The position numbers and the translations under genes were made by a program. A stretch of 64,000 bases of DNA, from the IMG/VR virus record IMGVR_UViG_3300043958_000214. The stretch is one strand, 5' to 3'. Each line of letters opens with the position of its first letter. Within the stretch, counting starts at the first letter, position 1. This DNA is from a virus. Shown here one piece after another: positions 1-64,000 of this stretch. The notes under the pieces are model-generated. The model worked only from the letters and a program-made list of their open reading frames with translations. It ran no database searches and was not told the DNA's origin.

Positions 1-20
1 ACGTCGATGGTGAGGGACAT
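1..20 (-). CDS. cas7: Cas7 (Cse4) N-terminus, runs off window
   Basis: ATG at 20 after RBS CCAGGAG reads MSLTIDV, like the usual Cas7 start; follows cse2 in canonical I-E order. Confidence 0.65.
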
Positions 21-22
21 GG

Positions 23-658
23 TCACTCCTGGCTGGTTGTCGGTTCGGATGTGGGAGGGGTGATGGCGCCGACGTATTGGCGGCCCCAACGGCGCCGGAC
101 GCCGTCCGCCTTGAAGGCGCTGCGAAGATCGGCCAGGTCTGCGGCAAGATCCGGATAGTCGAACCCGATGGCGCGAGAGTGCATGAGCCCGACGAGAGAC
201 CTGAGATGGCGTTCCCTGACGACGTCGTTGCGGGCTGCGAGCAGTGAGGCGAAGTGAGCGCGGACCGTGTCCCCGCCCACCTCCGCGTCCAGGGCCCGTA
301 GGGCACGGGCGAACGGGATCCCATCTTGGTTGGCTTTCGACCCCGGACCCTGCGAGTGAAGGGCCCACAGGGTCAAAGCGATATGAGTGGCTGTCTCCTG
401 GGCGTCGTTCGCCCAATCCTCGCGGGTGCCGGCATCCGGGCGGATAATGTCCGCCCACAGGAACGGAGTCTGGGCCACGGTCTTTCCGACACCTCGGCGA
501 AGCTGCGCCAACGTCCTCTTCGAACGTGACGAGTCGGGAGCGGCATCGACGCGGGCGATGACAGACTTGGTCTGGCAGTACGCCAGGTAGGCGACGTCTG
601 AATAGCGTCGCCGCTGTGGAGCGCCCGGAGGTCTATACCCGGCGCCTGGCTGGGCCAT
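23..658 (-). CDS. cse2: Type I-E Cse2/CasB small subunit
   Basis: LAQLRRGVGK, HIALTLWALHSQ, HLRSLVGLM, DYPDLAADL, RRRWGRQY motifs; RBS AAGGAG before ATG 658. Confidence 0.9.
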   Translation of the reverse strand: MAQPGAGYRPPGAPQRRRYSDVAYLAYCQTKSVIARVDAAPDSSRSKRTLAQLRRGVGKTVAQTPFLWADIIRPDAGTREDWANDAQETATHIALTLWALHSQGPGSKANQDGIPFARALRALDAEVGGDTVRAHFASLLAARNDVVRERHLRSLVGLMHSRAIGFDYPDLAADLADLRSAFKADGVRRRWGRQYVGAITPPTSEPTTSQE

Positions 659-704
659 GAGTTCTCCTTGGATGATGTCGGGGCGGTGTCGCCCCCTTCT
701 GCAA

Positions 705-714
705 TGTGTGTGCC
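705..714 (-). promoter_or_regulatory. Class-B motif (upstream of cse2)
   Basis: GGCACACACA. Confidence 0.55.
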
Positions 715-762
715 GCGGCGCAGCCTCACAGCAAACAGGCCCAGCAAAGGGGCGGCACTCAT

Positions 763-2391
763 CTACTCGACGGCTTGAGGGCGCCCGCGACGAACGCGCT
801 TGGCTACCGGGGCACGGTGGCACTCGGTGGATAAGGCGAGATTCTTGCGCATCGCGGTGGTCCACGTCGCGATCACCGTTCCCGCGTCCTCCGTCTTCTT
901 CTTCGGGTCCGCCTTCAGGGTGAAAGCACGCATGCTGCTCTTGCTCAATCGCTCGTTGACCAGCGCCGAAAGCACCGTGCGCACCCGCGACCTGAAGGCG
1001 TCCCTGGCCTCGATTGGCCCCATTCCCGGGAGGGAGAGGAGCCAGGAGTTGAACGCGTCGCCAACCGCCGCGAGAGCGCGATCGTGATAGTCGGTCTTGC
1101 GTGAGGTCACCCCCATCCGCTTCGCTGGCCGGAAGCCGTCGCAGATGTCGAGGGCCTGCAGCAGTGAGTCCGTGGCTTCGAGGAGCTTCTTCCCAGCCTT
1201 GTAGGCGTTACGGATCTCGCCGAGGAGTAGTTCATCGTCAAGGACCGCCGACGGGATCGTGATCTTGTCTTTGACCGCTGTATCGAAGATTCCCATGCTT
1301 TCGCCGTACTGCTCACCGATGCGCACGAACGTGACGTCGTCGCAGACGCGGTCCGCCCACTCGATGATCGGAATGCTGACCTTGGAGATGCGAGGGAGGA
1401 CGGAGGGGAAGCCCTGCCATAGTGCGCTGGACACGGTGATGGCCTGCGCGCCCTTGTCGTCGATCGGCGCCATCGGATCGCAGGCGATGTCCCTTCGCGT
1501 CTCCTCAGGATGGGTGGCCATCGCCTTCTTGGGGGACGGAACGCAAGCGTTGTATGTGATGGAGGCCCCGATCACCCGCTCTTTCGCCTCGTCCCAATCC
1601 AGACGGATCGAGCGGCTCATGTGGGTGTAGGCGTCGATGATGCCCGTGAAGTGGGAAGACTTGAAGCCTCGCACGTCGAGGATGCTCACGGGGTCTTTCT
1701 CCCAGGAGGGGATGTCTTCGGGACCGGAGGGGATCCGGTAGATCTCGTCGGTGATCGGGATGAGGTTGGCGAGAAGCGTGTCAGCCAGCGTGTCCCGAGC
1801 GATGTAGAGGACGCTGGCGAAACCGCACCAACCCGCGCACCCGTAGATCTTGCTGCCCTTCACCTCAGGATTCCCCTCCTTGGGGCCGCCTTTGGATCCC
1901 CCGGTGTCCCAGTGCTGGGTGACAAGCATCCACCGCGCCGCGTCCGCGGGGTCCATGGAGTCATCCGAGGCTCGCAGTGAGGGGTGGAAGACGAGTCCCG
2001 AGCGCTGAGTGCGGTACACCGGTTTGAGTTTGGAGAGCGGACTGGGGTTAAGGCCTTCCATGCCCGGTGTCTGCAGGAAGGGCTTGTCCCCGATCAGCCA
2101 GAAGTCATCGGCGCGCTCACGCAGGTAGGCGATGGCAGCACGGGAGGCCTTCTCCCACGTCAGTTCCCTCCACTGCGCTTCGCTGCGGGGACCCGAGAGT
2201 GCGCGGTAGAGGATCGCCTCCAGCATTCTCAGCACGCTGGCGTTTTGGAGGGGAGATTCCATAGCGAGATCTGAGATGCGTGGGGCGTCGCGGAACACGT
2301 CGATCAACGTGGCATCACGAGGCTGGGTACCGCCATCGGCGACGGTGATCCACGGTAGGTCGGTGGCGAGGTTGTACGCCCTGTCTATCAT
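763..2391 (-). CDS. cse1: Type I-E Cse1/CasA (Cas8e)
   Basis: YNLATDLPWI start, FWLIGDKPFLQ, AARWMLVTQHWDTGGSKGG, TLADTLLANL, SRSIRL; lies between cas3 and cse2. Confidence 0.9.
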   Translation of the reverse strand: MIDRAYNLATDLPWITVADGGTQPRDATLIDVFRDAPRISDLAMESPLQNASVLRMLEAILYRALSGPRSEAQWRELTWEKASRAAIAYLRERADDFWLIGDKPFLQTPGMEGLNPSPLSKLKPVYRTQRSGLVFHPSLRASDDSMDPADAARWMLVTQHWDTGGSKGGPKEGNPEVKGSKIYGCAGWCGFASVLYIARDTLADTLLANLIPITDEIYRIPSGPEDIPSWEKDPVSILDVRGFKSSHFTGIIDAYTHMSRSIRLDWDEAKERVIGASITYNACVPSPKKAMATHPEETRRDIACDPMAPIDDKGAQAITVSSALWQGFPSVLPRISKVSIPIIEWADRVCDDVTFVRIGEQYGESMGIFDTAVKDKITIPSAVLDDELLLGEIRNAYKAGKKLLEATDSLLQALDICDGFRPAKRMGVTSRKTDYHDRALAAVGDAFNSWLLSLPGMGPIEARDAFRSRVRTVLSALVNERLSKSSMRAFTLKADPKKKTEDAGTVIATWTTAMRKNLALSTECHRAPVAKRVRRGRPQAVE

Positions 2392-2422
2392 CAGTTCCCT
2401 CTCAGCTGGGTAAGTGGTCGCG

Positions 2423-5275
2423 TTACTGGGCCGGTTCGATCCGCAGGCCGAGGCGGTGGTCATAGCGCATGCGGTAACGTCTGCGGCCCACGGCGAAGAG
2501 GTATTCGGATGTGGCGTCGGGGAGGGCGCGGGCGACGATCACGTGAATCTGATCCGCATAACGCGCTTGCTCCCGGTCCGGCTTCCAGTAGTTTTTCGTC
2601 GCGTCATGGACCGCCTTGGATGCCCATTCCGGCAGCGGGACGGTGATCCGCCGGCAGGCCTGCTGCGTGCGCCTAGACGGGGTTGCGCCGCGCTGGAGCT
2701 CCACCGTGTTGCCCAACCCGATGGAGGCGGGGTCGACCCAGCTGGGGGGCATAGGCGCGTTCGGTGTTCGAGGGTCCTCGGTGAGCCAGACGACCTCGAT
2801 GGAGTCGTCTTCCTCGCGAACCCCGATCTTCGCGTCGAGTTCTTCCCCGGTGACGCCGAGGGCGCCCCGGCGGCGCTCGTCCCACCCTCGAAGCGTCTGG
2901 AACTCCTCCCCGGCGAGCATCGCAGTGCGGGTGTCGGGAGCCGGCTTCATGCCGCGCTTTTGCTCGGCGGACTTTCTGGCGTTGCGTGCCCTCTCGGCAT
3001 CCTTCGCTCGCGCGTCGGTGAGCGCCTCCCTCCAGGTTCTCTCGAGAGAGTTCACGGTCGCCTCGTCCTCGGCATAGGCGGCGGCGACCTGGGTGGGGAT
3101 GTCGTCGGGGAGGCGGATGCCGTCCTTGCTGGTGCCGAGGGCAATGAGCGCGGAGCGTAGGAGCGGGTACATGCCGTAGACAAGGTCTGAGCTCTTCGGG
3201 GGAGCCACGGGCGTCGACTGCCATTGGGCGGCGACGATACGGAGCTCGGGGGCGCGCAGGGCGTCGGGCCGTGGCGTGTCTGCGCGGCGGTGGAGGCGCC
3301 CCGCGCGCTGGAGGACGAGGTCCCAGGGCGCGAGGTCGGTGACCATCAGGTCGAAATCAATGTCGAGGGACTGCTCGACGACCTGGGTGGCCACGACGAT
3401 CCTGCGGTACGGGCGGGCGGTGGCGTCACTGCCGAGCTCAGCCTCGATGAGCGTCTCGATGGCCTTGCGGTCCGGGGCGATGAACCGGGAATGATAGAGG
3501 ACGACATCATCCCCGAAGACCGTGCGGAGCCTCGTGTACGTGTCTTGTGCGCGCCCTACCGTGTTGCGGATGACAGCGGCGCACCCGCCATGATCGAGCT
3601 TGGAGGAGAGCATGCTGGCCAGGGCGTCGTCGTCATCGTCGTCGAGGACGAGGCGCACGGTCTGCGTGCGCTCAGATGCGGGCACGACCCTCTGGTGGAC
3701 CCTGTTGTCGGGAGTGACGTAGGTGATGAGCGAAGGGCTAGATGTCACGGCGGTGATCTCGCGCGTTTTCAGGCGGTACCCGCGGGCCCCGTCGCGGTAG
3801 GCGTTGACAAGCCGGATCCTCGACGCGGGCGGGAGGGTCGCGCTCATGAGGATGACGGGGATCCCGTACTTGCCTGCCCAGGCGAGGATGATGTCCAGGA
3901 ACACGCACATGTGCGTGTCATAGGAGTGCACCTCGTCGATGAGGAGGACGCCGCGAGCCATGCCGAGGTGCCTCATGGCCGTGTTCTTAGCTTGAAGGGC
4001 CGCGTAGAGGGCCTGGTCGATGGTTCCAACGACGAGGTCTGAGAGCATGCCCCGGCTGGTCCTCATCGCGAGCCACGGATGAGAGACAACTGCCGAGTCG
4101 TCGCTGCGCGGGGAGGGGAGCCGGACGAACGTATCGCTGAGATCGGCTCGCGAATGAGCGAGGAACGTGCTGACGGGATGGCTCGGACGCGAGGCCTCGA
4201 CCATGCGGATGAACCGTTCGAGGATGGAGTTCGCGGTGGCCATGGTCGGGAGGAAGACGTGGATCCCCGCCATCCCGGCGTTCCCCGCCATGACTGTCGC
4301 CGCGAGCGCGCCGGCTTCTGTTTTCCCTTCGCCCATGGGGGCTTCGATGATCATGAGCCCGGGGGTCCTGTTGCGGGCGATGGTCACGGCCGCGGTCTGG
4401 ATCGGCCGGGCGGAGGGGCGATGGAACCATTGCTGCATCCACTTTTCGGGCGGGAGTCCGGTGTCGGTGGGGTTCCAGTTGACTGGGAGTTGGGAGTGCC
4501 CCCACCCGCGGATGTGGCGGACGCGCATGTTGGCGGGTGAGGTCTGTTCGAAGGGGATCCCCGGGTAGCCGAAGACCTCGTGATCGTTGGACGCGATCCA
4601 GTCCGCTTCGGTGATGAGGCCGAGCAGGAGGATCTGGGCTTCGCGGGTGATTTGGGACCAGGGGCCGTTCGGGGCGAGCCACTGCGTGGCGTCGCAGGCG
4701 TCAATGAGGTGGTTGAGTAGGTCGTTTCGGGCGGCGTTCCATTGGGGTGAAATCCCATATGCCTCCCAGCCGCGGCGGTGATCCTTGAGTTCGCTGTCGT
4801 GTGGCGCGTGCCCGTGGTGGGCGCCGAGGATGTAGCCGATGCGGCGCGCGTCGAGGATCGACCAACCGAGCTCCTCTAGGTAGGTCTCGACGATGATTTG
4901 GCTGTGGATGTTGTGGTGGTAGTCCTCGAAGGGGTCCCCGGGGATTAAGGGAATGTCGAGGCCGAGGTCGATGATCGGGTCGGAGAGGTCTGTGATCTTG
5001 CTCTGGAATGCGGGCGTCGCTTTGCCGATGTCGTGGGCGCCGGCGAGGAAGGCGACGAGTGAGCGCGCCGCCTCCTGCCCTCCTACCGCGCCGGAGACGA
5101 AGTTATGGACGTGGTCGCTGACCGCGCTGTCCCACAGGTGAAGCGCGACATTCGAGGTGTCGGACATGTGGACGGCGAGAGGCACCCAGGAGATGACCTG
5201 GCGTTCGCGTGTCCGAGCCTTGCCCCATAGCGCGGCCGCTGCGGGACTTAGGGAGTCGATGTCCATGTCGTACAT
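2423..5275 (-). CDS. cas3: Cas3 HD nuclease-helicase
   Basis: HD domain (LAVHMSD, GAHDIGKA), Walker A APMGEGKTEA, DEVH, SAT, QRAGRLHR; start set at ATG 5275 because the ORF-track extension runs through the CRISPR array. Confidence 0.95.
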   Translation of the reverse strand: MYDMDIDSLSPAAAALWGKARTRERQVISWVPLAVHMSDTSNVALHLWDSAVSDHVHNFVSGAVGGQEAARSLVAFLAGAHDIGKATPAFQSKITDLSDPIIDLGLDIPLIPGDPFEDYHHNIHSQIIVETYLEELGWSILDARRIGYILGAHHGHAPHDSELKDHRRGWEAYGISPQWNAARNDLLNHLIDACDATQWLAPNGPWSQITREAQILLLGLITEADWIASNDHEVFGYPGIPFEQTSPANMRVRHIRGWGHSQLPVNWNPTDTGLPPEKWMQQWFHRPSARPIQTAAVTIARNRTPGLMIIEAPMGEGKTEAGALAATVMAGNAGMAGIHVFLPTMATANSILERFIRMVEASRPSHPVSTFLAHSRADLSDTFVRLPSPRSDDSAVVSHPWLAMRTSRGMLSDLVVGTIDQALYAALQAKNTAMRHLGMARGVLLIDEVHSYDTHMCVFLDIILAWAGKYGIPVILMSATLPPASRIRLVNAYRDGARGYRLKTREITAVTSSPSLITYVTPDNRVHQRVVPASERTQTVRLVLDDDDDDALASMLSSKLDHGGCAAVIRNTVGRAQDTYTRLRTVFGDDVVLYHSRFIAPDRKAIETLIEAELGSDATARPYRRIVVATQVVEQSLDIDFDLMVTDLAPWDLVLQRAGRLHRRADTPRPDALRAPELRIVAAQWQSTPVAPPKSSDLVYGMYPLLRSALIALGTSKDGIRLPDDIPTQVAAAYAEDEATVNSLERTWREALTDARAKDAERARNARKSAEQKRGMKPAPDTRTAMLAGEEFQTLRGWDERRRGALGVTGEELDAKIGVREEDDSIEVVWLTEDPRTPNAPMPPSWVDPASIGLGNTVELQRGATPSRRTQQACRRITVPLPEWASKAVHDATKNYWKPDREQARYADQIHVIVARALPDATSEYLFAVGRRRYRMRYDHRLGLRIEPAQ

Positions 5276-5279
5276 GCCC

Positions 5280-5289
5280 TGTGTGTGCC
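5280..5289 (-). promoter_or_regulatory. Class-B motif (cas3)
   Basis: GGCACACACA-GGGC-ATG. Confidence 0.65.
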
Positions 5290-5316
5290 GCGAAAAACCG
5301 ACGCAGCGCACAACGG

Positions 5317-5588
5317 GGGCTATCCCCACGCGGGTGGGGAACATCAGGAGCTTGTTGTCCCCCGTCTGTCTGAGGACGGACCATCCCCACGCTGGTGGGG
5401 AACATCGGGTGGGAGAAGAACTCCTCGGGCGGGGCCTGGGACCATCCCCACGCGGGTGGGAAACTAGACGCTGCCGGAGGCGGTCAAGGCTGGTGGGCGG
5501 ACCATCCCCACGCGGGTGGGGAACATGCCGTTGTAGGCCGTGACGACGGGGGCGTCGTTGGATCATCCCCGCATGCGGCGGGGAACGA
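5317..5588 (-). CRISPR. Type I-E mini-array, 5 repeats / 4 spacers
   Basis: 28-nt repeat ATGTTCCCCACCCGCGTGGGGATGGTCC (minus) at 5317, 5378, 5439, 5499; divergent 29-nt copy at 5560; spacers 33, 33, 32, 33 nt; palindromic CCCC..GGGG stem. Confidence 0.95.
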
Positions 5589-6006
5589 CAGGCGTCGTGT
5601 CTTGGATGCCGGTGCGCCGGGTGAACTCCTCCGACAGTCGGTGGCGTTCGGCTTGGCGGTCAGCCGTCCACCCAATCACTCGAACGTCCTGGTCGCGCTG
5701 GTCGAGGCAGTCGCGGGCCTCGGCGACGATCTGGTCCATGGGGCAGCTGGACGCGCAGACGAGGCGTGTGTCTCGCCCCGTTGGCGTGGCGATGGTGACG
5801 TCGTTGCGGATGCACCACAGGAAATCATCTCGCGTTTCCCAGTGCCAGCCGTCGCCGGGGTCGGGCAGGCCGTTGTCGGCAAGGAGGTAGCGGGCTGCGA
5901 GGTCGGCCGCGTGCCGGCGGTACGCCGCCTTGATGGCAAGGAGTGGGACGACAAACAGGTCCAAGAGAACGAGGACGGCGAGCAAGGCTTGGGTCGGGGT
6001 CAGCAT
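5563..6006 (-). CDS. Small membrane-anchored hypothetical protein
   Basis: RBS AGGAG, hydrophobic N-terminus; last codons and stop lie inside the first CRISPR repeat. Confidence 0.7.
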   Translation of the reverse strand: MLTPTQALLAVLVLLDLFVVPLLAIKAAYRRHAADLAARYLLADNGLPDPGDGWHWETRDDFLWCIRNDVTIATPTGRDTRLVCASSCPMDQIVAEARDCLDQRDQDVRVIGWTADRQAERHRLSEEFTRRTGIQDTTPVVPRRMRG

Positions 6007-6016
6007 GGAGGTTCTC

Positions 6017-7036
6017 CTAGAGACTGTTGATGGGTGTGGCACCCGCGGTCGGGTCGGTGACGAGGCTGTATCCGCGGTCGTCGGCGTGAATGAGCGCCCG
6101 CATGAGGAGGTCCACGTCGCTGGCGTAGAGGCCCGAGTTTGGTAGGGCGTTGAGTTCGACGACGATGGTCTTGCCGGTGTCGGCGTGGGTGGCGAGGTCG
6201 AGGACGAACGTGCCCATCCCGTCGCAGACGCGCTGGGCGAACAGTCGGTAGTCCTGGGCGAGGTCTGGGCGGTCCTCGACAGGGCTGTCAGGGTCGTTGC
6301 GCCTTCGGCGCGTGCGCATGTCGAAGGCGCCCCGGGCGGGGTCGTGGTCGAGGGGCGTGTACTCCTCGATGCAGCCGGCGCCCGTGACGGGGACACCGTC
6401 GACGACGAACAGCCGGTACTCGTGGGTCATGGGGATCCACTCCTGGGCCAAGAGCGCCTTCTCGGCCCCATCAAGGCGGACGACCGCCCAGTCGAGGGCG
6501 TCCCAGATCCGCTGGGACATGACGTCGGGGTCAGGGTCGAGGTCGAGGAACCAGATGCCACCCTTGGACTGGGCGGCCTTCAGGACTCCCCTCTCCACGC
6601 CCTGTTCGGCGAGGTATGCGAGCCAGTGGGCGGCGCTGTCCGGGCGCTGCCTCTCAGTGTCGAAGGTGACGCGCTGGTAGCGGCGCCCGCCGTAGCGCTT
6701 GAGGAGCGGGTGCATGAGGAACCGATCGCTTGCGTCCATGCCCTCTTCGTACATCGGGACGGGCCCGAGCCGATGCCGGAGCGTGTCCGCATCCCACGGG
6801 CCGAGCGAGACCTGCAGGTCTCCCCCGCTGGCCCGCCACGCGGCCGCCATCCGGCAGATGTCCTCCCAGCAGTACTCGATGTCGGCGCGCGGGTCCGGGT
6901 TCTGCCAACCATCCCACGCGGGGTCGGCCGCCCGGGCGTCCGCGAGCGCGCGTTCCGCTCGGGCACGTTTGTCGTGGTCCCAGGTGGTGGGGATGCCGGG
7001 GTAGGCGCGGATGCCGCCGGAGTAGAGGGTGGTCAT
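6017..7036 (-). CDS. ATP-grasp protein, R2K/DUF4343-like
   Basis: EWIPMTHEYRLFVVDG, FVLDL, VVELNALPNSGLY. Confidence 0.7.
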   Translation of the reverse strand: MTTLYSGGIRAYPGIPTTWDHDKRARAERALADARAADPAWDGWQNPDPRADIEYCWEDICRMAAAWRASGGDLQVSLGPWDADTLRHRLGPVPMYEEGMDASDRFLMHPLLKRYGGRRYQRVTFDTERQRPDSAAHWLAYLAEQGVERGVLKAAQSKGGIWFLDLDPDPDVMSQRIWDALDWAVVRLDGAEKALLAQEWIPMTHEYRLFVVDGVPVTGAGCIEEYTPLDHDPARGAFDMRTRRRRNDPDSPVEDRPDLAQDYRLFAQRVCDGMGTFVLDLATHADTGKTIVVELNALPNSGLYASDVDLLMRALIHADDRGYSLVTDPTAGATPINSL

Positions 7037-7437
7037 CGCGCGGCCTCGCGCCAGCCGAGTTCGTAGCCAACCGCGATGGATGCCTTGTAGTCGTCGGACT
7101 CCTCGGTATGTTGGGCGAGTGCGTGCTTCTCGCTGTAGCGGGGCCGGCCGGTCTTGCGGTCGTACCAGCCGGCGGCGTAGCCGACACGGAGGGGACCTCG
7201 TTCGCCCTCGCTGAGTCGATCGGTGTGCGTGGGCCAGCGTTTCAGCGCGGCGTCGCGTCCGTCCTGTGCGGCCTGTCGCACGTCATCGTCGTCGGACGCA
7301 GAGCTTGCCTCCGTCTTCTGCACCTTGACGGTCTTTGCATAGTCGTCGAGCTTGTCGGCGCGGCCCGGGTCGTTCTCCATGCGTGCGACGCGCGCCTGGA
7401 GCTCAAGGTAGTTGATGACCACGTCGATGGTCGCCAT
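7033..7437 (-). CDS. Hypothetical protein
   Basis: ORF with RBS, overlaps next gene by 4 nt. Confidence 0.65.
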   Translation of the reverse strand: MATIDVVINYLELQARVARMENDPGRADKLDDYAKTVKVQKTEASSASDDDDVRQAAQDGRDAALKRWPTHTDRLSEGERGPLRVGYAAGWYDRKTGRPRYSEKHALAQHTEESDDYKASIAVGYELGWREAAR

Positions 7438-7484
7438 CGGTTCGCCTTTCCGTCCTGCGCGGACTCTCCGCGCCCTCACCGCCT

Positions 7485-7495
7485 GTTGTGAGGCA
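7485..7495 (-). promoter_or_regulatory. Class-A motif core
   Basis: GCATG-N11-TGCCTCACAAC. Confidence 0.8.
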
Positions 7496-7516
7496 AGGTG
7501 CGGGCCCATGCAGCGC

Positions 7517-8155
7517 TTAGGCGAGTCCGAATCGGTTCCAGGGTCCTTCGACTGCCGGGCTGGCTGCGCCGATTCCGTGCAGGCGGACAACTTCGGCGAC
7601 CGCGGCGTCGAGGCGGATGGGGGTGAGATCGTTGACGTCGAGGCCGACGTTGAGCTGCTGGTAGCCCTCCCGGGTCCGCCACGCCTCATGGACGTGACCG
7701 CACAGGACAGGCAGGTGCCCATTGAGCGGTCGGCGGTCTGGGTAGCGGTCGGTGTCCTTGTGGTCGCCTTTGACGGGCATGTGCGACAAGACGATGCGGT
7801 GACCGTCGATCTCCAGCTCGACGGAACCGGACGTGTAGACCTGGTCGAATCCGGCCGCGTAGAACTCGGGGAGGGCTTTCATAGCCCCGCGGATGTTCTT
7901 CGCGGTGGTGTGGCGGTGCCAGCACTTGTCGTGGTTGCCGGCGATGAGGATCTTGCGTCCGTTGAGTCGGCTGGCCTGCTTCAGTCCGTCGCTCATGGCG
8001 ACGTCACCCAGGTGGTAGACGATGTCGTTCGGGGCGACGGCGGCGTTCCAGTTCGCGACGATGGCGTCGTCGTGCTGCTGGACGGTGTCGAAGCCGCGCA
8101 GGCCGGCGACGAGGCGGTGACCGAAGTGAGTGTCGGACGTGACCCAGGTTCTCAT
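7517..8155 (-). CDS. Calcineurin-like metallophosphoesterase
   Basis: SDTHFGH, GDV, GNHD, SH, GHVH motifs. Confidence 0.9.
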   Translation of the reverse strand: MRTWVTSDTHFGHRLVAGLRGFDTVQQHDDAIVANWNAAVAPNDIVYHLGDVAMSDGLKQASRLNGRKILIAGNHDKCWHRHTTAKNIRGAMKALPEFYAAGFDQVYTSGSVELEIDGHRIVLSHMPVKGDHKDTDRYPDRRPLNGHLPVLCGHVHEAWRTREGYQQLNVGLDVNDLTPIRLDAAVAEVVRLHGIGAASPAVEGPWNRFGLA

Positions 8156-8161
8156 GCCCCT

Positions 8162-8172
8162 GTTGTGGGGCA
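8162..8172 (-). promoter_or_regulatory. Class-A motif core
   Basis: GCATG-N11-TGCCCCACAAC-N6-ATG. Confidence 0.8.
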
Positions 8173-8261
8173 TGAGGCAGGTTCATGCTCGCTCATGAGG
8201 GGGACGGCGCTCGTCCACGTACCGGCGTGTGTTCGCGAGGCAGCAGGGTGCGTGGCGGCGA

Positions 8262-8528
8262 TCAGTTGTAGACGTGGTCCCGTTTACCCACATCAATGAC
8301 GACGACGACTAGCCTGTCGTCCTGAATGTCGCAGATAATGCGGTATTCCCCGACGCGGTATCGCCACAGTCCCGCGAGGTTCCCGGTCAGCCCCTTGCCG
8401 CGCGACCGGGGGTCTCCCGTGGCTGCTACCGCAGAGAGTGATCGTCGAAGACGTCGAGAAGTCTGGGGATCACGCTTTGCGAGCCATTTCACGACGTCCG
8501 GTTCGTACTCGATTGCCCACTGAGTCAT
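8262..8528 (-). CDS. relE: RelE/ParE-family toxin
   Basis: GKGLTGNLAGLWRYRVGEYRIICDI...VGKR. Confidence 0.9.
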   Translation of the reverse strand: MTQWAIEYEPDVVKWLAKRDPQTSRRLRRSLSAVAATGDPRSRGKGLTGNLAGLWRYRVGEYRIICDIQDDRLVVVVIDVGKRDHVYN

Positions 8529-8800
8529 GAGATGGCGTCGAGGTCAGCCTGAGTGGGATCACCGGCAGGGCCGAGTTCGGCGTCAACCTCTGTGGCGGTG
8601 AGTGCGCGTCTTCTGCCGGATCGCAAGTCGGCGGCGCGTTCGGCGATTCGCAGTTCCCATTCCAGGTCCGCGAGATCGCGTTCGAGAACCTCGCGGACAA
8701 CGTCGCCCTGACTGCGCCTGGTGTTGCGGGCGATCACGGCGATCCGTTCGCGTAGGTCCTCGGGGAGCCTCACAGATATCGGTGCGCTGAGCGGTGCCAT
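8525..8800 (-). CDS. RHH antitoxin (RelB-like)
   Basis: ISVRLPEDLRERI ribbon-helix-helix, directly upstream of and overlapping relE. Confidence 0.85.
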   Translation of the reverse strand: MAPLSAPISVRLPEDLRERIAVIARNTRRSQGDVVREVLERDLADLEWELRIAERAADLRSGRRRALTATEVDAELGPAGDPTQADLDAIS

Positions 8801-8818
8801 AACTACAGTGTATACAAT
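8801..8818 (-). promoter_or_regulatory. Host-type -10 and palindromic operator of relBE
   Basis: TGTATACA palindrome overlapping TACACT-N6-ATG. Confidence 0.55.
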
Positions 8819-8825
8819 GTCGCGT

Positions 8826-9986
8826 TCACTGCCCAGCAGGGAGATGCTCCATGTGGTCGAGCCGAGCGCGAGCTTCTTCGAGAGCGTGCCCGGTTGCGGC
8901 CCATTCACCACGGCGCAGTTCATCGGCCTTGCGGAAGTTCCGCATGGCCCGCATCGCCTTGTCGACCTTGTCGTGGGCGACGCGGGCGCGGATGACGTCG
9001 AGGCGCGCGTAGTCCTTCTCGCTCATTGAGTCGGGGATCCCGGTTGCGGCCTTCCACGTCGCCTTGGATACGGACAGCGAGATGTAGGTGGAGTCGCCTT
9101 CACGTTCACGCTGGACGAGCGCGTACTCGGTGCGCCCGCCGTCGCTCACGCGAACCTTCTTGTCGGAGATCCCCTCCTCGGCGATGATCTGGGCAAGGGT
9201 GCGCACCCGACCGTCCTCGCGCCGCCACTGCTGGGCAAGGTCCTTCTCGACCGTCTTCCGGACGGCGGGCGTGAGTGCCTCGAGGTCGATGCCGGCGTCG
9301 TGATAGCGGGGCGCCGGCGGGGCGGGTGGTGGCGTGACGTCGGCGTAGGCGCCATCTGGGAAAGCGAACGCGTGCGCGCCGGTGCCGGGCTTGTAATCTT
9401 CCGACGGCATGGTGAACTCGCGTGTCTCGCCCTGACCGCCTTTCCTCGCCCAGACGGTTGTCATCCCATCGTCGCCCCGAGACGCGGCGTTGACGATCCA
9501 GTCGTCGGCGTGTGCCGCGTTGAACTCGCGCGCAGCGACCACGTTGGACTCCTCGGGCGTCACCCTCTCGCCGGTCACCTGCTCCCAGGCGTCGGGCTGG
9601 TACTCGCGAAGAAGACGTTCCGCGAGGTCGATGTTCCCGATCTCGTCCGGGAATGCGTAGGCGGCACCCGCCCAGCCGTCGTCCTCCTCGTACCAGCCGC
9701 CTTTCTCGCGGAACGGGGCGGGGACCCTCCGGTTGCGTTGGGCGGACAGTTTGTATCCGCCGTGACTGTCGGTGTAGACGCGGACAATGCCGGGGGCAAT
9801 GTCCTCGACCTGGTCGGCTTCACCCCACGGGGTTCGGGACCCGACCTGAAGGCCCACGTTCCCCCAGTCGGTATGGGGGGTGCCCAACTCGACGCCTGCG
9901 GGCTCGGCGTGGTCCTTCGGGCTGTACTGGCCGACGTTGGCGGGGTTCTTCCCCCGCGGGTGCTTGGTTTCGTCGTAGGTGCTCAT
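8826..9986 (-). CDS. Hypothetical protein with HPRGKNP N-terminal tag and DUF7007-like domain
   Basis: MSTYDETKHPRGKNPANVGQYSPK; TPWG...SHGG...GWYEED motif. Confidence 0.75.
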   Translation of the reverse strand: MSTYDETKHPRGKNPANVGQYSPKDHAEPAGVELGTPHTDWGNVGLQVGSRTPWGEADQVEDIAPGIVRVYTDSHGGYKLSAQRNRRVPAPFREKGGWYEEDDGWAGAAYAFPDEIGNIDLAERLLREYQPDAWEQVTGERVTPEESNVVAAREFNAAHADDWIVNAASRGDDGMTTVWARKGGQGETREFTMPSEDYKPGTGAHAFAFPDGAYADVTPPPAPPAPRYHDAGIDLEALTPAVRKTVEKDLAQQWRREDGRVRTLAQIIAEEGISDKKVRVSDGGRTEYALVQREREGDSTYISLSVSKATWKAATGIPDSMSEKDYARLDVIRARVAHDKVDKAMRAMRNFRKADELRRGEWAATGHALEEARARLDHMEHLPAGQ

Positions 9987-9993
9987 ACCCATT

Positions 9994-10004
9994 CTTGTGC
10001 GGCG
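9994..10004 (-). promoter_or_regulatory. Class-A motif, variant
   Basis: CGCCGCACAAG-N7-ATG; weak upstream box. Confidence 0.6.
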
Positions 10005-10021
10005 GGTGTCGCAGTCCGGCG

Positions 10022-10510
10022 TCAATCGCGTCCGTGCTCTTCTTCCGCCAGCATCCGCCGGATGTCCTCCGCCCTCTCGCGCTCACGCTCGGTCTGCGGG
10101 TGATTGACGCAGTAATACTGACCGTCGTGTGTGAAGCATGGGTAGTGCTTGGCGCCGCAGACCGCACATTCGACGCCGACCTGCTCGGCGGTGAACACGC
10201 GGCTGGCGAAGCGGCCGCAGTGTCGGCAGATCCCAGCGCCGTTGTGGTATCCGCGAGGCTCGTACTCATGCCCTAGGCAGGTACGGATCCGCTCCCACTG
10301 GGACCACGCTGCGTCCTCAGCGGCGTCGAGTGACTTTCCTTCGCCGCGGATGAAGGTGTTGTCGGGGAACGCCTCGAAGAACGAGGTGCGGTACGGCTCG
10401 CCATCGCGCACGAGGACAATCCCCCGTCTCCCGCCCTGGATGAGGCAGTCGTGCGGCCACGCTTGATGCGGCTCGTAGTCGGGGGCGGTGATGGAGCGGA
10501 ACGGGCTCAC
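10022..10510 (-). CDS. Cys-rich hypothetical protein
   Basis: GTG start after GAGGAG; CRHC and CAVC pairs. Confidence 0.7.
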   Translation of the reverse strand: MSPFRSITAPDYEPHQAWPHDCLIQGGRRGIVLVRDGEPYRTSFFEAFPDNTFIRGEGKSLDAAEDAAWSQWERIRTCLGHEYEPRGYHNGAGICRHCGRFASRVFTAEQVGVECAVCGAKHYPCFTHDGQYYCVNHPQTERERERAEDIRRMLAEEEHGRD

Positions 10511-11373
10511 AGGGTCTCCTCTAGTTCCCGAGCCGCGGCCTGGACGGCTTCGCTCAAACCGTCGACGTGAATCTGATGCACCGTGGTCGTCAGATACGCT
10601 TCGGACACGCGGGGAAGGACCGGTTCGATGAGGCTTGCGACGCCTACGGGAGTGCCGGCACCCCAGCACGCCTTCATCGCCAGCCGGATGATCTCTTCAC
10701 CGGAGCCAAGGTCCTGGCACAGTCTTCCAGCGATCAGGTGGTGGGCGATCCTTCGAGCCCGGGCTGCCCGCGTGGGAATGCCCCGGTGACACGCAAGTGC
10801 GTCGTCTCCAGACGGGTCGAGGTCGCTCCAGTCTTCCCGATTGATGATCGGCCATGGCGCCAGGACCTCAAAGGACAGCATGGAATCGGCGAGAACCCCA
10901 GCCCCGGGTAGAACCCGGAGCCACGTCTCTTCGCGTTCCTGCCACGATGAGTCAGGCACGTCATGGGGCCTGTCCGCGTTGTTCCAGTACCCGTAGGACT
11001 GCCAGCCTGCGTCGACCTGTCGGACAGCGTCGAACATCTGCGCGTCGACGGCCTGCGGGACCCCGTAGTAGAGGCGGGTCTGAGGATCACGCCCGATCCA
11101 GACTCGGAGTTCCCCCGTCGAGAGGCATCGGCGAGCATGCTCAGTCCGCCACTCGTCCATGATGTCGCGGCCGGCGGCGACCACGGGTGACGTCCCCGAG
11201 CACGTCGGAAGCCCGACCAGTCTCGCGTCGGCGATGGCTGTGGCCCTCACCAGCGTCTCGTTCTCGACAATGTGGGCGCTCAGCGTCGTCGCGTGTGCGC
11301 GGACCGCGTCCGCGAAGTCGAAGGGATCCGTTCCGGGCCGCAGTCGGAAGCCGTCGTAGATTGTCGTGCTCAC
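10507..11373 (-). CDS. Hypothetical protein, paralog of 14483..15349
   Basis: GTG start after GAGGAG; shared GRDPQT-YYG and YWN-ADRP motifs. Confidence 0.75.
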   Translation of the reverse strand: MSTTIYDGFRLRPGTDPFDFADAVRAHATTLSAHIVENETLVRATAIADARLVGLPTCSGTSPVVAAGRDIMDEWRTEHARRCLSTGELRVWIGRDPQTRLYYGVPQAVDAQMFDAVRQVDAGWQSYGYWNNADRPHDVPDSSWQEREETWLRVLPGAGVLADSMLSFEVLAPWPIINREDWSDLDPSGDDALACHRGIPTRAARARRIAHHLIAGRLCQDLGSGEEIIRLAMKACWGAGTPVGVASLIEPVLPRVSEAYLTTTVHQIHVDGLSEAVQAAARELEETL

Positions 11374-11410
11374 AGGGTCTCCTCGGTTCACGCCTGAGCT
11401 TTCATACTCA

Positions 11411-11421
11411 GTTGTGAGGCA
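11411..11421 (-). promoter_or_regulatory. Class-A motif core
   Basis: GCACG-N11-TGCCTCACAAC-N5-ATG (MKAQA* leader). Confidence 0.8.
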
Positions 11422-11508
11422 ACGAGGCAGCTCGTGCATGGGTCCCGATCAACACCCCCATCAAGGGGTTCCATCGAACATGGCAAAGCCCCTCATCGGG
11501 CGCGGCGA

Positions 11509-13302
11509 TTAGGCCGTGAGGTCGTCGTGGACACCGACCTTGGCGAACTCGTTGGTGCCATCGGGCAGGACCCAGAAGTGGAGGCGCCTGGCGGATGGGG
11601 TCTTGACCTGCAGGCTGGCCCTCCAGGCCACGGCGCCGTCGTCGCGGATGCGTGCGGGATCGTCTCCGCCGTTGCCGGTGCGCAGCCGGTGGAGCTCCCG
11701 GCTGGGCATCTGGGCTGCCAGGCCGGTGAGAACTTCGAAGACGACGTCAGCGACCTTGGCCTCGCTGATGCCCTCCAGGTGATCGAGGGAGTCGAGGAAG
11801 TCGTCGCCCAGAAGGTAGTCGGGAAGGGGATGCTCGGCTTGTTCTCCGGGTTCGGTGCGGGTCGCCCACGCGGTGAGGACGAGATAGCGGAAGCCCTGCT
11901 CACGGTCGGCGAACCGCGGGGCCGGGGCCTGGCCTGTCGTCTTGGCTGACTTCTTGCGGAGCTTCGTGCGTGCCGCCTTGAGGCTGTTCTCCGCGTTCCT
12001 CGCCCGACGCTCCGCCTGGTCGAGGAGGAAGCGGAGTTGGTCCGTTTCGTCGGTCAGGTCATCGACTCGCTGCTCGAGCATGCGTCTCGCCCGATCGCAT
12101 GCCGACAGCCGCGCCTTCATGACCTCGCTGGCCGGGACCTGCGCGTTGAGCGGCTCCGTGTCCTGGTCGGACGCAGGAATGTCCTGCTGTTCGGCGTCGG
12201 GGCCGTTGGGGGTGTCGGGCGCTTCGTTTCCCGGGGCGGCTTCGCCGCGCTTCGCAGTGAGCAGGGCGGGAGTCGGGAGAGGTCTGTCTTCTGGCGTCGC
12301 AAGCAGTTGCCCAGAGGGTTCCAGGTCCTGCTGGTCTTGTTCGGTGTCGTCGACGTCCTCGGTTGTCATCCACGGCGGACCTCCAGGAAGAAGACTGGGG
12401 GCGGGGACCGGCTGCTCGTCATCGTTGATGTCGCTGAGAGTCAGGGACCAGCGGGGCGCTGTGCTGACAACCCGGGCTTCGACCACCTCGCCCGGTGTCA
12501 TGAGTGATCGCAGGTCGTCGGCAGGGTTCGTTGTGACGTCCTCGCGTGCGACGCCGACGACAACCGCCTTGGTGCGCGTCGTCGGATACAGCATGAGGCC
12601 GGCGGTGTCGCCACTCACCGCCCCGACCTTGGCGAGGACCACGTCACCCACCGCGTAGTGGGCAAGTGCCTCGTGGCAGGGACGCAAGCCCCGAGTGACG
12701 TCCAGGCGGCCCGTCTCAGGGTCGAAGAGTCCTTCGACCTGTTGTCCGACGCTGACGATACGGTCGATCGAGACGTCGGCGACGGTGAGCTCCTCAGCGA
12801 TCGATGCGGGCATCGCGGCCCCGACGTCGACGAACGCGCGCCCCGACACGATGCCGGTCACTCTGCCTGCGGCGTGCCTGAGCGTGGTGGCCGGTGTGGA
12901 TTGCGTCAGCCCCGCTGAGAAGGCCATGCGCAGGAGGTCGGAGATCAGACTGTCGGTCGCGCGCTTGCCTTCGTGGGCGGCGTAAGCGAACCGCAGCGGG
13001 GAGCGCGTCAGGTCGGTCTTCCATTCGTGACCGACGGGGTAGACGCGTCCAGCGCCGCCGTAGACCTGGGTGCCTTCGACCATGCGCCGGGCGAATTCTC
13101 GGCTCGCTGCCCCCGTCGCCATGAGATAGACCTCGGCCAGGTCCCCGGCTTCGCGCGCGACCCGGTCAACGTCGATCCACGGCTGCGTTCGGGCCGGCGG
13201 CGTGGTGACGACGACGATCGGGCGGCGGCGCGCGCTGCCGTTGAGTCGGCTCGCCAGTTCGGCGGCGGACCTCGGGTCGGAGACGTCGTGGATGTCGGAC
13301 AT
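11509..13302 (-). CDS. 597-aa multidomain protein (S1-like beta repeats, coiled coil, possible RelE-like C-terminus)
   Basis: Long ORF; VGDVVLAKV and PGEVVEARV repeats; coiled coil about aa 385-435; ends RRLHFWVLPDG...VGVHDD. Confidence 0.7.
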   Translation of the reverse strand: MSDIHDVSDPRSAAELASRLNGSARRRPIVVVTTPPARTQPWIDVDRVAREAGDLAEVYLMATGAASREFARRMVEGTQVYGGAGRVYPVGHEWKTDLTRSPLRFAYAAHEGKRATDSLISDLLRMAFSAGLTQSTPATTLRHAAGRVTGIVSGRAFVDVGAAMPASIAEELTVADVSIDRIVSVGQQVEGLFDPETGRLDVTRGLRPCHEALAHYAVGDVVLAKVGAVSGDTAGLMLYPTTRTKAVVVGVAREDVTTNPADDLRSLMTPGEVVEARVVSTAPRWSLTLSDINDDEQPVPAPSLLPGGPPWMTTEDVDDTEQDQQDLEPSGQLLATPEDRPLPTPALLTAKRGEAAPGNEAPDTPNGPDAEQQDIPASDQDTEPLNAQVPASEVMKARLSACDRARRMLEQRVDDLTDETDQLRFLLDQAERRARNAENSLKAARTKLRKKSAKTTGQAPAPRFADREQGFRYLVLTAWATRTEPGEQAEHPLPDYLLGDDFLDSLDHLEGISEAKVADVVFEVLTGLAAQMPSRELHRLRTGNGGDDPARIRDDGAVAWRASLQVKTPSARRLHFWVLPDGTNEFAKVGVHDDLTA

Positions 13303-13313
13303 TGATATGGACC

Positions 13314-13886
13314 CTATCGGTTGGTCGCGGGAAGCGTGCGGATGGTGAGAATGCCCCGCTGGTCGCCGTATCCCTCATCGCGGTAGGCGAGCTCAACGCC
13401 GTGAGGCGAGCTGACATACAGCGCGGGTTCCCCGTCGCGCTCGAAGATGACCGTGCCGACGCGATACAGAGTCTCGAAGACGTCGGTGGCGGGCTCGAGC
13501 CACTCCATCTCGTGGTCGTGGGGATGCGTGAACGCGTCCACGGGCACTTCGTAGACGTCGAGCCCTCCGCGGTGGGAGGACGCCCAGTAGGCGGTCGCGA
13601 ACACGCTGTCACGGACTCGCTGACACAGGTCCTCATCATGTGATGCTCCGCCTGTGGCGATCTGGACCTGGCGGATGTCGCGTCCGAACTCGTCTTGGGT
13701 GACCTCCTCGTCAACGGAGGCTTGCCCGCAGATCAGGCGCCCGCTCAACCATTGGATGAAGTCGGGAACGGTGCCGGTGAAGCCTTCGACTTCAGGAGGG
13801 TTCTCCCATGGGACGTCGATATCGGGCAAGTCTTTGGTGATGCCGAAGTGAGCGAGGAGGGCGTCGAGCGTGTCGTTGTTTCCCAT
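13314..13886 (-). CDS. Hypothetical protein
   Basis: 190-aa ORF starting 7 nt after a class-A motif. Confidence 0.7.
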   Translation of the reverse strand: MGNNDTLDALLAHFGITKDLPDIDVPWENPPEVEGFTGTVPDFIQWLSGRLICGQASVDEEVTQDEFGRDIRQVQIATGGASHDEDLCQRVRDSVFATAYWASSHRGGLDVYEVPVDAFTHPHDHEMEWLEPATDVFETLYRVGTVIFERDGEPALYVSSPHGVELAYRDEGYGDQRGILTIRTLPATNR

Positions 13887-13893
13887 ACCCCCA

Positions 13894-13904
13894 GTTGTGA
13901 GGCA
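13894..13904 (-). promoter_or_regulatory. Class-A motif core
   Basis: GCACG-N11-TGCCTCACAAC-N7-ATG. Confidence 0.8.
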
Positions 13905-13996
13905 TCAGGGGACCTCGTGCACATCGACCCCGCCTGCCGTCTCTGCTCGTGCGGGCCTGGTGTGCCTCTCAGCGCGGCGATGGCTCGCCCGGGAGC

Positions 13997-14486
13997 TCAG
14001 AGGCGGATGAGTCGGCTGGTATGCGCGGCGGGGTCGAGATGGATGATGGGCAGTCCGCGCCGGCGCGCTTTGCGGACGGCGTCGACGGTCCCGCCCGTGG
14101 TTCTCGTGGCGTCCCAGACGGCGATGAGGATGTCGCAGTCTCGTAGCATGGCGTCGTTGCGAGCGAAGAGGTAGCGGACGTCGTAGTGGTCGCCGATGGT
14201 GTGGATGCTGTTGGCACGCTCGAGGAGTTCCCGCCAGTGCTGCTGGTCACGTACGGGCCACCGATCAGCTTGCTGCGGGAACGGGACGTAGGCACGCAGG
14301 TCAAGGCCTGCGGTCAGTGCGGCGTCCGCCCACATCGTGTCCGCGCCGAGCGCCATGCCCGAGATCGCGGTCGTCGTCGCGCACTCGTCGCGCAGCTTCA
14401 AGGCAGTGCGCTCGCACCCAGCCGTTGGCTGGTCCGAGCCGGCGGTGACCGGTCAGGGCTGCTGTCGGGTACTCGGTTCCGCTCAC
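13997..14486 (-). pseudogene. SLOG/YspA (DUF1273)-like gene, frameshifted near 14400-14430
   Basis: ALTGHR in one frame; ISGMALGAD, ARNDAML, GGTVDAVRKA in another. Confidence 0.7.
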
Positions 14487-15349
14487 AGCGCGTCCATCGC
14501 GTCGAGTGTCGCCTGGGCGGCGGCGCGCACGGCCTTCGCCAGCCCCGGAATCTGCTGGTTCTCCACGGGGTGGGTGAGGTAGTCCTCCCCGACGTCCGGG
14601 AGGGCGGTCTCGAGGATGCTCGCAGTGTCCGCGAGGAGGTCGCCGTGGGATCCGAGGTAGGTGTACAGGCGGATGATGTCGTCACGTTCAGCGAGCTCGT
14701 TGCCGGCGTCGAAGCAGACGAGCCGGTGGGCTCGGTCCAGCGCGCGCTTGGGCGTGGCCAGCGCGGGAGTGCCACCGAACAGCATGCGGTTGGCCTCGAA
14801 GGCCTCCCAGTTCACTGTGGTGGGGACGTCGGTTCGGATTTCCAGGCTGAGCATTGAGTCCAGGGGGCGTCCAACACCGGGGAGGACGCGGTCCCAGACC
14901 TCACGTCGTTCCTTCCATTCGGCGTCACTGACACTGTCGGGACGGTCTGCGTCGTTCCAGTACTCGAAGTTCACCCACCCGGGAACATTGGTGATCCACC
15001 CCTCGAGGTCCGGGTCGGGAGTCTGGGTGATCCCGTAGTAGTACCAGGTCTGGGGGTCGCGTCCGAGCCACACGGTGACGTCACAGGCGCCGAGGCGTCC
15101 TTCGCGGCGCGCGTTCCGAGCGTCCTCGTCCTCGGCCAACCACGCGGCTGCGAGCGGGACCTCGTCGAGGGCGGGTTTCCCGTAGAGCTGGGTGTACGCG
15201 TCGTCGGCAAGGAGCGTGGCGCGGGTGATGAGATTGCGTTCCGCCCGGTGGGCAGCGCGCGTGGTGAGGCGCTCGCGCGCCTGGGCGGCGAAGGTGAAGG
15301 GGTCGGTGCCGCGTTCGAGGCGGAACCCGCCGGTGATGACAGTGCTCAT
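14483..15349 (-). CDS. Hypothetical protein, paralog of 10507..11373
   Basis: End-to-end similarity; leaderless start after class-A motif. Confidence 0.75.
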   Translation of the reverse strand: MSTVITGGFRLERGTDPFTFAAQARERLTTRAAHRAERNLITRATLLADDAYTQLYGKPALDEVPLAAAWLAEDEDARNARREGRLGACDVTVWLGRDPQTWYYYGITQTPDPDLEGWITNVPGWVNFEYWNDADRPDSVSDAEWKERREVWDRVLPGVGRPLDSMLSLEIRTDVPTTVNWEAFEANRMLFGGTPALATPKRALDRAHRLVCFDAGNELAERDDIIRLYTYLGSHGDLLADTASILETALPDVGEDYLTHPVENQQIPGLAKAVRAAAQATLDAMDAL

Positions 15350-15355
15350 GCTCCG

Positions 15356-15366
15356 GTTGTGAGGCA
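15356..15366 (-). promoter_or_regulatory. Class-A motif core
   Basis: GCACG-N11-TGCCTCACAAC-N6-ATG. Confidence 0.8.
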
Positions 15367-15386
15367 GAGGGCGCGGCCGTGCGCAC

Positions 15387-16157
15387 TCAAGATTGCAATC
15401 CCGCATCAAGCTCGGCGACGAGCTGGTCGAGGCGGACACGTCCCGGGGTCGCCGCGGTCCACACGCGCCCGAACCCTTCAGTGTTCTCCTCCGGGGTCAG
15501 GTTCCACGCGGCCCCAAGGTCGAGCCGGCCCGACCATGAGTCGCCGCCTGTCTCATGTCCGCTGAGCGCAAGGTCGGCGAGGGGGATCCGCGCGACGAAG
15601 GGGACGCCGTCGCGAGTCTTCTTCGCACGGCAGACGGCATCACCCTTGGTCTCGTGGACGCCAGTGAGTCGCGCGCCGTGACCCTCCTCGCGAACGGTGA
15701 GAGTGACACTGGCGTAGAGAGTGGGGGTGGCGAGGGCCGGGCGGGCGGACAGCTGGTCGGCCAGGGTCGGGCGATGGGTGAGGTCCGGGATGCGAATGTC
15801 GGGATTCTCCCTGGTGAGCTTCTCCAGTTCGCAGATCTTCTCTTGCGTCCATGGTGTGGGAGTGGCAGCCGGCAGGAGACCAACGTGGGTGTGACGCAGT
15901 TCGTCGGTCCATTGCCCGTACACGGGGACGCGCCCGTCAGCGTCGAACGGGTACCAGAAGAGGCTGGGGAACCACGTCTGCGGAAAGGGGCCCTCATCGT
16001 CACCGGAGCGGTGCTTGTGGGCGTCGGCATCGATGAGTCTCGCCTCGAGGGTCGTGGCGTTCAGGAGGTCGACCACGTCGGTGCTCACGGCGAACGCGTA
16101 GGAGTCATCACTGGACTGGCAGAAGCCGACGAAGATGCCTGGGGTGTTCTCGCTCAT
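15387..16157 (-). CDS. Hypothetical protein
   Basis: 256-aa ORF after class-A motif. Confidence 0.7.
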   Translation of the reverse strand: MSENTPGIFVGFCQSSDDSYAFAVSTDVVDLLNATTLEARLIDADAHKHRSGDDEGPFPQTWFPSLFWYPFDADGRVPVYGQWTDELRHTHVGLLPAATPTPWTQEKICELEKLTRENPDIRIPDLTHRPTLADQLSARPALATPTLYASVTLTVREEGHGARLTGVHETKGDAVCRAKKTRDGVPFVARIPLADLALSGHETGGDSWSGRLDLGAAWNLTPEENTEGFGRVWTAATPGRVRLDQLVAELDAGLQS

Positions 16158-16163
16158 GCCCCT

Positions 16164-16174
16164 GTTGTGAGACA
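16164..16174 (-). promoter_or_regulatory. Class-A motif core
   Basis: GCACG-N11-TGTCTCACAAC-N6-ATG. Confidence 0.8.
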
Positions 16175-16207
16175 GCTAGCCACCTCGTGCGCCGAGGGGG
16201 TCGCGTC

Positions 16208-16984
16208 TCACGCGCTGTGGTAGGGGCAGTGCCCGCGACGCCGGCAGGGCGCACCGTTTCGTGTCGGTGCGCCGCAGAGTCCCGCAGCCCTGGCCTTGGC
16301 CGACCTCGCGAGAGCATCGAAGATGGCGGCGGAGGCTCCCCCGGTGGGGGCGACGTCGTACGCGTGGGTTTCGAGGAGGGAGAGTCCGTCGATCGGCGGC
16401 TTGAGAGCTTCGCGGATGAGCGGCTCGAATGGTGCACCCGAGGCGGATCTGAATGCTTGGATGGAGGCCCTGTCGTTGTCGATCCGGCTGACGTTGCGCC
16501 AAGAGAGCGTCCGTCCTGTTCGTGCGGCGATCTGGTCGAGGAACGCGCGCTGAGTCCTCCCATTGCCCTCGCGGAAGGGGTGGATGAAATTCGTCAGCGA
16601 CAGCAATTCTGCGGCCTTCGGCACGAACTGGGCATCCCCCATCTCGGCGTCAGACAGGAGCCCGGAGTCGTTGATGTACTCCGTCACTTGTCCAAACGCC
16701 GTGGGGATCAGCGAGTGCGTGTGAAACTCGGAGCTTCCCTTGGTGATCTCGACGGTCCGGAGCTGGCCGGCCCACGCCCACACGTCTTGGTAGAGGCGGC
16801 GGTGGATCTCCTGGAAGTGGGCGAGGTTGAAGCTGCCGTGGACGGGATCGTCTTCGAGTTCGCGCCGCCGGAAGAGTGACATCCGCCGTTCGTACTGGTC
16901 CGCCTCGGTCGGATCCCTCAGTCCGGCCAGGTTGATCAGCACCTCGGTGCCTGGGTAAACGTACGGGTCGTCAAGTTGGTTCAC
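16208..16984 (-). CDS. fic: Fic-domain toxin/AMPylase
   Basis: HPFREGNGRTQR catalytic motif; DPYVYPGTEVL start. Confidence 0.92.
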   Translation of the reverse strand: MNQLDDPYVYPGTEVLINLAGLRDPTEADQYERRMSLFRRRELEDDPVHGSFNLAHFQEIHRRLYQDVWAWAGQLRTVEITKGSSEFHTHSLIPTAFGQVTEYINDSGLLSDAEMGDAQFVPKAAELLSLTNFIHPFREGNGRTQRAFLDQIAARTGRTLSWRNVSRIDNDRASIQAFRSASGAPFEPLIREALKPPIDGLSLLETHAYDVAPTGGASAAIFDALARSAKARAAGLCGAPTRNGAPCRRRGHCPYHSA

Positions 16985-17196
16985 GGCCCGACCACGGTCC
17001 CGTTGGGGAGTGGAGCGCGGCGCATGGCTTCGATCGCTTCCTGGAGCGTGAGGTCACCGGCGACGTAGGCGCGCACGACCTTCATTCCCGCTTCGTCGGG
17101 GAGGGCGTCCTCCAGTGCCCATGAGCCGAGGATGTTCTCCATGGACTCGCGGCGCTCGGCGACAAGGTCGTCGGCGGGCTCGGCGTGCTGTGCCAT
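16981..17196 (-). CDS. VbhA-like antitoxin
   Basis: GSWALE inhibitory-type motif, YVAGDLT; overlaps fic start. Confidence 0.8.
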   Translation of the reverse strand: MAQHAEPADDLVAERRESMENILGSWALEDALPDEAGMKVVRAYVAGDLTLQEAIEAMRRAPLPNGTVVGP

Positions 17197-17245
17197 GGTG
17201 CTCCCTCCTATCGTGTCCATCTTAGAATCGCGGCCCCTGCTCGCC

Positions 17246-17725
17246 TCACGCGTCGCGTATTTCGATGCGGTGCGCACAGTCGGGATGCCCTGCCTGGGCG
17301 ACAAGGCTGACTCCGGCTGCAGCGACCTTTTCGGGAATGTCGGTCTCTGCACTTGCCCAGAGCCCCTCCGGAAGGCCAGAATTCCGGAGCACCGTGTACT
17401 GCCACCACAGGTGGTCCGATACTCCGGCGGGCGCGCTGACGGTGATGATGACGGGACGATTGAACACGCCGAGAAGGTCCTCGACCGGGACCGCCTGGGG
17501 GTCGCGGGATCCCGTTCCCTCCGCGACGCACGTGTCATAGAGGCGGTACTCCCCCGGCTCTTCCTCGATGTCGCTCAGTGCGAGGTCTCCCCTCCGCGCG
17601 GAGGCCACGAGGAACAGTTCGCGACGGGCCATCTCGCGCCCGGACTTGCTGTACGGCCTGGGGATGGCCCAGTACGTGTCCGTCTTCTTCGTGACGCGTC
17701 GTGACGTGACGATACGAGTCTTCAC
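17246..17725 (-). CDS. Hypothetical protein, tandem paralog of 17731..18234
   Basis: Shared ARRELxLVA, PVEDLL, WWQ, TDxP motifs. Confidence 0.7.
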   Translation of the reverse strand: MKTRIVTSRRVTKKTDTYWAIPRPYSKSGREMARRELFLVASARRGDLALSDIEEEPGEYRLYDTCVAEGTGSRDPQAVPVEDLLGVFNRPVIITVSAPAGVSDHLWWQYTVLRNSGLPEGLWASAETDIPEKVAAAGVSLVAQAGHPDCAHRIEIRDA

Positions 17726-17730
17726 TGCGC

Positions 17731-18234
17731 TTACTCCCCCACCTTGACGTACCAGACGGTGTCGCTCTTCCCGCACTGGGCGGCAAGGGCTTCGGCGCGT
17801 TCGCGCACCCCGCTCGGCATGTCTGTGTCGTTGGACTGCCAGGTCCCCGCGGGCAGGGTCGTGTCCTCGACGACCTCGAATTGCCACCACTGGGTTTCGT
17901 GCACCGGTGCGCTGAGACCGATCATCGCCCTGCGCGGTGCCGCGTCCAGAAGGTCCTCGACAGGGGTGACGTCGGGGAACAGGTCCTTGTTGTAGTCGGT
18001 TCCGACCATGGTCTGGCGGACGTAGAGGCGGAAGTCTTTCTCCGTCTCGACGACGTCGGAGATGTCGAAGTTCTCGTCCTCGAACTCGCCCCCGGCGACG
18101 AGGAGCAGTTCCCGGCGGGCTCGGAGCTTGTCCGAGTACCGGTCGGGAATGGGGATGGAGAAGAAGTCCTCCTGGACACGCTGGACCTTCGTGGAGGACA
18201 CGAGATGCGTGGAGGTGGGGATCAGACCGGACAT
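17731..18234 (-). CDS. Hypothetical protein, tandem paralog of 17246..17725
   Basis: RBS GAGGA; motifs as above. Confidence 0.75.
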   Translation of the reverse strand: MSGLIPTSTHLVSSTKVQRVQEDFFSIPIPDRYSDKLRARRELLLVAGGEFEDENFDISDVVETEKDFRLYVRQTMVGTDYNKDLFPDVTPVEDLLDAAPRRAMIGLSAPVHETQWWQFEVVEDTTLPAGTWQSNDTDMPSGVRERAEALAAQCGKSDTVWYVKVGE

Positions 18235-18245
18235 GGTGGGGTTCC

Positions 18246-18824
18246 TCAGTTGATCGGGAATCGGACTTCGGAGACGACGAGGGTCGCGTCACCCTGCCTG
18301 ATGACAGTGCGGTTCTTGTCGTGAGTGGTGATGAGAATGCCGGGCGTGCCGTCATCGCGGGCCGCGAGCGCGGCGATGGGTTTGGCGAGGAGGCTGGGCT
18401 TGATGATGCGGCTGGTGCGGGCGACGGGCGCGGTGGTGGGGATGAGGGACGCATAGTCGCGTCCTTGGATGGTGGTGGCGATGGTGAGGGTGGCGCTCGC
18501 GTCGCCGGCGGTGAGTGTGAGCACCCCTTCAGTGAGGGTGACGGTGACCTGCGGTACCTTCGCCTTCTTCAGTATGGTGATGGCTCGGGTGAGTTCCTTG
18601 GGGTCGAAGCGCGCCCACCAGGAGTCGGTGCCTTCGGCGTGGAGGATTTCGCGGTCGAGGATGAAGCGGTTGGTGGCTTCGACGGTGAGGGTTTCTGGTT
18701 GCGCGGTGAGGCGGATGGTGGTGAGTTCGGGCATCGCCTCATCGACGTCGCGGGGTGACGCGAGGCAGGTGGTGGCGAGCTTGATGGCGTTCGCGAACTC
18801 TTGGAAGGCAAGTGTGAGGCTCAT
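18246..18824 (-). CDS. Short DNA polymerase III beta-clamp-like protein
   Basis: LTTIRL...LTVEATNRFIL resembles DnaN LVATDRYRL; only 192 aa. Confidence 0.55.
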   Translation of the reverse strand: MSLTLAFQEFANAIKLATTCLASPRDVDEAMPELTTIRLTAQPETLTVEATNRFILDREILHAEGTDSWWARFDPKELTRAITILKKAKVPQVTVTLTEGVLTLTAGDASATLTIATTIQGRDYASLIPTTAPVARTSRIIKPSLLAKPIAALAARDDGTPGILITTHDKNRTVIRQGDATLVVSEVRFPIN

Positions 18825-18830
18825 GCCCCT

Positions 18831-18841
18831 GTTGTGGGGCA
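18831..18841 (-). promoter_or_regulatory. Class-A motif core
   Basis: GCATG-N11-TGCCCCACAAC-N6-ATG. Confidence 0.8.
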
Positions 18842-18896
18842 TTCGGGTATGTCATGCACGCTCCTCACGGCCTGAGCGTTGACCCGTCACGCGGGG

Positions 18897-19238
18897 TTAG
18901 AAGTCGGTGTCGACATCGGGCATCTCCTGGTACCGGACCCTCTTGGGCATGAGGGCTGCGCGTTCGCGCTCATACGTCCCCATGGCTTCGAGGACCCGCG
19001 GGTCGTCCGTCCCGAACAGGGGTACTCCTGCGGCGACGGCGATGTTGAAGGCGTTGCCGATGGAAGTGGCGGGCGACCCCAGTTCGATGGTGGCGACGGT
19101 TCGTTGCGACACGCCGGCCCGCTCCGCGAGGTCGCGCTGCGTCCAGCCATGGTCGTGGCGCGCCATCTTCACGCGCGCGCCGAACACGGTGACGGCGTCG
19201 CGGGCGGTGGGGCTCATGACGGTGCGTTGACGCCCCAT
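18897..19238 (-). CDS. XRE/HipB-like HTH regulator
   Basis: GWTQRDLAERAGVSQRTVATIELG. Confidence 0.85.
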   Translation of the reverse strand: MGRQRTVMSPTARDAVTVFGARVKMARHDHGWTQRDLAERAGVSQRTVATIELGSPATSIGNAFNIAVAAGVPLFGTDDPRVLEAMGTYERERAALMPKRVRYQEMPDVDTDF

Positions 19239-19338
19239 GACGACCCTCTTACTTTCAGTCTTAGGCTGTCTTAGACACGTAGTATTGCACACGCTCGGCG
19301 TGCTTGCTCGAGCGACAGCTCTGACCGGCGACTGCCGA

Positions 19339-19635
19339 TCAGCGAGGGCCGACTGTCTGCGCCCCCAGGAGCTCACGGATCGGCAGGCCGTAGTTCCCGT
19401 TCTCTCCGTCCGGAACTCCTTGAAGGTCCCAGTCGGACAGGGCGTCACGTAGCGCGTCCTCGACGGTGGCGAACGTGGTCCTCGAAGTCATAGGTCCGAC
19501 GTTCATGTCCCCGTCGTCCCACAGCCAGGAGAATTTCTTGCCCCGGCGAAGGACGACGTAACCGAAGCCGACCTCGTCGCGCAAGTCGTGGATGACCTCG
19601 GTCCCGAACCGGTGGAGCTGCGATCTATCGAGCAT
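19339..19635 (-). CDS. Small protein, GY-W-DW repeat family
   Basis: DEVGFGYVVLRRG..WLW...FATVEDALRDALSDW; start uncertain. Confidence 0.65.
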   Translation of the reverse strand: MLDRSQLHRFGTEVIHDLRDEVGFGYVVLRRGKKFSWLWDDGDMNVGPMTSRTTFATVEDALRDALSDWDLQGVPDGENGNYGLPIRELLGAQTVGPR

Positions 19636-19936
19636 CTGACTGTTCCTTCTTCTCGAGTCGGGTGGCGACGGCACGCATCTTGGCGGCGCGCTTGGAGTGC
19701 CATTCTGCCCCGTTCATGTCCCAGTCGTCAGCGGCAGCACGTAGGGCTTCGGCGACCGTGTCGTAGCTCGTCTCGGAGACGTCACTCTCCTCGCCCGGCT
19801 CCTCATACGTCCAAAGGTACGTGGTGGCGATGGGGTTGGTGCTCGTCTCGCGGACGATGACGTATCCGGTCCCGTCCGCGTCCCGGTAGTCCTTGACGAT
19901 GGGCCAGCCGTTGTTGAGCTTCTTCTCGCGTGCCAT
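19625..19936 (-). CDS. Small protein, GY-W-DW repeat family
   Basis: DADGTGYVIVRE..YLW...YDTVAEALRAAADDW. Confidence 0.7.
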   Translation of the reverse strand: MAREKKLNNGWPIVKDYRDADGTGYVIVRETSTNPIATTYLWTYEEPGEESDVSETSYDTVAEALRAAADDWDMNGAEWHSKRAAKMRAVATRLEKKEQSDAR

Positions 19937-19979
19937 GACATCCCCCTCCTTGCGCGGGACCTCCGCGCCCTCACACCCA

Positions 19980-19990
19980 GTTGTGAGGCA
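19980..19990 (-). promoter_or_regulatory. Class-A motif core plus hairpin leader
   Basis: GCGCG-N11-TGCCTCACAAC. Confidence 0.8.
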
Positions 19991-20026
19991 GGAGGCGAAC
20001 TCGCGCTCGCTACCGCGCGTCGCGGC

Positions 20027-20770
20027 TCACGAATGGTAGTCGAACATGACGATGAAATGGTCCACGGTTGGGGTGCTGGGGCGCTCGAAGGAGACCTTGA
20101 CCTTGACGTTGCCGTGCTCGGGGATGGGGCGCTCGACGACCGCGAGGACATCATCCCCGTTCTCTCGGATCACGCTTGCCCTTACGGTGATCTTGCCACT
20201 GAACTCTGGCTCACTGGCAATCTTGAGTGCCGCGGCCTTCGCGCGCGCAATCGAGTCGTACGCCTCACGTGTGAAGAGGGCGCCCCTGCTGTCCACCAGT
20301 CGATAGACGGTCTTCGGTCGTCCCTCGGTGGTGCGGGCGACCGGCTTGCGAGCTGCTGGCTTCTTCATCACGCTGCACGCCGTCATGCGACTACGGACGT
20401 CAGCGGGCAGATGCTCCCGGACGACTTCCTCGATTTCCCATTCGCGGCCCTTGCCGCCGAAGACGGCGAGCTCGTCGGCGGACAGGTTGAACGTGTAGAT
20501 CTTGCTCGTTTCGACAGCATCAGCACAGATGGGCACGATGAGGGAGGTTGCCTCACTGACGTCTCCCCAGGAGTTGCTCTTCGCATGCGCGTTGGGGGTA
20601 GTGAGTGGAGTGACGAAGGGCGTTCCAACACGCGCGTCGTCGTACCGGTCCGCCTCGTTGGCATACCAGCCTGCGACAGCCTCCCGAAGGATGGTGTCGG
20701 CCTGTTCGTCTGTCAGCTCCGGCTTCATGCCGTTCGCCTCAACGTCAACCATCGCCGTGGAGTGACTCAT
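20027..20770 (-). CDS. Hypothetical protein
   Basis: 247-aa ORF after class-A motif and hairpin leader. Confidence 0.7.
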   Translation of the reverse strand: MSHSTAMVDVEANGMKPELTDEQADTILREAVAGWYANEADRYDDARVGTPFVTPLTTPNAHAKSNSWGDVSEATSLIVPICADAVETSKIYTFNLSADELAVFGGKGREWEIEEVVREHLPADVRSRMTACSVMKKPAARKPVARTTEGRPKTVYRLVDSRGALFTREAYDSIARAKAAALKIASEPEFSGKITVRASVIRENGDDVLAVVERPIPEHGNVKVKVSFERPSTPTVDHFIVMFDYHS

Positions 20771-20814
20771 CGTGGACCCCTTCCTTGCGCGGGACCTCCG
20801 CGCCTTCACACCCA

Positions 20815-20825
20815 GTTGTGGTGCA
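20815..20825 (-). promoter_or_regulatory. Class-A motif core plus hairpin leader
   Basis: ACGCG-N11-TGCACCACAAC. Confidence 0.75.
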
Positions 20826-20920
20826 GGGGGTCAACTCGCGTTTTCCCTCTGCCGAAACCAGCCCCACCAGCTCGGATGGAACGCTGTCAGACGGCATTGA
20901 GGGGCACCGGAAGAGGAGTC

Positions 20921-21334
20921 TTCCTCGCCTGTCGTGACGTCAAGCCCAGTGGTCCCTGTCGCGGTGCTCATCGTGTCGCACCTCTGAGGCCCGGGCCGCG
21001 GAGGGGGTGTGGAGATAGCGCGCTACTCCTCCGACCACTCCTGCCGCGTCTTCTCCGGGATCCCTAGCGCATCCTCCATCTGCGTGATCTGGGTCGCCCA
21101 GTCATCACCGTCAGCCGCCAACTGAGCGACGTGGTAGACAGAGCTGAACTCCAACGTCCAATGCTCGTAGGAGACGTGGGCGATGTGCGCCAGCTCCACC
21201 TGCTCCGCGAGCGAGAGCCCCTCGGACATGTTCTTCATTCTCATCGATCCTTTCTCGCCCGTGGTGACGTCAGGCTCAGTGGTTCCTGTGGCGGTGCTCA
21301 TCGTGTTGCCCCCTCCGAAGTCTGGGCCGCGGAG
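20921..21334 (-). repeat. Imperfect ~84-nt direct repeat (20921-21003 and 21251-21334)
   Basis: Both copies encode MSTATGTTxxDVTTGE. Confidence 0.75.
21023..21301 (-). CDS. Small hypothetical protein
   Basis: 92-aa ORF; start may be internal. Confidence 0.5.
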   Translation of the reverse strand: MSTATGTTEPDVTTGEKGSMRMKNMSEGLSLAEQVELAHIAHVSYEHWTLEFSSVYHVAQLAADGDDWATQITQMEDALGIPEKTRQEWSEE

Positions 21335-21834
21335 CGGAGTCGCATGGCGAAGTCGCGCTCAACGTTACTGGACTCATCCCAGTCGGAGGCGGCGGCAAGC
21401 ATGGCCTCAGCCGGGGTGTCGAACATGAAGCGGGTCTTCATGTCCGGCTCGCCGTCACCGGTGAACAGCCACCTGTACTTGCCGTCCTTCCGGTCGACAC
21501 GGTAACCCATGCCGTGTTCGTCGAAGAACTCGCGAATGTGCTCGATCCCGTCCGCTTCGTCGGCCGCGTCCCGTAGCTCGCCGAGGACGCGCATGAACTC
21601 GGTGGAGTCCGCGATGTCCGAGCGCTCCCAGTCCTTGATCGCGGCATCAAGAGCATCGCTGAGGCTCTCGTACGAACTGTCGTCTTCCACGATGAGAACT
21701 AGGAACTCGTCCTGCCATCCCCAACGGAGAGTGTCCCCTTCTCGGAAGATGATGTAGCCGATGCCGTCGTCGTCTAGGAACTTGGCGATGATGTCCTGCT
21801 CATCCGGCTTCGCCAACGTGACCGTGTCGCTCAT
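21298..21834 (-). CDS. Protein with two copies of the GY-W-DW domain
   Basis: DDDGIGYIIFRE...AIKDW and DEHGMGYRVDR...AASDW. Confidence 0.7.
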   Translation of the reverse strand: MSDTVTLAKPDEQDIIAKFLDDDGIGYIIFREGDTLRWGWQDEFLVLIVEDDSSYESLSDALDAAIKDWERSDIADSTEFMRVLGELRDAADEADGIEHIREFFDEHGMGYRVDRKDGKYRWLFTGDGEPDMKTRFMFDTPAEAMLAAASDWDESSNVERDFAMRLRSAAQTSEGATR

Positions 21835-21877
21835 GGTTTTCTCCCCCGCGCGGGATCTCGGTACCTTCTCACATCCA

Positions 21878-21888
21878 GTTGTGAGGCA
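21878..21888 (-). promoter_or_regulatory. Class-A motif core
   Basis: GCGTG-N11-TGCCTCACAAC. Confidence 0.8.
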
Positions 21889-21995
21889 GAAGGTGGACTC
21901 ACGCTCGCCCGACGCGGATATCGGCATCTTGACGTGGAGGCGGCGCGGCTGGAACATCTGTCGTGGATATCGGTCGAGGTATGAGAGGTGACCCA

Positions 21996-22934
21996 ATGGC
22001 GGGGATCGTGGCAATCGACTTCGAGACGGCGAATGAATGGAGGGGGTCAGCCTGTCAGATCGGGATGGCACGTGCCGACGACTCGGGGCGGGTCGTGGAG
22101 ACGTTCTCTTCCCTCATCCATCCGGATCCTGGATTCGACTACTTCCGGCCGATCAATATGGCTCTGTCTGGGATCACGGCCGACGATGTCGTTGACGCTC
22201 CACTCTTTTCGGGGATCTCCACCCGGGCGCGCGATTTCATTGGGGACTCTCCGATTCTCGGACATAACCTCGCGTTCGACTACTCGGTGTGGAACGCTCA
22301 TGTGAAGGCGGGGCACGCACCCGCCCTGGACATCCCTCGCCTATGCACGCTGCGCATCGCTCGGACGATCTTGCATCGGCCCACTGGCACGAACTCGCTG
22401 GATCACCTGGCTGAGGACCTGTGCCCCGGCACCGCGTTCAGGCATCACGACGCTCTGGCCGATTCGAAGATGACCATCGGGGTCCTCTTCGCCATGCTCG
22501 ATCAGATCGGCGTCACCCTCAGCGAAATGGTGTCGGAGTTCGCGCTCTCCCCAAGCGGGTCTCGCCCGGCGGTGAGCCGATTCTATCGGGAGGGCGGGGC
22601 AGGCCATGCCCCGATCATCAGCGCCTTGGTCGAGGACTGGCCGCAGAGCACAGCCCTGCAGGGAAAGAAGGTCTGTTTCACCGGCAAGCTGGAGCGACTG
22701 AATAGGGCATCCGCCAAGGCGTTGACGGCGCGACTGGGAGGCCAGCCAGTGTCTTCGGTGTCTCAGAAGACGGACGTGTTGGTGGTGGGGATCCCGAACC
22801 CGGGGACGTGGCGCCCGGACGCTAACGGGTCGTCGAAGACGATTGCCGCCGGCAAGCTCTGCGCACGGGGAGTACCGATCGAGATTCTCAGTGAGACGGA
22901 GTTCTTCGACTGGATCGCCGATCTGGTGTCCTAA
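21996..22934 (+). CDS. DnaQ/epsilon-like 3'-5' exonuclease fused to BRCT
   Basis: IDFETAN, GHNLAFD, HDALAD; BRCT VCFTGKL...VSSVSQKTDVLVVG. Confidence 0.9.
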   Translation: MAGIVAIDFETANEWRGSACQIGMARADDSGRVVETFSSLIHPDPGFDYFRPINMALSGITADDVVDAPLFSGISTRARDFIGDSPILGHNLAFDYSVWNAHVKAGHAPALDIPRLCTLRIARTILHRPTGTNSLDHLAEDLCPGTAFRHHDALADSKMTIGVLFAMLDQIGVTLSEMVSEFALSPSGSRPAVSRFYREGGAGHAPIISALVEDWPQSTALQGKKVCFTGKLERLNRASAKALTARLGGQPVSSVSQKTDVLVVGIPNPGTWRPDANGSSKTIAAGKLCARGVPIEILSETEFFDWIADLVS

Positions 22935-23365
22935 TCGTTGGCTGGCCGGGTGCCTGCCTCCTTCGCTTCACTGGCAACATCCGTCTGCGGTGCTTTGTCG
23001 GCCTCCGGTTGCGAGAGCCTGAAGTCCGCGATCAGGTTCGTCAATGTCGCGAAATCTGATCCATGGTCCGTCATGCCTGCGTTCGCATTCACGACCACCC
23101 ACCGCTTGCCGACCCACCGGAGATCCCGAGCCAAGGCCATGGCAGCGGCCGCAGCAGCACGACTGTGTCCGATGGTCGTACTCACCTTCATACCACCGTC
23201 ATCGCGCCGGTCGATCGCTGCCTCGAAGCCGGTCATCTTGGTCACCCGTGACAGTGAGAACGCTCCGATCTCCCTCCAGTTGTCCTTGATCAGCCACGCA
23301 GCACATGCAAGGCCACCGATTGCGGGGATCATGGCGAGTCCGAGCAGGAATGAGGTCACGTCCAT
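22931..23365 (-). CDS. Membrane-anchored hypothetical protein
   Basis: Hydrophobic N-terminus; class-A motif upstream. Confidence 0.6.
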   Translation of the reverse strand: MDVTSFLLGLAMIPAIGGLACAAWLIKDNWREIGAFSLSRVTKMTGFEAAIDRRDDGGMKVSTTIGHSRAAAAAAMALARDLRWVGKRWVVVNANAGMTDHGSDFATLTNLIADFRLSQPEADKAPQTDVASEAKEAGTRPAND

Positions 23366-23421
23366 CTGGGGGAATCACTTTCTCTTGTCGAGTCGGGCAG
23401 AGCGGCCCGACACTCACCCTT

Positions 23422-23432
23422 GTTGTGAGACG
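23422..23432 (-). promoter_or_regulatory. Class-A motif core
   Basis: GCGTG-N11-CGTCTCACAAC. Confidence 0.7.
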
Positions 23433-23505
23433 GCGGTAGGACTCACGCACGACACCCGAGGGCGACCAACCGGCCAGTCGCGCCCTTCCCCCGCGCAGGA
23501 CCGCT

Positions 23506-25566
23506 TCACTCGACCATCGCCAGGAACTCGGCCGGGGTGACAGTGCGCACCCCGAGGCTCTGGGCTTTCACGTACTTGCCGGTCGTGGACGGTTCAGAGA
23601 CGAGGAGGCTCGTCTTCTTCGAGACCGAGGAGGCCGCGCGCCCACCCAAACTCTCAATGAGTTCCTGGGCCGTCTGGCGCGTGTAGCCGGGGACGTTTCC
23701 CGACACGACGACCGTCATCCCCTCCAACGGGCGCCGGTTCGCCGGAGCGTTCTCGGGTGTGCCGGCCTCGATGCCGGACCCGTCGCGAGCGGGAGATGCC
23801 CCCATATTCACGCCACGCTGGGCGAGGCGGTCCAGGAGACGTTCCTGACGTTCCAGCTCGGCATGGATCAGCTCCGCCTTCTTCTCCCCCACACCCTCAA
23901 CAGCCTTCAGCTCCTCGACAGTCGCGCCCATCAGGCGCCCCTTAGAGGGGAACGCGGCGGCGAGCCGGCGGCTCATGGACCGCCCCGTTCCTCGCAGGCC
24001 GAGCGCCGTGATGACTCGCGCCCACGCAGACGCCTTGGCCTTCTCGATCTCCGCAGCGATCTTCACCGCGGTCTTCTCCCCCACCACGCGCCCAGACTCG
24101 AGCGTGAGATGAGCGAGCGTCTCCCCGGTGAGGTCGAAGACGTCAGCCAGATCCTCAACGATCCCCTGGTCGATGAGAGCGTCCACGATCTCGGCGCCCA
24201 GTCCTTCGATGTCGAGGGCCGCGCGGGAGACCGCGTAACGAACCTGCGCGCCGACGGAGAGTTCCGGGGATGTCGAGCGCCACAAGAGCGTGGACTTATC
24301 CCATTCCCCACCCGCGGGATCGGTGGCCGGCGGCTCCCACCTCACGGCGTCCGCCGGACGCTCTGTCATGTCGACACCGTCGATATAGGGAATGACGTCG
24401 TTCGCCCGGCGGATCGTCACCGTGTCACCGACACGGATGTCCTTCTCCTGCATCCAGGAGACGTTGTGTCCGCTCGCGTACGTGATGGTGGTCCCACCAA
24501 CGAACACAGGCTCGACCTCAACGCGAACAGCCAGTCGCCCAGTGCGTCCGATATCCGTGGTGATACCGACGACCCGGGTCGTCCCCGTCTCCGCGGGGTA
24601 CTTGTAGGCGACCGCCCACCTGGGGTGGTGCGACGTTGAACCCAAGCGCTCGCGATCCGCGTCCTCATCGGCTTTCACGACAATGCCGTCCGTGGGAAAT
24701 CCGAGGGTCGGGCGCGCGTTTCCGAAAGCGCGCACAAGGTCGAGGACGCTGCCCTCCTCGCCGGCACCAACCGGAGCCATCGGAAGGACGGACACAGCCC
24801 GCTTTCGGGCCGAGGCGATGCCGCACTGCTCGATGATGCTCAGGCGTCCCGAATAGGTCGAGCCGTCCGTCCCGAAAACCAACTCGTAGGTGTCCTCATG
24901 AGCCGACCTGGGCAGGATCACGTCGTAGCAGGCGAACGACAAGAGGCCCGCGTACGCGGGGTCCCCCGCCCGCAAGATCCCAGCGGCGGCATTGCGCTGG
25001 TTGATGAACGGCTTCGCCCCTTCACCCTCGCGGGTGTCCTGGGCGGCGGGGAAATCCCTGTCCGCCATGTACACCTCGCCGCGAACCTCGACGGTGAGAT
25101 GGCGTCCCCGGCCCTCCAGACGATCGGGAAGCCCCTGGACCAGGAGCTTGCGGATTCGGGGCGTGATGTCCTCACCGGTGCGCCCGTCCCCGCGGGTGGC
25201 GATCAGCGCTAGCTTTCCGAAGCGGTACTCGGCGCGGATGGCGAGACCGTCGAGTTTCGGCTCGACCACGACGGAGCCCGGCGTATCTGCGACGAATACG
25301 CGGACCGCATCGAGCGTGGGGACCTTCCCCATGGAAAGCATGGGCGGGCAGTGGGTGACATCCCCGCCCTTGGACGTGCCTGCGGACACGGCGTTGAAGA
25401 GGTCAGCGTACTGGCCGGCTAGACCGGGGTCCTCCGCAACGGCGATACGCAGCTGCTCGATACCGTCGTCGTAGTCGGCGTCGGACATCAACACCGTGTC
25501 GGTGTCGTAGTAGGCCGCCGCTGCGGCACGAAGACGGCTAGCCAGCTTTGCGATTTCAACGTTCAT
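23506..25566 (-). CDS. ligA: NAD-dependent DNA ligase
   Basis: YYD..MSDADYD, EPKLDG, EVRGE, DGIVVK, HhH repeats, C-terminal BRCT. Confidence 0.95.
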   Translation of the reverse strand: MNVEIAKLASRLRAAAAAYYDTDTVLMSDADYDDGIEQLRIAVAEDPGLAGQYADLFNAVSAGTSKGGDVTHCPPMLSMGKVPTLDAVRVFVADTPGSVVVEPKLDGLAIRAEYRFGKLALIATRGDGRTGEDITPRIRKLLVQGLPDRLEGRGRHLTVEVRGEVYMADRDFPAAQDTREGEGAKPFINQRNAAAGILRAGDPAYAGLLSFACYDVILPRSAHEDTYELVFGTDGSTYSGRLSIIEQCGIASARKRAVSVLPMAPVGAGEEGSVLDLVRAFGNARPTLGFPTDGIVVKADEDADRERLGSTSHHPRWAVAYKYPAETGTTRVVGITTDIGRTGRLAVRVEVEPVFVGGTTITYASGHNVSWMQEKDIRVGDTVTIRRANDVIPYIDGVDMTERPADAVRWEPPATDPAGGEWDKSTLLWRSTSPELSVGAQVRYAVSRAALDIEGLGAEIVDALIDQGIVEDLADVFDLTGETLAHLTLESGRVVGEKTAVKIAAEIEKAKASAWARVITALGLRGTGRSMSRRLAAAFPSKGRLMGATVEELKAVEGVGEKKAELIHAELERQERLLDRLAQRGVNMGASPARDGSGIEAGTPENAPANRRPLEGMTVVVSGNVPGYTRQTAQELIESLGGRAASSVSKKTSLLVSEPSTTGKYVKAQSLGVRTVTPAEFLAMVE

Positions 25567-25597
25567 GGACTCAGGCTCCTCATTTGCTCTCGTTCTA

Positions 25598-25608
25598 GTT
25601 GTGAGGCA
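25598..25608 (-). promoter_or_regulatory. Class-A motif core (ligA)
   Basis: GCGTC-N11-TGCCTCACAAC. Confidence 0.75.
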
Positions 25609-25628
25609 ACGGGAGCCGTGACGCACCC

Positions 25629-26099
25629 CTATCGTGAATCGACAACCGCACGTCTGATCGTGGCGATCTGCCGGTCGGTGAGGCCATAGTGGTCACGGGG
25701 GGTGACCAGAATGGCACGTTCGCCGAGACGGCGTCTAATAGAAGCCCCAACCGTGCGATCGTCATCAACGACGACCACCGTGCCGAATGCGTCGTTCGCC
25801 GCAGCCATGATGGCGTCCGTCTTCGAGGCCGCGTGGCCTATCAGCAGGTGAGGGAAGTCGGGGATCGCACCGCGAGTGTCGGTGGCGAAAGCCTGCGTGA
25901 TGTGGCCCCAGGACGAGGCCCACACAGGTGTCGCCGGAGATGCGGCTAACCATTGGAGAAAGTCGAGGACCTCGCGACGGATGTGAAGGTCAAACCCACC
26001 CAGCCGGAATGGGGTCCACTCTGCTCCGGCAGGCTCGCAGGGCTCGTAGGGACTGATGACACCATCGAAGTCGAGGGTGACGAGGACGCTCATCTGCAC
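25629..26099 (-). CDS. HAD-family phosphatase (HAD_SAK-like)
   Basis: LDFDGV, WASSW, VVDDD. Confidence 0.75.
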   Translation of the reverse strand: MQMSVLVTLDFDGVISPYEPCEPAGAEWTPFRLGGFDLHIRREVLDFLQWLAASPATPVWASSWGHITQAFATDTRGAIPDFPHLLIGHAASKTDAIMAAANDAFGTVVVVDDDRTVGASIRRRLGERAILVTPRDHYGLTDRQIATIRRAVVDSR

Positions 26100-26788
26100 C
26101 CTTCACTTGCCAGCTCGACACGCTCGAAGCAACCGCCGTCATCTCGTCGCATTGGTGCTGACCGAACGCGTTGTTCTGTGCTCCGCGGCTGACGCACGTG
26201 TGAGCCGTACCGCGTGGTGCGCGGGGACCACCACCAGCAGGTCGCCGTCACGTCCTCTGGGCGGATCTCCCACAGGCAAGCCTGGACGTCGGGGCAGTCC
26301 GGCGCGATGGTGAACGCATGCTGCCACGATGCCTCGATCTCTGTCTGCGTCCACACCCTGTCCCAGACCCCCTCGTCTTCCCATTGGTCGCGAGGCACGC
26401 AGTACGTGCCGTTCAGCACGCTGTGCCACAGGCCAAAGTCGGAGAGAAGGACGCGGGCAGGGTCCACATCCAGTACCAGCCAGAAAAGACCGCGCGCCTC
26501 GCTGTTGGGCCAGGACGTGCGTCCACCGAGATGAAAATCCAGGGGGACCATGTTCCAAGAAAACCGGGGTGTCGGACTGTCGCGACCAGACATGCGGGCC
26601 CACGCCCAAACGGGCCAGAGAGCACCGTTAGGCCCGGGCCCGAGGACGGCGGCCATCCGCTGGGCGATCCAGTCGTACGCGCCAGCAAAGTCTCCTCCCC
26701 ACTCGGACCTGGCCGGGTCGCACCGATACGCCTTGCCTCCACGCAGAGAATTGACGACCTCACGGGGTTGCATGGTCCACAGACGCAA
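26090..26788 (-). CDS. DUF3841-like protein
   Basis: LWTMQP, AYDWI, PVWAW, VLLSDFGLWHSVLNG, QACLWEI. Confidence 0.7.
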   Translation of the reverse strand: MRLWTMQPREVVNSLRGGKAYRCDPARSEWGGDFAGAYDWIAQRMAAVLGPGPNGALWPVWAWARMSGRDSPTPRFSWNMVPLDFHLGGRTSWPNSEARGLFWLVLDVDPARVLLSDFGLWHSVLNGTYCVPRDQWEDEGVWDRVWTQTEIEASWQHAFTIAPDCPDVQACLWEIRPEDVTATCWWWSPRTTRYGSHVRQPRSTEQRVRSAPMRRDDGGCFERVELASEGCR

Positions 26789-26933
26789 CTTGACATCCTC
26801 GATTCATCTCCCAGTGAGCCGGAAGAACGTGCAGCGTACGTTCAACGTTGCCTCTCCGGCAAAACGGGAAGGAGACTCGGTGATCACTCTGTCGCCCACG
26901 ACGCTCTCCTCGGCGGCCTTCTCGTTCACAGCA

Positions 26934-26944
26934 GTTGTGAGACA
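26934..26944 (-). promoter_or_regulatory. Class-A motif core
   Basis: GTACG-N11-TGTCTCACAAC. Confidence 0.75.
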
Positions 26945-27018
26945 AGACGACGCCTCGTACCCCCTCCGAAGGGCAGGATCGTGGGTGGACGAACCCGCAG
27001 AGGACAGACAGGGTGAAG

Positions 27019-27090
27019 CGCCCCCGGCAGGATTCGAACCCGCGGCACGTGGGGTAGAGACCCACTGCTCTTCCGCTGAGCTACGGAGGC
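27019..27090 (-). tRNA. tRNA-Arg(TCT)
   Basis: Cloverleaf; anticodon arm GTGGG TCTCTAC CCCAC (C33). Confidence 0.8.
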
Positions 27091-27091
27091 A

Positions 27092-27182
27092 TGGCGTCCT
27101 CGGCGGGAGGGGCCACCTCATCCGCCTTTGGCGTCCTCGGCGGGAGGGGCCACCTCATCCGCCTTTGGCGTCCTCGGCGGGA
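27092..27182 (-). repeat. 37-nt tandem repeats containing the tRNA-Arg(CCT) 3' end
   Basis: 17-nt TGGCGTCCTCGGCGGGA (plus) at 27092, 27129, 27166 with identical linkers. Confidence 0.9.
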
Positions 27183-27241
27183 TTCGAACCCGCAACCTAC
27201 GGTGTAGGGGACCGACGCGCTATCCGTTGCGCCACGAGGAC
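27166..27241 (-). tRNA. tRNA-Arg(CCT)
   Basis: Loop CCCCTAC (C33); CCA encoded. Confidence 0.8.
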
Positions 27242-27245
27242 ATCG

Positions 27246-27317
27246 AGCCACCAGGTGGATTCGAACCACCGTTCCCCGATTACAGGTCGGGAGTTCTCTC
27301 CGCTGAACTATGGAGGC
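27246..27317 (-). tRNA. tRNA-Thr(TGT)
   Basis: CCCGA CCTGTAA TCGGG (C33). Confidence 0.8.
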
Positions 27318-27345
27318 GACGGCCGTGCCTCCCGGCGCAGCCTAG

Positions 27346-27418
27346 AGCCCGAGGTGGGGGTCGAACCCACCGCCTCCCGATTACGAAACGGGCGCTCAAC
27401 CAGGTGAGCTTCTCGGGC
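27346..27418 (-). tRNA. tRNA-Thr(CGT)
   Basis: Loop TTCGTAA. Confidence 0.85.
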
Positions 27419-27421
27419 ATG

Positions 27422-27480
27422 GAGGTGCTGGCCGGAAGCGTTCCACTCACCGACCACTCCTCTTCGAGGTGCTGGCCGGA
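27422..27480 (-). repeat. Duplicated tRNA-Cys 3' end (15 nt)
   Basis: GAGGTGCTGGCCGGA (plus) at 27422 and 27466. Confidence 0.8.
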
Positions 27481-27537
27481 GTCGAACCGGCCTGAGCGGC
27501 TTTGCAGGCCGCGACCTTGCCGCTCGGCCACAGCACC
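27467..27537 (-). tRNA. tRNA-Cys(GCA)
   Basis: GCGGC CTGCAAA GCCGC; U73. Confidence 0.9.
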
Positions 27538-27538
27538 A

Positions 27539-27616
27539 TGGGGAGACTGACCGGATTTGAACCGGCGACGACCCGGGCCACAACCGGGCGTTCTACCAGA
27601 CTGAACTACAGCCTCC
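27539..27616 (-). tRNA. tRNA-His(GTG)
   Basis: G-1:C73, loop TTGTGGC, CCA encoded. Confidence 0.92.
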
Positions 27617-27618
27617 AG

Positions 27619-27690
27619 TGCTTCCGGGTGGAATCGGACCACCGCGCTCCGGGCTTCAACCGGATGCTCTACCAACTGAGCTACAGAAGC
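27619..27690 (-). tRNA. tRNA-Phe(GAA)
   Basis: TCCGG TTGAAGC CCGGA. Confidence 0.88.
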
Positions 27691-27721
27691 AATGCGGGAC
27701 GACGCCCCGCAGGCGCGACCG

Positions 27722-28054
27722 TCACGGGCGGTCGAAAGCGTAGGGCCGACCCGGCGCCGGGTTCAGCTTGTCCCACCCCTCATGGTCCGGGTGGGCGGCC
27801 CAGAACTCGCTCGTGTGCGCGTGAGAGCGGGCGGGATCCAACAGGCGCTCCATCCACGGGTATTGTCGGCACATCTCGTGGGCGCAGTCGTGACACACGA
27901 ACACCGTGGGAATGCCCTGATCGTTGTCGTCATGGAACATGCCGTAGCCGCCGCCGAACGTGATCGGCAGGGCGTTCTCAAGCTGAGTCGTGTCGGGGTC
28001 GTCGTCCTTCCACACCGGCTTGAGTTCCGTCCCGCAGTTGATACAGGTCGCCAT
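27722..28054 (-). CDS. Small putative zinc-binding protein inside the tRNA array
   Basis: CINC and CHDC pairs; RBS AAAGGGG. Confidence 0.7.
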   Translation of the reverse strand: MATCINCGTELKPVWKDDDPDTTQLENALPITFGGGYGMFHDDNDQGIPTVFVCHDCAHEMCRQYPWMERLLDPARSHAHTSEFWAAHPDHEGWDKLNPAPGRPYAFDRP

Positions 28055-28069
28055 CGTGACCCCCTTTCG

Positions 28070-28140
28070 CTCCGCCTCTAGGATTCGAACCTAGGTTCGG
28101 GGAACCAAAATCCCCTGTGCTGCCCTTACACCAAGGCGGA
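28070..28140 (-). tRNA. tRNA-Gln(TTG)
   Basis: GGGGA TTTTGGT TCCCC. Confidence 0.9.
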
Positions 28141-28212
28141 ATTGACTCGGCGTCTTCACGCCGTCGTCGGGATTTCTCCAAAACTTCGGCTTCGATGCCG
28201 CTGGCATCTCAG

Positions 28213-28285
28213 TCGGGATGGCGGGTCTCGAACCCACGACCTTCCGCTCCCAAAGCGGACGCGCTACCTACTGCGCCACATCCCG
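28213..28285 (-). tRNA. tRNA-Pro(TGG)
   Basis: TCCGC TTTGGGA GCGGA. Confidence 0.9.
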
Positions 28286-28289
28286 AAAG

Positions 28290-28362
28290 TGCGCGCGGCG
28301 GGGCTCGAACCCGCAGCCTCCGGCTCCGGAGGCCGGCGCTCTTTCCGTTGAGCTACGCGCGC
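28290..28362 (-). tRNA. tRNA-Arg(CCG)
   Basis: CCGGC CTCCGGA GCCGG. Confidence 0.9.
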
Positions 28363-28363
28363 A

Positions 28364-28441
28364 TGGTTGCGGCGGTTGGACTCGAACCAACGACCCCTCC
28401 GTTATGAGCAGAGCGCTGCTAACCGACTGAGCTACGCCGCA
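28364..28441 (-). tRNA. tRNA with CAT anticodon (elongator Met or Ile2)
   Basis: CTCTG CTCATAA CGGAG; CCA encoded; lacks initiator GGG/CCC. Confidence 0.85.
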
Positions 28442-28464
28442 ATCAAGGCTCCGCGAGGAGCCAG

Positions 28465-28538
28465 TGGTGACGCCTGGGATCGAACCAGGGATCTCCGCCT
28501 TATCAGAGCGGTGCCTTCACCAGCTTGGCCACGTCACC
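28465..28538 (-). tRNA. tRNA-Ile(GAT)
   Basis: CCGCT CTGATAA GGCGG. Confidence 0.9.
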
Positions 28539-28539
28539 G

Positions 28540-28612
28540 TCGGGATGGCGGGGCTCGAACCCACGACCTCGCGGCCCCCAGCCGCGCGCGCTTCCTACTG
28601 CGCCACATCCCG
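28540..28612 (-). tRNA. tRNA-Pro(GGG)
   Basis: CGCGG CTGGGGG CCGCG. Confidence 0.88.
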
Positions 28613-28712
28613 GTTGCACGGCGCTGATCGGGCGCTGACGGCCTGTGCCAAGCCGGAGGTTTCGCAAGACGCCGTACGCGCGTTCGCGGACAGTTGCGGG
28701 CCGACGACCCAG

Positions 28713-28783
28713 AGCGAGTGGCGGGAATCGAACCCGCATCGGGTGCTTGGAAGGCACTCGTCCTGCCATTGGACGACACTCGC
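28713..28783 (-). tRNA. tRNA-Gly(TCC)
   Basis: Loop CTTCCAA; U73. Confidence 0.88.
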
Positions 28784-28892
28784 ATCGGTGCGTTTCGCCT
28801 TGCGGCGCGGAGCACCAGGCCGGCCCACGTGTTTCGCTGGACCCCGAGGGCGGGGCTGGGATTCTTCCGCCGATCGCACGTACGCCTGCGCT

Positions 28893-29190
28893 CTCGGTTC
28901 GGTTCCAGCTACCGGGCTCCTTGATACCGGAGGACGCCACCATCGCTGTTTCGGCTTGACCCGTCATGGTCGCCCTGTCCTGCGGGTTCCAGCAGATTCG
29001 CTCCGCGAGAGCGTCCGCGTAGCGGGGTAAGCATCGGGACCTCGCGGGTCCCGCCCCGCGGCGTTGTTGTCCCTCAACGCCACTCCCATGACCCCGCGTC
29101 CGCGGGGTGAATGCCTCACCAGTGGTCGCGCAGGTTTCTGCGACGTCACCAGAAAACGGGACCCGGACGTCCATGGCCACCGAAGTCGAG
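28893..29190 (-). ncRNA. Candidate structured RNA with RNase P-like pairing topology
   Basis: Terminal pairing CTCG/CGAG, TTCGG/CCGAA, CCA/TGG; GGACGT/GCGTCC and CCGGG/CCCGG pseudoknot; no convincing ORF. Confidence 0.4.
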
Positions 29191-29205
29191 GACTGTTACT
29201 TCCAG

Positions 29206-29278
29206 TCGGAATAGCAGGGCTCGAACCTGCGACCTCGAGGACCCGAACCCCGCGCGCTACCAACTGCGCCATATTCCG
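29206..29278 (-). tRNA. tRNA-Pro(CGG)
   Basis: Loop TTCGGGT. Confidence 0.88.
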
Positions 29279-29282
29279 ATAG

Positions 29283-29354
29283 CTGCTCTGCCAGGATTCG
29301 AACCTAGCGCTCCCGATCCAGAGTCGGGCGGGTTACCGAATACCCCACAGAGCA
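29283..29354 (-). tRNA. tRNA-Gln(CTG)
   Basis: CCCGA CTCTGGA TCGGG. Confidence 0.88.
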
Positions 29355-29421
29355 ATGCGACCGTTGGTCCCAAAAGCTGGGAACGGACACATGAACAACG
29401 CACCGCGCGGAGTGCGCTTCG

Positions 29422-29504
29422 CGGAAAGCAGAGAACTCGAATCCCAGCGCTTGAGCGCCCAACCGACTTCCAATCGGTGCCCGAACCTCACGGGTTTACT
29501 TTCC
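29422..29504 (-). tRNA. tRNA-Ser(GGA)
   Basis: ACCGA TTGGAAG TCGGT; long variable arm. Confidence 0.85.
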
Positions 29505-29505
29505 A

Positions 29506-29583
29506 TGGCGACCTATGTCGGATTCGAACCGACGATCTCCGCCGTGACAGGGCGGCGTCCACTCCAAACTGGACCAATAGGCC
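29506..29583 (-). tRNA. tRNA-Asp(GTC)
   Basis: CCGCC CTGTCAC GGCGG; CCA encoded. Confidence 0.92.
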
Positions 29584-29611
29584 ATTACGCACCGGATGCT
29601 TCCGGTGCCGG

Positions 29612-29684
29612 CTCTCCGAGCAGGACTCGAACCTACGACACGGCGGTTAACGGCCGCCTGCTCTACCAGCTGAGCTACCGGAGA
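29612..29684 (-). tRNA. tRNA-Asn(GTT)
   Basis: GGCGG CCGTTAA CCGCC (C33). Confidence 0.85.
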
Positions 29685-29791
29685 ATGCGTTCTGGGGCCA
29701 GCGGCCTTTGCGACGGCGAACCGCCCCGACACGATGCCGATGGGGCGGTCTGTGACCGAGAGGCCTTACCGGCGTCACGTCCAGAACGTCG

Positions 29792-29864
29792 TACTCCCAG
29801 GGGGACTCGAACCCCCGCCCCCGGAGTGAAGATCCGGGATCCTGGACCGCTAGACGATGGGAGC
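29792..29864 (-). tRNA. tRNA-Glu(TTC)
   Basis: CCGGA TCTTCAC TCCGG (C33). Confidence 0.85.
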
Positions 29865-29883
29865 ATGGGCGCTCTCGCGCCAG

Positions 29884-29956
29884 AGCCCAGTGCGGGGTTC
29901 GAACCCGCGACCTCGCCCTTACCAAGGGCGTGCGCTACCGACTGCGCCAACTAGGC
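29884..29956 (-). tRNA. tRNA-Thr(GGT)
   Basis: CGCCC TTGGTAA GGGCG. Confidence 0.9.
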
Positions 29957-29960
29957 ATCG

Positions 29961-29997
29961 AGCGGATGGTCGGGTTCGAACCGACGATCTTCTCCTT
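29961..29997 (-). pseudogene. 3' half of a tRNA-Gly (probably GCC), broken at the anticodon loop
   Basis: AA GGAGA AGATC GTCGG TTCGAAC CCGAC CATCCGC T remains; IS right end abuts position 37. Confidence 0.75.
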
Positions 29998-30310
29998 TTG
30001 ACATCCTCTCGGCCCTGAGGGACCGAGATTCCTGTTGGCCGTGCGGTCGCCTTCTCAGACTGCGTGCAGGTCAGTGCAGGGGGTTGACGCTTCGCAGGGG
30101 TTGCCGGCCGGCACCTGGGTGCTGGCGGGTCTTACTGCTCCTCCACGTCCAAGGCCGTTGTCCCGGCCCGTCTCACGGTGGGTTTCTTCCAGTCCCAGGG
30201 TGAGGATGTTGGTGGCGGCGTTGATGTCCGCGTTGTCCTCATGCCCGCAGGCCACGCACCGGAAGACCACTTGGCTCTCGCGGCTCCCTTTGCGACGCGG
30301 CCACGCCCGG
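29998..30310 (-). mobile_element. tnpB: IS200/IS605-family remnant: tnpB 3' end plus right end
   Basis: FRCVACGHEDNADINAATNI zinc finger/RuvC-III; right end hairpin CTCGGTCCCTCAGGGCCGAG then GATGTCAA; left boundary approximate. Confidence 0.85.
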
Positions 30311-30341
30311 GCCGCAATCCGGGGCGTGACACCCGGACCAG

Positions 30342-30414
30342 AGCGAGCAGCGGGGATCGAACCCGCGACCTCTTCCGTGGGAGGGAAGCGCGCTACCAGC
30401 TGCGCCATGCTCGC
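30342..30414 (-). tRNA. tRNA-Gly(CCC)
   Basis: CTTCC CTCCCAC GGAAG. Confidence 0.9.
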
Positions 30415-30455
30415 ATGAGCGCCGATCCCAGTACTCGGACCTGCTTGTCGCCCAG

Positions 30456-30540
30456 TACCCGCTCCGGGGCTCGAACCCGGACGTCCTTGCGGACACCGAG
30501 GTTTGAGCTCGGCGCGTCTACCTGATTTCGCCACGCGGGC
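30456..30540 (-). tRNA. tRNA-Leu(CAA)
   Basis: CCGAG CTCAAAC CTCGG; long variable arm. Confidence 0.9.
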
Positions 30541-30699
30541 ATGTGGTGGAGCGCGCGGCGACTCGACCTCCGCGCCCCGGCGCGACTCTTGTCGCCCGGA
30601 TTTCTGGCCGGCCCTGGTGAATGCGCCCGGCACTGGTGAGCCATCAGCAGCTCGGTATCGGCACCACCCGATCCGCGGGCTGCGTCACTCGCCCCAAAG

Positions 30700-30772
30700 T
30701 GGACCGTACCGGGATCGAACCGGTGACCTCCTCGTTGCGAACGAGGCGCGCTACCTACTGCGCTAACAGCCC
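30700..30772 (-). tRNA. tRNA-Ala(CGC)
   Basis: G3:U70; loop TTCGCAA. Confidence 0.9.
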
Positions 30773-30861
30773 AATCGGGCACCCGTGCGCTGCCGTAGCC
30801 ACTCACGCGCGGGCAACCAGTCCGACTCGGGATCTCTCCCTCCCTCGCTGGTCTTGCCCGG

Positions 30862-30934
30862 TGGACCGTGCGGGATTCGGACCCGCGACCTCCGCCATGC
30901 CATGGCGGCGCGCTACCAACTGCGCCAACAGCCC
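30862..30934 (-). tRNA. tRNA-Ala(GGC)
   Basis: G3:U70; loop ATGGCAT. Confidence 0.88.
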
Positions 30935-31078
30935 ATTGAGACACCGTCGCCGAACCTCTGGCGGCACTGCGGCACAGGCCAAGGTTTGGCTATCGTCCTT
31001 GACCCGCCTACGGTGTCTTTCGGCCCCGCGACGGGCCGGGACGCTTCCGCGCCCCCGGACGGTCCGCTGCCCGTGCAG

Positions 31079-31151
31079 TTGGCGATCCCGGGCTCGAACC
31101 GGGGACCCTCTCCTCGTCGTGGAGATGCGCTACCGACTGCGCCAATCGCCA
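31079..31151 (-). tRNA. tRNA-Val(GAC)
   Basis: TCTCC ACGACGA GGAGA (C33, G37). Confidence 0.78.
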
Positions 31152-31333
31152 GTGCGGCCGAGGGCCTGCAGAACCCTCGACTTGATGTCTCGTCCGACGT
31201 CGCGGGCATCCTCGCGTCCCGGTATGTGTGCCGGGCTCGCCCGGCTACCATGTCGGCCGGGGCTCTCGTCGTGGTCGCGGAGGCGAAGTGCACGGCACTT
31301 CTCACCCCGCCGACACCCCTTCGGGTGCCGTCG

Positions 31334-31418
31334 CGGAAGGTGCGGGAGTCGAACTCGCACGGGGTCTCCCCCACACCGCTTTCAAGGCGGCTGCCGGCGC
31401 CAATCGGCTGGACCTTCC
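31334..31418 (-). tRNA. tRNA-Ser(TGA)
   Basis: Loop CTTGAAA; long variable arm. Confidence 0.88.
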
Positions 31419-31421
31419 AAA

Positions 31422-31516
31422 GTGCCGCTGGAGGGAATGGGATGCCCTCCATCTTCACTGCGTGCCGCTGGAGGGAATGGGATGCCCTCCATCTTCACTG
31501 CGTGCCGCTGGAGGGA
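31422..31516 (-). repeat. 40-nt tandem repeats containing the tRNA-Arg(ACG) 3' end
   Basis: GTGCCGCTGGAGGGA (plus) at 31422, 31462, 31502 with identical linkers. Confidence 0.9.
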
Positions 31517-31576
31517 GTCGAACCCCCGACCTCGACGTTCGTAGCGTCGCACTCTATCCTGCTGAGCTACAGCGGC
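31503..31576 (-). tRNA. tRNA-Arg(ACG)
   Basis: CGACG CTACGAA CGTCG. Confidence 0.9.
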
Positions 31577-31619
31577 ATTGCGTCCGGGGACGAGCGAGGA
31601 TCCCCGGACAGTAGTCTCG

Positions 31620-32500
31620 GCACGCCTTCCCGGAGTCGACCCGGGAGCGTCTCGCCTTCGCCAAAGGGCGGTCTCGCTGGCGCGCTACCCGTCCTGAATT
31701 CTTGGGCCGAGGACTACTTCGGCTTGCAGCGCCACTCGGCCTCCCGGCCGGCCTCGAATCGGCTGATGCCCTGCACGACATGAATGCCGCGCGCTTCGGG
31801 AAGTTGATGCGAGTGAGAGTATCCCGCATGATCTCGGTGTTCTTTCGCCGCCGTATGGATTAGCGACTTCTCCACGGTGTTCCCACCGTACCCACCACAC
31901 ACGGTCGGTTGCGCCGACCAGTCGTCGAGTCATCGACTACTCCACCGGTTTCGATTCGTCTTGGGATTGCAGGTCCCAGGATTGCTCTACCGCCGCATGA
32001 ACCACGAGGCTCCTTGCGAGAACCACGTAGCCTCCGTTGCCCGAAAGCCGAAGGATTAGTGCGCTATTGTCGATGACTGAGGAAGTCTTTCGCTATGAAA
32101 AAACCATTTCATGTGGTTTGAGGTACCGGGACGCGCTTCCTCTGAGGTTCCGGCTCCTTTTGAAAGTCAGAATGCCTCACGCCCCCATATGCGTTCGTTG
32201 TCGGCTACTAGCAATCTGTCTGTCGTCCACGATCCCGTCGGACCGTTTCCGGCATTCATGGGCCCCGCCCTCGGCTGACGACCTCGGACTCCTGACCCTC
32301 ACGAACGACGCACCGCGCTCACCTGACACTCCCGCGACACGCCACGCTAGCGTGTGGGCCCTCAGCAGTTTTGCCCTTGGGCCACGGGAGCGGCTCGCGC
32401 GGCGAGGGACCCCCACTTACGGATCCCTGCTCGCCCGGCGTGCGTGGATGTACCACCGAAGTGGCGGGCAGGTGTACCGGACCGTGCCCTTTCACCGGCT
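31620..32500 (-). ncRNA. Probable GOLLD-like large ncRNA (boundaries approximate)
   Basis: About 900 nt without a credible ORF inside a tRNA array; lower-GC core; GGTTCTCGCAAGGA..GTGGTT..GGTAGAG segment recalled as GOLLD-like. Confidence 0.6.
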
Positions 32501-32531
32501 CACGCCGGCTTATGCCCCCACGCGGGCATCG

Positions 32532-32603
32532 CACTCCCAGGGGGATTCGAACCCTCGTCGCCCGGCTGAGAACCGGGCGTCTTGACCACTGGACTATGGG
32601 AGC
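32532..32603 (-). tRNA. tRNA-Glu(CTC)
   Basis: CCCGG TTCTCAG CCGGG. Confidence 0.9.
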
Positions 32604-32608
32604 CTGCG

Positions 32609-32689
32609 TGCCGATCGAGGGACTTGAACCCTCACGCCCGAAGACACCAGCACCTCATGCTGGCGCGTCTGCCATTCCGCCAGATCGGC
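32609..32689 (-). tRNA. tRNA-Leu(GAG)
   Basis: CCAGC ATGAGGT GCTGG. Confidence 0.88.
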
Positions 32690-32720
32690 AATGCGGCGAT
32701 TCGGCGCGCCGCGCGCCTCG

Positions 32721-32802
32721 TACCGACTCCGGGGCTCGAACCCGGATGCCCGAAGGCACCGCCACCTGAAGGCGGCGCGTCTGCCAATTTCGCCAAGTCG
32801 GC
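32721..32802 (-). tRNA. tRNA-Leu(CAG)
   Basis: CCGCC TTCAGGT GGCGG. Confidence 0.9.
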
Positions 32803-32803
32803 A

Positions 32804-32875
32804 TGGTCGACGGTCTGGGAATCGAACCCAGCACGACCTCCGTGTAGGGGAGGCTTGCGTCCCAGCGTCCCGTCG
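32804..32875 (-). tRNA. tRNA-Val(TAC), atypical D-arm
   Basis: CCTCC CCTACAC GGAGG (C33); good T-arm; CCA encoded. Confidence 0.65.
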
Positions 32876-32924
32876 GATGGCGCGGAGGCCGTTGGAGGAG
32901 ATGGAGAGCCCCGACCTCCGCGCC

Positions 32925-32999
32925 TGGCATACCGACCGGGGTTCGAACCCGGATCTGCGGTGTTGGAGACCGCTGTTCTCACCGTTGAACTATCGGCAT
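32925..32999 (-). tRNA. tRNA-Trp(CCA)
   Basis: GCGGT CTCCAAC ACCGC; CCA encoded. Confidence 0.9.
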
Positions 33000-33026
33000 A
33001 GTGGGCACCGGCATCCCGGTGCTTTG

Positions 33027-33099
33027 TGCGCCCAGAGGGGTTCGAACCCTCGACCCGGAGCTTAAAAGGCAACTGCTCTACCAACTGAGCTATAGGCGC
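33027..33099 (-). tRNA. tRNA-Lys(TTT)
   Basis: Loop CTTTTAA; two mismatches in anticodon stem. Confidence 0.78.
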
Positions 33100-33116
33100 A
33101 AGAAACGTGAAGCCAG

Positions 33117-33190
33117 TACCCCGTCTGGGGATCGAACCCAGGACCCGACGCTTAAGAGGCGCCTGCTCTTACCGGCTGAGCTAACGAGGC
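33117..33190 (-). tRNA. tRNA-Lys(CTT)
   Basis: GGCGC CTCTTAA GCGTC. Confidence 0.9.
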
Positions 33191-33243
33191 ATGATGGAGA
33201 AGGAGAGGCGCGGCATTCGCCGCTCGCCCACCTGCTCACTGCG

Positions 33244-33315
33244 TAGCGCAGGCCGGATTCGGACCGGCATCTTCTGGCGTATGAGGCCAGTGTGTTCCCG
33301 TTACACCACCGCGCG
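33244..33315 (-). tRNA. tRNA with CAT anticodon (possibly initiator-like)
   Basis: CTGGC CTCATAC GCCAG; unpaired C1/U72 but no GGG/CCC stem. Confidence 0.78.
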
Positions 33316-33319
33316 TCAC

Positions 33320-33945
33320 GCCGGGCGCCGAGTCGCTGCGAGCGCTTTCGCTGCTCGAGTCTCGGCTGCGGGATAGCCCGCCACGTCCTGCCCCGGCGAC
33401 AGGAGGTTCCGGTATGCGTGTACTCGGCCGGACCCCGGTTTCCGTAGCCCGTCCGAGTACCGGGTGGGCGGCATGGCCCTCGGCGCGGGGCCCCGCGCCT
33501 TCGCTGCCCCGGCAGGCAGGACGACCTCCTCACTCATGTCACGCAAGCCGGACGAGGTCGGTTCCGGTCGCGCGGGCGGACGTTCCGCCGACCTCACCGC
33601 CGGCTTCCTGCCTGGCAATGAGGTGGAGTGTCCCGCGGTCCGTGCACGGCTCGCGGGGGTCCCGGATTCCGTTCGGCTCCGGTGGCCGGATCCCAAGGTT
33701 AGCGTCGCAGGTTGGTTGACGGGGAGGTTTGGCCTGGCCGTTCCCATGCACAGGGGTCCGCGTGGTGTCGTCACCGGACGTGTCCGCGCTTCCCCCTTCC
33801 TAGCCCCGATGACAGCCGGGGAGAGGGCGTTGAATGCACCCAGGGTATGACGGTCGCTGGGTGCCCCTCACCGCGCTCCGGGGCGGGATCAACCCGCCCT
33901 TGCGTCGCGCTCGGCTTCGCCGCGGGGCGAGAGGCCGAGGTCTCC
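33320..33945 (-). ncRNA. Candidate ~620-nt structured RNA
   Basis: No credible ORF; many stems (GTACTCGG/CCGAGTAC, GAGGTCGG/CCGACCTC, GGCGCGGGG/CCCCGCGCC). Confidence 0.4.
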
Positions 33946-33948
33946 ACG

Positions 33949-34029
33949 TGCCGGCTGAGGGGGTCGAACCCTCATGCCCGAAGGCGCTGGCTCCTAAGGC
34001 CAGTGCGTCTGCCATTTCGCCAAGCCGGC
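33949..34029 (-). tRNA. tRNA-Leu(TAG)
   Basis: CTGGC CTTAGGA GCCAG. Confidence 0.9.
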
Positions 34030-34156
34030 AGTTCCCGGGGATGAGGCGCGGCTGCCGGGCCAGCCTGAGGCGTGCGCCGGGGGCTACCGGGCGTCGTTTC
34101 CCACTCCGATTTGGGCGTCACCACAGGTGTGGGAGCGGCCTGGAGGCGGACGATCG

Positions 34157-34229
34157 TGGACCCACGGGGAATCGAACCCCGAACCCCCTGCTTGCAAAGC
34201 AGGTGCGCTACCGTTTGCGCTATGAGCCC
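34157..34229 (-). tRNA. tRNA-Ala(TGC)
   Basis: G3:U70; CCTGC TTTGCAA GCAGG. Confidence 0.9.
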
Positions 34230-34305
34230 AGCTTCCGGGTCCTCGGCATCGCGGGCGGTCGTCGCCGTGTGCATCCGCGACCCAGCGGCTTGAACGCTGG
34301 CCGGA

Positions 34306-34360
34306 CAGTGGAGCTGCGGGGAATGGAATACCCCTCGCTTCCAGTGGAGCTGCGGGGAAT
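34306..34360 (-). repeat. Duplicated tmRNA 3' end (19 nt)
   Basis: CAGTGGAGCTGCGGGGAAT (plus) at 34306 and 34342. Confidence 0.85.
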
Positions 34361-34691
34361 CGAACCCCGGTCCGAGATGGCAAGTCATTCAAGGATTTCA
34401 CGAGCGTAGGACGGCGAAGACTCCTGGGCGCGCCCGCGCCGTCCACGGCGCGCCCTCGTTTCCGATCATTGTCTCAACGCCGGGCCTGGTCGGTCGTCCC
34501 GTCGTCCAGTCGCACTACATGATGCCTGCCACCTGGGGGTGCGACCGCCCCGGTGCGGCACTCGTCACGCGGCGAGAATGAAGTTGTCGTTGGCAACTAT
34601 GGGTGCAGCGCCAGTTGTTGACGGGGGTGATGCTGCCTGCCCCGGCTCGACTTTCAATCATCGTTTCATCCCGTCGAAACCGATCAGCCCC
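34345..34691 (-). ncRNA. ssrA: tmRNA
   Basis: 5' GGGGCTGATCGGTTTCGAC; 3' T-arm and CAGCTCCA with G3:U70; tag ORF ANDNFILAA* at 34565-34594. Confidence 0.95.
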
Positions 34692-34720
34692 GATAGGGAT
34701 ACACCCTCAAGGTGCACCAG

Positions 34721-34803
34721 CGGAAGAAGGAGGTCTCGATCCCCAGCCCGATGGGCCAAGCCGCCTAGCAAACGGTTCCAGCCACCCGGCTGGTTCTTCT
34801 TCC
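34721..34803 (-). tRNA. tRNA-Ser(GCT)
   Basis: GGAAGAA/TTCTTCC acceptor; loop TTGCTAG; long variable arm. Confidence 0.75.
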
Positions 34804-34974
34804 ATGTGGGCGGGGACCGCTCGGCCCCCGCCCTAGTGTCGGCCGGCATGACACCGGCCGGTACCTCGGGATGGTGCCCGAGGCTGCTGCCCGCCATGTG
34901 GTGGCGGGCATGTTGTCTGTCCTCTGTGTAGTTCATCAAGATCATGTTGAGATCGGCTTGCGCCGAACCCTGCG

Positions 34975-35059
34975 CGGATCGAGAGGGAATCGAACCCCCG
35001 GGCCCTTTCAGACCGCCTGTATTCGAAGCAGGTCCCGGCTACCAACACCGGACCGATCC
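34975..35059 (-). tRNA. tRNA-Ser(CGA)
   Basis: Loop TTCGAAT; long variable arm. Confidence 0.82.
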
Positions 35060-35103
35060 ACTGACATCCGTCACCTATGCGTAGGCGGATGCCCTCGTAT
35101 GTA

Positions 35104-35114
35104 GTTGTGAGGCA
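35104..35114 (-). promoter_or_regulatory. Class-A motif core at head of tRNA array
   Basis: GCATG-N11-TGCCTCACAAC. Confidence 0.8.
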
Positions 35115-35143
35115 GTCGCGCGTGTCATGCACGGTCTTGCCGG

Positions 35144-35225
35144 TGGGAGATGAAGGACTCGAACCTCCGGTGTTTCCCCGTGCCCGATTTACAGTCGGGT
35201 GCCGTCGCCGCTGGGCCAATCTCCC
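35144..35225 (-). tRNA. tRNA-Tyr(GTA)
   Basis: CCCGA CTGTAAA TCGGG; long variable arm. Confidence 0.9.
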
Positions 35226-35327
35226 TCACAGCCCATGATGCGTAGGTCCCACCTCTCGGCCTCTGACGACCGACTTGTCCAGCCGATCCTCCGCTCCCGG
35301 AGGCAGTCCCAAGGGGCTGTCAGGACT

Positions 35328-35338
35328 GTTGTGCGGCA
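35328..35338 (-). promoter_or_regulatory. Class-A motif core upstream of tRNA-Tyr
   Basis: GCGCG-N11-TGCCGCACAAC. Confidence 0.75.
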
Positions 35339-35372
35339 AAGCGGAGCATCGCGCATCACCGTGTTGCTCTCA

Positions 35373-35382
35373 TGTGTGTGCC
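35373..35382 (-). promoter_or_regulatory. Class-B motif (head of tRNA array)
   Basis: GGCACACACA. Confidence 0.55.
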
Positions 35383-35429
35383 GACCGCGGTTTCCAGTAG
35401 ACGTCGACGTGTTTACGCAAGTGGAAGAG

Positions 35430-35876
35430 CTACCGCGCGAAGGTGCGTGATCGTCGGTCCGCGGTGTCGAGACCCTCCTGGAAGACTTCCCGCGCTGACT
35501 TCTTCCCGAGCTGCTTGCGTCTCTCCTTGGGATCGTCTGCTTCCGCGGGGAGGGGGCCAGGCTCCGGCTCGGCGTCCGGGACGGTTTTCGGGCCGAGGAT
35601 CCGCAAGACGGCACCGTCGAGGAAGGAGCAGAGGTCGGTGTCTGCCACGGAGGCTGTGTGGGCCACAGGGTCCTCCTCGGTAATGTCGTAGATGCCGCGG
35701 CGGTGCTCGATCTGCTGGAAGAAGCCGATGCCGTCCGCGGTTCCCTCGACCGTGGCACCGTGGACGTCGACACGCACTGCACTGGCGCGCCGTGTGAGGG
35801 CGGTGAGGAGCTGCTTGGCGTAGGCAGCGACGCAGCGGGTGGTCTGGTAGGGCGGGTTCGGGGCGTCGCTTGGCAT
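35430..35876 (-). CDS. Hypothetical protein
   Basis: 148-aa ORF coupled to the kinase gene. Confidence 0.65.
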   Translation of the reverse strand: MPSDAPNPPYQTTRCVAAYAKQLLTALTRRASAVRVDVHGATVEGTADGIGFFQQIEHRRGIYDITEEDPVAHTASVADTDLCSFLDGAVLRILGPKTVPDAEPEPGPLPAEADDPKERRKQLGKKSAREVFQEGLDTADRRSRTFAR

Positions 35877-36712
35877 CAGGACGCCTGCTTGGCAGGAACG
35901 TCATGCGACTTCTCCCCCTGGAGGTTGACGCTGCCGATCTTTGCCTTCAGCGCCGGGGCCAACCTGTTGGCCGCCTTGGGCGATTGCGTGCGCACCGCGA
36001 TCCTGCTCGCCGCGTCAGCGACGGCCTCCGCCTTCGTCCACAGGTCCTTGATCTCAGCGTCGTTGGCGATCACCATGTCGACTGGCAGGGTGTCGATGTG
36101 GGTCTCCGAAGCGTGGGAGGCGTCCCGGGACGTGTCGCGATCGGGGCGCGTGATCCGGATGAGGACGCCGCCTGCGCGCTTGATGGCGTCCGCCTCGTTG
36201 GGGAACCGAACGTCCGTGATGACGACGGGCCCGTTCACTGCGGCGGCACTCTTCAGGCCCCGGTTCACCCAGATGTCGTCTCCGTAATACTCGCGAATCG
36301 ATTCGGTGCCGAGACGCTGGAGGAGGCGGCGGACTTCCGGGAGGCGCTCCTTCGCGTAGTCCCATCCGACCTCGGGAATGACGTCGGTGAGTCGTTCTCC
36401 GACGACGGTGTACGGGTCGAGGGCGAGGAGGGCGTCGACGGACTGATCAGGATTCCCTCCTCCCACGAAACCAAGGTGCGCTTCGACGGCTTCACGGAAA
36501 CGGTCGAGAAGAAGGAGGTCCGGGTTCTCGGAGAACCGTACCGCGTTCTCGGAACGCAGTGGGATGACGACCGGGTTGATGGCGAGCAGGAGGTCGCGTA
36601 GGGGGTCGGCGAAAGCGATCCGTGTGTAGCCCCTGCGCTCGGTCAGCCGTGAGGCGAACGTGTCCTTGCCCGTCTGCTTGTGCCCCTCGATGCCAAGGAT
36701 GATGGATGCCAT
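35876..36712 (-). CDS. Deoxynucleoside monophosphate kinase
   Basis: GHKQTGKDT, FADPLR, RRLLQRLGTE, TDVRFPNE, HASE. Confidence 0.9.
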   Translation of the reverse strand: MASIILGIEGHKQTGKDTFASRLTERRGYTRIAFADPLRDLLLAINPVVIPLRSENAVRFSENPDLLLLDRFREAVEAHLGFVGGGNPDQSVDALLALDPYTVVGERLTDVIPEVGWDYAKERLPEVRRLLQRLGTESIREYYGDDIWVNRGLKSAAAVNGPVVITDVRFPNEADAIKRAGGVLIRITRPDRDTSRDASHASETHIDTLPVDMVIANDAEIKDLWTKAEAVADAASRIAVRTQSPKAANRLAPALKAKIGSVNLQGEKSHDVPAKQAS

Positions 36713-36726
36713 GGTGCGTTCTCCTC

Positions 36727-37170
36727 TTACTTTTCGATGATTCTCGTGGCCTTCGCGGCTTTGGCGCGTACCGGCCTTCCTTCGCACCCCACCGACAGCC
36801 AGCACTTCGCGCCCGTCTGCCCGGAAGTGGGGACGTAGGCGTAGCGCCCGCAGGTCGGGCAGACGGCGAGGGTGATCCTGGCGTCGCTGCTGTAGCGGAT
36901 GGGCTCGAGGAGACTGCCCCAGGAGAGGATGAGTTCCCACTGTTGGTCGCTCAACCCGATGCGTCCCGTGATGAGGGAGCGGTCCGGCGTGTCAGGTTCC
37001 GCCCACGTCCTGTTTTCGGGGTCGTTGGCGACGGCCAGGCAGAGATCAGCCAGCGATGCGACCTTCGCACGCCGGAGGGCGACGAGCAGGAGGCTTGCCG
37101 CCTGCGCGGATTCCGGCACACCGGTGGGCGTATCGATCACGAAACGCGGCGGGCGCCGCTTAGCAGCCAT
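36727..37170 (-). CDS. Hypothetical protein with C-terminal Cys cluster
   Basis: RBS AAAGGAGG; CPTC...C...C. Confidence 0.7.
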   Translation of the reverse strand: MAAKRRPPRFVIDTPTGVPESAQAASLLLVALRRAKVASLADLCLAVANDPENRTWAEPDTPDRSLITGRIGLSDQQWELILSWGSLLEPIRYSSDARITLAVCPTCGRYAYVPTSGQTGAKCWLSVGCEGRPVRAKAAKATRIIEK

Positions 37171-39340
37171 GGGGCCTCCTTTCCGGTACTGCCATGTGTG
37201 TGCCACGAGAAGGCTGGACAGCGTGCATTGACGTTGCGGGCGTTCGATGGGTCCCGGGCTGCCTGTTGATGGCCATGTTGATGAGATCGATGACGAGCGC
37301 GGCGACTGCGGCGTCCTTCCCGTCGACGACGGAGACGTCGGAGTCGCCTCCCAGGACGGGGTTGAGGGTCTTCGCCTTCTGCGCGAGGATGCCCTGAATG
37401 CGTTCGTCCAGGGTGCCGGGCGCGACCATGGTGGTGGCGGTCATCTGGTTTCGTTGTCCGATGCGACGGATCCGGTCGAGAGCCTGCTCAACGAGGGCTG
37501 GTGTCCAGTCGGTTTCCACGAACAAGGCGTCGGCGGAGCGGGTGAGGGTGACGCCGACGCCGGCGGCCGTGATGGAGGCGACGAGGACGGCGGTGCGTCC
37601 GGCTTGGAAGTCGGCGATGATGCCGGGAATCGCGGATTGCGGGGTCTCTCCCCAGATGGCGTCCACGGGCACCCCGAGATCTGAGACCGCGTCGATCATC
37701 GCTTCGGTGACGACACGGTGGTGCGTCCACACGATGAGGGGCCTGTCCCAGGTCCCGCCCTTGTCGGGGCGCGCGGACTCCACGAAGTCTCTGACCCAGT
37801 CCTTGGCCGCGTCGATCTTGGCGAGTCCCGCGGCCTTGCGAAGTTGGGAGACGAGCTCGAAACCGTCTTCACGTGCCATTTCTTCGATGGCTTGTTCGAT
37901 CATCGGGGCCGGGAGGTTCGGGGCGAACTTCGGGTTGTTATCCGTCCACTCGCGGATCCGGTCGAGGATTTCCGCGTGGGTCTTGCGGAAGCCGGCGAGG
38001 TTGACGTCGACGATGAGGGGCACCTGCATGAGGTCGGGTAGGTCGAGAACATCGGCCTTGCGCCGGCGCACCCAGACGTGCCGGTTCATTTCACTTCCGA
38101 GGTCCTCCAGTGTCGTTTGGCGTGGGACCCATCCGCGCATCTGGTCTTGCCGGCAGTACGTCTCCATGAAGTGGCTGTAGCCGCCGAAGACGGGCTGGAG
38201 GTGCCCGGAGATGTCCAGGAGGGGCGCGAGGTCTGCGGGGCTGGACACGAGCGGGGTCCCGGTGATGGGGATGCGCAGGCCGCGAACGTTGTGGGCGAGG
38301 CGACGAACCGCTTTCGACCTCTTCGATTCCAGGCCTTTCTCGCGATGCGCTTCGTCAACGATCAGCCCGTCAGGGCGCCACGCGATGAGAGAGTCCAGGA
38401 GAGCCGAGCGTGACGCGAGCAGGGAGTCCGCGACGATCACGACACCGCGGTCGGGGAAGGGGCGAATCTTCCGGGTCGGGCTGATGACAGAGACCTCCAT
38501 GTTCCAGCCGGCCGTCTTGATCTCCGTCTTCCAATTGGACAAGACGACGGGTGGGACAACGCAGACCGCACGGGTCGTTCCGACTGTGGCGAGCGCGGTG
38601 ATGGCTTGCACGGTTTTGCCGAGTCCAGGCTCGTCAGTGAGCGCGGAGTGTCCGGCGGCCACGGCCCGGGCACCCGAGGCCTGGAAGCCGAAGAGTGTGC
38701 GGGCAGGCTGCCACAGGACGGGCTCGCCGGGGACGTGCAGGTCGTCTTGGGCGTGCGCGAGGCGAGACAGGTCCCTTTCGTCGGCCCCTCCGGAGGCGAA
38801 GGGCCGGGCACAGCGGTGCCGGTGGGCGGCGTCGAGGACGTCGCGCGGAAGAATGAACCGGGTGTCGAGCATGTCGGGGGTGGACACCCAGAACGCCTGA
38901 CGCGCTTTGTCCCACTCGTGGTAGGCGGGCAGGAGGTCCTCAACCCCGACGGCGAACCGGGGGTAGACCCACGTTCCAGCATCATCGTCGTCAAGTGCGA
39001 CCACAGGGACGGCGAGGTCAGCCAGACAGGTGATGTGCCCCGTGGCCGCTGCGTAGTCGACATCGAATCCGAGCTCGGCGAGAAGCCGGTCGATGTCGGG
39101 CCCCGGATTGGTGACGATCCACGTCTTGTCCTCTGGGTTCCACCGTCTGTTCGGCATGGCCTTGACCCACTCCCCCAGGGTGCGGGGGCGTCCGGGGCGA
39201 ACCATCTTGCCGCGGGCGAACGGGCTCTTCTTGGGAGGGTAGGCGGGGAACCGGACGCAACCCGTGGACATCTTCGGCCCGAACCTCATGACGAGACGCG
39301 GGTCGAGGAAGTGCCCCTCAAGGGTGGCGGTGGGGCTCAT
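37160..39340 (-). CDS. SNF2/SWI2-family helicase
   Basis: DEPGLGKT, DEAH, TGTP, QALDRIRRIGQ. Confidence 0.92.
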   Translation of the reverse strand: MSPTATLEGHFLDPRLVMRFGPKMSTGCVRFPAYPPKKSPFARGKMVRPGRPRTLGEWVKAMPNRRWNPEDKTWIVTNPGPDIDRLLAELGFDVDYAAATGHITCLADLAVPVVALDDDDAGTWVYPRFAVGVEDLLPAYHEWDKARQAFWVSTPDMLDTRFILPRDVLDAAHRHRCARPFASGGADERDLSRLAHAQDDLHVPGEPVLWQPARTLFGFQASGARAVAAGHSALTDEPGLGKTVQAITALATVGTTRAVCVVPPVVLSNWKTEIKTAGWNMEVSVISPTRKIRPFPDRGVVIVADSLLASRSALLDSLIAWRPDGLIVDEAHREKGLESKRSKAVRRLAHNVRGLRIPITGTPLVSSPADLAPLLDISGHLQPVFGGYSHFMETYCRQDQMRGWVPRQTTLEDLGSEMNRHVWVRRRKADVLDLPDLMQVPLIVDVNLAGFRKTHAEILDRIREWTDNNPKFAPNLPAPMIEQAIEEMAREDGFELVSQLRKAAGLAKIDAAKDWVRDFVESARPDKGGTWDRPLIVWTHHRVVTEAMIDAVSDLGVPVDAIWGETPQSAIPGIIADFQAGRTAVLVASITAAGVGVTLTRSADALFVETDWTPALVEQALDRIRRIGQRNQMTATTMVAPGTLDERIQGILAQKAKTLNPVLGGDSDVSVVDGKDAAVAALVIDLINMAINRQPGTHRTPATSMHAVQPSRGTHMAVPERRPHGC
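37195..37204 (-). promoter_or_regulatory. Class-B motif
   Basis: GGCACACACA then RBS AAAGGAGG. Confidence 0.6.
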
Positions 39341-39771
39341 AGCGACACGCCGCTCAGGTGAGCGACCGCATCAGCGCAGCGGATGAGGACGCTCATCCTG
39401 TCAAGGACCCGCACCTCCCACTGGGCGCGTAAGGAGCTGTCAGCGTCGCAGACACGCGCGATCATCGCTCTCATGTCCTCAACCTGGCTGGGGGTACAAG
39501 GGTGGGCGAGACGCTCGCAAAGGACGTGACGGGTCACGATGTCCAGGTCGCGCGTCAGATCCCAGATAGGACGCGACCTGGGGCCCTCAGGGTCGGCGTA
39601 GATCGGTTCGCTGAACAGCGCGCGTCCCCTTGCCGCCAGTGACCACCCTTGACTGGCGTACAAGAGGAACTGCAGACGTCGCGCGGTCATGGGCGGGGAT
39701 GCGGGGTCCTGCTCATGGAGCTGCTCGTCACGGGACACGACCTCCACAGCGACATCCGCCACGCTCACCAC
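39337..39771 (-). CDS. Panacea/SocA (DUF4065)-like protein
   Basis: RRLQFLLYASQGWSLA..ALFSEPIYADPEGP matches the KLQKLLYYAQGW...AW..GP signature. Confidence 0.6.
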   Translation of the reverse strand: MVSVADVAVEVVSRDEQLHEQDPASPPMTARRLQFLLYASQGWSLAARGRALFSEPIYADPEGPRSRPIWDLTRDLDIVTRHVLCERLAHPCTPSQVEDMRAMIARVCDADSSLRAQWEVRVLDRMSVLIRCADAVAHLSGVSL

Positions 39772-40139
39772 AGCTGCAGCCCACCCGATGTGTCCGCCAT
39801 CGCGGGATCGCCCCAGTTCGGGATCGTCCGGTATTCGACGGGAATGCCCATGGCCCTTGCCGACTCGATGCCGGCCTTCATACCGTCGGAGACTCCGAGG
39901 TCCGTATAGGCGACCGACTTCTCAGCGGCGTCGTGCCAGGCGAAACCCGCCTGAATGCCCTGCTCGCGCTGAGCGGGGTCGAGGTCATCAAGGACCTGCG
40001 TGTAGAGCAGGTGTGAGGCGAACGGGGCCTCACCGCGTGCCAGGCTGTCACGCATCGCAGCCTGGGCGTAGCGCGTGTTGCGTTCGACATCGCCGGCCAA
40101 CGGCGACTCGATGACGACCCGGACAGGAACCATGTGCAT
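39765..40139 (-). CDS. Nucleoside deoxyribosyltransferase-like small protein
   Basis: VVIESPLAG, GEAPFASHLLYTQVL, GVSDGM. Confidence 0.65.
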   Translation of the reverse strand: MHMVPVRVVIESPLAGDVERNTRYAQAAMRDSLARGEAPFASHLLYTQVLDDLDPAQREQGIQAGFAWHDAAEKSVAYTDLGVSDGMKAGIESARAMGIPVEYRTIPNWGDPAMADTSGGLQLW

Positions 40140-40145
40140 ACCCAA

Positions 40146-40156
40146 GTTGTGAGGCA
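40146..40156 (-). promoter_or_regulatory. Class-A motif core
   Basis: GCGCC-N11-TGCCTCACAAC-N6-ATG. Confidence 0.8.
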
Positions 40157-40375
40157 AGCAGCGCGCTGGCGCACACTAACGGCCCTCAACCTGCCCGCAG
40201 CCACCCGTGAACGGTCCAGAAAAACGGCGAGTCGGCGGGTTCACGCGCGCCCGGAAGCCGGGAGCGCGCCCCGGCGTTGAAACGGAGCGCGTGACCTCGA
40301 GGTGGGAGTACCCAGGCTGAGCGCAGAGGCTGCGCAGTTGGCGATGCCATCCGAGTGCAAGCAGCGCGCGTTGCG

Positions 40376-41095
40376 TCATGCCGCCTCACTCGGACGAGAC
40401 CGGAGCGGCCGGCACAGTCCGCACGCGCACAAGACGCCGTCCCCAGGTTGGGAGACGTCCACCGCGAACGCCCGCGTGGCATCCTCTTCACCCAGGAGGA
40501 CACGCAGTTCGACGGCTGGAACGTACCCGAGAATCACGTGGGCGTCGAACCTCGAGCGGATCGCCGGATCCAGGTCGAGGGCGCGCTGCGCGGCAGCGAC
40601 CACGAACACACCGACCTTCGGCCCACCGCGAAGCACCCTGAGGAGATCCCTGACAATGCCCTGCCTCACGCGGTTATCCCTGGCGACCCGCCTGCGCAGA
40701 CGCGCGCTCGCCGGATCCTCCGTGACCACCGGCAGAGCGTCCGGGGTGCTCAGGTGCGCCAGGCCATCGACGAACGCGACGATCGGGGCGCGCGGCTCGA
40801 CATCACCGCCGCTGCGACGGGCGACCTCAGCGAGCAGCCACCGGAGAAGCACTCGGGTATCTGCGAGGGTCTGCGCGCGCCGGACTCTCGGATCGATCCA
40901 GTCACCGCGACGCGCCTCATCGACGTGAACCACATCCATCCCGGCCGCCAGGGCGGCCCGCGACAGCCGGTCGACAAGGGCGGTCTTCCCCGCACCGGTG
41001 GGACCCACGATGAGGGCGTTTCCTTCCAGCGGCAGGTCTACGTCAGCACTGATGGGAAGGGTGTTCATGGTTTTCCTTTCGACATACCCGCTCAT
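40376..41095 (-). CDS. FtsK/TraD-like P-loop protein
   Basis: GPTGAGKT; degenerate Walker B; VGVFVVAAAQR. Confidence 0.65.
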   Translation of the reverse strand: MSGYVERKTMNTLPISADVDLPLEGNALIVGPTGAGKTALVDRLSRAALAAGMDVVHVDEARRGDWIDPRVRRAQTLADTRVLLRWLLAEVARRSGGDVEPRAPIVAFVDGLAHLSTPDALPVVTEDPASARLRRRVARDNRVRQGIVRDLLRVLRGGPKVGVFVVAAAQRALDLDPAIRSRFDAHVILGYVPAVELRVLLGEEDATRAFAVDVSQPGDGVLCACGLCRPLRSRPSEAA

Positions 41096-41649
41096 GCGAA
41101 GACATGGTCACTGTCGTCGCCCCAGGCGTCCCAGCCCGGCCGGCGCTCGCGGGCGAACATCTCCAGCTTTCGGGCGTGCGGGTAGAGGGCGTCGATGCGG
41201 CGTGCAACCTCGTCGGGCTTGCGTGAGTGCTCACGTTTGGGGGCAAGGACGACCTGGCGGACGGATTCCGAGGCGAGCGGGAGCGGACGACCCTTGGCGC
41301 GCGTGGAGGCGGCGAGGACGAACTCGGTGGTCGGCTTCACGATGGTGAGGCGCACGCCTTGGGCCCCGATAGGGGTGATGCCATCCGCCTTCGTCTTCAC
41401 CCAGACGAACGCCACTCCGCGGTAGTGGAGTCCCCACGACCGGATGCACTCCAGGGCGAAGTCGAGGCGCGGGCACGTGGCCCACAAGAACAACACGCCG
41501 GGGTCCGCCAATGCCACGTCGAGGGAGCGGAGGTCCTCATCCTCCATGAGCGCGTACTCCTTGCCGGCCGCGCCCATCTTGGTTGGGCTCCCGTAGTAGG
41601 TCCAGGGAGGGTCGGAGAGGATGACCGGATACGGGGCGCTCCATCTCAT
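41092..41649 (-). CDS. MT-A70-family adenine methyltransferase
   Basis: DPPW, LFLWAT, WVK, EHSRKP, LEMFAR. Confidence 0.9.
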   Translation of the reverse strand: MRWSAPYPVILSDPPWTYYGSPTKMGAAGKEYALMEDEDLRSLDVALADPGVLFLWATCPRLDFALECIRSWGLHYRGVAFVWVKTKADGITPIGAQGVRLTIVKPTTEFVLAASTRAKGRPLPLASESVRQVVLAPKREHSRKPDEVARRIDALYPHARKLEMFARERRPGWDAWGDDSDHVFA

Positions 41650-44600
41650 TCGTGGAGTCCCTTGAGGAAGTCGACGGCTGTGTCGAGCTTGGAGATGCGC
41701 CTTCCCCAGTCCTCCCCCAGGGCCCGCATGTAGAGCTTGCGGGTCTGCTCCGGGTAGGAGAAAACGCTGGCCGGTTTCTTCAACAGGCGCGGGTCGAGGA
41801 GGGCGACCATTCCCTTGTCGTTGCCCGAGCGGATGAGTCTGCCGGCGGCCTGCTCGACCAGTAGCGCCGCGTCGGCCACGTAGACCTGTCGGTCGGCACG
41901 CCACCGGTCGATCTTCTGGGCGCTCATCAGCGACTCCAGGCGGGCGTCATCCACCGGGTTCGATGGGGAGCGCGGGATCCGATCGATGATGACGAGACTG
42001 CAGGTGGTGCCCGGGGCGTCCACTCCCGTCATGAGGGATCGTGTTCCCACGAGGACAGCTGTCTCGTCGCTACGCCACCGTTCGACCAGCTCTCGAAGAG
42101 GGAGCCCGTCCCACTGGTCGAGGACGGTGAACATCCCTCCCGTACGGGTGCGCAGATACTCCGCGTAGGCCTTCCCGTCGCTTGATTTCGCGGCGAGGAC
42201 GAGGGCGCGTCCGCCGTTTGCTTCAACGAGTGCGGCGATCTTCGGGATCACCCAGGCGGCGTGACGCGACGTGTCGAGTTTGGGCTTTCCGGAGCGCGCC
42301 TGGGTCGCGGACAGGGCGGCGATGTCGGCGGGGTCGATCGCTCGCGGCACGTAGACGGCCGAACGCTTCCGCGCGACGTCGAAGGGCGAGGGGAAGCAGA
42401 TGACGCTCGCGTCAAGGCCCATTTCTCTGGCGAAACCCTGGGGAATGGTTGCGGACACGGCGACGACGCTCATCGGGTAGTAGACCTTGTCGCCTTCGGG
42501 CCCGACGTCACAGGAGATGTCGTCCTCGGCTTGGGCGCGGTCCCTGTCCTTGAGATCGTCTTCCACCTCTGGGGCGATCCACAGGTTCCGCTTGAGTGCT
42601 GCCGAGACGTTGACCGTCGAGTATCGCAGCGCCGCTTCATGGTCATTGCCTCGCCCCGCCTCGACCCAGCGGGCGACGCCCGGTGTGTGGGTACGGACTT
42701 GGTTGAGGTCGGAGAGCGCATTGTCGAACCGGGTGAGGACGCGCTTGACGGACATGTCGTTGCTATGGGCCTTCGTGGCCTGGACGATGAGCGCGCGGGC
42801 TTGGGTGAGCCAGGCCTCCATCGCGGATCCGAAATCTGCGGCGGGATCCTCGTCCTCCCCCACCTTATGGATGTCGCCATTGCGGACTTTCGCGTTCAGG
42901 GCCTTGTCGACCATCTGCGCGATCATGTCGCCGGCGTCTGCGATCTTATGGTTCTTCCCGAGTTCGACGGTGTGGGTGAGGGAGCGGGCGAGGGAGCGGA
43001 TGCGGCGTCCCGTCACTTCACCGGCACCCTGGTTTCGGACTTGGCTGGGCATGCCGTGCGCCTCGTCCATGACGATGGCGTCGAAGTGGCCGAGGGTTTT
43101 CGAGCCTGTGACCGCGGGGACGCCGTTGGCCGCTTCAACGGCTAGAAGCGTGTGGTTGGTGACGACGACATCCGCCTCGGCGGCGGCCACCTTGGCTCGC
43201 GCTGCCTTGCACCGGTCGGCGAACGGGCACTTCTTGACCCCGATGCATTCCGCCGGCGTCACGGAGACGGACGCCCAGTCCGCGCCGTTGGAGACCCCGG
43301 TGTAGGAGTGCCGGTCGCCTTTCAGAGCCGGGTCGCTGTATTGGTCGAGGGCCCAGGCGACCAGCATCTCTTGCTGCCCTCCACGCTCACGGAGCCTCCC
43401 CGCCATCTTCTCGTCTGGCTCCTCTTTTCCCTCCTTGATCCTGAGGATCTTGTGGGCGGTCTCGCGGGCGGCGACCAGACAGGCGTGGTTCGACCAGCCC
43501 TTGAGGACCGCGACCTTCGGGGCGGTACCGGGGACGACTTGGCTGACTGCCCGCGTGACGACGGGCGCGTCCTTGTCGACGAGCTGAGACTGGAGAGACA
43601 GTGACTCGGTGGAGACGACCGTGCGTTTGCCGTCCACGGCTGCTGCCAGCGCCGCCGGCACGAGGTACGCCAGCGAGTTATGCGTGGGGACGCAGGACGT
43701 CCCGGCGAGGAACAGGTGGGTGGGGGACTTCACGGTGATGCAACGCACCGGGACCGGTTCGACTTTTTCGACGCGGATGATGTGCAGTCCTTGCGCGCCA
43801 GTGTTCGCAGCGCGATTGAGCTCTGCGGCTTTGTCTGGGCAGCGGAAGACGCGGATGCCACCGTGGTTGAACGCCAGACGTGCGTTCCTCCCCCATCTCG
43901 ACCGGCTGACGTGGATCCCGAAGGTGGCGAGAAGTTGGAGAACGGACTCGGTGAATGCGCGAGAGGGATGGGCGAAGAGGCAGGTTTCGCCTGTCGCCTC
44001 GACTTGGTCGACGGCGCCAGCGACGTCCATGATCCCCTGGAGCAGCGCCAGCCTTTGGACCGTAGAGGCCCGGAGGTAGGAGTGGGGGATCTCGAGAGAG
44101 TCCGGCTGAGCGGCGAGGCGCTGGCCTAGCCGGTAGGGATCCAAGGGCAGTCGGGCGTCGGGAAGGACCATCGGCAAGGTGGGGACGAGGAGGGAGACGT
44201 TCGTTCGCCGCCCGAGGTCTTGGGTGCGGGTGATCACCCTGTTGACCTCAGCCAGGTCCTCCTGGCCGAGTAGCCTGATCGCCTCGTCCAGGACGTCCGC
44301 CGGGGCCACCATGATGGGGTTTGGCAGTCGCCCTCCGATGAGCCGTTCAACGTCCTCCGGCGAGGCGTTGCCGGACAACTCTGACTCGTCGGCTCCGGCG
44401 AGTCGGGCGATGCCGAGGATACTTGTCGCTTCCGCGACAGTCGATCCCGCCAGTCTGGTGAGGCGTTCCAGCGAACCGGCTTCCCGCAAAGTCGATCCTG
44501 CGGCGTTCTCGATGACCTTCACTGGGAGCAGGCGCGCTATCGTCACCCCTGCAGCCTCGGCGAGAACGGCCATGGGGAGGGCGCCCCGGCAGTCCTCATA

Positions 44601-45101
44601 CAGGTCCAGGACGTTGACTTTTGTCCGCTCCGCATCTGCGGCGTAGGCGTCACGGACCTCCCGGCAGATCTCGACCCTGCTCCTCGTATCAGCGGCATCG
44701 GGGATGGTGGGCCACAGGTGCTCACCTGAGGCGATGATCCACGACCCGTCAGAGAAGGTGAGGCGAAAACACTCACGATCCCGGACGATGCGGTGGGCGA
44801 CGCTGACGGTGACGACGGAACCGAACTCGTCGAACACCTCGTCCCCCCGCTTCAGTTCCCCCATCAGTGCCCACCCCGTGGGGTGCTTCGCGCTGATGGG
44901 GACCGGGATCGGGGTCGTGACCGCCAGCGCCTTCCCGGTCCCGGTTCCGGCTTGCCCGATGGCCTGCCCGCCCGGGTGGTTGAGAGCGCGGGCGACCTCT
45001 TGGGCGAGTTCAAGCTGGGCGGGGCGGGCATGGGAGTCTGGATCGCCGGTGATCAGCTGGACCGCGCGGTCCATAGCGTTGATGAGGAGTTCTGGCTTCA
45101 T
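41646..45101 (-). CDS. dinG: DinG-family helicase containing an intein
   Basis: QAGTGTGK|SLAYL, Fe-S cysteines, DEAH, SAT, EQAAGRLIR. Confidence 0.9.
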   Translation of the reverse strand: MKPELLINAMDRAVQLITGDPDSHARPAQLELAQEVARALNHPGGQAIGQAGTGTGKALAVTTPIPVPISAKHPTGWALMGELKRGDEVFDEFGSVVTVSVAHRIVRDRECFRLTFSDGSWIIASGEHLWPTIPDAADTRSRVEICREVRDAYAADAERTKVNVLDLYEDCRGALPMAVLAEAAGVTIARLLPVKVIENAAGSTLREAGSLERLTRLAGSTVAEATSILGIARLAGADESELSGNASPEDVERLIGGRLPNPIMVAPADVLDEAIRLLGQEDLAEVNRVITRTQDLGRRTNVSLLVPTLPMVLPDARLPLDPYRLGQRLAAQPDSLEIPHSYLRASTVQRLALLQGIMDVAGAVDQVEATGETCLFAHPSRAFTESVLQLLATFGIHVSRSRWGRNARLAFNHGGIRVFRCPDKAAELNRAANTGAQGLHIIRVEKVEPVPVRCITVKSPTHLFLAGTSCVPTHNSLAYLVPAALAAAVDGKRTVVSTESLSLQSQLVDKDAPVVTRAVSQVVPGTAPKVAVLKGWSNHACLVAARETAHKILRIKEGKEEPDEKMAGRLRERGGQQEMLVAWALDQYSDPALKGDRHSYTGVSNGADWASVSVTPAECIGVKKCPFADRCKAARAKVAAAEADVVVTNHTLLAVEAANGVPAVTGSKTLGHFDAIVMDEAHGMPSQVRNQGAGEVTGRRIRSLARSLTHTVELGKNHKIADAGDMIAQMVDKALNAKVRNGDIHKVGEDEDPAADFGSAMEAWLTQARALIVQATKAHSNDMSVKRVLTRFDNALSDLNQVRTHTPGVARWVEAGRGNDHEAALRYSTVNVSAALKRNLWIAPEVEDDLKDRDRAQAEDDISCDVGPEGDKVYYPMSVVAVSATIPQGFAREMGLDASVICFPSPFDVARKRSAVYVPRAIDPADIAALSATQARSGKPKLDTSRHAAWVIPKIAALVEANGGRALVLAAKSSDGKAYAEYLRTRTGGMFTVLDQWDGLPLRELVERWRSDETAVLVGTRSLMTGVDAPGTTCSLVIIDRIPRSPSNPVDDARLESLMSAQKIDRWRADRQVYVADAALLVEQAAGRLIRSGNDKGMVALLDPRLLKKPASVFSYPEQTRKLYMRALGEDWGRRISKLDTAVDFLKGLHE
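43677..44930 (-). other. Class 3-type intein (418 aa) in the DinG P-loop
   Basis: Starts Ala; HLW (block B), VRCITV (F), PTHN/S (G); LAGLIDADG remnant LQGIMDVAG. Confidence 0.88.
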
Positions 45102-45105
45102 GCCT

Positions 45106-45115
45106 TGTGTGTGCC
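45106..45115 (-). promoter_or_regulatory. Class-B motif (dinG)
   Basis: GGCACACACA-AGGC-ATG. Confidence 0.65.
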
Positions 45116-45281
45116 TGGGCGGGGGCGGGAAGCGAACCGGATGGTTCGCGGCGGGTGGTGCCGGGAGCCCGATCGCGTTCAACCGCCTTTTCGCGCATTC
45201 GGGCTCCCGGCGGCGGGACCGTGGTTCCGCCGGAGGCCGCGCACCACCCCTGAGCGGTCTCCACCCGCATCTATGCGTAGG

Positions 45282-46490
45282 TCAGTACCATCCGGTGTTC
45301 TGGGAGTGGGCCCAGGCTGCTTGCGGGGATCCGTAGCGCCCGGCGATGTAGTCCATCATCCAGGCCAGTTGCGTGCGCGGGTTGGTGGCCCAGTCCGACC
45401 CATGGCTGCTCATTTTGGACCCGGGGAGCGCTTGGGGGAGCCCGTAGGCGCCGGAGGGGTTCGAGGCTGTCACGGACCATCCCGACTCCCTTGCGACGAG
45501 GGCGTTGAAGGCGTCCCACTGCTGCGCCCACCCGCGCTCAGCGAGCATGCCGAAAGCCAGGTCCTGGACCTGAGTGCTTGGCGTCTGTGTGGGGCCGACT
45601 CCTTCTGCGGGGTCGGGCTGTTTCGTTCCGACCGCGATTTCCTCGGTGATGGGTGCGGTCGTCTCGACGGATTCGACGGCGCGGTGAGTGACCTGCCCGT
45701 CGACTCGCTCCTCCCACACGGTTGTGCGGGTTTCGCCGTCGGCCCCCTGTTGGACGATTTCCTCCTGTCCTGTGGGAAGGGTCGGGTCCTCGTGGCGGTG
45801 GGTGGAGTGCGGTGTGGAGTCGACGTGGACGCGCGTCCCCCGGTCGACGCGCGTGAGCGTGAGGGTGAGGGTCGTGCGGTCGAGCGTGGCGTGGATCCTG
45901 TCGTTGGGGGAAGCGTCGATTCCAGCTTTAGTCAGGAGGGTCTGGGCGGAGTCTCTGGGTGTGGCATCGATGTGTGTCTCTTCGCCGTCTGAGAGGATCG
46001 TGACGGTTTCCGTGTCCGCGACGAGGGGAATCTCGGTGCGGGCTTCTCCCCTGGTGGGGATCGCCTGGGCTTGCCCGCTGTCCGTGACCGACTGTGCGAG
46101 TTCGCGGATGGAGTCCGCGGTCGACCAGACTTCGATCGTCCTATCACCGTTGGTAGCGGTGTGGGGGCGGGCGTGGCGCACGATGATCGAGATTCCATCG
46201 CTGGCGGGACTGGCCGGTGCAGGGGCGACGAGATCATGGTCCCCGGTTTCGACTCCTGCGGCGGACAGGACGTCTCCGACACTCCGGTAGAACCCGGCGG
46301 CAGGAGTGGTGACACCGTCGACTTCGAGGGTCACGGAGTGGTATGAGGAGACGGACGACGCGGTGGCGACGCCGATGATGAGGGCGGCGGAGGCGAGCGA
46401 GGAGACAAGGACGCGGTGCTTGTCCTTCGCCCGGCGTCGTGCGGCTCCTCGCTCCGCACGGGACGGGAGGGGAACCCGGCTATCGGACAC
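45282..46490 (-). CDS. Secreted DUF348/G5 lytic transglycosylase (Rpf-like architecture)
   Basis: N-terminal TM, G5-like segment, ESGW..NPSGAYGLPQA. Confidence 0.85.
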   Translation of the reverse strand: MSDSRVPLPSRAERGAARRRAKDKHRVLVSSLASAALIIGVATASSVSSYHSVTLEVDGVTTPAAGFYRSVGDVLSAAGVETGDHDLVAPAPASPASDGISIIVRHARPHTATNGDRTIEVWSTADSIRELAQSVTDSGQAQAIPTRGEARTEIPLVADTETVTILSDGEETHIDATPRDSAQTLLTKAGIDASPNDRIHATLDRTTLTLTLTRVDRGTRVHVDSTPHSTHRHEDPTLPTGQEEIVQQGADGETRTTVWEERVDGQVTHRAVESVETTAPITEEIAVGTKQPDPAEGVGPTQTPSTQVQDLAFGMLAERGWAQQWDAFNALVARESGWSVTASNPSGAYGLPQALPGSKMSSHGSDWATNPRTQLAWMMDYIAGRYGSPQAAWAHSQNTGWY

Positions 46491-47166
46491 GGCGCCCCCC
46501 GCGTCGTCCTTTAACTGCGTTGCGCAGTTCTGGGGACAGCGCCAGCTCGTGGGATCGGCCCATGGGCTGTGAGGCGACGATGTAAGCGTCGGCGAGCGGG
46601 TCGGGCGCCCTCCCCAACCGGGTTCCGGGTGCACAGAGCTCCTGGCAAATGTCTGGGGCTGGCTCTGCGGAGGCAACGTGTCCGGTGGCGGGGATGGAGA
46701 GCCACGGGTCCCCCACCGCATGGGGCCCGTCAACGTCGAGGACGCAGTTCATCGCGACCGCCTCAAGGCCACCGGCGTCGGCGATCAGGGTGTGGAGGGG
46801 CTGGTAGTTCAACGTCTGGGGGAGCATGTCGCCGGCGAGGAGGATCCGGTCGGCGGGCCCGTAGGGCGGGCACCTCAAGGGGATCCGGTGGCGTCCGGCG
46901 ACTGAGCAGGCGATCTTCGCCATCGAAGATGCCTTGAGATAGTAGGCCCCCTTCACTTCGACCCACAGTCCCAGTCCGGGGAGGAAGAAGTCGGGCAGGT
47001 AGCTCATCTTGCGTGTGACCCGGTAGAGGCAGGGCTCGTAGTCCCAATCCCATCCGACGCAGTCGAAGAAGAGAGCCCACCTGGCCTCCAGCCTGCTCCT
47101 GAATGTGACGCCGGAGTAGGCGGTGGATGCCGCCCCCGTCTTCGCGGTGACCGTTCTGGATCCCAT
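46480..47166 (-). CDS. PD-(D/E)XK nuclease-like protein
   Basis: FRSRLEARWA, YLPDF, WVEVKG. Confidence 0.8.
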   Translation of the reverse strand: MGSRTVTAKTGAASTAYSGVTFRSRLEARWALFFDCVGWDWDYEPCLYRVTRKMSYLPDFFLPGLGLWVEVKGAYYLKASSMAKIACSVAGRHRIPLRCPPYGPADRILLAGDMLPQTLNYQPLHTLIADAGGLEAVAMNCVLDVDGPHAVGDPWLSIPATGHVASAEPAPDICQELCAPGTRLGRAPDPLADAYIVASQPMGRSHELALSPELRNAVKGRRGGRRVR

Positions 47167-47168
47167 CC

Positions 47169-47651
47169 TCAGCGCCTCCTCGGACGCGGCGTGCGGGGGT
47201 GGTTGGGGGACGGCTCGTTCTTCGTCCGATCCTCCCTTCTGGGGGTGACGAGGACGGCCTTGCCCAAGGAGGGAGCCGCCTGCCCGACGACCGACCCGGC
47301 AGGGAGGCTCTTCGACCAGCGGGGGCGCGACTCAACCCACCAAGACCGCCAGAGGACCCATGCGCCTCCCATGACGATGACGCCCCACAGGTAGGCGGGG
47401 TCCGTCCAGGAGACGAGGACGATGAGGGCGACCCACCGGTAGGTCCTTCGCCACGACCCCGGAACGAGGAGGCAGGTTGCCACCCAGGGCGCGGACAGTC
47501 CGGCGAGCATCCACCCGACGCCATGGGGCGTCGCGTAGACGATGACCGATGCGGCCCACACCGTCGAGACGAAGAGAAGAACGAGGAACCACCCGCAATC
47601 GGGCGCGATCGCCTTCACCCGACGAGCCGCACCGTGCAGGGCCTCACTCAT
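47169..47651 (-). CDS. Membrane protein
   Basis: Several hydrophobic segments. Confidence 0.7.
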   Translation of the reverse strand: MSEALHGAARRVKAIAPDCGWFLVLLFVSTVWAASVIVYATPHGVGWMLAGLSAPWVATCLLVPGSWRRTYRWVALIVLVSWTDPAYLWGVIVMGGAWVLWRSWWVESRPRWSKSLPAGSVVGQAAPSLGKAVLVTPRREDRTKNEPSPNHPRTPRPRRR

Positions 47652-48981
47652 GGATCAAGTTCCCATCCAGAAGGTCCTCTTCGCTCACGACCGGCACGTA
47701 ATCGAGAAGGATCGTGCGCAGGTACTCCGCGACCGTCGTCGGGTCAGACCCGAGGGGCGCGCCCTCCCACGCTGCAGCCCGCTCGAGACGGCTCCCCCAA
47801 GCCCGCCTGGCTTCTTCCGCTTCCCGCCTCAGCTGCTCGTTGCGATCCTGCTGCTTGCGGTGAACGGAGTAGGGGCTGACCGTCTCGCATTCGATGGCAA
47901 CGAGCGAGTCGACGAGGTCGAGGCACAGGGAGGCCCACTGCTTGTCGTGGGGGTCCCCGGTCTTTACGACGGCCCGGATCAACGCCGCCATCCGCCTGGC
48001 GGGCGGACGCGGCAGATCCTCCACGGCGGCGGCGACCAGCCCGTTGCACAGGGCATCACCCATCCCGATGACAGTCGTGAGCGCATCATCGTCCCACCCG
48101 TCCCACACGGCCTCGATGACGGGGTGGGTGACCTTACCGGTTAACACGTTGCGCGCGCACTGACGCGAGAGCGTCGTGTCCTGGGCGATCATCGTCCGGA
48201 CGCGGGCGCGGGCCTCAGGACTGGACAAACGCCTGGTTTCTGGGAGTCCGAAAGCCGCCCTGGCCGCCGCGGCCGCGAAATGGACCCTGCGGGCGCCTCT
48301 CATCCGCCCGAAGGCTGCGGCACCCAAGGTCGCCAGGATGTTGTCGATCCTGATTGTGTCGGTCTTGTCCATCAACTCCGTATGAACGTCGGGAGCGTCC
48401 ACGCTGAACGACGACACGGCAGAGACCAGGGGGAGGTCGGATGGATCCGTCGCGTCCTGATGGCGTGAGAAGGCCCGCCTCTCGTCGCGGATCAGCTGCA
48501 GGGCCGCCCATGACGCTTTGTGGAAGGCGTAGGACGAGAACTTGGCTTGCTGGACGCTTCCATCGGGCTGGACAGACATTCTGAAGAAGTCGTACCCGCC
48601 CTCTGCGAGCGGGGTGAGGATGGCGGACACGAGTTTCTCGATGACCCTGTCGCGCACCTCCTCAAGCTCCCAGTCCTTGATGGGACCCATGTCGAACCCG
48701 CCAACCGAGCCATGTCCGCTCGAAGAGCCGTCATAGTGGGCTCGATGATGTTTGGCGTTGGGACGGAACTGTCGGGCGCGGACCGCGATCGCTGGGACGT
48801 CGTAGCGCATGGTCTCTTCGGCGAGGCGGATCCGGGCTTCACGGTCGGAGATCTCCCCCGCTTTCAGGAGGGAGCGCACCTCCTCAGCCTTCTCGTCGAG
48901 CTTGCGAGCGGCCTGATGCGAATCACAGGGAATGAACCCCATGACGGGGATATCGGTGTCGAAGTTTATGCTGTTCCTCAC
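47644..48981 (-). CDS. Putative sigma-factor-like protein
   Basis: LEEVRDRVIEKLVSAI and AKFSSYAFHKASWAALQLIRDERR resemble sigma70 regions 2.2-2.4; GTG start 7 nt after class-A motif. Confidence 0.5.
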   Translation of the reverse strand: MRNSINFDTDIPVMGFIPCDSHQAARKLDEKAEEVRSLLKAGEISDREARIRLAEETMRYDVPAIAVRARQFRPNAKHHRAHYDGSSSGHGSVGGFDMGPIKDWELEEVRDRVIEKLVSAILTPLAEGGYDFFRMSVQPDGSVQQAKFSSYAFHKASWAALQLIRDERRAFSRHQDATDPSDLPLVSAVSSFSVDAPDVHTELMDKTDTIRIDNILATLGAAAFGRMRGARRVHFAAAAARAAFGLPETRRLSSPEARARVRTMIAQDTTLSRQCARNVLTGKVTHPVIEAVWDGWDDDALTTVIGMGDALCNGLVAAAVEDLPRPPARRMAALIRAVVKTGDPHDKQWASLCLDLVDSLVAIECETVSPYSVHRKQQDRNEQLRREAEEARRAWGSRLERAAAWEGAPLGSDPTTVAEYLRTILLDYVPVVSEEDLLDGNLIHE

Positions 48982-48988
48982 AATGCCT

Positions 48989-48999
48989 GTTGTGGGGCA
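48989..48999 (-). promoter_or_regulatory. Class-A motif core upstream of sigma-like gene
   Basis: GCGCG-N11-TGCCCCACAAC-N7-GTG. Confidence 0.75.
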
Positions 49000-49025
49000 A
49001 CCGCAAACCCCGCGCACGTGGGCCC

Positions 49026-52000
49026 TTAGCGCCCGGCCTCGGCGTTCTTGAGCCTCCCCGCCTTCTCCTGCTCGCGGGCGATGACGTCGGTGGAGGTGGT
49101 GGAGATCTGGGAGAGGAAGTCCTTCGGAATCAGGATCTGGGTGGGCACGACCCGGTCTGACAGGTCGACGTACAGCCCGATGGCCCCCCTGATGACCTCC
49201 CCGGTTTCCGCGTCGCGCAGGGCTCGCATCGAATTCCAATTGGGTTCCTGTGACCCCTCGATCGTGGCAGGGGCCGACAACCGGGCCAGGCGCTGCTCTG
49301 TTGCTTGGAGCTTGAAAAGCTGGAGGGCGAGACCCGCTTCGCCATTGTCCGTGTTCCCGAACCGGTCCTTCTGCCCCGTGCCACGTCCAAGGGGAAGAAT
49401 CACCCCGCGGCTGATCCCGCCGAGAAGATCAGCCTCGACAAAGTCCGAGACCTTCTGGGAGGCGAGGACCACGAGAACCTGCTGGGAGCGAGCCAGCCGG
49501 GAAAGACGGTCAAGTTCGGCCTTGCCTTCCGGGCCGATCATGAACTGCCACGCCTCGTCAAGGACGACGACGCCCTCCCGGTAGGCGACAGCAGCCGCAG
49601 ACCCGTACACCATCATGCGCAGAACCCACGACCCGATGCGTTGGATCATGGAGGACCGCTGCCACCCGCCCTCCCCCGTATCCGGAAGAGCGATCCGAGC
49701 ATTGCCGACCATGATCAGCGACAGCCCCTCCGCCTGCCGGAGAGCCTGCCCATTCGGCGAAAACCCGAGGATCGCGCGGGCCAACGGAGTGGCCTCCAAC
49801 ATCCGCAAGATGGGCGTGAGCAACCCGTCAGGCAGAGGCGTCGCAGCGTCCGAGATACGCAAAGCCTCACCCACACAGGTCCCACCGTGCTCAACCCCGT
49901 ACCGCAGCGCCGAAAGCAGGTCGACCTCGAAACGCCCCCGCAGGTCCCCACCCCACGGATCGATGGAAGAGATCATCTGAGAAGCCAGCTCCACCGCCTC
50001 TCCGATCGTGTTCGCGAAAGACTCCGGACTCGTACGGTCAATGAGGGTGCGAATCGGGTCGAACACGCCATCAGCGGACGCGAGATCATCCAAACTCATC
50101 ACTTGCCCGCCAAGCTTGCGCACCGGCTCAGAGAAATCAGACCCCGGTTTCGCATCAATCATCACGATCGGCGTCCGCCACCCACGCGAGGTTGGAATAT
50201 GGGCCCACTGCCTGACAAGGGAAAGGAGAGTCATCGTGTTGTGAGAAGGAACGAAGCCCTCGACCAAATACGTATGGTCCGGGGAATCCACGGACAAGCA
50301 CCGACAGGCCCGCGGCGCAACCGCCTCAATCCCCGTGATGCCGAGACGCAGCTGATCCTCCCCCACCGACCTGGGAACAAGCCGCGCCTTCTCAGCCACA
50401 CGGAAGACAGTTTCAACAGTCGTGAAACCCACCCGGTAGCACATGCCCACACGGTGCCCGGCATCCGCTTCGGCAATACTCATCGACGCCTTGATCCCGA
50501 GACCGCGAACCAGCTCAAGGACATCCCCCGCCAAACCCTCACCCTCCACAGCGAGCTCGCATTCCCCGCCATGCCCAACCCTCCCCCTCTCATCCATGAG
50601 ACCCTGGAGAAGAGCGAGCCGCTGCGCCCGCGAGGCGCGCTGATAGATCGCAGGGATGCGATCACCGACTGGAACGCCGACCGAACCCCCCGCAGCACAC
50701 TCCCCGCCCAGCCACACGCCCAGAGAATACGGATCCACCGGAAGAACCGCGTCAGGGAGATCGAGCGCTCGCGGGAGCCTGATCGAGAAGTTCGCGCAGA
50801 CGTTGTCGCCTTCGCGCACGCTCACTCCCTGGTCGAGCATCTCCCCCGTTGACATGACGACTTCTCCTGGGTCCAGGCTTGGCTCGTCCGCGTGCTGCTG
50901 CTGGACGCGGATGGCGAGGCCTCGGATAGCCGCCTTGGTGGAGTAGACGAGGGGGCGATACCGCATCGCCGCGACAGGATGTTCGGCGGATGGGCGCGGA
51001 TGCCGACCGTCTCGGACATTCCGCTCGGCCCCGGTAGGGACGGACCGGGGCGCCACGTCCACCATGCGCAAAGACGCGTGGATCCCATTTGGGCCTCTCC
51101 AGGGGGTTGCGTCGATGTCGTTGACGATCTCCCACAGGTCTTCCAGGGCGGAAAGGTGCTCGTCGTCATAGTCGTCAGCCAGGTCGCAGAGCCGCCACGC
51201 GAGGTCACGCGCCTCCCGGCTCGTCTCGACGCAGTGGCGGGAAGGGGATGGATGGGGCTGGGCGCGCCGACGGACCACCCACTGGTGATTCGAGTCGGCG
51301 TCGATGTGTTGTCCGTCTGAGAGCGTGAGGCGGTACAGGTGGGGCTTGCGTTCGATGGCGGACAGGTCGGTGACCCGGCATGGGCGCCCATCGCGCCCGA
51401 GCACTTCGTCGCCGACATTGAGCTGTCCGACGGTCGTCCAACCGGTGGGTGTGGGGATGCGCGTCGTCAGCGCAAGCAGCTTCCCCGACCCCGTTCCTCC
51501 GGCGACGACAAGGAGCGGACCTCCGTCGCCTTTCGTTGCAGCGAAGGGGGAGATGTAGGCGGGCTGCTGGTCAGCCTCCGTCAGGCCGAGAAGGGCTCCG
51601 CTCGTGTCCCCCACGGTCGACAGGTTCGCCAGTCCGGCGCACGCGATGGTCTGGGCCGGGAGTTCGTGAACCCTGGGGGCGGCCTTGACGTTGGAGCAGA
51701 GTTTCATCTCCTCGAAAGCCGCCTGCTGGCGTGCGGGAAGCGCTCCGAGGTGGATCGAAGAGTCTCCCATGAGCCTGCCGACGTCCTTTTGGACCCGGTC
51801 GAGGGCGACGACGATGGAGGTATCGATGAGGGTGGGTGTCCCCCCTTGGGTTCCGTAGGCGGCCTCGACTTGGGAGAGGATCTCGATCTGCTGGTCTTGC
51901 TCAGCCTTAGACATGAGCCCCTGGGCAACGCGGTCCTCACGATCTTTGCGGAAATTGTCTCGCCCCCGAGCGAGTTCGGCGCGGGTGATTTGGGCTGGTT

Positions 52001-52865
52001 CGATCTTGCCGCGAATGCTGATCGCCCGGGCTCCCTTGAGGACGAGGTCGATTCCCCACTGGGCTCTGGCAGAGGTGGCGTCGATCCAGGGGAGGTCGAA
52101 CTCGGCCGCCGAGGCGAGAGTGAGCGCATAGGCCTGGGAAGGTAGTCTCCAGTTTTCGCATTCTGCGGGGTCCATGTCTGCGGCCATCTGGGCGGCTGAG
52201 ATGGTCCGGCAGACGTGGATGTGGTCGTCGTGGAGGAGGATCGGGACGTCTGGCGTGTCGCCGAAGTTCCACCACCCGCGGGCTAGGGCGAGCTCGTCTC
52301 GGCCGAACGTGTCGACGCCGAGTTCCCGCATGCCCGCCTGGCGGAAGATGGCGTCAACGACCTGGTAGTCGTCCTCGAAGTCCTCGACCGGAATGCCGCC
52401 GGTGAGGAACGTCTCCGACACGGACTCGACCGCGGACGCCACTCTTCCCTTGCCTGCCCTGGTCATCTTGGGGAGGAGTCGTGTCCCCACGAGGAGAAGC
52501 CTCCGGAACGTGTACTCATCGCCGTAGTCGCGTGTGAGCATGTCGGCGTTCGGGAGGCCGTGGTTGGGCTTGAGGGGGGTCGGAATATTGAGGAGGAGCA
52601 GGTGCAGGTCGCGGTAGGAGTCGCGATTGAACTGGCGGCGTTTCCCGGTTGTGTGCGCGAGGGCGGCCAGCTGCTCCATGACGCGGAGGATCGGGACGGA
52701 CGCTTCGAGGACCTTCTGGGAGTCGCGGGCGTCCTGGATGGGGGACAACGGGGCTGCGCGGTAGCACCACATGCTGGAGTTTTTCGGCCCGACCAGTCTT
52801 CCCCCGTCGAGGACGCGGCTGATCAGGGTGGTGCCCTGGGGGGCGGCAGTCAGAATCTCACTCAT
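49026..52865 (-). CDS. VirB4/TraC-like conjugation ATPase containing an intein
   Basis: GGTGSGK|TMTL, VVVLDEAW, LARSQQVLVVLASQ. Confidence 0.8.
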   Translation of the reverse strand: MSEILTAAPQGTTLISRVLDGGRLVGPKNSSMWCYRAAPLSPIQDARDSQKVLEASVPILRVMEQLAALAHTTGKRRQFNRDSYRDLHLLLLNIPTPLKPNHGLPNADMLTRDYGDEYTFRRLLLVGTRLLPKMTRAGKGRVASAVESVSETFLTGGIPVEDFEDDYQVVDAIFRQAGMRELGVDTFGRDELALARGWWNFGDTPDVPILLHDDHIHVCRTISAAQMAADMDPAECENWRLPSQAYALTLASAAEFDLPWIDATSARAQWGIDLVLKGARAISIRGKIEPAQITRAELARGRDNFRKDREDRVAQGLMSKAEQDQQIEILSQVEAAYGTQGGTPTLIDTSIVVALDRVQKDVGRLMGDSSIHLGALPARQQAAFEEMKLCSNVKAAPRVHELPAQTIACAGLANLSTVGDTSGALLGLTEADQQPAYISPFAATKGDGGPLLVVAGGTGSGKLLALTTRIPTPTGWTTVGQLNVGDEVLGRDGRPCRVTDLSAIERKPHLYRLTLSDGQHIDADSNHQWVVRRRAQPHPSPSRHCVETSREARDLAWRLCDLADDYDDEHLSALEDLWEIVNDIDATPWRGPNGIHASLRMVDVAPRSVPTGAERNVRDGRHPRPSAEHPVAAMRYRPLVYSTKAAIRGLAIRVQQQHADEPSLDPGEVVMSTGEMLDQGVSVREGDNVCANFSIRLPRALDLPDAVLPVDPYSLGVWLGGECAAGGSVGVPVGDRIPAIYQRASRAQRLALLQGLMDERGRVGHGGECELAVEGEGLAGDVLELVRGLGIKASMSIAEADAGHRVGMCYRVGFTTVETVFRVAEKARLVPRSVGEDQLRLGITGIEAVAPRACRCLSVDSPDHTYLVEGFVPSHNTMTLLSLVRQWAHIPTSRGWRTPIVMIDAKPGSDFSEPVRKLGGQVMSLDDLASADGVFDPIRTLIDRTSPESFANTIGEAVELASQMISSIDPWGGDLRGRFEVDLLSALRYGVEHGGTCVGEALRISDAATPLPDGLLTPILRMLEATPLARAILGFSPNGQALRQAEGLSLIMVGNARIALPDTGEGGWQRSSMIQRIGSWVLRMMVYGSAAAVAYREGVVVLDEAWQFMIGPEGKAELDRLSRLARSQQVLVVLASQKVSDFVEADLLGGISRGVILPLGRGTGQKDRFGNTDNGEAGLALQLFKLQATEQRLARLSAPATIEGSQEPNWNSMRALRDAETGEVIRGAIGLYVDLSDRVVPTQILIPKDFLSQISTTSTDVIAREQEKAGRLKNAEAGR
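50238..51479 (-). other. Class 3-type intein (414 aa) in the ATPase P-loop
   Basis: Starts Leu; HQW (B), CRCLSV (F), PSHN/T (G); LAGLIDADG remnant LQGLMDERG. Confidence 0.85.
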
Positions 52866-54045
52866 CGGCGTGCCCCTCGACGCGCAGCAGGACAGGCCGG
52901 TTAACGACCGTGGGGGATGCGTTCTGCGGGGTTTCGTCCAAGATGATCGGCGCTGAGGCGATGAGGCTCGCCCGGTATTCGCCCCTCTGGGGGGCGGCGC
53001 GCACCGGTGAGCAGGGCATTGTCTCCGCGATCGCCGCGTGCTGAGCGAATGCCAAGGATGAGAGGTGGCAGGAGCCGGTGTCGATGAGAGACGAGACGTG
53101 GTCTTCCCGATGCCCGATAGCGACGATGATCGATGTGTCGACGAGGTTCGCGGGGCCGTCGTGCGCGTCCGGGGAGGATGAGCCGGGAGAGATCCTGCCG
53201 CCCAGGTTGTCGCGGCGAGCCTGTGCGCGTTTCACTTTTCCGCGGGTCTTTTCGATCCGTGTGAGCGACGAGGGCTCAACTCGCCCGCTGATTGAGATGA
53301 CCTTGGGGCCGAGCTCGCAGATGTCGTTCACCCAGTATGCGGTTTCGAGTGTCGACCAGAGCCATGACTGGTCGAGTTCGGGGACGAGTGCCATGGTGAT
53401 GACCTGGGAGCCTGGGATGTCCCAGTTCGCGCATTCCGACGGATCTCGGGCGGCGGCGATGTTCGCGCTCGTTGCCGTGCGGAAGATGTGAACATGGTCG
53501 GCGTGGATGAGGAGGCGGGTGTCGGCCTCACCGGTCCCCGCCATCCAGTTCAGGACGCGGGACCGCTGCTCCGCCTTGAGCTCACCAGTCCCCGCGTCGC
53601 GCATGGTGGCGTCGACGAGGGTGTAGTCCTGCACGTAGTCGAAGATGGATCCTCGCCCGGAGACCAGCTCCTCGCTCAGTGACGTCATGGCGGAAGACCA
53701 TGCGCCTCTGCCCTGTCGGGTTGGCAGTCCTCGCAGTTCGACGCCGACGGCCGCGAAGCCGTCATCGGGGAAAACGAGGAGCTTGAAGTTCCGGTAGCGG
53801 CGGAGGTTTCGGCGCCCCGATGTGGCTTCTCCCTGGTCCGAGAGGGCGGTGAGGAGGCGGAAGACCGGATTCCCCATTCCGACAGACCTGCGAACGGTCT
53901 CCGCGCCTGGAACGCGGAGAATGGGGACGCCCCGGTACACCCAGAGGGTGTTGTGGACGCCGACGAACCGCCCGCCCGTCAGGACCGCGCGCACGTAGGT
54001 ATTCCACGCGCGCGGTTGGGCATTCTGGGTCGCGGGAATGCTCAC
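52858..54045 (-). CDS. Paralog of the N-terminal domain of the VirB4-like protein, lacking the ATPase
   Basis: Shared LxHxDHxH, DPxECxNW, SIxGxxEP, DTSIxVA, APxxxE motifs. Confidence 0.7.
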   Translation of the reverse strand: MSIPATQNAQPRAWNTYVRAVLTGGRFVGVHNTLWVYRGVPILRVPGAETVRRSVGMGNPVFRLLTALSDQGEATSGRRNLRRYRNFKLLVFPDDGFAAVGVELRGLPTRQGRGAWSSAMTSLSEELVSGRGSIFDYVQDYTLVDATMRDAGTGELKAEQRSRVLNWMAGTGEADTRLLIHADHVHIFRTATSANIAAARDPSECANWDIPGSQVITMALVPELDQSWLWSTLETAYWVNDICELGPKVISISGRVEPSSLTRIEKTRGKVKRAQARRDNLGGRISPGSSSPDAHDGPANLVDTSIIVAIGHREDHVSSLIDTGSCHLSSLAFAQHAAIAETMPCSPVRAAPQRGEYRASLIASAPIILDETPQNASPTVVNRPVLLRVEGHADE

Positions 54046-55091
54046 TGGGCGTCCGCCCTCCCGGCGGTCGTGGCGTTCTGGAAGGGGGTGAGGAGATGAC
54101 CGGTTCCCGGCGCTCCCCAGGCGACGACCTTCGGGGATCCGCTCTGCGCCCCGGTGAGGAGAAGATCGAGGTGCATTTCGGGAAGTGTGACGTTGTCCTG
54201 TTCGGTGACTCCCTGGCGGTCGATCTGCAGTGATACCTGAACGACCTCAGTGTCGGAGGTGGAGGCGTTGTCTTTGACCTCCTTGCCGCTGAGGAGGTAG
54301 GCGGCTCCGATGGATGTCCACTTGGCTTGGACGACGCCGGTGAGCGGAATGTAGGCGTGAGACGTGTCGGGGTCGCTGACCGCGGTACTCAATGTGGCTG
54401 GATCACCTGACGTGTAGGCGGAGACCCAGGCGGTGATCGCGTTTTGCACCGGTTGTGTCGGGCTGGTTGACACGCCGTTGGGCCAGGCCGCCTCGTCGAC
54501 TTGCATTGTGGCGTCGGTGGGCGCGTTCGGGGTGAGTGCCGGGTTCCCGACGGCTGATGCGCCCTGGCTGGGAAGGTAACCGACAAGCTGTTCAATCGTG
54601 TACGTGCGTGTCGGTGTCAGTTTGTTCCCGTTATCATCGAACGTCGCATCGACCTGGGCGGTGAAGGAGTGCACCCATCGCTGGGCGGATTCATTCTCTG
54701 AGGCGAGGAGTCCGTTGCCGGCGGCAGAGGACGCGGTCTCGATCTGTCGCGCTCCGTTCCAGGAGACGACGTGGGCTCCGGGCAGTGGGGCAGGATCCGT
54801 GCCGAGCCACCGCGAGACCGCGTCCACCGCTTCGGCTTTCCCCGGAGGATTGAGGATCTGTTGGGAGGACTGCGCTTGGTCGCCGCTGGTTGCGTCCCGT
54901 CCGAGAACGGACAGGCTCCCGACCGCCGTGATTGCGGAAAGAGAGAGGAGCACCCAGATGAGGCCCTTGTAGAACCGCGCTTTGCGGCGCTCCTTCCTGA
55001 TCGGATCGAGGCTCCTGCGCGGGCGTTCCTGGACGACGGAGGTCCCCCAGACGTCATCGTCATCCTGGGCGTTTCTCTTCCGGTGACTCAC
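54042..55091 (-). CDS. Bitopic membrane protein, TcpC/VirB8-like candidate
   Basis: Single N-terminal TM then two domains; sits upstream of the VirB4-like genes. Confidence 0.55.
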   Translation of the reverse strand: MSHRKRNAQDDDDVWGTSVVQERPRRSLDPIRKERRKARFYKGLIWVLLSLSAITAVGSLSVLGRDATSGDQAQSSQQILNPPGKAEAVDAVSRWLGTDPAPLPGAHVVSWNGARQIETASSAAGNGLLASENESAQRWVHSFTAQVDATFDDNGNKLTPTRTYTIEQLVGYLPSQGASAVGNPALTPNAPTDATMQVDEAAWPNGVSTSPTQPVQNAITAWVSAYTSGDPATLSTAVSDPDTSHAYIPLTGVVQAKWTSIGAAYLLSGKEVKDNASTSDTEVVQVSLQIDRQGVTEQDNVTLPEMHLDLLLTGAQSGSPKVVAWGAPGTGHLLTPFQNATTAGRADAQ

Positions 55092-55300
55092 CCGCGTTGA
55101 CCCCCTCCGGCGCGAAGCTGGGCGGCGGCCGATGCGGACACCGTTGGATCGAGGTCACCTGCGAGGACTTCGAGGATGTCGATCGCCTGGCCTGGTTCCT
55201 CCGCGAGCCATCGCCTCACGACGGGATCGGGATGCGACATCAACTTCCGCTCGCAGTCCTCGCACCGCGTGCGCCCGGTCGGCACGCGGTGTCGACAGGG
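55088..55300 (-). CDS. Small Cys-containing hypothetical protein (start uncertain)
   Basis: C..H...CEDC then helical tail. Confidence 0.4.
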   Translation of the reverse strand, partial: PCRHRVPTGRTRCEDCERKLMSHPDPVVRRWLAEEPGQAIDILEVLAGDLDPTVSASAAAQLRAGGGQRG

Positions 55301-55391
55301 CACCCACCGGCGCGCCTTGCCTCCTGGGGCCCTCTGTCCTGAGTGAGTGGAACCGGGGAGAGGGCGCCACGACTTGCACCGCGCCATCGGG

Positions 55392-55937
55392 TCAGGCTTT
55401 CGCTGCCAGCTCGGCGATCGAATAAAGGCGTGCGTCAACGGTCTCGTCAAGGCCTCGAACGGCCTTGACGAGGGCGATCGCGGCGTGGGCGGGCTGCGAG
55501 GGCACGCCGTCCAGGTCCGCGCCCAGCGTGCGGGCCAGCTTCCAGACCGCCTTGATGTCTGCCGCGTCCATCCCAGCGATGGTGACACCCGCGGTGAGGT
55601 CGTCCGAGGTGCGCACGACGGTCAGAGCCTCCAGTGACGTGGATGCCTCCTTCGACCCCTCCTGGATGGCGACCGCAAGCTCGGCGAGATCTGCCTTGCC
55701 AAACAGGCCGGCAAGTACCTCCAGGTCGTTCTCCGGGGCTTGGGTGAGCGCGATCGCTTTCGCGGCGACCGCGACAAGTTTGGCGTCGGCGCCCCGGCGA
55801 GACGAACTTGAGCGTTTCTTCCCAGACCTCGAGCGCTTCGGTTTCGCGTCACCGTCGTCAGACGCCTCGGGGGCGTCGCTTGGCCACGTCGGTTCGGTGT
55901 CGCTGCCTGATGTCTGGAACCGGTCCCATTCGGGCAT
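55392..55937 (-). CDS. Hypothetical protein
   Basis: RBS GAGGAGAG; 181 aa. Confidence 0.7.
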   Translation of the reverse strand: MPEWDRFQTSGSDTEPTWPSDAPEASDDGDAKPKRSRSGKKRSSSSRRGADAKLVAVAAKAIALTQAPENDLEVLAGLFGKADLAELAVAIQEGSKEASTSLEALTVVRTSDDLTAGVTIAGMDAADIKAVWKLARTLGADLDGVPSQPAHAAIALVKAVRGLDETVDARLYSIAELAAKA

Positions 55938-55979
55938 TGATGCTCTCCTCTTTCTACGGTGCGTCCTGTTCTGACCTAC

Positions 55980-56820
55980 CTATGCGGAGGCGGCGAGCTG
56001 CGACTCTCGGATGCGCATGAGTCGGAGCGCGTAGGCGGCTTGTTGGGGGACGACCCCGTTGCCGAGGGCTCGGAGCTGCTGGGGGCGCGGGATGTCGACG
56101 CCGGTCACCCAGCCGTCGGGGAGGCCCATCATCCACTCGACGAACCGCGGCGAGAGGCGCGGTGAGCCGTGCGCGCCCGGCTCTGTCGGCGCGGGAGCAG
56201 GGCGCCCGCAGACACGCTCCCAGCGCCGGATCGCGGGCGCGTACTCGCCGAACCTGTCCTCCGACGCGATGCCGTTCAGGAGGAGTTCGTCAGAGCGCGA
56301 GCCCGACCGGCGCTTGTGCCCTCCCTCGACGTCAGCGACCTGCGGCGTGGGCAGGAGCTTGTCGATGCTGTCCAGCCCGTAGCGCACCGCGGCCCCCTCG
56401 GACGGGGATTGATTGGACCCGTAGCGTCCTGCCGTGGGGGTCGGCAGGAGCGTCAGAGGCTCTCCGCCACGTCCGCGATCGACGGCTGATGACCCCCCCC
56501 CCCGCCCTGCGCTTCGCCGGCGGCTGCCCCCCACGGTCCTCCCCATCCCTGGCCGCTGGGGTAGGTAGTAGGCGCACATTCTCTGTGCTGGAGCCACCAC
56601 GAGTCGCCCTCGGGGTGTGCAACAACGAAAACTCGATACCTCTGGTGGGGTGCGCCGACATCGGAAGCGCGTACGCCCACCCACTGCGCGTCATACCCGA
56701 TTGAGGCCAGGTCTCCGAGAACGCGCCCGAGAGCGCGGAGAAGAGGTCCATCTGCGCGGACTCCCAGATGTCCCTCTCGGGACTCCATGAGGCTATAGGC
56801 GGGTGCTGAAAGGGCTCCAC
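55980..56820 (-). pseudogene. C5 DNA methyltransferase beta part (LLPTP repeats, motifs IX-X), out of frame at a G11 tract
   Basis: Frame from 56820 (SETWPQSGMTRSG..LLPTP) joins the frame ending ALGNGVVPQQA if one G is removed at 56493-56503 (841 to 840 nt). Confidence 0.7.
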
Positions 56821-57217
56821 GGACGTTCTCCCATACGACTAGATGCGGGCGGAGTGTGCCGATCGCTTTGATCATGGATTCCCACAGGCCCGAGCGCGTG
56901 CCAGGCCTCATGCCGGCGCGCTGCCCGGCCAGGCTCAGGTCCTGACACGGACTTCCGCCGGCGATCACGTCGACCGGCTCCACGTCGGCCCAGTCCACGG
57001 CGGTGACGTCCCCGAGATTCGGAGCGTCCGGGTAGCGCTGGGCGAGGATCGCCGGAGCGTTCCCGACCACGATCCCCTTCTCGTCGAGCTCGACGATGTC
57101 CGATACCCACGCCGTGCGAGCCGGGCCGAGGGCCATCTGCACGCCCATACCGAGACCTTCATAGCCGCTGAAAAGGGACCCGAGCTTGGGCGGTGGGATG
57201 GAAGCGGATGGGCTCAT
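56453..57217 (-). CDS. C5 DNA cytosine methyltransferase alpha part (motifs I-VIII)
   Basis: SLFSGYEG, GGSPCQD, ENV, QRYRVF. Confidence 0.85.
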   Translation of the reverse strand: MSPSASIPPPKLGSLFSGYEGLGMGVQMALGPARTAWVSDIVELDEKGIVVGNAPAILAQRYPDAPNLGDVTAVDWADVEPVDVIAGGSPCQDLSLAGQRAGMRPGTRSGLWESMIKAIGTLRPHLVVWENVRGALSAPAYSLMESREGHLGVRADGPLLRALGRVLGDLASIGYDAQWVGVRASDVGAPHQRYRVFVVAHPEGDSWWLQHRECAPTTYPSGQGWGGPWGAAAGEAQGGGGGHQPSIADVAESL

Positions 57218-57221
57218 GCCT

Positions 57222-57231
57222 TGTGTGTGCC
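57222..57231 (-). promoter_or_regulatory. Class-B motif (C5 methyltransferase)
   Basis: GGCACACACA-AGGC-ATG. Confidence 0.65.
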
Positions 57232-57259
57232 GCGACGGTCCGGGGCGGCGTGCAACACC

Positions 57260-57997
57260 TCAGTGCGAGCCCGCCGCCGCAAGACAAATGACTGTGAAGC
57301 CAAAGGCTGTAAGCAGGGACATGAGAATCTTCTCCCGACGCGACCCTGCGTCCCCAAGAAGGGGCAGGCCGATTTTGATCCCGGAGAATGGGAGGAATGG
57401 CTGAAGCATCTCAGTGGTCAACGCGTCGCCGACGAGGTGGACGACGTAGCCGACGATGAGCGAGTACGCGACCCACGAGCCTGTCGAGGGGACGAGGGTC
57501 CCCATAAGGAGCGCCAAGGCAAGCGCGCCCGCCCATCCGGCGATGGGTCCGAACTCGAACTTCAGCGCCCGCATCGCTAGGGAACCCGCCAGGAGAATGG
57601 TCGCCCCCAGGGTCCCGTTGAACGCGCCCCACGGCAATGTGATGACCCAGGACTGCCGGCATACCGTGAAGACGAGAGCAGCGAAGATGACAGTCCCGAG
57701 AACGCCATGAGTACCCTTCCGATGCCCGCCAGATATAGCCCCCACGGCGGTGGAAACGCCCTCCGTGATGGGTGTCAGGGAGTGAGAGATGGTCGAGGAC
57801 CTCTGATCGAGGTCGGGGGCGAGGGCGGCACCAGCGGCGAGCAGCCCGCACGTAGCCACGTACCGGGGTCCTGCAGGGGCTCCGATGAGGTTGGTCGCGA
57901 GGGTGAGGGTGCCCACGCGCGGAAGCGTACATGCGGCGGTGGTAGACAGGGCGACGCCGGCGACCAATCCGGACAACGCGTGCGATGGACCCATCAT
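57260..57997 (-). CDS. Membrane-bound metal-dependent hydrolase (YbcI/DUF457-like)
   Basis: SHA, PDLD, HRKGTH, HLVGD with TM segments. Confidence 0.85.
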   Translation of the reverse strand: MMGPSHALSGLVAGVALSTTAACTLPRVGTLTLATNLIGAPAGPRYVATCGLLAAGAALAPDLDQRSSTISHSLTPITEGVSTAVGAISGGHRKGTHGVLGTVIFAALVFTVCRQSWVITLPWGAFNGTLGATILLAGSLAMRALKFEFGPIAGWAGALALALLMGTLVPSTGSWVAYSLIVGYVVHLVGDALTTEMLQPFLPFSGIKIGLPLLGDAGSRREKILMSLLTAFGFTVICLAAAGSH

Positions 57998-58055
57998 GGT
58001 GGTGCTCCCCGTTCCTCGGCTGGGACCATCTATGCGGAAGGCCCCCTCGCCTTCA

Positions 58056-58066
58056 GTTGTGAGGCA
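58056..58066 (-). promoter_or_regulatory. Class-A motif core
   Basis: GCACG-N11-TGCCTCACAAC. Confidence 0.8.
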
Positions 58067-58097
58067 AGTGGGTCTTCCGTGCTCTGGGGCAGTACGG

Positions 58098-58418
58098 TTA
58101 CCGGACGGTGACGGAGCTTGCCGGGCAATAGGTACGCGTGACGTTCAGGTCGGGGACAACGTCGCGCGTGACACACCCCGAGAGGCCTATGGTGGCGCCC
58201 TCGTGGACGAGATCCGAAACATTCGTACCGGCGCCGGCGAAGATCGTCACGGAGGTGCGCGCCTCGCTGATGGTCAACAGGTAGGCGCCGTCCGAGGTAG
58301 GGCCCTCGACGCCCAGCACTTTGACGCCCTTCGGGTCGGCATCCGCAGCCGCACTGGCTCCCGGGACCGAGTCGTCTTGGGTGCCTGCCTGAAGCATGGA
58401 CACCGAGGTGCAGGTCAT
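58098..58418 (-). CDS. Small hypothetical protein
   Basis: 106-aa ORF; start uncertain. Confidence 0.5.
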   Translation of the reverse strand: MTCTSVSMLQAGTQDDSVPGASAAADADPKGVKVLGVEGPTSDGAYLLTISEARTSVTIFAGAGTNVSDLVHEGATIGLSGCVTRDVVPDLNVTRTYCPASSVTVR

Positions 58419-58453
58419 GCCGTCTGTGTCTGAAGGACCGGGCCGTGCCGGCC

Positions 58454-59092
58454 TCACACGGCCGGCGGTGTCCCTACGACGGCGGTGAGCGTGTTCGGAG
58501 CGATCTCGGTGAGGCCCGAGTCGTGGACCTCGATGCGTTCCGGCGCGACCGAGTGAACGTCGCCGACGGTGAGGCTGAGTCCCGGGCCCGCCTGCCACTC
58601 GTCCCGGACATGTTTCGGCGCGTGGAGGAGCCACAGGCACGCCGCGTGGGCGGCCTGGGCTGCGGCCTTTCCTGTGGTCATGTCTACGTCGCGGTTGATG
58701 ACGACGTGAGGGTGCGCCGCCGCTGTGGGGACGATGTACTCGTCCGCATCATCATTGTTGCGAAGGTCGAGTCCTGAGACCTGGAGTCGGGACAGATCCT
58801 TCGGCCATTCCGCGTAGGGGGTGGGGGCGAACGCCCACGCGGTCGCCCCGCCGACGGAGAACCGCACCTTGGGGATGTCGAGAGCGTCGATCCTGCGGGC
58901 TTGGGACTCCTTGGAAACCCGCCGAACCGACTTTGTGAACAGGCCGTGGACCCACGTGTCCCAGTACGGGGACTCGAGGTCCGGGGCGAGCGTGGCAAGG
59001 CCGGAGGCAATGGCGGCGGCCGCGATGGTCTCCAGGTGCGTGGTCGGCGCCACGACGATCGCCTGCACCGGGACGGTCGACTCAGCGCGCAT
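58454..59092 (-). CDS. Peptidyl-tRNA hydrolase type 2-like protein
   Basis: MTTGKAAAQAAHA and DSGLTEIAPNTLT. Confidence 0.85.
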   Translation of the reverse strand: MRAESTVPVQAIVVAPTTHLETIAAAAIASGLATLAPDLESPYWDTWVHGLFTKSVRRVSKESQARRIDALDIPKVRFSVGGATAWAFAPTPYAEWPKDLSRLQVSGLDLRNNDDADEYIVPTAAAHPHVVINRDVDMTTGKAAAQAAHAACLWLLHAPKHVRDEWQAGPGLSLTVGDVHSVAPERIEVHDSGLTEIAPNTLTAVVGTPPAV

Positions 59093-59273
59093 CGGGATCG
59101 TCTGCGAGTTCGTAGTCGCGCTGGAAGCGGTCTACGTTGGTGTTGCCCTCGCGTCTGGGACTATCGACGTGACGCCACCTGACACGGTCGCTCCAGAGGT
59201 TGAAGATCCTGACCAAGCGGCCTGTCCTCTTGCTGCGCCAGACCTGCAGGACGCCGATCTGCTGCGCCAGCAT
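59082..59273 (-). CDS. Small hypothetical protein
   Basis: 63-aa ORF coupled to both neighbours. Confidence 0.55.
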   Translation of the reverse strand: MLAQQIGVLQVWRSKRTGRLVRIFNLWSDRVRWRHVDSPRREGNTNVDRFQRDYELADDPDAR

Positions 59274-59857
59274 CAGAAAGTCCTCTCAGAGAGCACGCGA
59301 CGCAGGTGGCGCAGCCGGTCCAGTGACGCCTGGATGTCGGCGAAGGCTGTGTGGTCGGAGTCCGCGGCGTGCGGGTTGGCGACGTCCTCCCCCACCCATT
59401 CGTCGGCGAGGAACTGGACGGCCGACACGTCAACGCTGCGGTAGTGCAGGTGAGCCATCGTCTGAGGGAGGTAGACGTCCCCGAAGTTCATGTCAAGGCG
59501 GAGGCTGGATCCGGCCATGCGGGCCTGGCGGGGTTCCGGGGCGAACCGCCGGACGAAGGCGAGGAGAGCCTCGTCGACTTCAGCGAGCGGAAGGGCCTCC
59601 GAGCCCTGGACGGCCTGCCAGATGCCGTTGTCGGTGTGCATCTTCCGGACGAGCGGCGTCGCGCGGGCGTAGAGGCTATGAGCTTCCTCGGGCGTGTGGG
59701 CCACCAGTGCGTGGAAGTGCTCGTCGGTCAACTCCACCAGGTTGGTGTCGGTGACGATGGCCGCGACCTCCAGGAGTTCACAGTCCTTGGGGTCGAGTCC
59801 CGAGGTCTCGGTATCCACCCACAGGAGGATGTTCTGGTGGTCGGTGTCGGTGGTCAT
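59273..59857 (-). CDS. orn: Oligoribonuclease
   Basis: WVDTETSGLD, MHTDNG, HYRSVDVS, HTAFADI; an alternative start exists near 59947. Confidence 0.9.
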   Translation of the reverse strand: MTTDTDHQNILLWVDTETSGLDPKDCELLEVAAIVTDTNLVELTDEHFHALVAHTPEEAHSLYARATPLVRKMHTDNGIWQAVQGSEALPLAEVDEALLAFVRRFAPEPRQARMAGSSLRLDMNFGDVYLPQTMAHLHYRSVDVSAVQFLADEWVGEDVANPHAADSDHTAFADIQASLDRLRHLRRVLSERTF

Positions 59858-59952
59858 GCGGAGGTCCTCTGCAGCGTCGGTTGATGTCTCATGACAGTGT
59901 CCGCCCGTCCACCGGCACTTCCGCCGGCGGACGAACCAAGCTGACATCACCA

Positions 59953-59963
59953 GTTGTGAGGCA
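59953..59963 (-). promoter_or_regulatory. Class-A motif core (orn)
   Basis: GCGCC-N11-TGCCTCACAAC-N5-ATG. Confidence 0.8.
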
Positions 59964-60053
59964 AACCGGGACCTGGCGCTCCCTGGTGACGCGAGAGTGA
60001 GAGGCAGTCGTCAGTGCTGGGCTTCGAGGTTGTCCATGAGCGGGCCGATCAGC

Positions 60054-60935
60054 TCAGCCACGGGAGTTCTCCTTCTGCTCGGCTGCGATGCGTTCCATGG
60101 ACACCTGCGCGCCCTGGAATGCCCGCCCTTCCAGGCCATCCATGACACCCATGCCGCGTCCGTAGGCGGTCTCTGCGAACGTCTCGAGTTTCGCGCGTTG
60201 GTCGTCGCTCAACTGCGTGGGCCCGCCGGGCCAGTAGTTGTAGCCGGTCCCGTACAGGACCTCAAGCTCACCATCCCCGCCCTTGGTCACCACCAGACAG
60301 TCTTCTTCGTCGTCTCCGTATTCCAGCACCATGTCGGGCGAATCCCCGTCGTCCCAGACGAACTCGATCTCAGGGGCTGGCAGCCCCTCCGGATAGGCAG
60401 CGGGCGCGGGGTAGAATCTCGCGAAGGCATCGGAGCGAGCGTAGGTCTCTGCGTCGTCGGCGATGAGCCGCTTGACGAGGTCGGCGCGGTCCTCGGCTGA
60501 AAGGGACTTCGCTTGGGCGGTGAGTGTCGCCACGGTCGGTGCCTGCAGCGACCCGGGTTCGCTGATTGTCGCCGCAGCGTCACGCAGCCACTCGGCCTTG
60601 ACCAGGCGCAACGTGAAGCCGGTCATTTCCTCGTCGTCCCGCTTCGGGGCATCGTCAACCATGGCAAGGATCCGCTGGGCTGCCTGGGCGCGCACTCGCG
60701 CGTCGTGGGCGCCGACCATCGCGTCCCACCGTGCGGACGCGGTCTCGGGGTCTGTGGCGTCGTAGTACCCGTCGGAATGCTGAGCGTCCTCGATGTAGGT
60801 GGCGCGGAGCTCATCGAAGGGATCCTGAGAGTCGATCAGTTCCACGCCCGAATCCTCCCTATACTCACGGTTGCTGTACTGGCCGGTGTTGTCGGGGTTC
60901 TTCCCGCGGGGATGCTTGATCGGATCCTCAGCCAT
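60054..60935 (-). CDS. Hypothetical protein with HPRGKNP N-terminal tag
   Basis: MAEDPIKHPRGKNPDNTGQYSNRE; RBS GAGGAG. Confidence 0.75.
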   Translation of the reverse strand: MAEDPIKHPRGKNPDNTGQYSNREYREDSGVELIDSQDPFDELRATYIEDAQHSDGYYDATDPETASARWDAMVGAHDARVRAQAAQRILAMVDDAPKRDDEEMTGFTLRLVKAEWLRDAAATISEPGSLQAPTVATLTAQAKSLSAEDRADLVKRLIADDAETYARSDAFARFYPAPAAYPEGLPAPEIEFVWDDGDSPDMVLEYGDDEEDCLVVTKGGDGELEVLYGTGYNYWPGGPTQLSDDQRAKLETFAETAYGRGMGVMDGLEGRAFQGAQVSMERIAAEQKENSRG

Positions 60936-60946
60936 GATTGTTCTCC

Positions 60947-61687
60947 TCAGATGTCGGTGTCGGCCCAGCGGCCGATGGTCTGGATGACATTGTCGTAGTC
61001 GCCGGACGTGGCTTCGTCCATGAAGGCCGCGATGTCGTCCGCGGTTGCGCCGCCGCGACGAAGAGCCTTCATGGTCCGTCCGATCATGCCGGCCGCATTG
61101 GCGTCTTGGCCGAGCAGGTCGACGTGAATGTCCGGGAACCGGGGTCCCTCCTGCTCGGCGGTCGTCTCCTTCTTGCGGAGGACGACCCAGCCCTCGGCGT
61201 CGTAGGGTTTCTCTCCGTCTTCCTCGTCGAGTTCGGCTCGCTCGTCGTCGTGCATGTAGTGGGCTTCCGCGAGGACGTAGGTGCCGGGTTCGTCAATCAT
61301 CTTCTGCGCGAGCGCCCCGCTGAGGATCTCCGAGTTGTGCATGACGGGGCCGTTGTACCCGTACTGTCCGGTGTAACCGTCGGAGACGGCCTCCCAACCC
61401 GAGATCGAGGAAGCATCCACGCGCCAATTGTCATGGCCGACTTGGTACAGGTCGTAAGAGCCATCGAAGTAGACGGGTGAGTCTGAGATCGTGCCGTCGC
61501 CGTTGGAGACGATCGGGCAATTGAACTCGACGAGATCGTCGAGGGAATCCACCGTTACGGGCATTCGCGTCGGTTCGTTCCTTGCCAAAGTCACGCCCTC
61601 CGCCTCTGCGTGGTCCTTGGGGCTGTACTGGCCGGTGTTGTCGGGGTTCTTCCCGCGCAGGTGTTTCGACTCGTCATATGCGCTCAT
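60947..61687 (-). CDS. Hypothetical protein with HLRGKNP N-terminal tag
   Basis: MSAYDESKHLRGKNPDNTGQYSPK; C-terminal GQDANA...EATSGDYD domain common in phage ORFs. Confidence 0.75.
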   Translation of the reverse strand: MSAYDESKHLRGKNPDNTGQYSPKDHAEAEGVTLARNEPTRMPVTVDSLDDLVEFNCPIVSNGDGTISDSPVYFDGSYDLYQVGHDNWRVDASSISGWEAVSDGYTGQYGYNGPVMHNSEILSGALAQKMIDEPGTYVLAEAHYMHDDERAELDEEDGEKPYDAEGWVVLRKKETTAEQEGPRFPDIHVDLLGQDANAAGMIGRTMKALRRGGATADDIAAFMDEATSGDYDNVIQTIGRWADTDI

Positions 61688-61694
61688 GCTTCTT

Positions 61695-61705
61695 CTTGTG
61701 CGGCA
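61695..61705 (-). promoter_or_regulatory. Class-A motif, variant
   Basis: GCGCC-N11-TGCCGCACAAG-N7-ATG. Confidence 0.7.
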
Positions 61706-61713
61706 AGCCCTGG

Positions 61714-62895
61714 TTAGGCGCACATCTCCCAGAGGCGCTGGAGCGTGCGGCGGCGAACTTCCCCGGTTCCCAGGTAGTCGCGGAGCTGAAGGTTGAGTTG
61801 AGGGGTGGTCGTGATGGTGACGCCTCTGACCCTGGTAGGATTGGGGCAGCCGTCGGCGATGACCCAGACCCTCACGGTGTGCCCCGGGGGAAGGTGTCGG
61901 CCGAGCGCGGAGGCGGTCTTTTTCGCGGTCTTGGCGAGCCCTGCGACGTGGAGGGGAGTCGCCGCGCACTCGAGTGTGACGATGAGGGCGACGCGTCTTC
62001 CTACGACGACCGCGTGGTCGATCCCCGTCGCGGCGTAGGGAGGCCAGATGTTGTGGAAGAGGCGGGCTCCGGTGAGGTCGGAGAGTCCTCGCAGCGTGTC
62101 CAGGAGCGGGTCCGAGACCGTGGGAGCGGACTGTTCGAAGACGCGCGCGGCGTCGACGGGGTAGGCGCCGATGCCGGGTCGTTTGACGCTTCGGATGTCG
62201 CGAATGGCCCAGGATAGCCACCACCCCGCCGCGCACGTCGCGCTGCCGGCTGCGAGCGTGAGGAGCGCGTGGGGAAGGCTGGTGGCGGATGCGGCCGCGA
62301 AAACGCCTCCTGGCAGCGCGAGGACGAGAATGAGGCGGGCGCCGGCAAGCGTTGCCCGGGTGTGGCGAAAACGCCACATGAACCCGTCGGAAAGGGTGGC
62401 GAAGATGAACGCTGTCTCGGTGATGAGGGTGATGAGCCCCAATGGCGCGGGACTGCCCCACCACGTGGTCCACGCGAGGAGGACGTAGGCCGATACCGTC
62501 AGCGAGATGACGGCGACCGGGATCTCCCACCAGTGTGTCTGGTGAGGCGCGATCGTCTCGGCTTCCGGTTGCGGGGTCTGGGCGGCGGTAGCGGACCACG
62601 GGTCTGGTTTTGGCACCGGCCGAGCGGGCTGCGGCGCGCGCGGACGCGGGTGCGGCGGTGTGGTGGCGGGCGCGTCCTTGGGACGGCGGCTGAGATCGTA
62701 GGCTGCTCTCTTGGAGTCGTTGGAGAGGGTGGCCCACGCCTCGTTGACGAGGGCGGTCATCTCCTCGCCTTCAGGACCTGCCACGTCCGGGTGATAGGTG
62801 CGGATCGCCTTGAGGTAGGCCCTCTTGATGGCGGCGCGATCCGCGTGCACGTCGACTCCGAGGAGCCGGTACCAGTCCCTAGCCGGGTCTGCCAT
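61714..62895 (-). CDS. DnaJ-domain membrane protein with NERD-like C-terminus
   Basis: DWYRLLGV, YHPD, NEAWATLS; 4 TMs; IDHAVVVG. Confidence 0.8.
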   Translation of the reverse strand: MADPARDWYRLLGVDVHADRAAIKRAYLKAIRTYHPDVAGPEGEEMTALVNEAWATLSNDSKRAAYDLSRRPKDAPATTPPHPRPRAPQPARPVPKPDPWSATAAQTPQPEAETIAPHQTHWWEIPVAVISLTVSAYVLLAWTTWWGSPAPLGLITLITETAFIFATLSDGFMWRFRHTRATLAGARLILVLALPGGVFAAASATSLPHALLTLAAGSATCAAGWWLSWAIRDIRSVKRPGIGAYPVDAARVFEQSAPTVSDPLLDTLRGLSDLTGARLFHNIWPPYAATGIDHAVVVGRRVALIVTLECAATPLHVAGLAKTAKKTASALGRHLPPGHTVRVWVIADGCPNPTRVRGVTITTTPQLNLQLRDYLGTGEVRRRTLQRLWEMCA

Positions 62896-64000
62896 CAGTG
62901 CTTCTCACACTCGGCGACGACCACTCGCTGGTGGAACCCTTCTCCCCAGGGTGTGCCGTCCACCCGGATCCCGGACTCCAGGGCCTTGAGCCTGGGGACG
63001 GTGATGGAGGAGACGATGCCGCCAGTCACTCCGGAGGCGGCGATGCCGGCCTGGTCCCTGAGATGAGGGGGAACGTCTTCGCCTTCATCAAGGGTGATGA
63101 GAATGGAGGACCGGGCTCCCTCGTCCGCCCGGTTGAGTTCCATGACGGCCTCGGCGGTGGTCCCGGATCCCGCGAACGGGTCCAGGATGACGGCGCCCGG
63201 GTCGTTGAGGGTGACGAGTCGGATCCAGCGAGCGAGGATGTCCGGGTCTTTCGGGAAGGGGAACGGGGTGCGGCGGATGCCGAACAGGTCAGCGAGCCTG
63301 TCGGCCGCGTGCTTGCGGGGCGCGTAGAACACGTTCGAGGCGGCGGCCGCGGTGTGTTCGTCGAGGTAGAGCATGGCGGCGGGCTGGACGCTTTCGTCTG
63401 GCCCGAAAACGATCCTCCCCTCCGCTTGCATCTTCTCGAAGGTCTCCCTGGTCATGCGCCACCCTCGGGCCGGCTTCGCGCACGCCCGTCCGGTGACCGG
63501 GTGGATGATGTCGTAGGAGTAGCGGGCCGTGCCGGGGCTGACGAGGGGCCCGCGCCTCCACGGGCGCCCATCCTCGGTCAGTCTCGTGTACTGGCGGACG
63601 CCGGACGGCGGGTTCTGAAGGCCTCTGAGGTGCTTCTGCCACCTGGCGGTGGCTTCCTTGGGAGAGTTCGCCTCGCGGGCGATCCTCCTGGCCGTTTCCA
63701 GGAGCTTGTCCACCCCCTCCTTCGGCTCCCGCCACTTGATGTTGGCCTTCTTGAGGGCTTGACGCGACTTCGTATAAATCAGCATGTAGTCGGCCGTGTT
63801 GGCGATAAGGGGTCGGGTGGAGCCGATCTGGCCGGAGTGGATGAGCATCGAGATGAAGTTCTCCTCCCCGAAGACGGAGTCAAGGAGGATGCGGAGGTAA
63901 GCGACTTCGGAATCGTCGATCGCCATGATGAGGGTGCCGGTCTCGGAGAGGAGCTCATGCATGAGGAGGACCCGCGGCCGCATGAAGTTCGTCCATTGGG
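62895..64000 (-). CDS. N6-adenine DNA methyltransferase (type III Mod-like), 5' truncated by window
   Basis: IDDSE, FGEENF, FPFPK, LDPFAGSGTT. Confidence 0.9.
   Translation of the reverse strand, partial: QWTNFMRPRVLLMHELLSETGTLIMAIDDSEVAYLRILLDSVFGEENFISMLIHSGQIGSTRPLIANTADYMLIYTKSRQALKKANIKWREPKEGVDKLLETARRIAREANSPKEATARWQKHLRGLQNPPSGVRQYTRLTEDGRPWRRGPLVSPGTARYSYDIIHPVTGRACAKPARGWRMTRETFEKMQAEGRIVFGPDESVQPAAMLYLDEHTAAAASNVFYAPRKHAADRLADLFGIRRTPFPFPKDPDILARWIRLVTLNDPGAVILDPFAGSGTTAEAVMELNRADEGARSSILITLDEGEDVPPHLRDQAGIAASGVTGGIVSSITVPRLKALESGIRVDGTPWGEGFHQRVVVAECEKH

Follow-up and report, generated by a model that had tools for sequence, protein, structure and literature searches.

The window (the whole stretch of 64,000 nt that was analysed) contains a genuine type I-E CRISPR array of five repeats and four spacers, located by a repeat search on the minus strand at 5586-5317. 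Four of the repeats are of one main type (GTTCCCCACCCGCGTGGGGATGGTCC, zero to two mismatches; 5524-5499, 5464-5439, 5403-5378, and 5342-5317, all minus strand), of which no copies are expected by chance (0 in 100 shuffles). The first repeat, R1 (GTTCCCCGCCGCATGCGGGGATGATCC; core 5586-5560, minus strand), is of a different sequence type, as the earlier note had recognized; it deviates from the main type by a compensatory stem pair, one extra base in the loop, and one base in the handle. The G-to-G period of the repeats is 62/60/61/61 nt and spacers 1 to 4 are 32, 31, 32, and 32 nt long, which agrees with what characterizes I-E arrays, i.e., repeats of 28-29 nt, unique spacers of 32-33 nt, and a period of ∼61 nt. 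Repeats of this subtype form a GC-rich hairpin of 6-7 bp with a 4-nt loop, behind which an 8-nt handle stands; this hairpin was predicted by folding in five of five repeats (7 bp, −9.5 to −16 kcal/mol). A search of the array against Rfam returned no CRISPR repeat family, its sole match being a chance one to a flavivirus element (E 0.69).

R1 in its full extent (5560-5588, minus strand) has a stem of 6-7 bp and a loop of 5 nt. Behind it lie, all on the minus strand, spacer 1 (5527-5558), the consensus copy R2 (5498-5526), spacer 2 (5467-5497), R3 (5438-5466), where a C-to-T change leaves a U-G wobble in place of one C-G pair of the stem, spacer 3 (5406-5437), R4 (5377-5405), with a loop changed from CCGC to CAGC, spacer 4 (5345-5376), and the terminal repeat R5 (5316-5344), with an intact hairpin and a degenerate 3′ tail (ATAGCCC versus ATGGTCC). 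Adjacent repeats are never identical, and the private changes found across them are of the kind seen in trailer-end copies; the handles of R2 to R4 are intact. In the I-E repeat of Escherichia coli, the hairpin comes first and the handle, ATnnnCCn, last. By analogy, the array would be read on the minus strand toward cas3 and, thus, co-directionally with cas3-cas8e-cas11.

Counted from the end of the repeat core (5317), R5 ends 41 nt before the ATG of cas3 (5275), which is the distance given in the earlier note; the gap proper comprises 40 nt (5276-5315, minus strand) and carries GGCACACACAGGGC (motif 5289-5280) right before the start codon. Downstream follow, again on the minus strand, cas3 (2423-5275; 950 aa; Pfam Cas3_HD 2e-42 and Cas3-like_C_2 2e-36) with its HD and helicase domains intact, cse1/cas8e (763-2463; 566 aa; CRISPR_Cse1 5.5e-51), which overlaps the end of cas3, and cse2/cas11 (23-865; CRISPR_Cse2 6e-26). 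According to the domain search, all three are full length, and they are the gene neighbors expected of an I-E array. The longest frame of cse2 starts at 865, yet the Pfam match begins only at residue 119; GGCACACA is found at 714-707 (minus strand), followed by six nucleotides and an ATG at 700, inside the end of cse1, and this ATG is probably the true start of cse2. The genes for Cas7, Cas5, and Cas6e lie outside the window, on its left side, and were read in a relative (see below). The Cas3 protein is very divergent: among 5.8 billion proteins, the best match was 48% identical and all others were below 41%. Matches in JGI metagenomes were 31-37% identical (plus one 48-residue fragment at 75%), those in species genomes 32-38%, and no close Cas3 relatives were found in IMG/VR.

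Upstream, the array is preceded by a small gene of 147 codons (5563-6006, minus strand), the product of which has one N-terminal hydrophobic helix; its GC content by codon position (0.71/0.49/0.82) is of the coding type, and its dN/dS is 0.61. Ten nucleotides further upstream lies an R2K-clade ATP-grasp gene (6017-7036, minus strand). The terminal codons of the small gene (V V P R R M R G) and its TGA (5565-5563) fall inside R1, so that the first repeat indeed supplies the end of the upstream reading frame, as had been noted earlier. Likewise, the claim that the array has no AT-rich leader was confirmed, because the 150 nt upstream of R1 are coding DNA with a GC content of 68%. Neither a promoter-like nor a terminator-like site was found between 5150 and 7300, and nothing resembling a σ70 promoter precedes R1. 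The signal GGCACACA/GGCACACACA, which recurs in the element (see below), is also absent upstream of R1 in the window.

The history of the locus became discernible from a 112-kb metagenome scaffold (L045/L047) encoding a homologue of the small gene that is 86% identical. The gene order there is DUF7007, metallophosphatase, small gene, ATP-grasp, homologue of the 147-aa gene, cas3, cse1, cse2, cas7, cas5, and cas6e. The similarity between the two elements is uneven, with the ATP-grasp proteins being 89% identical, Cas3 40%, and Cse1 30%. At the nucleotide level, window positions 8173-5560 align with L045 positions 7840-10459 at 90.4% identity (blastn), and this alignment ends at the last base of R1 (5560); R1 itself is identical in 26 of 27 positions to L045:10433-10459, in the same location. 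The arrays of the L045 cassette use a third repeat type. Because the homology of the backbone ends exactly at the last base of R1, R1 is a relic repeat, or a scar left by recombination, and marks where an exchangeable CRISPR-Cas cassette begins on its left side. The locus, therefore, displays the reshuffling of CRISPR-Cas on mobile elements at single-base resolution, with a conserved backbone that stops at a repeat; beyond R1, the related elements carry I-E cassettes that are 30-40% identical in protein, both with the gene-start signal of the family. The same comparison accounts for the overlap of reading frame and repeat. The small gene of L045 ends with a TAG that lies 17 nt ahead of R1. CAA stands at this codon in the window, where the frame runs 13 codons further, into R1. 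The overlap of the gene with R1 is thus a by-product of the loss of this stop codon and not of design.

The signal shared by these cassettes is GGCACACA(CA). In the window, GGCACACA occurs seven times, versus 2.1 copies expected, and each time on the minus strand (714-707, 5289-5282, 31232-31225, 35382-35375, 37204-37197, 45115-45108, and 57231-57224). At the copies that were checked (cas3, the probable cse2 start, and a gene at 57217), it stands 6 nt before an ATG. In the relatives, it is found at L045:10553, 11273, and 14407 and, in a third, more distant cassette (L030), at ∼157. It heads cas3, cse1 (as the variant CGCACACACA), and an array leader in L045; cas3 is headed by the identical 17-mer GGCACACACAGGGCATG in the window and in L045, and a copy of GGCACACACA and two badly decayed repeats precede cas3 in L030. 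Probably, GGCACACA(CA) is a signal for gene starts or promoters that belongs to this family of elements. Since the cassettes of the window, L045, and L030 all use it at the head of cas3, the exchange of cassettes seems, from these comparisons, to have taken place within one element family rather than with a host.

What a more complete array at this position looks like is seen in L045. There, R1 is followed by a 36-nt spacer, a degenerate repeat of the cassette's own type, a 137-nt leader (55% GC versus 66% in the background) containing GGCACACACA, ten repeats that are uniform near the leader and decay toward cas3, a second GGCACACACA, and cas3. The spacers at this position are wholly different from those of the window. 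In total, the scaffold carries three arrays: 10 repeats precede cas3, five degenerate ones separate cas3 from cse1, and seven follow cas6e. The array between cas3 and cse1 (L045:14098-14367) lies where regulatory mini-arrays of I-E systems are known to occur; the well-kept repeats right after cas6e (L047:9667-10060) are found in the usual place of cas1-cas2, and the end of that array is partly covered by a 131-aa ORF of the gene caller. The 20 spacers of L045 had no match in the window and nothing significant in plasmids or phages; spacer 5 (10934-10966) matches a heavy-metal P-type ATPase gene on plasmids of Pimelobacter simplex in 27 of 28 nt, which, with an E value of 0.5, is near chance. 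If this match were real, it would be another target of the transporter type.

The layout of the window would follow from that of L045 by a single event. An ancestor with the small gene, R1, an old spacer, a degenerate repeat, an AT-richer leader of ∼137 nt with GGCACACACA, a multi-spacer array, a second GGCACACACA, and cas3 may have undergone recombination between two repeats, one just after R1 and one internal to the array. This would have removed the leader together with the newer repeat-spacer units and left R1 abutting the four oldest spacers, i.e., the array of the window would be the trailer-end remnant of a longer one. We infer that one such repeat-repeat recombination in an L045-like array would yield exactly the present layout, and it is the most likely cause; this scenario draws on one relative, the cassette of which is not orthologous, and the layout may also have arisen independently of an ancestor of the L045 type.

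No genes for adaptation adjoin the array, as the earlier note had also stated. When all ORFs of eight canonical I-E loci were used in tblastn searches, only cse1 and cse2 were matched in the 64-kb window, and only cse1 through cas6e in 30 kb of the L045/L047 scaffold; cas1 and cas2 were found in neither, and neither gene was called in the ∼10.8 kb that follow cas6e in the relative. Judged by its gene content, the system is of type I-E and confined to interference, cas1 and cas2 being absent from its vicinity. The earlier note had named a conventional leader, cas1-cas2, and spacer turnover among relatives as speaking against its reading. L045 does have a leader and different spacers, and cas1-cas2 were not found there either. 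Because the relative carries three arrays even though no cas1/cas2 were found in it, spacers are acquired somewhere within the family, with the adaptation proteins presumably supplied in trans. Adaptation in trans has been proposed for many plasmid systems (PMC9071438), and a preprint on IV-A3 plasmid systems (10.1101/2023.06.23.546257) reports it for these.

Population data were obtained by aligning the Logan contigs of four sludge runs (X8-X11) to window positions 3800-7800; short loose ends at 5511, 5525, and 5528 in X8 and X9 were left out. Wherever it was covered (incompletely in X10 and X11), the array had no substitutions in the contigs of any of these runs; X11 contained a 1-nt insertion in the gap between R5 and cas3. 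An alternative spacer set joined to the flanks was absent from the contigs of the four runs, in which rare variants can be dropped. The fixed-target array of the earlier note is weakly borne out by these data, as the four runs possibly stem from one sampling campaign.

In the same community, two of the spacers have perfect matches outside of any array. For spacer 3, contigs in all four runs (X8-X11) match positions 5406-5438 only, with unrelated, non-repeat sequence on both sides and the triplet AAC upstream; for spacer 4, contigs in X10 and X11 match 5345-5377 only, also with unrelated non-repeat flanks and with AGG upstream. Each match, thus, comprises 33 nt, as it includes, besides the spacer, the variable base with which the repeat ahead of it ends (5438 and 5377, respectively). 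The integrase of type I-E systems takes the last repeat base from the PAM, and a PAM-derived base is what these matches display. The spacer-3 target and its flanks translate without a stop into the C-terminus of the ATPase of a polar amino-acid ABC transporter (NCBIfam models EhuA, TcyN, HisP, and GlnQ; best E 1.5e-4, profile positions 219-248 of 252), and the target reads as a chromosomal-type transporter gene, going by this translation. The spacer-4 target lies in an open, GC3-rich frame; its peptide (31 aa) matched no NCBIfam family, had no meaningful match in plasmids, and was absent from 151 sampled actinobacterial genomes. Arithmetic on the depth tables showed that the target contigs are ∼30- to 300-fold deep, compared with 3- to 6-fold for the element, which places the targets outside the element itself. 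The fact that the protospacers are still perfect indicates that, measured against their targets, the spacers are not old. For spacer 1, no significant target was found in phages, plasmids, or IMG/VR, and none for spacer 2 in the searches made. The whole array, and likewise the four spacers by themselves, had only chance-level matches (E ≥0.1) in PLSDB and INPHARED, besides other I-E arrays; pattern scans of IMG/VR with spacers 1-4 yielded no targets, and there were no full or near-full spacer matches in the window or in the comparison loci.

The locus, hence, combines an array devoid of a leader with intact hairpins and with guides that have living targets in the same community. It sits co-directionally behind the tight operon of the ATP-grasp and small genes, from which it is not separated by a predicted terminator. 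Because no leader of its own exists, the upstream operon is tight, and a terminator is lacking, read-through is the only visible route to expression. Read-through from this operon would transcribe the array, and Cas6e would cut the RNA into four fixed crRNAs, at least two of which match DNA of the same community. We favor this reading, in which operon transcripts still extend through the array and are cut into four fixed guides, with a probability of about 0.6, given that both the hairpins and those cas genes that are visible have stayed intact; it is from these preserved parts that we infer expression, processing, and interference. The predicted crRNA of the main type is ∼61 nt long with an 8-nt 5′ handle (AUGGUCCN). 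R1, with its 5-nt loop, has a 5′ handle (AUGAUCCA) that differs from the main type, and therefore, crRNA 1 may not be made or loaded. Preservation of the hairpins is a weak sign of selection, as only four substitutions occurred among the main-type repeats and, by our estimate, this outcome would arise about one time in eight under neutrality.

Clearly less probable, and yet the strongest competitor, is that the array is a silent fossil, which lost its leader and promoter, is no longer usefully expressed, and persists merely because it lies between two maintained genes, while other arrays of the element guide the system. Consistent with this are the lack of a leader, of the GGCACACACA signal, and of a σ70-like promoter upstream of R1, the fact that every repeat is unlike its neighbor, and the presence of a separate signal for cas3 downstream of the array; moreover, L030 retains just two badly decayed repeats at this position, and an array that is silent could most readily afford guides that match far more abundant genomes perfectly. 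If the targets were on the host chromosome, an active system would even be self-lethal, which would argue for silence or inhibition. Against this stand the hairpins, intact in five of five repeats, and the handles of R2-R4; in addition, without a terminator between operon and array, some read-through RNA is hard to avoid, and the protospacers are still perfect. Were the array silent, it would be a well-dated example of array decay. If the targets are chromosomal, plasmid-borne type I systems could shape which bacteria a conjugative element inhabits. Two features deserve follow-up, namely, the recombination boundary, which coincides to the base with a repeat, and the guides, which are directed at genes that are co-resident and possibly chromosomal.

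A partial match to spacer 4 lies within the window itself. On the plus strand, 39 nt upstream of R1 and inside the small gene, AAC is followed by a 15-nt site matching spacer-4 positions 1-15 (5624-5641, with the pairing part at 5627-5641). I-E Cascade flips out positions 6 and 12 of the guide, and the mismatches are at exactly these positions, so that 13 of 13 pairing positions within the first 15 nt agree. A run of at least 13 paired positions anywhere in the window was observed in 2% of shuffled-spacer trials (p ∼0.02, for a match that was noticed post hoc). The site is a candidate for Cascade binding, as a roadblock, and its meaning is uncertain. L045 retains the site and lacks a matching spacer, so the co-conservation that marks regulatory mini-arrays was not observed.

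A more elaborate reading would combine these elements: a frozen, promoter-less guide set is expressed solely as the 3′ tail of the upstream operon, Cas6e frees it from the mRNA by cutting at R1, spacer 4 acts as a partial-match roadblock limiting this read-through, and the perfect guides hit chromosomal-type genes of much more abundant actinobacteria, such that particular recipient lineages, and not competing plasmids or phages, are what the element kills or avoids. As a whole, we consider this composite unlikely. Slightly more doubtful still is that the guides chiefly regulate themselves, with Cascade carrying the spacer-4 crRNA binding the partial match, without recruitment of Cas3, so that less read-through reaches the array and cas3. 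Throttling by partial-match binding of this kind is exerted by regulatory mini-arrays, CreA, and tracr-L. Besides the complete agreement of the pairing positions and the rarity of such runs among shuffled spacers, the AAC preceding the site is the same triplet as that at the spacer-3 protospacer, and, for the read-through transcript, it is the non-template strand to which the crRNA would be expected to pair; that I-E mini-arrays can regulate through partial matches has been documented (PMC10120712). The post hoc nature of the match, however, weighs against it, as do the perfect 33-nt match of spacer 4 elsewhere, due to which this spacer looks ordinarily acquired, the retention of the site in L045 despite the lack of a matching spacer, and the location of the target in a coding region instead of a promoter. 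Least probable is the proposal of the earlier note that a host-type R1 and element-type repeats form a hybrid array processed by two different Cas6 enzymes: R1 does differ in a compensatory stem pair, loop length, and a handle base, but it is no evidence for such a mixture because it belongs to the backbone shared with L045, and the cassette there has repeats of a third type; furthermore, the main-type repeat (≤2 mismatches) was absent from 401 sampled genomes of one actinobacterial order, and a second cas6 was not seen in the window or in the relative.

The locus was compared with systems already known. The canonical locus of the E. coli type runs cas3, cas8e, cas11, cas7, cas5, cas6e, cas1, cas2, leader, and array. 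The window shares with it the 29-nt hairpin repeats, 32-nt spacers, the 61-nt period, the order cas3-cas8e-cas11, and a variable last repeat base that matches the flank of the protospacer as if derived from the PAM. In contrast to it, the array of the window lies upstream of cas3, with the trailer end 41 nt from the ATG, and neither a leader nor cas1-cas2 is present. Arrays upstream of cas3, in either orientation, were found in 9 of 43 Cas3-derived loci scanned, with gaps to cas3 of 185-1,449 nt; co-oriented or divergent arrays in this place are common, and in that respect ordinary, in actinobacterial I-E loci.

According to a survey of plasmid CRISPR systems (Pinilla-Redondo et al, NAR 2021, PMC9071438), I-E is among the commonest plasmid subtypes, adaptation modules are present in only 36% of plasmid systems, and conjugative plasmids are enriched among the carriers. 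Like the plasmid class 1 loci described there (PMC9071438), the window has an I-E interference module without cas1/cas2 on a plasmid-like element of the conjugative type. Unlike them, its Cas proteins are very divergent (Cas3 ≤48%), its array is leaderless, and its two identifiable targets do not belong to a plasmid or phage in public collections. The locus is best described as the remnant of an array, probably shortened by a deletion that took the leader, at the boundary of a cassette swap in a plasmid I-E system that lacks an adaptation module. Regulatory mini-arrays (Shmakov et al, 2023, PMC10120712) usually consist of two repeats located before cas8, target the cas8 promoter, and are conserved among close relatives. 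With these and with CreA, the window has in common degenerate repeats near cas genes and, within the locus, a seed-proximal partial match with a PAM-like triplet; it differs in having five repeats and a match that lies inside an upstream coding region and is not conserved in L045. R1 resembles the solitary repeat units and RNA anti-CRISPRs of phages and plasmids (Camara-Wilpert et al, 2023, PMC10651486) in being a repeat-like hairpin that is carried by a mobile element and differs from the repeats next to it. In contrast to RNA anti-CRISPRs, it is located at a homology breakpoint and stands in register with a spacer and repeats in both elements. An RNA anti-CRISPR is a repeat that stands alone, has its own promoter, and imitates the repeat of the host; R1 does not fit this description, given the spacer and further repeats that follow it in register and the fact that no promoter of its own was found.

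The element that carries the array has 38 tRNA genes for all 20 amino acids and a gene for tmRNA (tag ANDNFILAA) within 8 kb (27018-35225, minus strand). The window also encodes an NAD ligase, helicases, an RpfB-like transglycosylase, and a VirB4-like ATPase; plasmids of 170-600 kb from Arthrobacter-group bacteria, Curtobacterium, and Bifidobacterium carry the closest homologues of this ATPase. DNA near-identical to window positions 1-12000 was absent from phage and plasmid collections; the stretch is present in Logan contigs of a dozen bioreactor-sludge runs. From this gene content, we take the carrier to be a plasmid-like element, large and conjugative, from an actinobacterium living in sludge.

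Two observations concern related sequences elsewhere. In ∼16 related records of Streptomyces phages (Piccadilly, Ignacio, Vondra, and relatives), an unannotated stretch of 36 nt (e.g., NC_073489, 34715-34750) is 84-87% identical to R1 plus the first bases of its spacer and, by this resemblance, may be a solitary I-E repeat unit. In run X10, high-depth contigs (∼20-40×, compared with 3× for the element) match the window at 5006-5059 (the HD domain of cas3) and at 6212-6479 (ATP-grasp) and then diverge, which suggests that more abundant relatives of the cas3 HD and ATP-grasp genes exist in the same sludge.

Follow-up and report, generated by a model that had tools for sequence, protein, structure and literature searches.

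A hydrophilic N-terminal leader on unrelated proteins of an actinobacterial conjugative-type element shares a core motif with phage portal-linked proteins

In phage T4, unrelated proteins that move along with the DNA carry a capsid-targeting sequence, an N-terminal peptide of ~10 residues that is known only from T4-like phages and is cleaved off by the prohead protease. In polymorphic toxins, short junction motifs (VENN in CdiA and DPxGL in Rhs) follow a large constant delivery domain and stand ahead of swappable modules, and known type IV secretion signals, which enable protein transfer by the conjugation apparatus, lie at the C-terminus or internally and follow a charge or hydrophobic pattern. 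The polyvalent proteins, which are encoded by phages and conjugative elements, contain mixed effector domains, including ART, NUDIX, nucleotidyltransferases and methylases, and are predicted to accompany the DNA into the cell (Iyer et al., 2017, PMC5512222). That study defines globular domains, and a search of its text revealed no mention of the short peptide described here; similarly, such a motif is not mentioned in a paper on MuF-fused phage toxins (Jamet et al., 2017, PMC5576092).

Here, we analyzed a window of 64 kb (the whole stretch of DNA under study, part of a ~192-kb contig), in which three minus-strand genes (Table 1) begin with the conserved peptide K-H-[PL]-R-G-K-N-P-x-N-x-G-Q-Y-S. 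The three N-terminal sequences agree exactly with those given in the initial annotation, which had also described the downstream sequences as unrelated and the third gene as lying directly behind the second. Both descriptions hold, as the bodies of P0001, P0002 and P0003 are mutually dissimilar by BLASTP, which rules out whole-protein paralogy of the three genes, and P0003 starts 11 nt past the P0002 stop. The peptide is part of a hydrophilic leader of ~35 residues rather than the ~25 first estimated, and 18 of the 38 aligned leader columns are invariant. As more than 13 fixed residues occur three times within 64 kb, a chance origin is excluded. An HMM search had been proposed as a check; hmmsearch with a profile built from 46 leaders, together with six-frame regex scans, recovered the same three copies in the window (E-values of 3.6e-12 for P0001, 3.2e-9 for P0002 and 1.6e-8 for P0003) and no fourth, the fourth-ranked match (E 0.009) not being a leader, and profile searches found further relatives on actinobacterial plasmids. 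In P0001 the leader falls outside the DUF7007 domain, which covers residues 49-160 (PF22653, E 2.5e-36, 125.1 bits vs a gathering cut-off of 27). The C-terminal 66 residues of P0002 match phrog_1933, a family of unknown function, and P0003 has two tagged homologues, P0020 and P0025.

Table 1. Leader genes and associated features of the window
Feature	Coordinates	Strand	Basis
P0001, 386 aa: leader, short linker, DUF7007 body	8826..9986	-	PF22653
P0001 leader, residues 1-36	9879..9986	-	Alignment and local HMM
GCCGCACAAG box, 8 nt upstream of P0001 ATG	9994..10003	-	Sequence read
1279-aa protein with AAA_10 (VirB4/TraG-type) ATPase domain	49026..52865	-	Pfam domain
P0003, 293 aa, acidic, pI 4.3, without known family	60054..60935	-	Translation, family searches
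P0003 leader, residues 1-34	60834..60935	-	Alignment and local HMM
P0003 Shine-Dalgarno GAGGAG, overlapping P0002 stop codon	60943..60948	-	Sequence read
P0002, 246 aa, acidic, pI 4.3	60947..61687	-	Translation
P0002 leader, residues 1-36	61580..61687	-	Alignment and local HMM
GCCGCACAAG box, 8 nt upstream of P0002 ATG	61695..61704	-	Sequence read
J-domain protein, directly upstream of P0002	61714..62895	-	DnaJ PF00226, E 1.5e-15

The window belongs to an actinobacterial conjugative-type element with conjugative-type machinery. The AAA_10 ATPase gene lies within a backbone block that is common to two related replicons, the Pseudarthrobacter plasmid pPA-B-2242 (418 kb) and a 262-kb scaffold of Tersicoccus mangrovi, and no head-gene Pfam match was obtained among the main ORFs of the window. 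The backbone proteins common to all three elements are encoded in the window at 11509-13302, 37160-39340, 41646-45182, 46480-47166, 49026-52865, 52858-54045, 54042-55091 and 55392-55937. By eye, the translation of the J-domain gene shows hydrophobic middle stretches. The element resembles those that encode polyvalent proteins in its AAA_10 ATPase, its Rpf-like G5/DUF348 protein, its orphan methylases and its plasmid-shared backbone, and several large proteins matched by the leader profile (ART-PolyVal, NUDIX) resemble polyvalent proteins themselves. However, the tagged proteins of the window are small, with one Pfam domain in P0001 and none in P0002 or P0003 rather than two or more disparate ones, which makes them at most solo-domain counterparts of that class. 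The leader shares with the T4 capsid-targeting sequence its position on unrelated proteins, but it is ~35 residues long, conserved across phyla, found on plasmid proteins and not known to be cleaved. As at the VENN and DPxGL junctions, a short conserved motif precedes swappable modules and DNA identity could drive their exchange, although the leader stands alone at the N-terminus without a preceding delivery domain. A VirB4-like ATPase on these elements recalls type IV secretion systems, whose known signals differ from the N-terminal, sequence-conserved leader.

A search with the leader profile matched 50 cluster representatives, of which ~30, all small and soluble, carry the leader from residue 1, and 40 N-tagged proteins fell into 34 unrelated body clusters, in agreement with the proposal that the tag is a real module of unrelated proteins. 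The plasmid pPA-B-2242 encodes 42-48 leader proteins (48 being the number of HMM matches), in long tandem arrays. In the 3.7-Mb genome of T. mangrovi, all 23 leader matches are located on the 262-kb scaffold, which also carries the sole AAA_10 ATPase of the genome; no HK97-type capsid gene was found in the plasmid or in this genome. Tagged bodies include DUF7007, an AbiEii-like nucleotidyltransferase, a ligase and a CCA/poly(A)-polymerase-like enzyme. The leader of the window represents one local dialect within a wider family of leaders, found on numerous soluble and mostly acidic accessory proteins from one family of actinobacterial conjugative-type megaplasmids. In collections of viral, genome and metagenome contigs that do not include the window's own contig, strict window-type patterns had no match among viral or genome contigs, a looser DNA pattern had none among metagenome contigs, and a further loosened pattern returned six loci in genome contigs, none with the GQYS dialect. 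No curated family in Pfam, NCBIfam or PHROG covers leader residues 1-40, a PDB profile search found nothing (best match E 1.2), a query of the ESM Atlas gave no usable result, and literature searches for the motif retrieved no paper describing the leader.

Comparison of orthologues showed that the leader is portable. The body of P0002 is 90% identical to that of its orthologue P0006, whereas the leaders are only 38% identical, and across this pair and P0001/P0060 the bodies share 79-90% identity and the leaders 37-38%; the two replaced leaders resemble each other (45%). Nearly all of the 31 actinobacterial DUF7007 homologues have some leader dialect, at a distance of 39 to 78 residues between the N-terminus and the body anchor, and the leader is absent from proteobacterial DUF7007 proteins. 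Similarly, the ligase of pPA-B-2242 is tagged and that of the window is not. As orthologous bodies thus carry different, variably linked or no leaders, the leader forms a portable module outside any fold shared along the proteins; such a shared fold is what the initial annotation had named as refuting its reading.

A second early claim was that GCCGCACAAG is a variant promoter found only before the genes starting at 9986 and 61687. Within the window it does occur exactly twice, 8-17 nt before these two ATGs, but the box is not private to tagged genes: in pPA-B-2242, the same box, conserved as CCGCACA, stands at the identical offset before 48 genes, with the ATG 9-10 nt after CCGCACA, and only half of these genes are tagged, so that it is not tag-specific and any promoter role is only putative. 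About half of the tagged genes of that plasmid have an ordinary ribosome-binding site and no box, and the same is true of P0003. Neither GCCGCACAAG with one mismatch (4 sites observed vs 6.2 expected) nor CCGCAYA (12 vs 16.9) is enriched in the window; the remarkable feature of the box is its constant offset from the ATG, not its word frequency. Since a normal Shine-Dalgarno sequence precedes the leader in P0003 and in many genes of pPA-B-2242, a leaderless-mRNA or translation feature was discarded as the principal cause. The box and the first ~110 nt could instead be the head of a DNA cassette, acting as expression signal and homology arm, with the peptide largely a passenger. An identical run of 36 nt in the leader DNA of P0002 and P0003, the box common to P0001 and P0002, the tandem arrays of pPA-B-2242 and a leader similarity that is higher within one element than between elements would all fit such a cassette. 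However, invariant leader residues are encoded by several synonymous codons (43 copies), and one leader serine changes from AGC to TCC between elements; such synonymous and codon-family changes under residues that are fixed across elements and phyla indicate selection at the protein level. As phage proteins of other codon usage also retain the motif internally, and as the box is missing from many tagged genes and the tag from half of the boxed ones, we consider the cassette quite unlikely.

At the protein level, leader GRAVY ranges from -1.1 to -1.6. In five tagged proteins (P0001, P0002, P0003, P0007 and P0009) no 19-residue Kyte-Doolittle window scores above 1.19, and in none of the 73 other tagged proteins does one exceed 1.6; with no hydrophobic segment in any tagged protein, a Sec or Tat signal peptide was dismissed. 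Clamp-binding and Pup-like readings were set aside as well, since the residue pattern does not fit them. The P-R-G-x-P of the leader may resemble an AT-hook. AlphaFold2 models of P0002 and P0003, built from three-row alignments, place the leader in coil, with pLDDT values of 33 and 37 that are too poor to count.

A hydrophilic peptide of this kind, without secondary structure in two low-confidence models, might also be an intracellular short linear motif with no part in transport, bound by a common chaperone, AAA+ protease or scaffold for folding, assembly, localisation or degradation. That each element has its own dialect points to a partner encoded by the element, for which the plasmid's membrane J-domain protein, acting with host DnaK, is a candidate: the order J-domain gene followed by tagged gene is found in both the window and pPA-B-2242, so that the J-domain protein is a possible partner of the leader. 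However, this synteny amounts to two cases and is missing upstream of the Sinomonas orthologue. The recurrence of the motif before every module, even in single polypeptides, would fit refolding module by module, but an intracellular role leaves unexplained the tie of the core to phage portals and head-gene neighbourhoods. On balance, we regard it as a possible but rather unlikely reading.

This tie became apparent in viral contigs. The initial annotation had noted HPR..G.F/Y-like leaders in phage proteins, and related KHPRG..GQF peptides do indeed follow portal domains and also open proteins that are encoded next to portals. The core common to the plasmid leader and the phage form is aromatic-D/E-E-x-K-H-P-R-G-x2-P-x-N-x-G-Q-F/Y; the plasmid leader has a second conserved half, H-A/S-E-P-x-V-x-L, which the phage form lacks. 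In viral contigs, the core lies between a Phage_portal_3 domain and ART, InPase or NUDIX modules, or, in ART or Zeta-toxin proteins whose genes directly follow those for terminase and portal, at residues 19-100; it thus heads effector modules (ADP-ribosyltransferase, NUDIX, Zeta toxin) that are fused to phage portals or encoded beside them. Large proteins, including ART-PolyVal and NUDIX proteins, contain two to five internal copies, and the motif is positioned at module boundaries and followed by Gly/Ser-rich linkers. These boundaries, and one motif-headed gene directly before a prohead protease-capsid gene, would also suit a processing site, at or near which a protease or self-cleavage frees portal-fused modules and trims or activates the plasmid proteins; the capsid-targeting sequences of T4 are reportedly cut off by the prohead protease. 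Against processing, a site at residue ~8 of a stand-alone protein has nothing to free, the second conserved half of the plasmid leader is absent from the phage form, and no dedicated protease was identified in the window. We therefore judge processing improbable.

Taken together, the leader probably serves as a handle on proteins whose action is linked to mobile DNA; we infer this delivery or handling function only from association, namely the confinement of leaders to mobile replicons and the portal-linked motif. The initial annotation had proposed that the tag marks early effectors for delivery with the DNA, by conjugative secretion or capsid loading, which is at most a putative role. More specifically, the leader may be a short linear motif recognised by a partner that the element encodes and that is connected with DNA translocation or entry. 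In that case the tagged proteins would be handled jointly, most likely by co-transfer with the DNA or by recruitment to the DNA on entry into a new cell, and each of the diverse bodies, from DUF7007 to the CCA/poly(A)-polymerase-like enzyme, would add its own activity. Bodies could be swapped by recombination, probably enabled by the high identity of leader DNA within one element. We hold this reading tentatively, at a little below an even chance. Several observations count against delivery: known type IV secretion signals are C-terminal and the leader is N-terminal; nearly 50 putative substrates on one plasmid are, to our knowledge, without precedent in conjugation; the drift between dialects could be plain gene conversion; and a tblastn search with an insensitive 36-aa leader query gave no usable match in cultured-phage records. 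In addition, portal-fused modules need no targeting, yet each retains the motif, which fits processing or refolding of each module at least equally well. A broader version is that tailed phages (at portal and head) and actinobacterial conjugative megaplasmids recognise one peptide code through their DNA-moving machinery, with dialects tuned to each receptor and dozens of unrelated effectors entering the new host together with the DNA; this we think unlikely.

Should the leader prove to be a recognition handle, the accessory or effector genes of a whole class of little-understood actinobacterial megaplasmids, roughly a tenth of the gene content, could be listed from sequence, and they would be linked to the cargo modules carried by phage portal proteins. 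Direct tests have cultured hosts in Pseudarthrobacter sp. BIM B-2242, which carries pPA-B-2242, and in T. mangrovi MR15.9. Such work would reveal whether protein co-transfer on this scale happens in Gram-positive conjugation, and the leader could serve as a portable tag for protein delivery in mating.

The three genes named in the initial annotation, P0001, P0002 and P0003, were present with N-termini reading as quoted, on the minus strand that holds almost all genes of the window (G+C 64-68%). They share a hydrophilic N-terminal leader ahead of bodies without detectable mutual similarity, in agreement with the claim that the downstream sequences are unrelated. Alignment of the three leaders revealed 18 invariant columns out of 38, and the common stretch extends to about residue 34-36, terminating in G-V-x-L; the module is therefore longer than the ~25 residues originally proposed. 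Six-frame regex scans and a local hmmsearch with a profile built from 46 leaders found exactly three copies in the window, and the next-best hmmsearch candidate (E 0.009) was rejected as not being a leader. All three proteins are acidic and soluble, with leader GRAVY values of about -1.3 to -1.6. P0001 contains DUF7007 (residues 49-160), the C-terminal 66 residues of P0002 match phrog_1933 (function unknown), and P0003 has no family match in Pfam, NCBIfam or PHROG. As its tblastn matches are hypothetical proteins of Campylobacter jejuni and Calothrix plasmids, the P0002 domain is a small, widely travelled one. Directly downstream of P0001, a small gene pair has by eye the look of a RelE/ParE-type toxin with a ribbon-helix-helix antitoxin.

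Coordinates of the tagged genes, boxes and neighbouring features (window positions unless a locus handle is given)
Feature	Position	Strand	Remark
P0001	8826-9986	-	386 aa
P0002	60947-61687	-	246 aa
P0003	60054-60935	-	293 aa
P0002 C-terminal domain	60947-61144		66 aa
Toxin-antitoxin-like pair	8262-8923	-	downstream of P0001
GCCGCACAAG	9994-10003		before P0001
GCCGCACAAG	61695-61704		before P0002
CGGCACACAC	5275-5290	-	before cas3 (ATG 5275)
CGGCACACAC	57217-57232	-	before C5 methylase (ATG 57217)
CGGCACACAC, other sites	35383, 31233, 715	-
cse1 (cas8e) and cas3	763-5566	-	type I-E
Fic/DOC family protein	16208-16984	-	E 8e-16
C5 methylase, PTH2-like protein, RNase T-type exonuclease, N6/N4 methylase	56453-57217, 58454-59092, 59273-59950, 62895-63998	-	flank P0002/P0003
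J-domain protein	61714-62895	-	adjoins P0002
J-domain gene, pPA-B-2242	L002:11291-11989		upstream of P0009
Untagged DUF7007 gene, Agrobacterium pTi	L075:1192-2079
Untagged DUF7007 gene, Polymorphum plasmid	L076:1177-2064

The proteins of the window belong, by their records, to a JGI contig of 192,334 bp and include type I-E Cas3 and Cse1, an ATP-grasp protein, an NAD-dependent ligase, SNF2 and DEAD helicases, a 1279-aa protein with an AAA_10 (VirB4/TraG-type) domain, an Rpf-like G5/DUF348 protein, Fic/DOC, C5 and N6/N4 DNA methylases, RNase T, PTH2 and a J-domain protein. About 20 window ORFs have homologues, by tblastn, on the Pseudarthrobacter sp. BIM B-2242 plasmid pPA-B-2242 (417,721 bp) and/or a Tersicoccus mangrovi MR15.9 scaffold (262,563 bp), among them those of a syntenic block surrounding the AAA_10 protein. 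Each replicon carries one AAA_10 gene within the common backbone region (the only one in the Tersicoccus genome), both have FtsK/SpoIIIE-like genes, and no HK97-type capsid gene was found on either. The shared backbone, the AAA_10 gene and the lack of a capsid gene on its relatives, on which we rejected a phage identity, indicate that the window belongs to a conjugative-type megaplasmid family of Micrococcales-like actinobacteria. The cas genes are borne by the mobile element itself. The gene mix flanking the P0002/P0003 pair resembles, by analogy, that of plasmid establishment or anti-defence regions. In the J-domain protein directly upstream of P0002, inspection of the translation by eye suggests a Pro-rich linker, a middle part with hydrophobic stretches, and a domain at the C-terminus; on pPA-B-2242 a J-domain gene likewise lies immediately upstream of tagged P0009, whose body differs from that of P0002, and no such gene was found ahead of the Sinomonas orthologue.

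Searching 1.84 billion cluster representatives with a profile of the three window leaders yielded 50 matches with E <= 1e-3, of which 11 reached E <= 1e-10. In about 30 of them, small proteins of 123-457 aa, the leader begins at residue 1 or right behind a mis-called extension, and their consensus is M-S-T-Y-D-E-T-K-H-x-R-G-x-N-P-x-N-x-G-Q-Y-S-x-K-D-H-A-E-x-E-G-V-x-L. The 40 N-tagged proteins fell into 34 body clusters. One of them, the small P0007, weakly resembles a zinc-binding CxxC family, below threshold; its record places it on a contig of 192,334 bp, probably that of the window, and the element would then have four tagged genes or more, the fourth lying beyond the window. On pPA-B-2242 the single window-like copy, P0009 (F-D-D-A-K-H-P-R-G-D-S-P-E-N-R-G-Q-F-S at its start), has an AbiEii-like nucleotidyltransferase as its body, and a sister form, R-Q-P-E-G-I-P-x-G-G-Q-F-A-A-x-x-H-S-E-P-x-V-x-L, heads 42 (regex) to 48 (HMM) proteins. 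Aligning the two forms takes two gaps of one residue each, with M1, G12, P15 and G19 invariant and H26 and L34 conserved in >90%. Pfam identified two DUF7007 proteins, an NAD-ligase, a PolyA_pol/HD enzyme and a DUF2958 protein among the tagged pPA-B-2242 proteins, and no family in the rest. HMM searches, the kind of check suggested by the initial annotation, recovered three leaders in the window, 48 on pPA-B-2242 and 23 in the T. mangrovi genome. As the single 262-kb scaffold, which makes up 7% of that 3.7-Mb genome, carries all 23 of the latter, the leader is a feature of the mobile element and not of the host proteome. No family in Pfam, NCBIfam or PHROG covers the leader, no solved structure was found for it, and the literature searched yielded no description.

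Nearly all of 31 actinobacterial DUF7007 homologues bear some version, or dialect, of the leader (KHPRG..GQY, HPRG..GRF, G-x-P-x-GGQF, GGRF and others), with 39 to 78 residues between the N-terminus and a conserved body anchor. It is absent from the Agrobacterium and Polymorphum proteins, which have a different N-terminal region; both untagged genes lie just downstream of a ParB/RepB/Spo0J-family gene. The ligase is tagged on pPA-B-2242 and leaderless in the window (identity 42%). Sister orthologues are the sharpest display of the leader as a module: P0001 and its orthologue P0060 are 79% identical in body and 37% in leader, and P0002 and its orthologue P0006 90% and 38%. The two replaced leaders, of P0060 and P0006, on bodies of the P0001 and P0002 types, are 45% identical, and those of P0001 and P0002, both in the window and with unrelated bodies, 68%. 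Mean leader identity is 0.56 inside the window and 0.43-0.44 inside pPA-B-2242 and inside Tersicoccus, above the 0.27-0.30 between the window and either, and leaders therefore change in concert inside an element. Such change fits an element-encoded receptor, but gene conversion too.

The leader DNA of P0002 and P0003 has 36 identical nucleotides in common, and the region could be read as the head of a DNA cassette, which we consider improbable. In the Pseudarthrobacter copy there are synonymous differences, and the conserved serine is TCC and not AGC. Among 43 pPA-B-2242 copies several codons are in use for each invariant residue, a count that, being conditioned on the amino-acid pattern, shows synonymous variation and not a rate. 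Together, these comparisons show a real, portable, element-specific peptide under amino-acid selection.

A variant promoter had been assigned to the P0001 and P0002 genes only. GCCGCACAAG does occur exactly twice in the window, each time ending 8 nt before the ATG, without enrichment as a word; its core, however, is not private to tagged genes. On pPA-B-2242, CCGCACA lies 16-17 nt before the start codon in 48 genes, 24 of them tagged. P0003, placed correctly as directly downstream of P0002, starts 11 nt past its stop with GAGGAG ahead and no box. The box is therefore neither private to nor required by tagged genes; it is a conserved fixed-position feature of the element family and a putative promoter. 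In a second register CCGCACA starts 8 nt before the start codon, abutting the ATG; this form precedes 37 further pPA-B-2242 genes and occurs 57 times on the Tersicoccus scaffold. CGGCACACAC, which starts 15 nt before the ATG of both cas3 and the C5 methylase, is probably the element's commoner box and GCCGCACAAG its variant.

The proposal that similar peptides recur in phage proteins was borne out. Lower-scoring profile matches are large proteins in which [W/F/Y]-[D/E]-E-x-K-H-P-R-G-[Q/K]-P-x-N-x-G-[Q/E]-F occurs internally two to five times, every copy with a low-complexity linker behind it; ART-PolyVal is present in one of these proteins and NUDIX in one. Scanning IMG/VR viral contigs with a DNA pattern for K-H-P-R-G-x3-N-x-G-Q-[F/Y] yielded 28 loci; in ten proteins on which placement was judged, the motif follows a Phage_portal_3 domain and borders ADP-ribosyltransferase or pyrophosphatase modules, or belongs to a NUDIX protein, or is close to the N-terminus in ART or Zeta-toxin proteins. 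Stand-alone motif-headed genes lay in the head-gene region in all five neighbourhoods checked, either shortly after the portal gene (and after terminase where one was visible) or immediately ahead of the protease-capsid gene, the usual coding place of head-internal proteins. Cultured-phage records gave nothing usable with short queries and an insensitive method. The leader core is thus shown to be common to peptides heading cargo modules physically tied to phage portals. Its retention ahead of modules already fused to the portal fits a per-module role, in refolding or processing, as well as it fits targeting. We regard a processing site as very improbable, and a motif binding an intracellular partner seems rather unlikely. 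Tentatively, we read the leader as a possible handle by which proteins accompanying mobile DNA on its entry, or serving it then, are recognised.

Follow-up and report, generated by a model that had tools for sequence, protein, structure and literature searches.

The 64-kb stretch of DNA that we analyzed (hereafter, the window) carries on its minus strand, at 27018-35225, a dense array of tRNA genes accompanied by one tmRNA and one GOLLD RNA, and the features of that array as read from its sequence lead us to consider it probably an accessory translation-RNA operon of the element, which operon would supplement the translation of the host and not replace it. The features on which this proposal is based are collected in Table 1.

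ARAGORN at its default settings recognized 38 tRNA genes and the tmRNA, all of them backed by Infernal/Rfam, and under relaxed settings found exactly three more—Ser(GGA), Val(TAC), and Ser(GCT)—to reach the 41 tRNAs claimed by the first-pass annotation. None of those three had an Rfam tRNA match at E≤0.1; because they nevertheless keep their cloverleaves via compensatory changes in two syntenic relatives (loci L028 and L029), the count of 41 appears defensible. Changes relative to those relatives that affect both sides of a base pair and leave it paired number four in Ser(GGA), five in Val(TAC), and seven in Ser(GCT), the last of these being seven of the 29 pairs when the window is compared with L029. 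Val(TAC), for its part, carries C33 instead of the near-universal U33, both in the window and in L028. Under the 2016 definition of a long array as a region with 20 or more tRNA genes at a density of 2 or more per kb (PMC4758250), the array is included on both counts, with 38-41 genes in 8.2 kb or 4.6-5.0 genes per kb, which density is far above chance. The array sequence is identical in at least three JGI assemblies and in Logan contigs and is therefore no assembly artefact.

All 20 amino acids are represented, by 40 different anticodons of which only CAT occurs twice; genes for Leu(TAA) and Val(CAC) are missing, a 3' fragment is all that is left of Gly(GCC), and CCA is encoded in only six of the 41 tRNAs, namely Trp, Val(TAC), Asp, the Met at 28364-28441, His, and Arg(CCT). 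In the amino acid coverage, the anticodon set, the missing genes, and the number of genes that encode CCA, as in the location of all the tRNAs on a single strand, the first-pass annotation was accurate. The Met(CAT) of the group at 32531-33315 has a 1:72 mismatch and is initiator-like. Two short tandem repeats were also observed: two 40-nt units at 31422-31501 that are copies of the 3' end of tRNA-Arg(ACG), and two 37-nt units at 27092-27165 that are copies of the 3' end of tRNA-Arg(CCT).

Table 1. Features of the tRNA array and of its surroundings, with positions in the window.
Feature	Position	Strand	Evidence or remark
Promoter-like box 1, element-specific, TGCCGCACAAC	35328-35338	-	Pattern count; 103 nt upstream of tRNA-Tyr
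tRNA-Tyr(GTA), first array gene	35142-35225	-	ARAGORN, Infernal/Rfam
Promoter-like box 2, TGCCTCACAAC, between tRNA-Tyr and tRNA-Ser(CGA)	35104-35114	-	Pattern count
tRNA-Ser(CGA)	34974-35059	-	ARAGORN, Infernal/Rfam
Divergent tRNA-Ser(GCT)	34720-34803	-	Relaxed ARAGORN alone (34720-34800); below standard thresholds, structure conserved
tmRNA, tag ANDNFILAA, no encoded CCA	34342-34691	-	ARAGORN (34344-34691); RF00023, 118 bits
tRNA-Ala(TGC), tRNA-Leu(TAG), conserved 126-nt spacer between	33948-34229	-	ARAGORN, relatives
tRNAs Met(CAT), Lys(CTT), Lys(TTT), Trp(CCA), Val(TAC), Leu(CAG), Leu(GAG), Glu(CTC)	32531-33315	-	ARAGORN, relaxed for Val(TAC)
Divergent tRNA-Val(TAC)	32804-32875	-	Relaxed ARAGORN
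Conserved ORF-free stretch directly 5' of the GOLLD match	32186-32530	-	Relatives, folding
GOLLD RNA, conserved 3' domain	31807-32185	-	RF02032, 180.4 bits
tRNAs Arg(ACG), Ser(TGA), Val(GAC), Ala(GGC), Ala(CGC), Leu(CAA), Gly(CCC)	30341-31576	-	ARAGORN, Rfam
tRNA-Gly(GCC) 3' remnant (T-arm and acceptor fragment)	29957-29997	-	Aligned to relatives
tRNAs Thr(GGT), Glu(TTC), Asn(GTT), Asp(GTC), Ser(GGA), Gln(CTG), Pro(CGG)	29205-29956	-	ARAGORN, relaxed for Ser(GGA)
Divergent tRNA-Ser(GGA)	29421-29504	-	Relaxed ARAGORN
tRNAs Gly(TCC), Pro(GGG), Ile(GAT), Met/Ile2(CAT), Arg(CCG), Pro(TGG), Gln(TTG)	28069-28783	-	ARAGORN, Infernal/Rfam
110-aa Cys/His-rich protein, only convincing ORF in the array	27722-28054	-	GC3 0.86
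tRNAs Phe(GAA), His(GTG), Cys(GCA), Thr(CGT), Thr(TGT), Arg(CCT), Arg(TCT)	27018-27690	-	ARAGORN
Promoter-like box of the downstream neighbours	26934-26944	-	TGYCNCACAAC pattern
DUF3841 protein	26090-26788	-	Syntenic in L028 and L029
HAD_SAK_2-like phosphatase	25629-26099	-	22.8 bits, below Pfam cut-off 27.5
NAD-dependent ligase (LigA)	23506-25626	-	Standard NAD-dependent DNA ligase
PTH2-like peptidyl-tRNA hydrolase domain	58454-59092

The tmRNA, on which ARAGORN and Rfam agree, scored far above the 47-bit threshold of its model and displays all the characters of the RF00023 family: a tRNA-like domain with the G3:U70 alanine identity pair (the termini GGGGCUG...CAGCUCC provide the G3:U pair), a pseudoknotted body, and a tag reading frame that ends in LAA and is followed by a stop codon. 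This gene, too, had been noted by the first-pass annotation within the 8.2 kb of the array. The L029 counterpart is 89% identical and encodes the tag ANDNYILAA, with a single conservative change of F to Y. Of the ORFs scanned in the window, none was recognized as SmpB.

The GOLLD RNA inside the array, for its part, had been overlooked. The match extends over the whole RF02032 model (positions 1-416 of 416; E=4e-49; gathering score 150), and both relatives have GOLLD at the corresponding site (L028, 173 bits; L029, 196 bits). Known GOLLD RNAs have a less conserved 5' domain ahead of the 3' domain, for a total of some 700-800 nt, and the 345-nt ORF-free stretch that precedes the match may well be that variable 5' domain: its identity with L028 and with L029 is 85-86%, a conservation equal to that of the tRNAs, and its fold has a z-score of -2.0, with just three covarying pairs. 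The full-length match to the 3' domain and the location in a tRNA island are as in known GOLLD RNAs, as the putative variable 5' stretch would also be; a 14-mer nanocage structure has been described for GOLLD (bioRxiv 10.1101/2024.12.08.627333). The difference is that the RNA resides here not on a recognizable phage but on an element that resembles a plasmid and has putative conjugation genes. As to other structured RNAs, spacer F (33316-33947) was rejected despite a z-score of -3.1, since its conservation in the relatives is only 45-50% and the alignment has over 200 gap columns, and spacers B and C (z-scores of -1.2 and -0.2) were not conserved either. In DNA searches of phage and plasmid collections the array, the GOLLD, and spacer F returned single-tRNA matches or nothing.

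The two relatives, which came from a protein-cluster search—locus searches with DUF3841 in viral and genome collections yielded nothing—are syntenic with the window at 72-98% DNA identity. Conservation was mostly 0.8-1.0 for the tRNAs, the tmRNA, and the GOLLD, and 0.28-0.50 for the large, indel-rich spacers B, C, and F; this pattern points to strong purifying selection on the RNA genes relative to the spacers. Both relatives possess an intact Gly(GCC) gene (L028 4336-4408; L029 6537-6609), and the remnant in the window aligns at 97% to the 3' part of the gene of L028 and also to that of L029. In place of the 5' half stands an unrelated sequence of about 300 nt (29998-30296), and on scanning the spacers we found no Gly(GCC) anticodon arm, the 3' stump alone being left.

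Regarding transcription, the first-pass annotation had placed motifs at the head of the array, and two promoter-like boxes do stand there. Their pattern, TGYCNCACAAC, occurs 17 times, always on the minus strand, against 0.26 occurrences expected (a 65-fold over-representation), and is found twice at the array head and nowhere inside the array; a GCRYG box lies 11 nt upstream of box 1, and L029 has both boxes at the same positions (1738-1748 for box 1 and 1983-1993 for box 2). Neither a sigma-70-type promoter nor a clear terminator was found for the array, and we infer that these boxes act as promoters. If so, transcription of the array of this presumably conjugative-plasmid-like, actinobacterial element of about 190 kb would most likely start at the two boxes and read through the 41 tRNA genes, the tmRNA, and the GOLLD as long precursors, which transcripts would then be cut by RNase P, RNase Z, and enzymes of the RNase E type, all supplied by the host. 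The CCA end of 35 of the 41 tRNAs would have to come from a CCA-adding enzyme, and charging would be done by the host synthetases. The benefit may be that one extra copy of almost every anticodon renders the gene expression of the element less dependent on the make-up or state of the host tRNA pool, with the tmRNA adding capacity for ribosome rescue.

The genes within and next to the array may bear on a further function. The 110-aa protein belongs to no Pfam family, and its 16 homologues share the invariant residues C4, C7, CHDCAH, H78, H80, and H91. Its AlphaFold model has a mean pLDDT of 69 and no Foldseek match in the PDB with E below 0.5, and the ESM Atlas places it in viral hypothetical clusters alone. 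Homologues lie inside the tRNA arrays of L010, L011, L013, and L029, and this metal-binding protein recurs in arrays of about 40 tRNAs on unrelated, low-GC huge-phage contigs, in one lineage of which GOLLD is present as well. The order of the array, DUF3841, and, further on, LigA is kept in both relatives, and a 494-kb contig has a homologue of the 110-aa protein side by side with DUF3841 and HAD_SAK_2. Neither the DUF3841 nor the HAD protein had a related solved structure detectable by sequence, and we found no mention of DUF3841 in the literature.

HAD_SAK_2 is a domain of the "Swiss Army Knife" RNA repair proteins, and one possibility, which we regard as the less likely one though deserving of consideration, is that the array and such neighbours serve mainly as spare parts for counter-defence, keeping translation in operation when tRNAs are cut or depleted upon cell entry by host defences or by the toxins of competitors (PrrC-, VapC-, or colicin-type anticodon nucleases). 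The phosphatase, DUF3841, and ligase genes directly downstream, together with their synteny in the relatives, would agree with that function, as would the PTH2-like domain; the RlaP RNA-repair nucleotidyltransferase (L013) and the TROVE/Ro60-like protein (L010) found in other arrays with the 110-aa protein or proteins related to it; the HAD, NUDIX, and RNA ligase genes in the plasmid arrays of Arthrobacter and Curtobacterium; and the single copy per anticodon, which suits insurance better than the tuning of rare codons. The HAD match, however, is below the Pfam cut-off, the ligase is a standard DNA ligase, and the window contains neither an RNA ligase nor a kinase-phosphatase. Counter-defence overlaps with the supplementation of host translation, and the two are not mutually exclusive. 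A bolder proposal, which we put forward only as a rather doubtful one, is that the array, the GOLLD, the 110-aa metalloprotein, DUF3841, the HAD phosphatase, and the ligase form a single mobile "translation insurance" cassette exchanged between phages and megaplasmids, in which the GOLLD cage and the metalloprotein act on the tRNAs of the array.

The first-pass annotation had further proposed that the element can substitute its own tRNAs for the host pool. The lineage does possess a near-complete, non-redundant decoding set—with their 42 tRNA-like genes, including Gly(GCC), the relatives leave only UUA and AUA (0.03-0.04% of codons) uncovered—and translational independence is for that reason a reasonable design idea. 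Full autonomy of the element is, nonetheless, very unlikely. Because Gly(GCC) is truncated and GGC is the commonest Gly codon of the element, 3.9% of the window codons, mainly GGC, have no cognate tRNA among all 41 genes, and 9.9% have none among the 38 robust ones; GGC and GGU together make up 3.8% of codons. Moreover, one gene per anticodon would hardly equal the host supply, and among the approximately 50 window ORFs scanned we found no aminoacyl-tRNA synthetase, RNase P, RNase Z, or CCA enzyme, which last activity most of the array tRNAs need. To judge from this gene content, the copy in the window cannot fully replace the host tRNA pool, and the supplementing or buffering of that pool fits the evidence better. 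Likewise very unlikely is a decaying passenger—a phage-derived array captured by a plasmid and drifting without present function—with which the truncated gene, the three non-canonical ones, the indel-rich spacers, the HNH endonuclease inserted in L028 at the site of the 110-aa ORF, and the mostly viral distribution of GOLLD and of the 110-aa family (bioRxiv 10.1101/2024.12.08.627333; ESM Atlas) would agree, but against which stand the selection on the tRNAs, tmRNA, and GOLLD, the compensatory changes, which extend to the three non-canonical tRNAs, and the conserved boxes.

Concerning the element itself, the window has no phage structural genes in its 64 kb and contains, at 45282-52865, an AAA_10/VirB4-like ATPase (weak matches) and a G5/DUF348 lytic transglycosylase; a jumbo phage is accordingly disfavoured and a plasmid-like element favoured, though not proven. 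The first-pass annotation is right in stating that plasmids and phages of actinobacteria bear tRNA arrays (PMC5966550; PMC10832533), as does the Arthrobacter plasmid that we examined. Array units of groups G1-G5 are known from Mycobacterium plasmids, prophages, and phages (Morgado and Vicente, 2018, PMC5966550), with 20-39 tRNA genes of 20 isotypes, plasmids of 195-437 kb, and interspersed small CDSs and HNH endonucleases. Some include a tmRNA, and about 81% a structured RNA of some 430 nt, GOLLD (PMC5966550; PMC6582537; bioRxiv 10.1101/2024.12.08.627333), whose presence there was described by Behra et al. (2019, PMC6582537) and, as cited in that preprint, by Morgado et al. (2020, RNA Biol 17:1001); in the 32-tRNA cluster of M. 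aubagnense the tRNAs and GOLLD are expressed (PMC6582537). The window shares with these arrays the high-GC actinobacterial setting, the tmRNA, the GOLLD and, through L028, the HNH gene. It differs in that its 38-41 genes equal or exceed the highest number reported, the copy itself lacks an HNH gene and embeds the 110-aa protein, the host is an uncultured sludge actinobacterium, and DNA similarity is confined to single tRNAs. The comparison with known array groups suggested by the first-pass annotation gave no match: the isotype string, aligned locally in both orientations with those of G1-G4, did no better than shuffles, the longest common run being 2-3 letters. The 190-kb conjugative megaplasmid pMP7017 of Bifidobacterium breve is alike in being actinobacterial, of the same size, and provided with a tRNA array and a tmRNA, of which genes 17 of the 20 tRNAs and the tmRNA are highly transcribed (PMC10832533); its 20 tRNAs, however, serve 12 amino acids, and it has a manA motif RNA and no GOLLD. 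The L-arrays of cyanobacteria and other phyla, with up to 43 genes, are horizontally mobile and are proposed to aid under translational stress, but belong to a different phylum with a different gene order, and the abstracts on them (PMC8421152; PMC4758250) report no tmRNA or GOLLD.

Arrays that combine tRNAs, a tmRNA, and GOLLD are already known from mycobacterial plasmids and phages, and that of pMP7017 includes a tmRNA; the gene order here is new, and the find extends such arrays from cultured mycobacteria and bifidobacteria to a plasmid lineage of uncultured sludge actinobacteria. The three syntenic versions, with one gene truncated, one lost, and one HNH endonuclease inserted, amount to a small natural experiment, which comparison indicates that the tRNAs, the tmRNA, and both halves of GOLLD would be the parts under selection, and the spacers not. 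The recurrence of GOLLD with a small metalloprotein in unrelated arrays and the RNA-repair-type neighbours provide leads on GOLLD function. If the cassette were real, the partners in its exchange would be huge phages (GC 42%) and conjugative megaplasmids (GC 65%), and the GOLLD cage and the metalloprotein would act directly on tRNAs, for example in their storage, maturation, or repair after nuclease attack.

With its default settings, ARAGORN found 38 tRNA genes and one tmRNA in the array, all on the minus strand, and Infernal comparison with Rfam backed the same 38 tRNAs—36 as matches to RF00005 at 42–69 bits and the two long-arm Ser tRNAs with tRNA-Sec-like scores—together with the tmRNA, at 118 bits. 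Relaxed ARAGORN thresholds added exactly three further tRNAs, which brings the total to the 41 counted in the first-pass annotation. Those genes carry 40 different anticodons that cover all 20 amino acids, at a density of 4.6–5.0 tRNA genes per kb. As that annotation had also claimed, CAT is the sole duplicated anticodon, and CCA is encoded by only six genes, the other 35 of the 41 requiring its addition.

The tmRNA gene ends in ~18 nt (TTCCCCGCAGCTCCACTG) that recur 14 nt downstream of it, in what looks like a scar of integration at a tmRNA 3' end. Directly 3' of tRNA-Arg(ACG) and tRNA-Arg(CCT) lie perfect tandem repeats of two units each (40 and 37 nt, respectively), at which short-read contigs end; each unit opens with a copy of the last ~15 nt of the adjacent tRNA—GCCA included in the instance of Arg(CCT)—followed by a different hairpin, and these units could be scars of the att type, could have arisen by slippage, or could serve as processing elements akin to minihelices.

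Coordinates of the features discussed; those in other loci are numbered along the respective locus.
Feature	Sequence	Position	Strand	Remark
tRNA/tmRNA array	window	27018-35225	minus	
Ser(gga)	window	29421-29504	minus	relaxed ARAGORN
Val(tac)	window	32804-32875	minus	relaxed ARAGORN
Ser(gct)	window	34720-34800	minus	relaxed ARAGORN
CAT tRNA, initiator-like	window	33243-33315	minus	1:72 unpaired, CGCG start
CAT tRNA, elongator or Ile2 type	window	28364-28441	minus	
Gly(GCC) remnant	window	29957-29997		last ~40 nt
GOLLD match	window	31807-32185		
Candidate GOLLD 5' stretch	window	32186-32530		345 nt
Conserved spacer	window	34030-34155		126 nt
tmRNA 3'-end repeat	window	34308-34333		
Tandem units after Arg(ACG)	window	31422-31501		
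Tandem units after Arg(CCT)	window	27092-27165		
ORF of the 110-aa protein	window	27722-28054		GC3 0.86
Array head box	window	35328-35338	minus	
Array head box	window	35104-35114	minus	
Next box, for DUF3841 gene	window	26934-26944	minus	
Genes preceded by the box	window	7485-61703	minus	
DinG-like helicase, VirB4-like ATPase	window	41646-45182, 49026-52865		
PTH2-like protein	window	58454-59092		212 aa
Extra Cys(gca)	L029	6445-6533		89 nt
TROVE/Ro60-like protein	L010	11249-12832		
RlaP nucleotidyltransferase	L013	15873-16556		

The phage and plasmid collections searched contained no close DNA match to the array; through homologues of the DUF3841 protein encoded downstream, we reached two syntenic relatives, L028 (a 112-kb scaffold, ENA ERZ28597915) and L029 (a 30.5-kb contig, JGI 3300005086), in both of which the tRNA order is that of the window, at a DNA identity of 72–98%. 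Identity to these relatives amounted to 0.8–1.0 in most of the tRNAs, 0.89 in the tmRNA (whose tag in L029 is ANDNYILAA), 0.85–0.95 in the 3' domain of a GOLLD RNA, and 0.85–0.86 in the candidate 5' stretch of that RNA, whereas the large spacers B, C, and F reached only 0.28–0.50, with hundreds of gap columns; which difference indicates that selection acts on the RNA genes of the array and not on the spacers. In the three sub-threshold tRNAs the cloverleaf is kept by pair changes on both sides—5 in Val(TAC), 4 in Ser(GGA), and 7 of 29 in Ser(GCT)—a pattern that marks them, as judged from sequence, as divergent but selected tRNA-like genes, with the caveat for Val(TAC) that position 33 is C in the window and L028 and U in L029.

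In L028 as in L029, Gly(CCC) and Thr(GGT) flank an intact Gly(GCC). The window retains only the 3' remnant of that gene, preceded by ~300 nt of unrelated sequence, so that the lack of an intact Gly(GCC), as first annotated, was confirmed. L029 is without Leu(GAG), and in L028 an HNH endonuclease occupies the site at which the window and L029 have the ORF of a 110-aa protein. Just before Gly(GCC), L029 contains an extra tRNA-like gene, Cys(gca) according to ARAGORN, with no counterpart in the window, where that spot is the rearranged spacer C. The spacer between tRNA-Ala(TGC) and tRNA-Leu(TAG) is 94% identical in L029, above many tRNAs, and over its first ~58 nt the conservation extends to all three elements; within that spacer we found no ORF, Rfam match, or covariation.

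The GOLLD RNA, overlooked in the first-pass annotation, matched the full model and scored 180.4 bits (gathering score, 150; E=4e-49), and a GOLLD lies at the equivalent place in L029 (196 bits) and L028 (173 bits). Because the stretch directly 5' of the match is free of ORFs and is conserved in the relatives at the level of the tRNAs, we take it for the probable variable 5' domain, which would bring the GOLLD RNA to ~724 nt. The natural comparison among the three elements takes in both GOLLD halves, and we count it among the most interesting leads.

Arrays of 20–39 tRNAs occur in Mycobacterium chromosomes, prophages, phages, and plasmids of 195–437 kb, some with a tmRNA and ~81% with a structured RNA of ~430 nt (Morgado and Vicente, PMC5966550). 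In M. aubagnense, GOLLD was identified within a cluster of 32 tRNAs and shown to be expressed (Behra et al., PMC6582537), and is described as widespread in Mycobacterium arrays (Morgado et al., RNA Biology 2020, as cited in bioRxiv 10.1101/2024.12.08.627333); in the 190-kb conjugative plasmid pMP7017, 17 of 20 arrayed tRNAs and a tmRNA are expressed (PMC10832533). We further found a 34-tRNA array in a 375-kb Arthrobacter plasmid. The window array is an array unit by the published definition, but its isotype order matches none of the Mycobacterium groups G1–G4, nor any other array compared except those of L028 and L029. The array is real and well conserved; tRNA arrays of such a kind were already known, while the gene order is new.

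As to transcription, the window contains 17 copies of the box TGYCNCACAAC, against 0.26 expected, all of them on the minus strand, with a GCRYG motif 11 nt upstream. Two copies head the array, the next one precedes the DUF3841 gene, and a pattern scan of the window found none within the array. In L029 both head boxes are at equivalent positions despite a head spacer only 57% identical, and the next box of L028, too, comes after the last tRNA. We found no sigma-70-type promoter or clear terminator. We infer that a regulon proper to the element would govern the array, which would be transcribed into long precursor RNAs. In many genes the box GCRYG-N11-TGCCTCACAAC sits a few bases ahead of the start codon, a placement that implies mRNAs with no or almost no leader, made from a promoter that is not sigma-70-like.

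The 64-kb window also has genes for Cas proteins of type I-E, for SNF2 and DinG-like helicases with apparent inteins, for a VirB4-like ATPase, and for a G5 lytic transglycosylase, and a search of it for structural genes of phages found none. The sequence recurs in identical form in several Logan contigs and at least three JGI assemblies, and the longest contig that carries it measures 192 kb; the sludge samples with the element include JGI 3300045593, 3300044545, and 3300044548 and the study of SRR16378445. N-terminal or middle parts of the DinG-like helicase and the VirB4-like ATPase match intein-bearing terminase PHROGs, suggesting inteins in those two large ATPases. At 23 kb from the array, a protein with a partial PTH2 domain (an archaeal/eukaryotic-type peptidyl-tRNA hydrolase) would constitute a further translation-rescue function. 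Directly downstream of the array follow DUF3841, a HAD_SAK_2-like phosphatase (under the Pfam cut-off), and an NAD-dependent ligase, in the same order in L028 and L029.

The sole convincing ORF within the array encodes the 110-aa protein, whose family has no Pfam model and displays invariant C4, C7, a CHDCAH motif, H78, H80, and H91. Its Atlas neighbours are mainly viral, and a structure model gave no functional clue. Homologues lie within ~40-tRNA arrays with GOLLD in L010 and L011, two closely related huge-phage contigs (189 and 345 kb, GC 42–43%); inside the 35-tRNA array of L013; beside tRNAs and a tmRNA in L007; and between DUF3841 and HAD_SAK_2 in a 494-kb contig; more distant homologues had no tRNA array nearby. 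The array of L010 further holds a TROVE/Ro60-like protein and that of L013 an RlaP RNA-repair nucleotidyltransferase, both arrays being unrelated to that of the window. This recurring gene company suggests a link of the family with tRNA handling or repair; the array-associated metalloprotein and RNA-repair-type neighbours, though side results, are also among the most interesting leads. Of the other loci compared, L014 gave a Pistol ribozyme match and L012 a small SRP RNA match beside tRNAs.

The proposal of the first-pass annotation that the array can replace the host tRNA pool was only partly supported. By standard wobble rules applied to the 13,515 codons of 38 window ORFs, the codons without a cognate array tRNA amounted to 9.9% with the 38 robust tRNAs and to 3.9% with all 41, the latter remainder being almost wholly GGC—the commonest Gly codon—and GGU. 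Pfam, PHROGs, and NCBIfam revealed no synthetase, RNase P, RNase Z, CCA enzyme, or SmpB among the ~50 window ORFs scanned. What stands of that proposal is that the array of this lineage is a near-complete, non-redundant decoding set; the uncovered Gly codons, the need for CCA addition, and the processing and charging enzymes not found speak against replacement. The window copy is host-dependent, and the supported reading is therefore that the array supplements the host tRNA pool.
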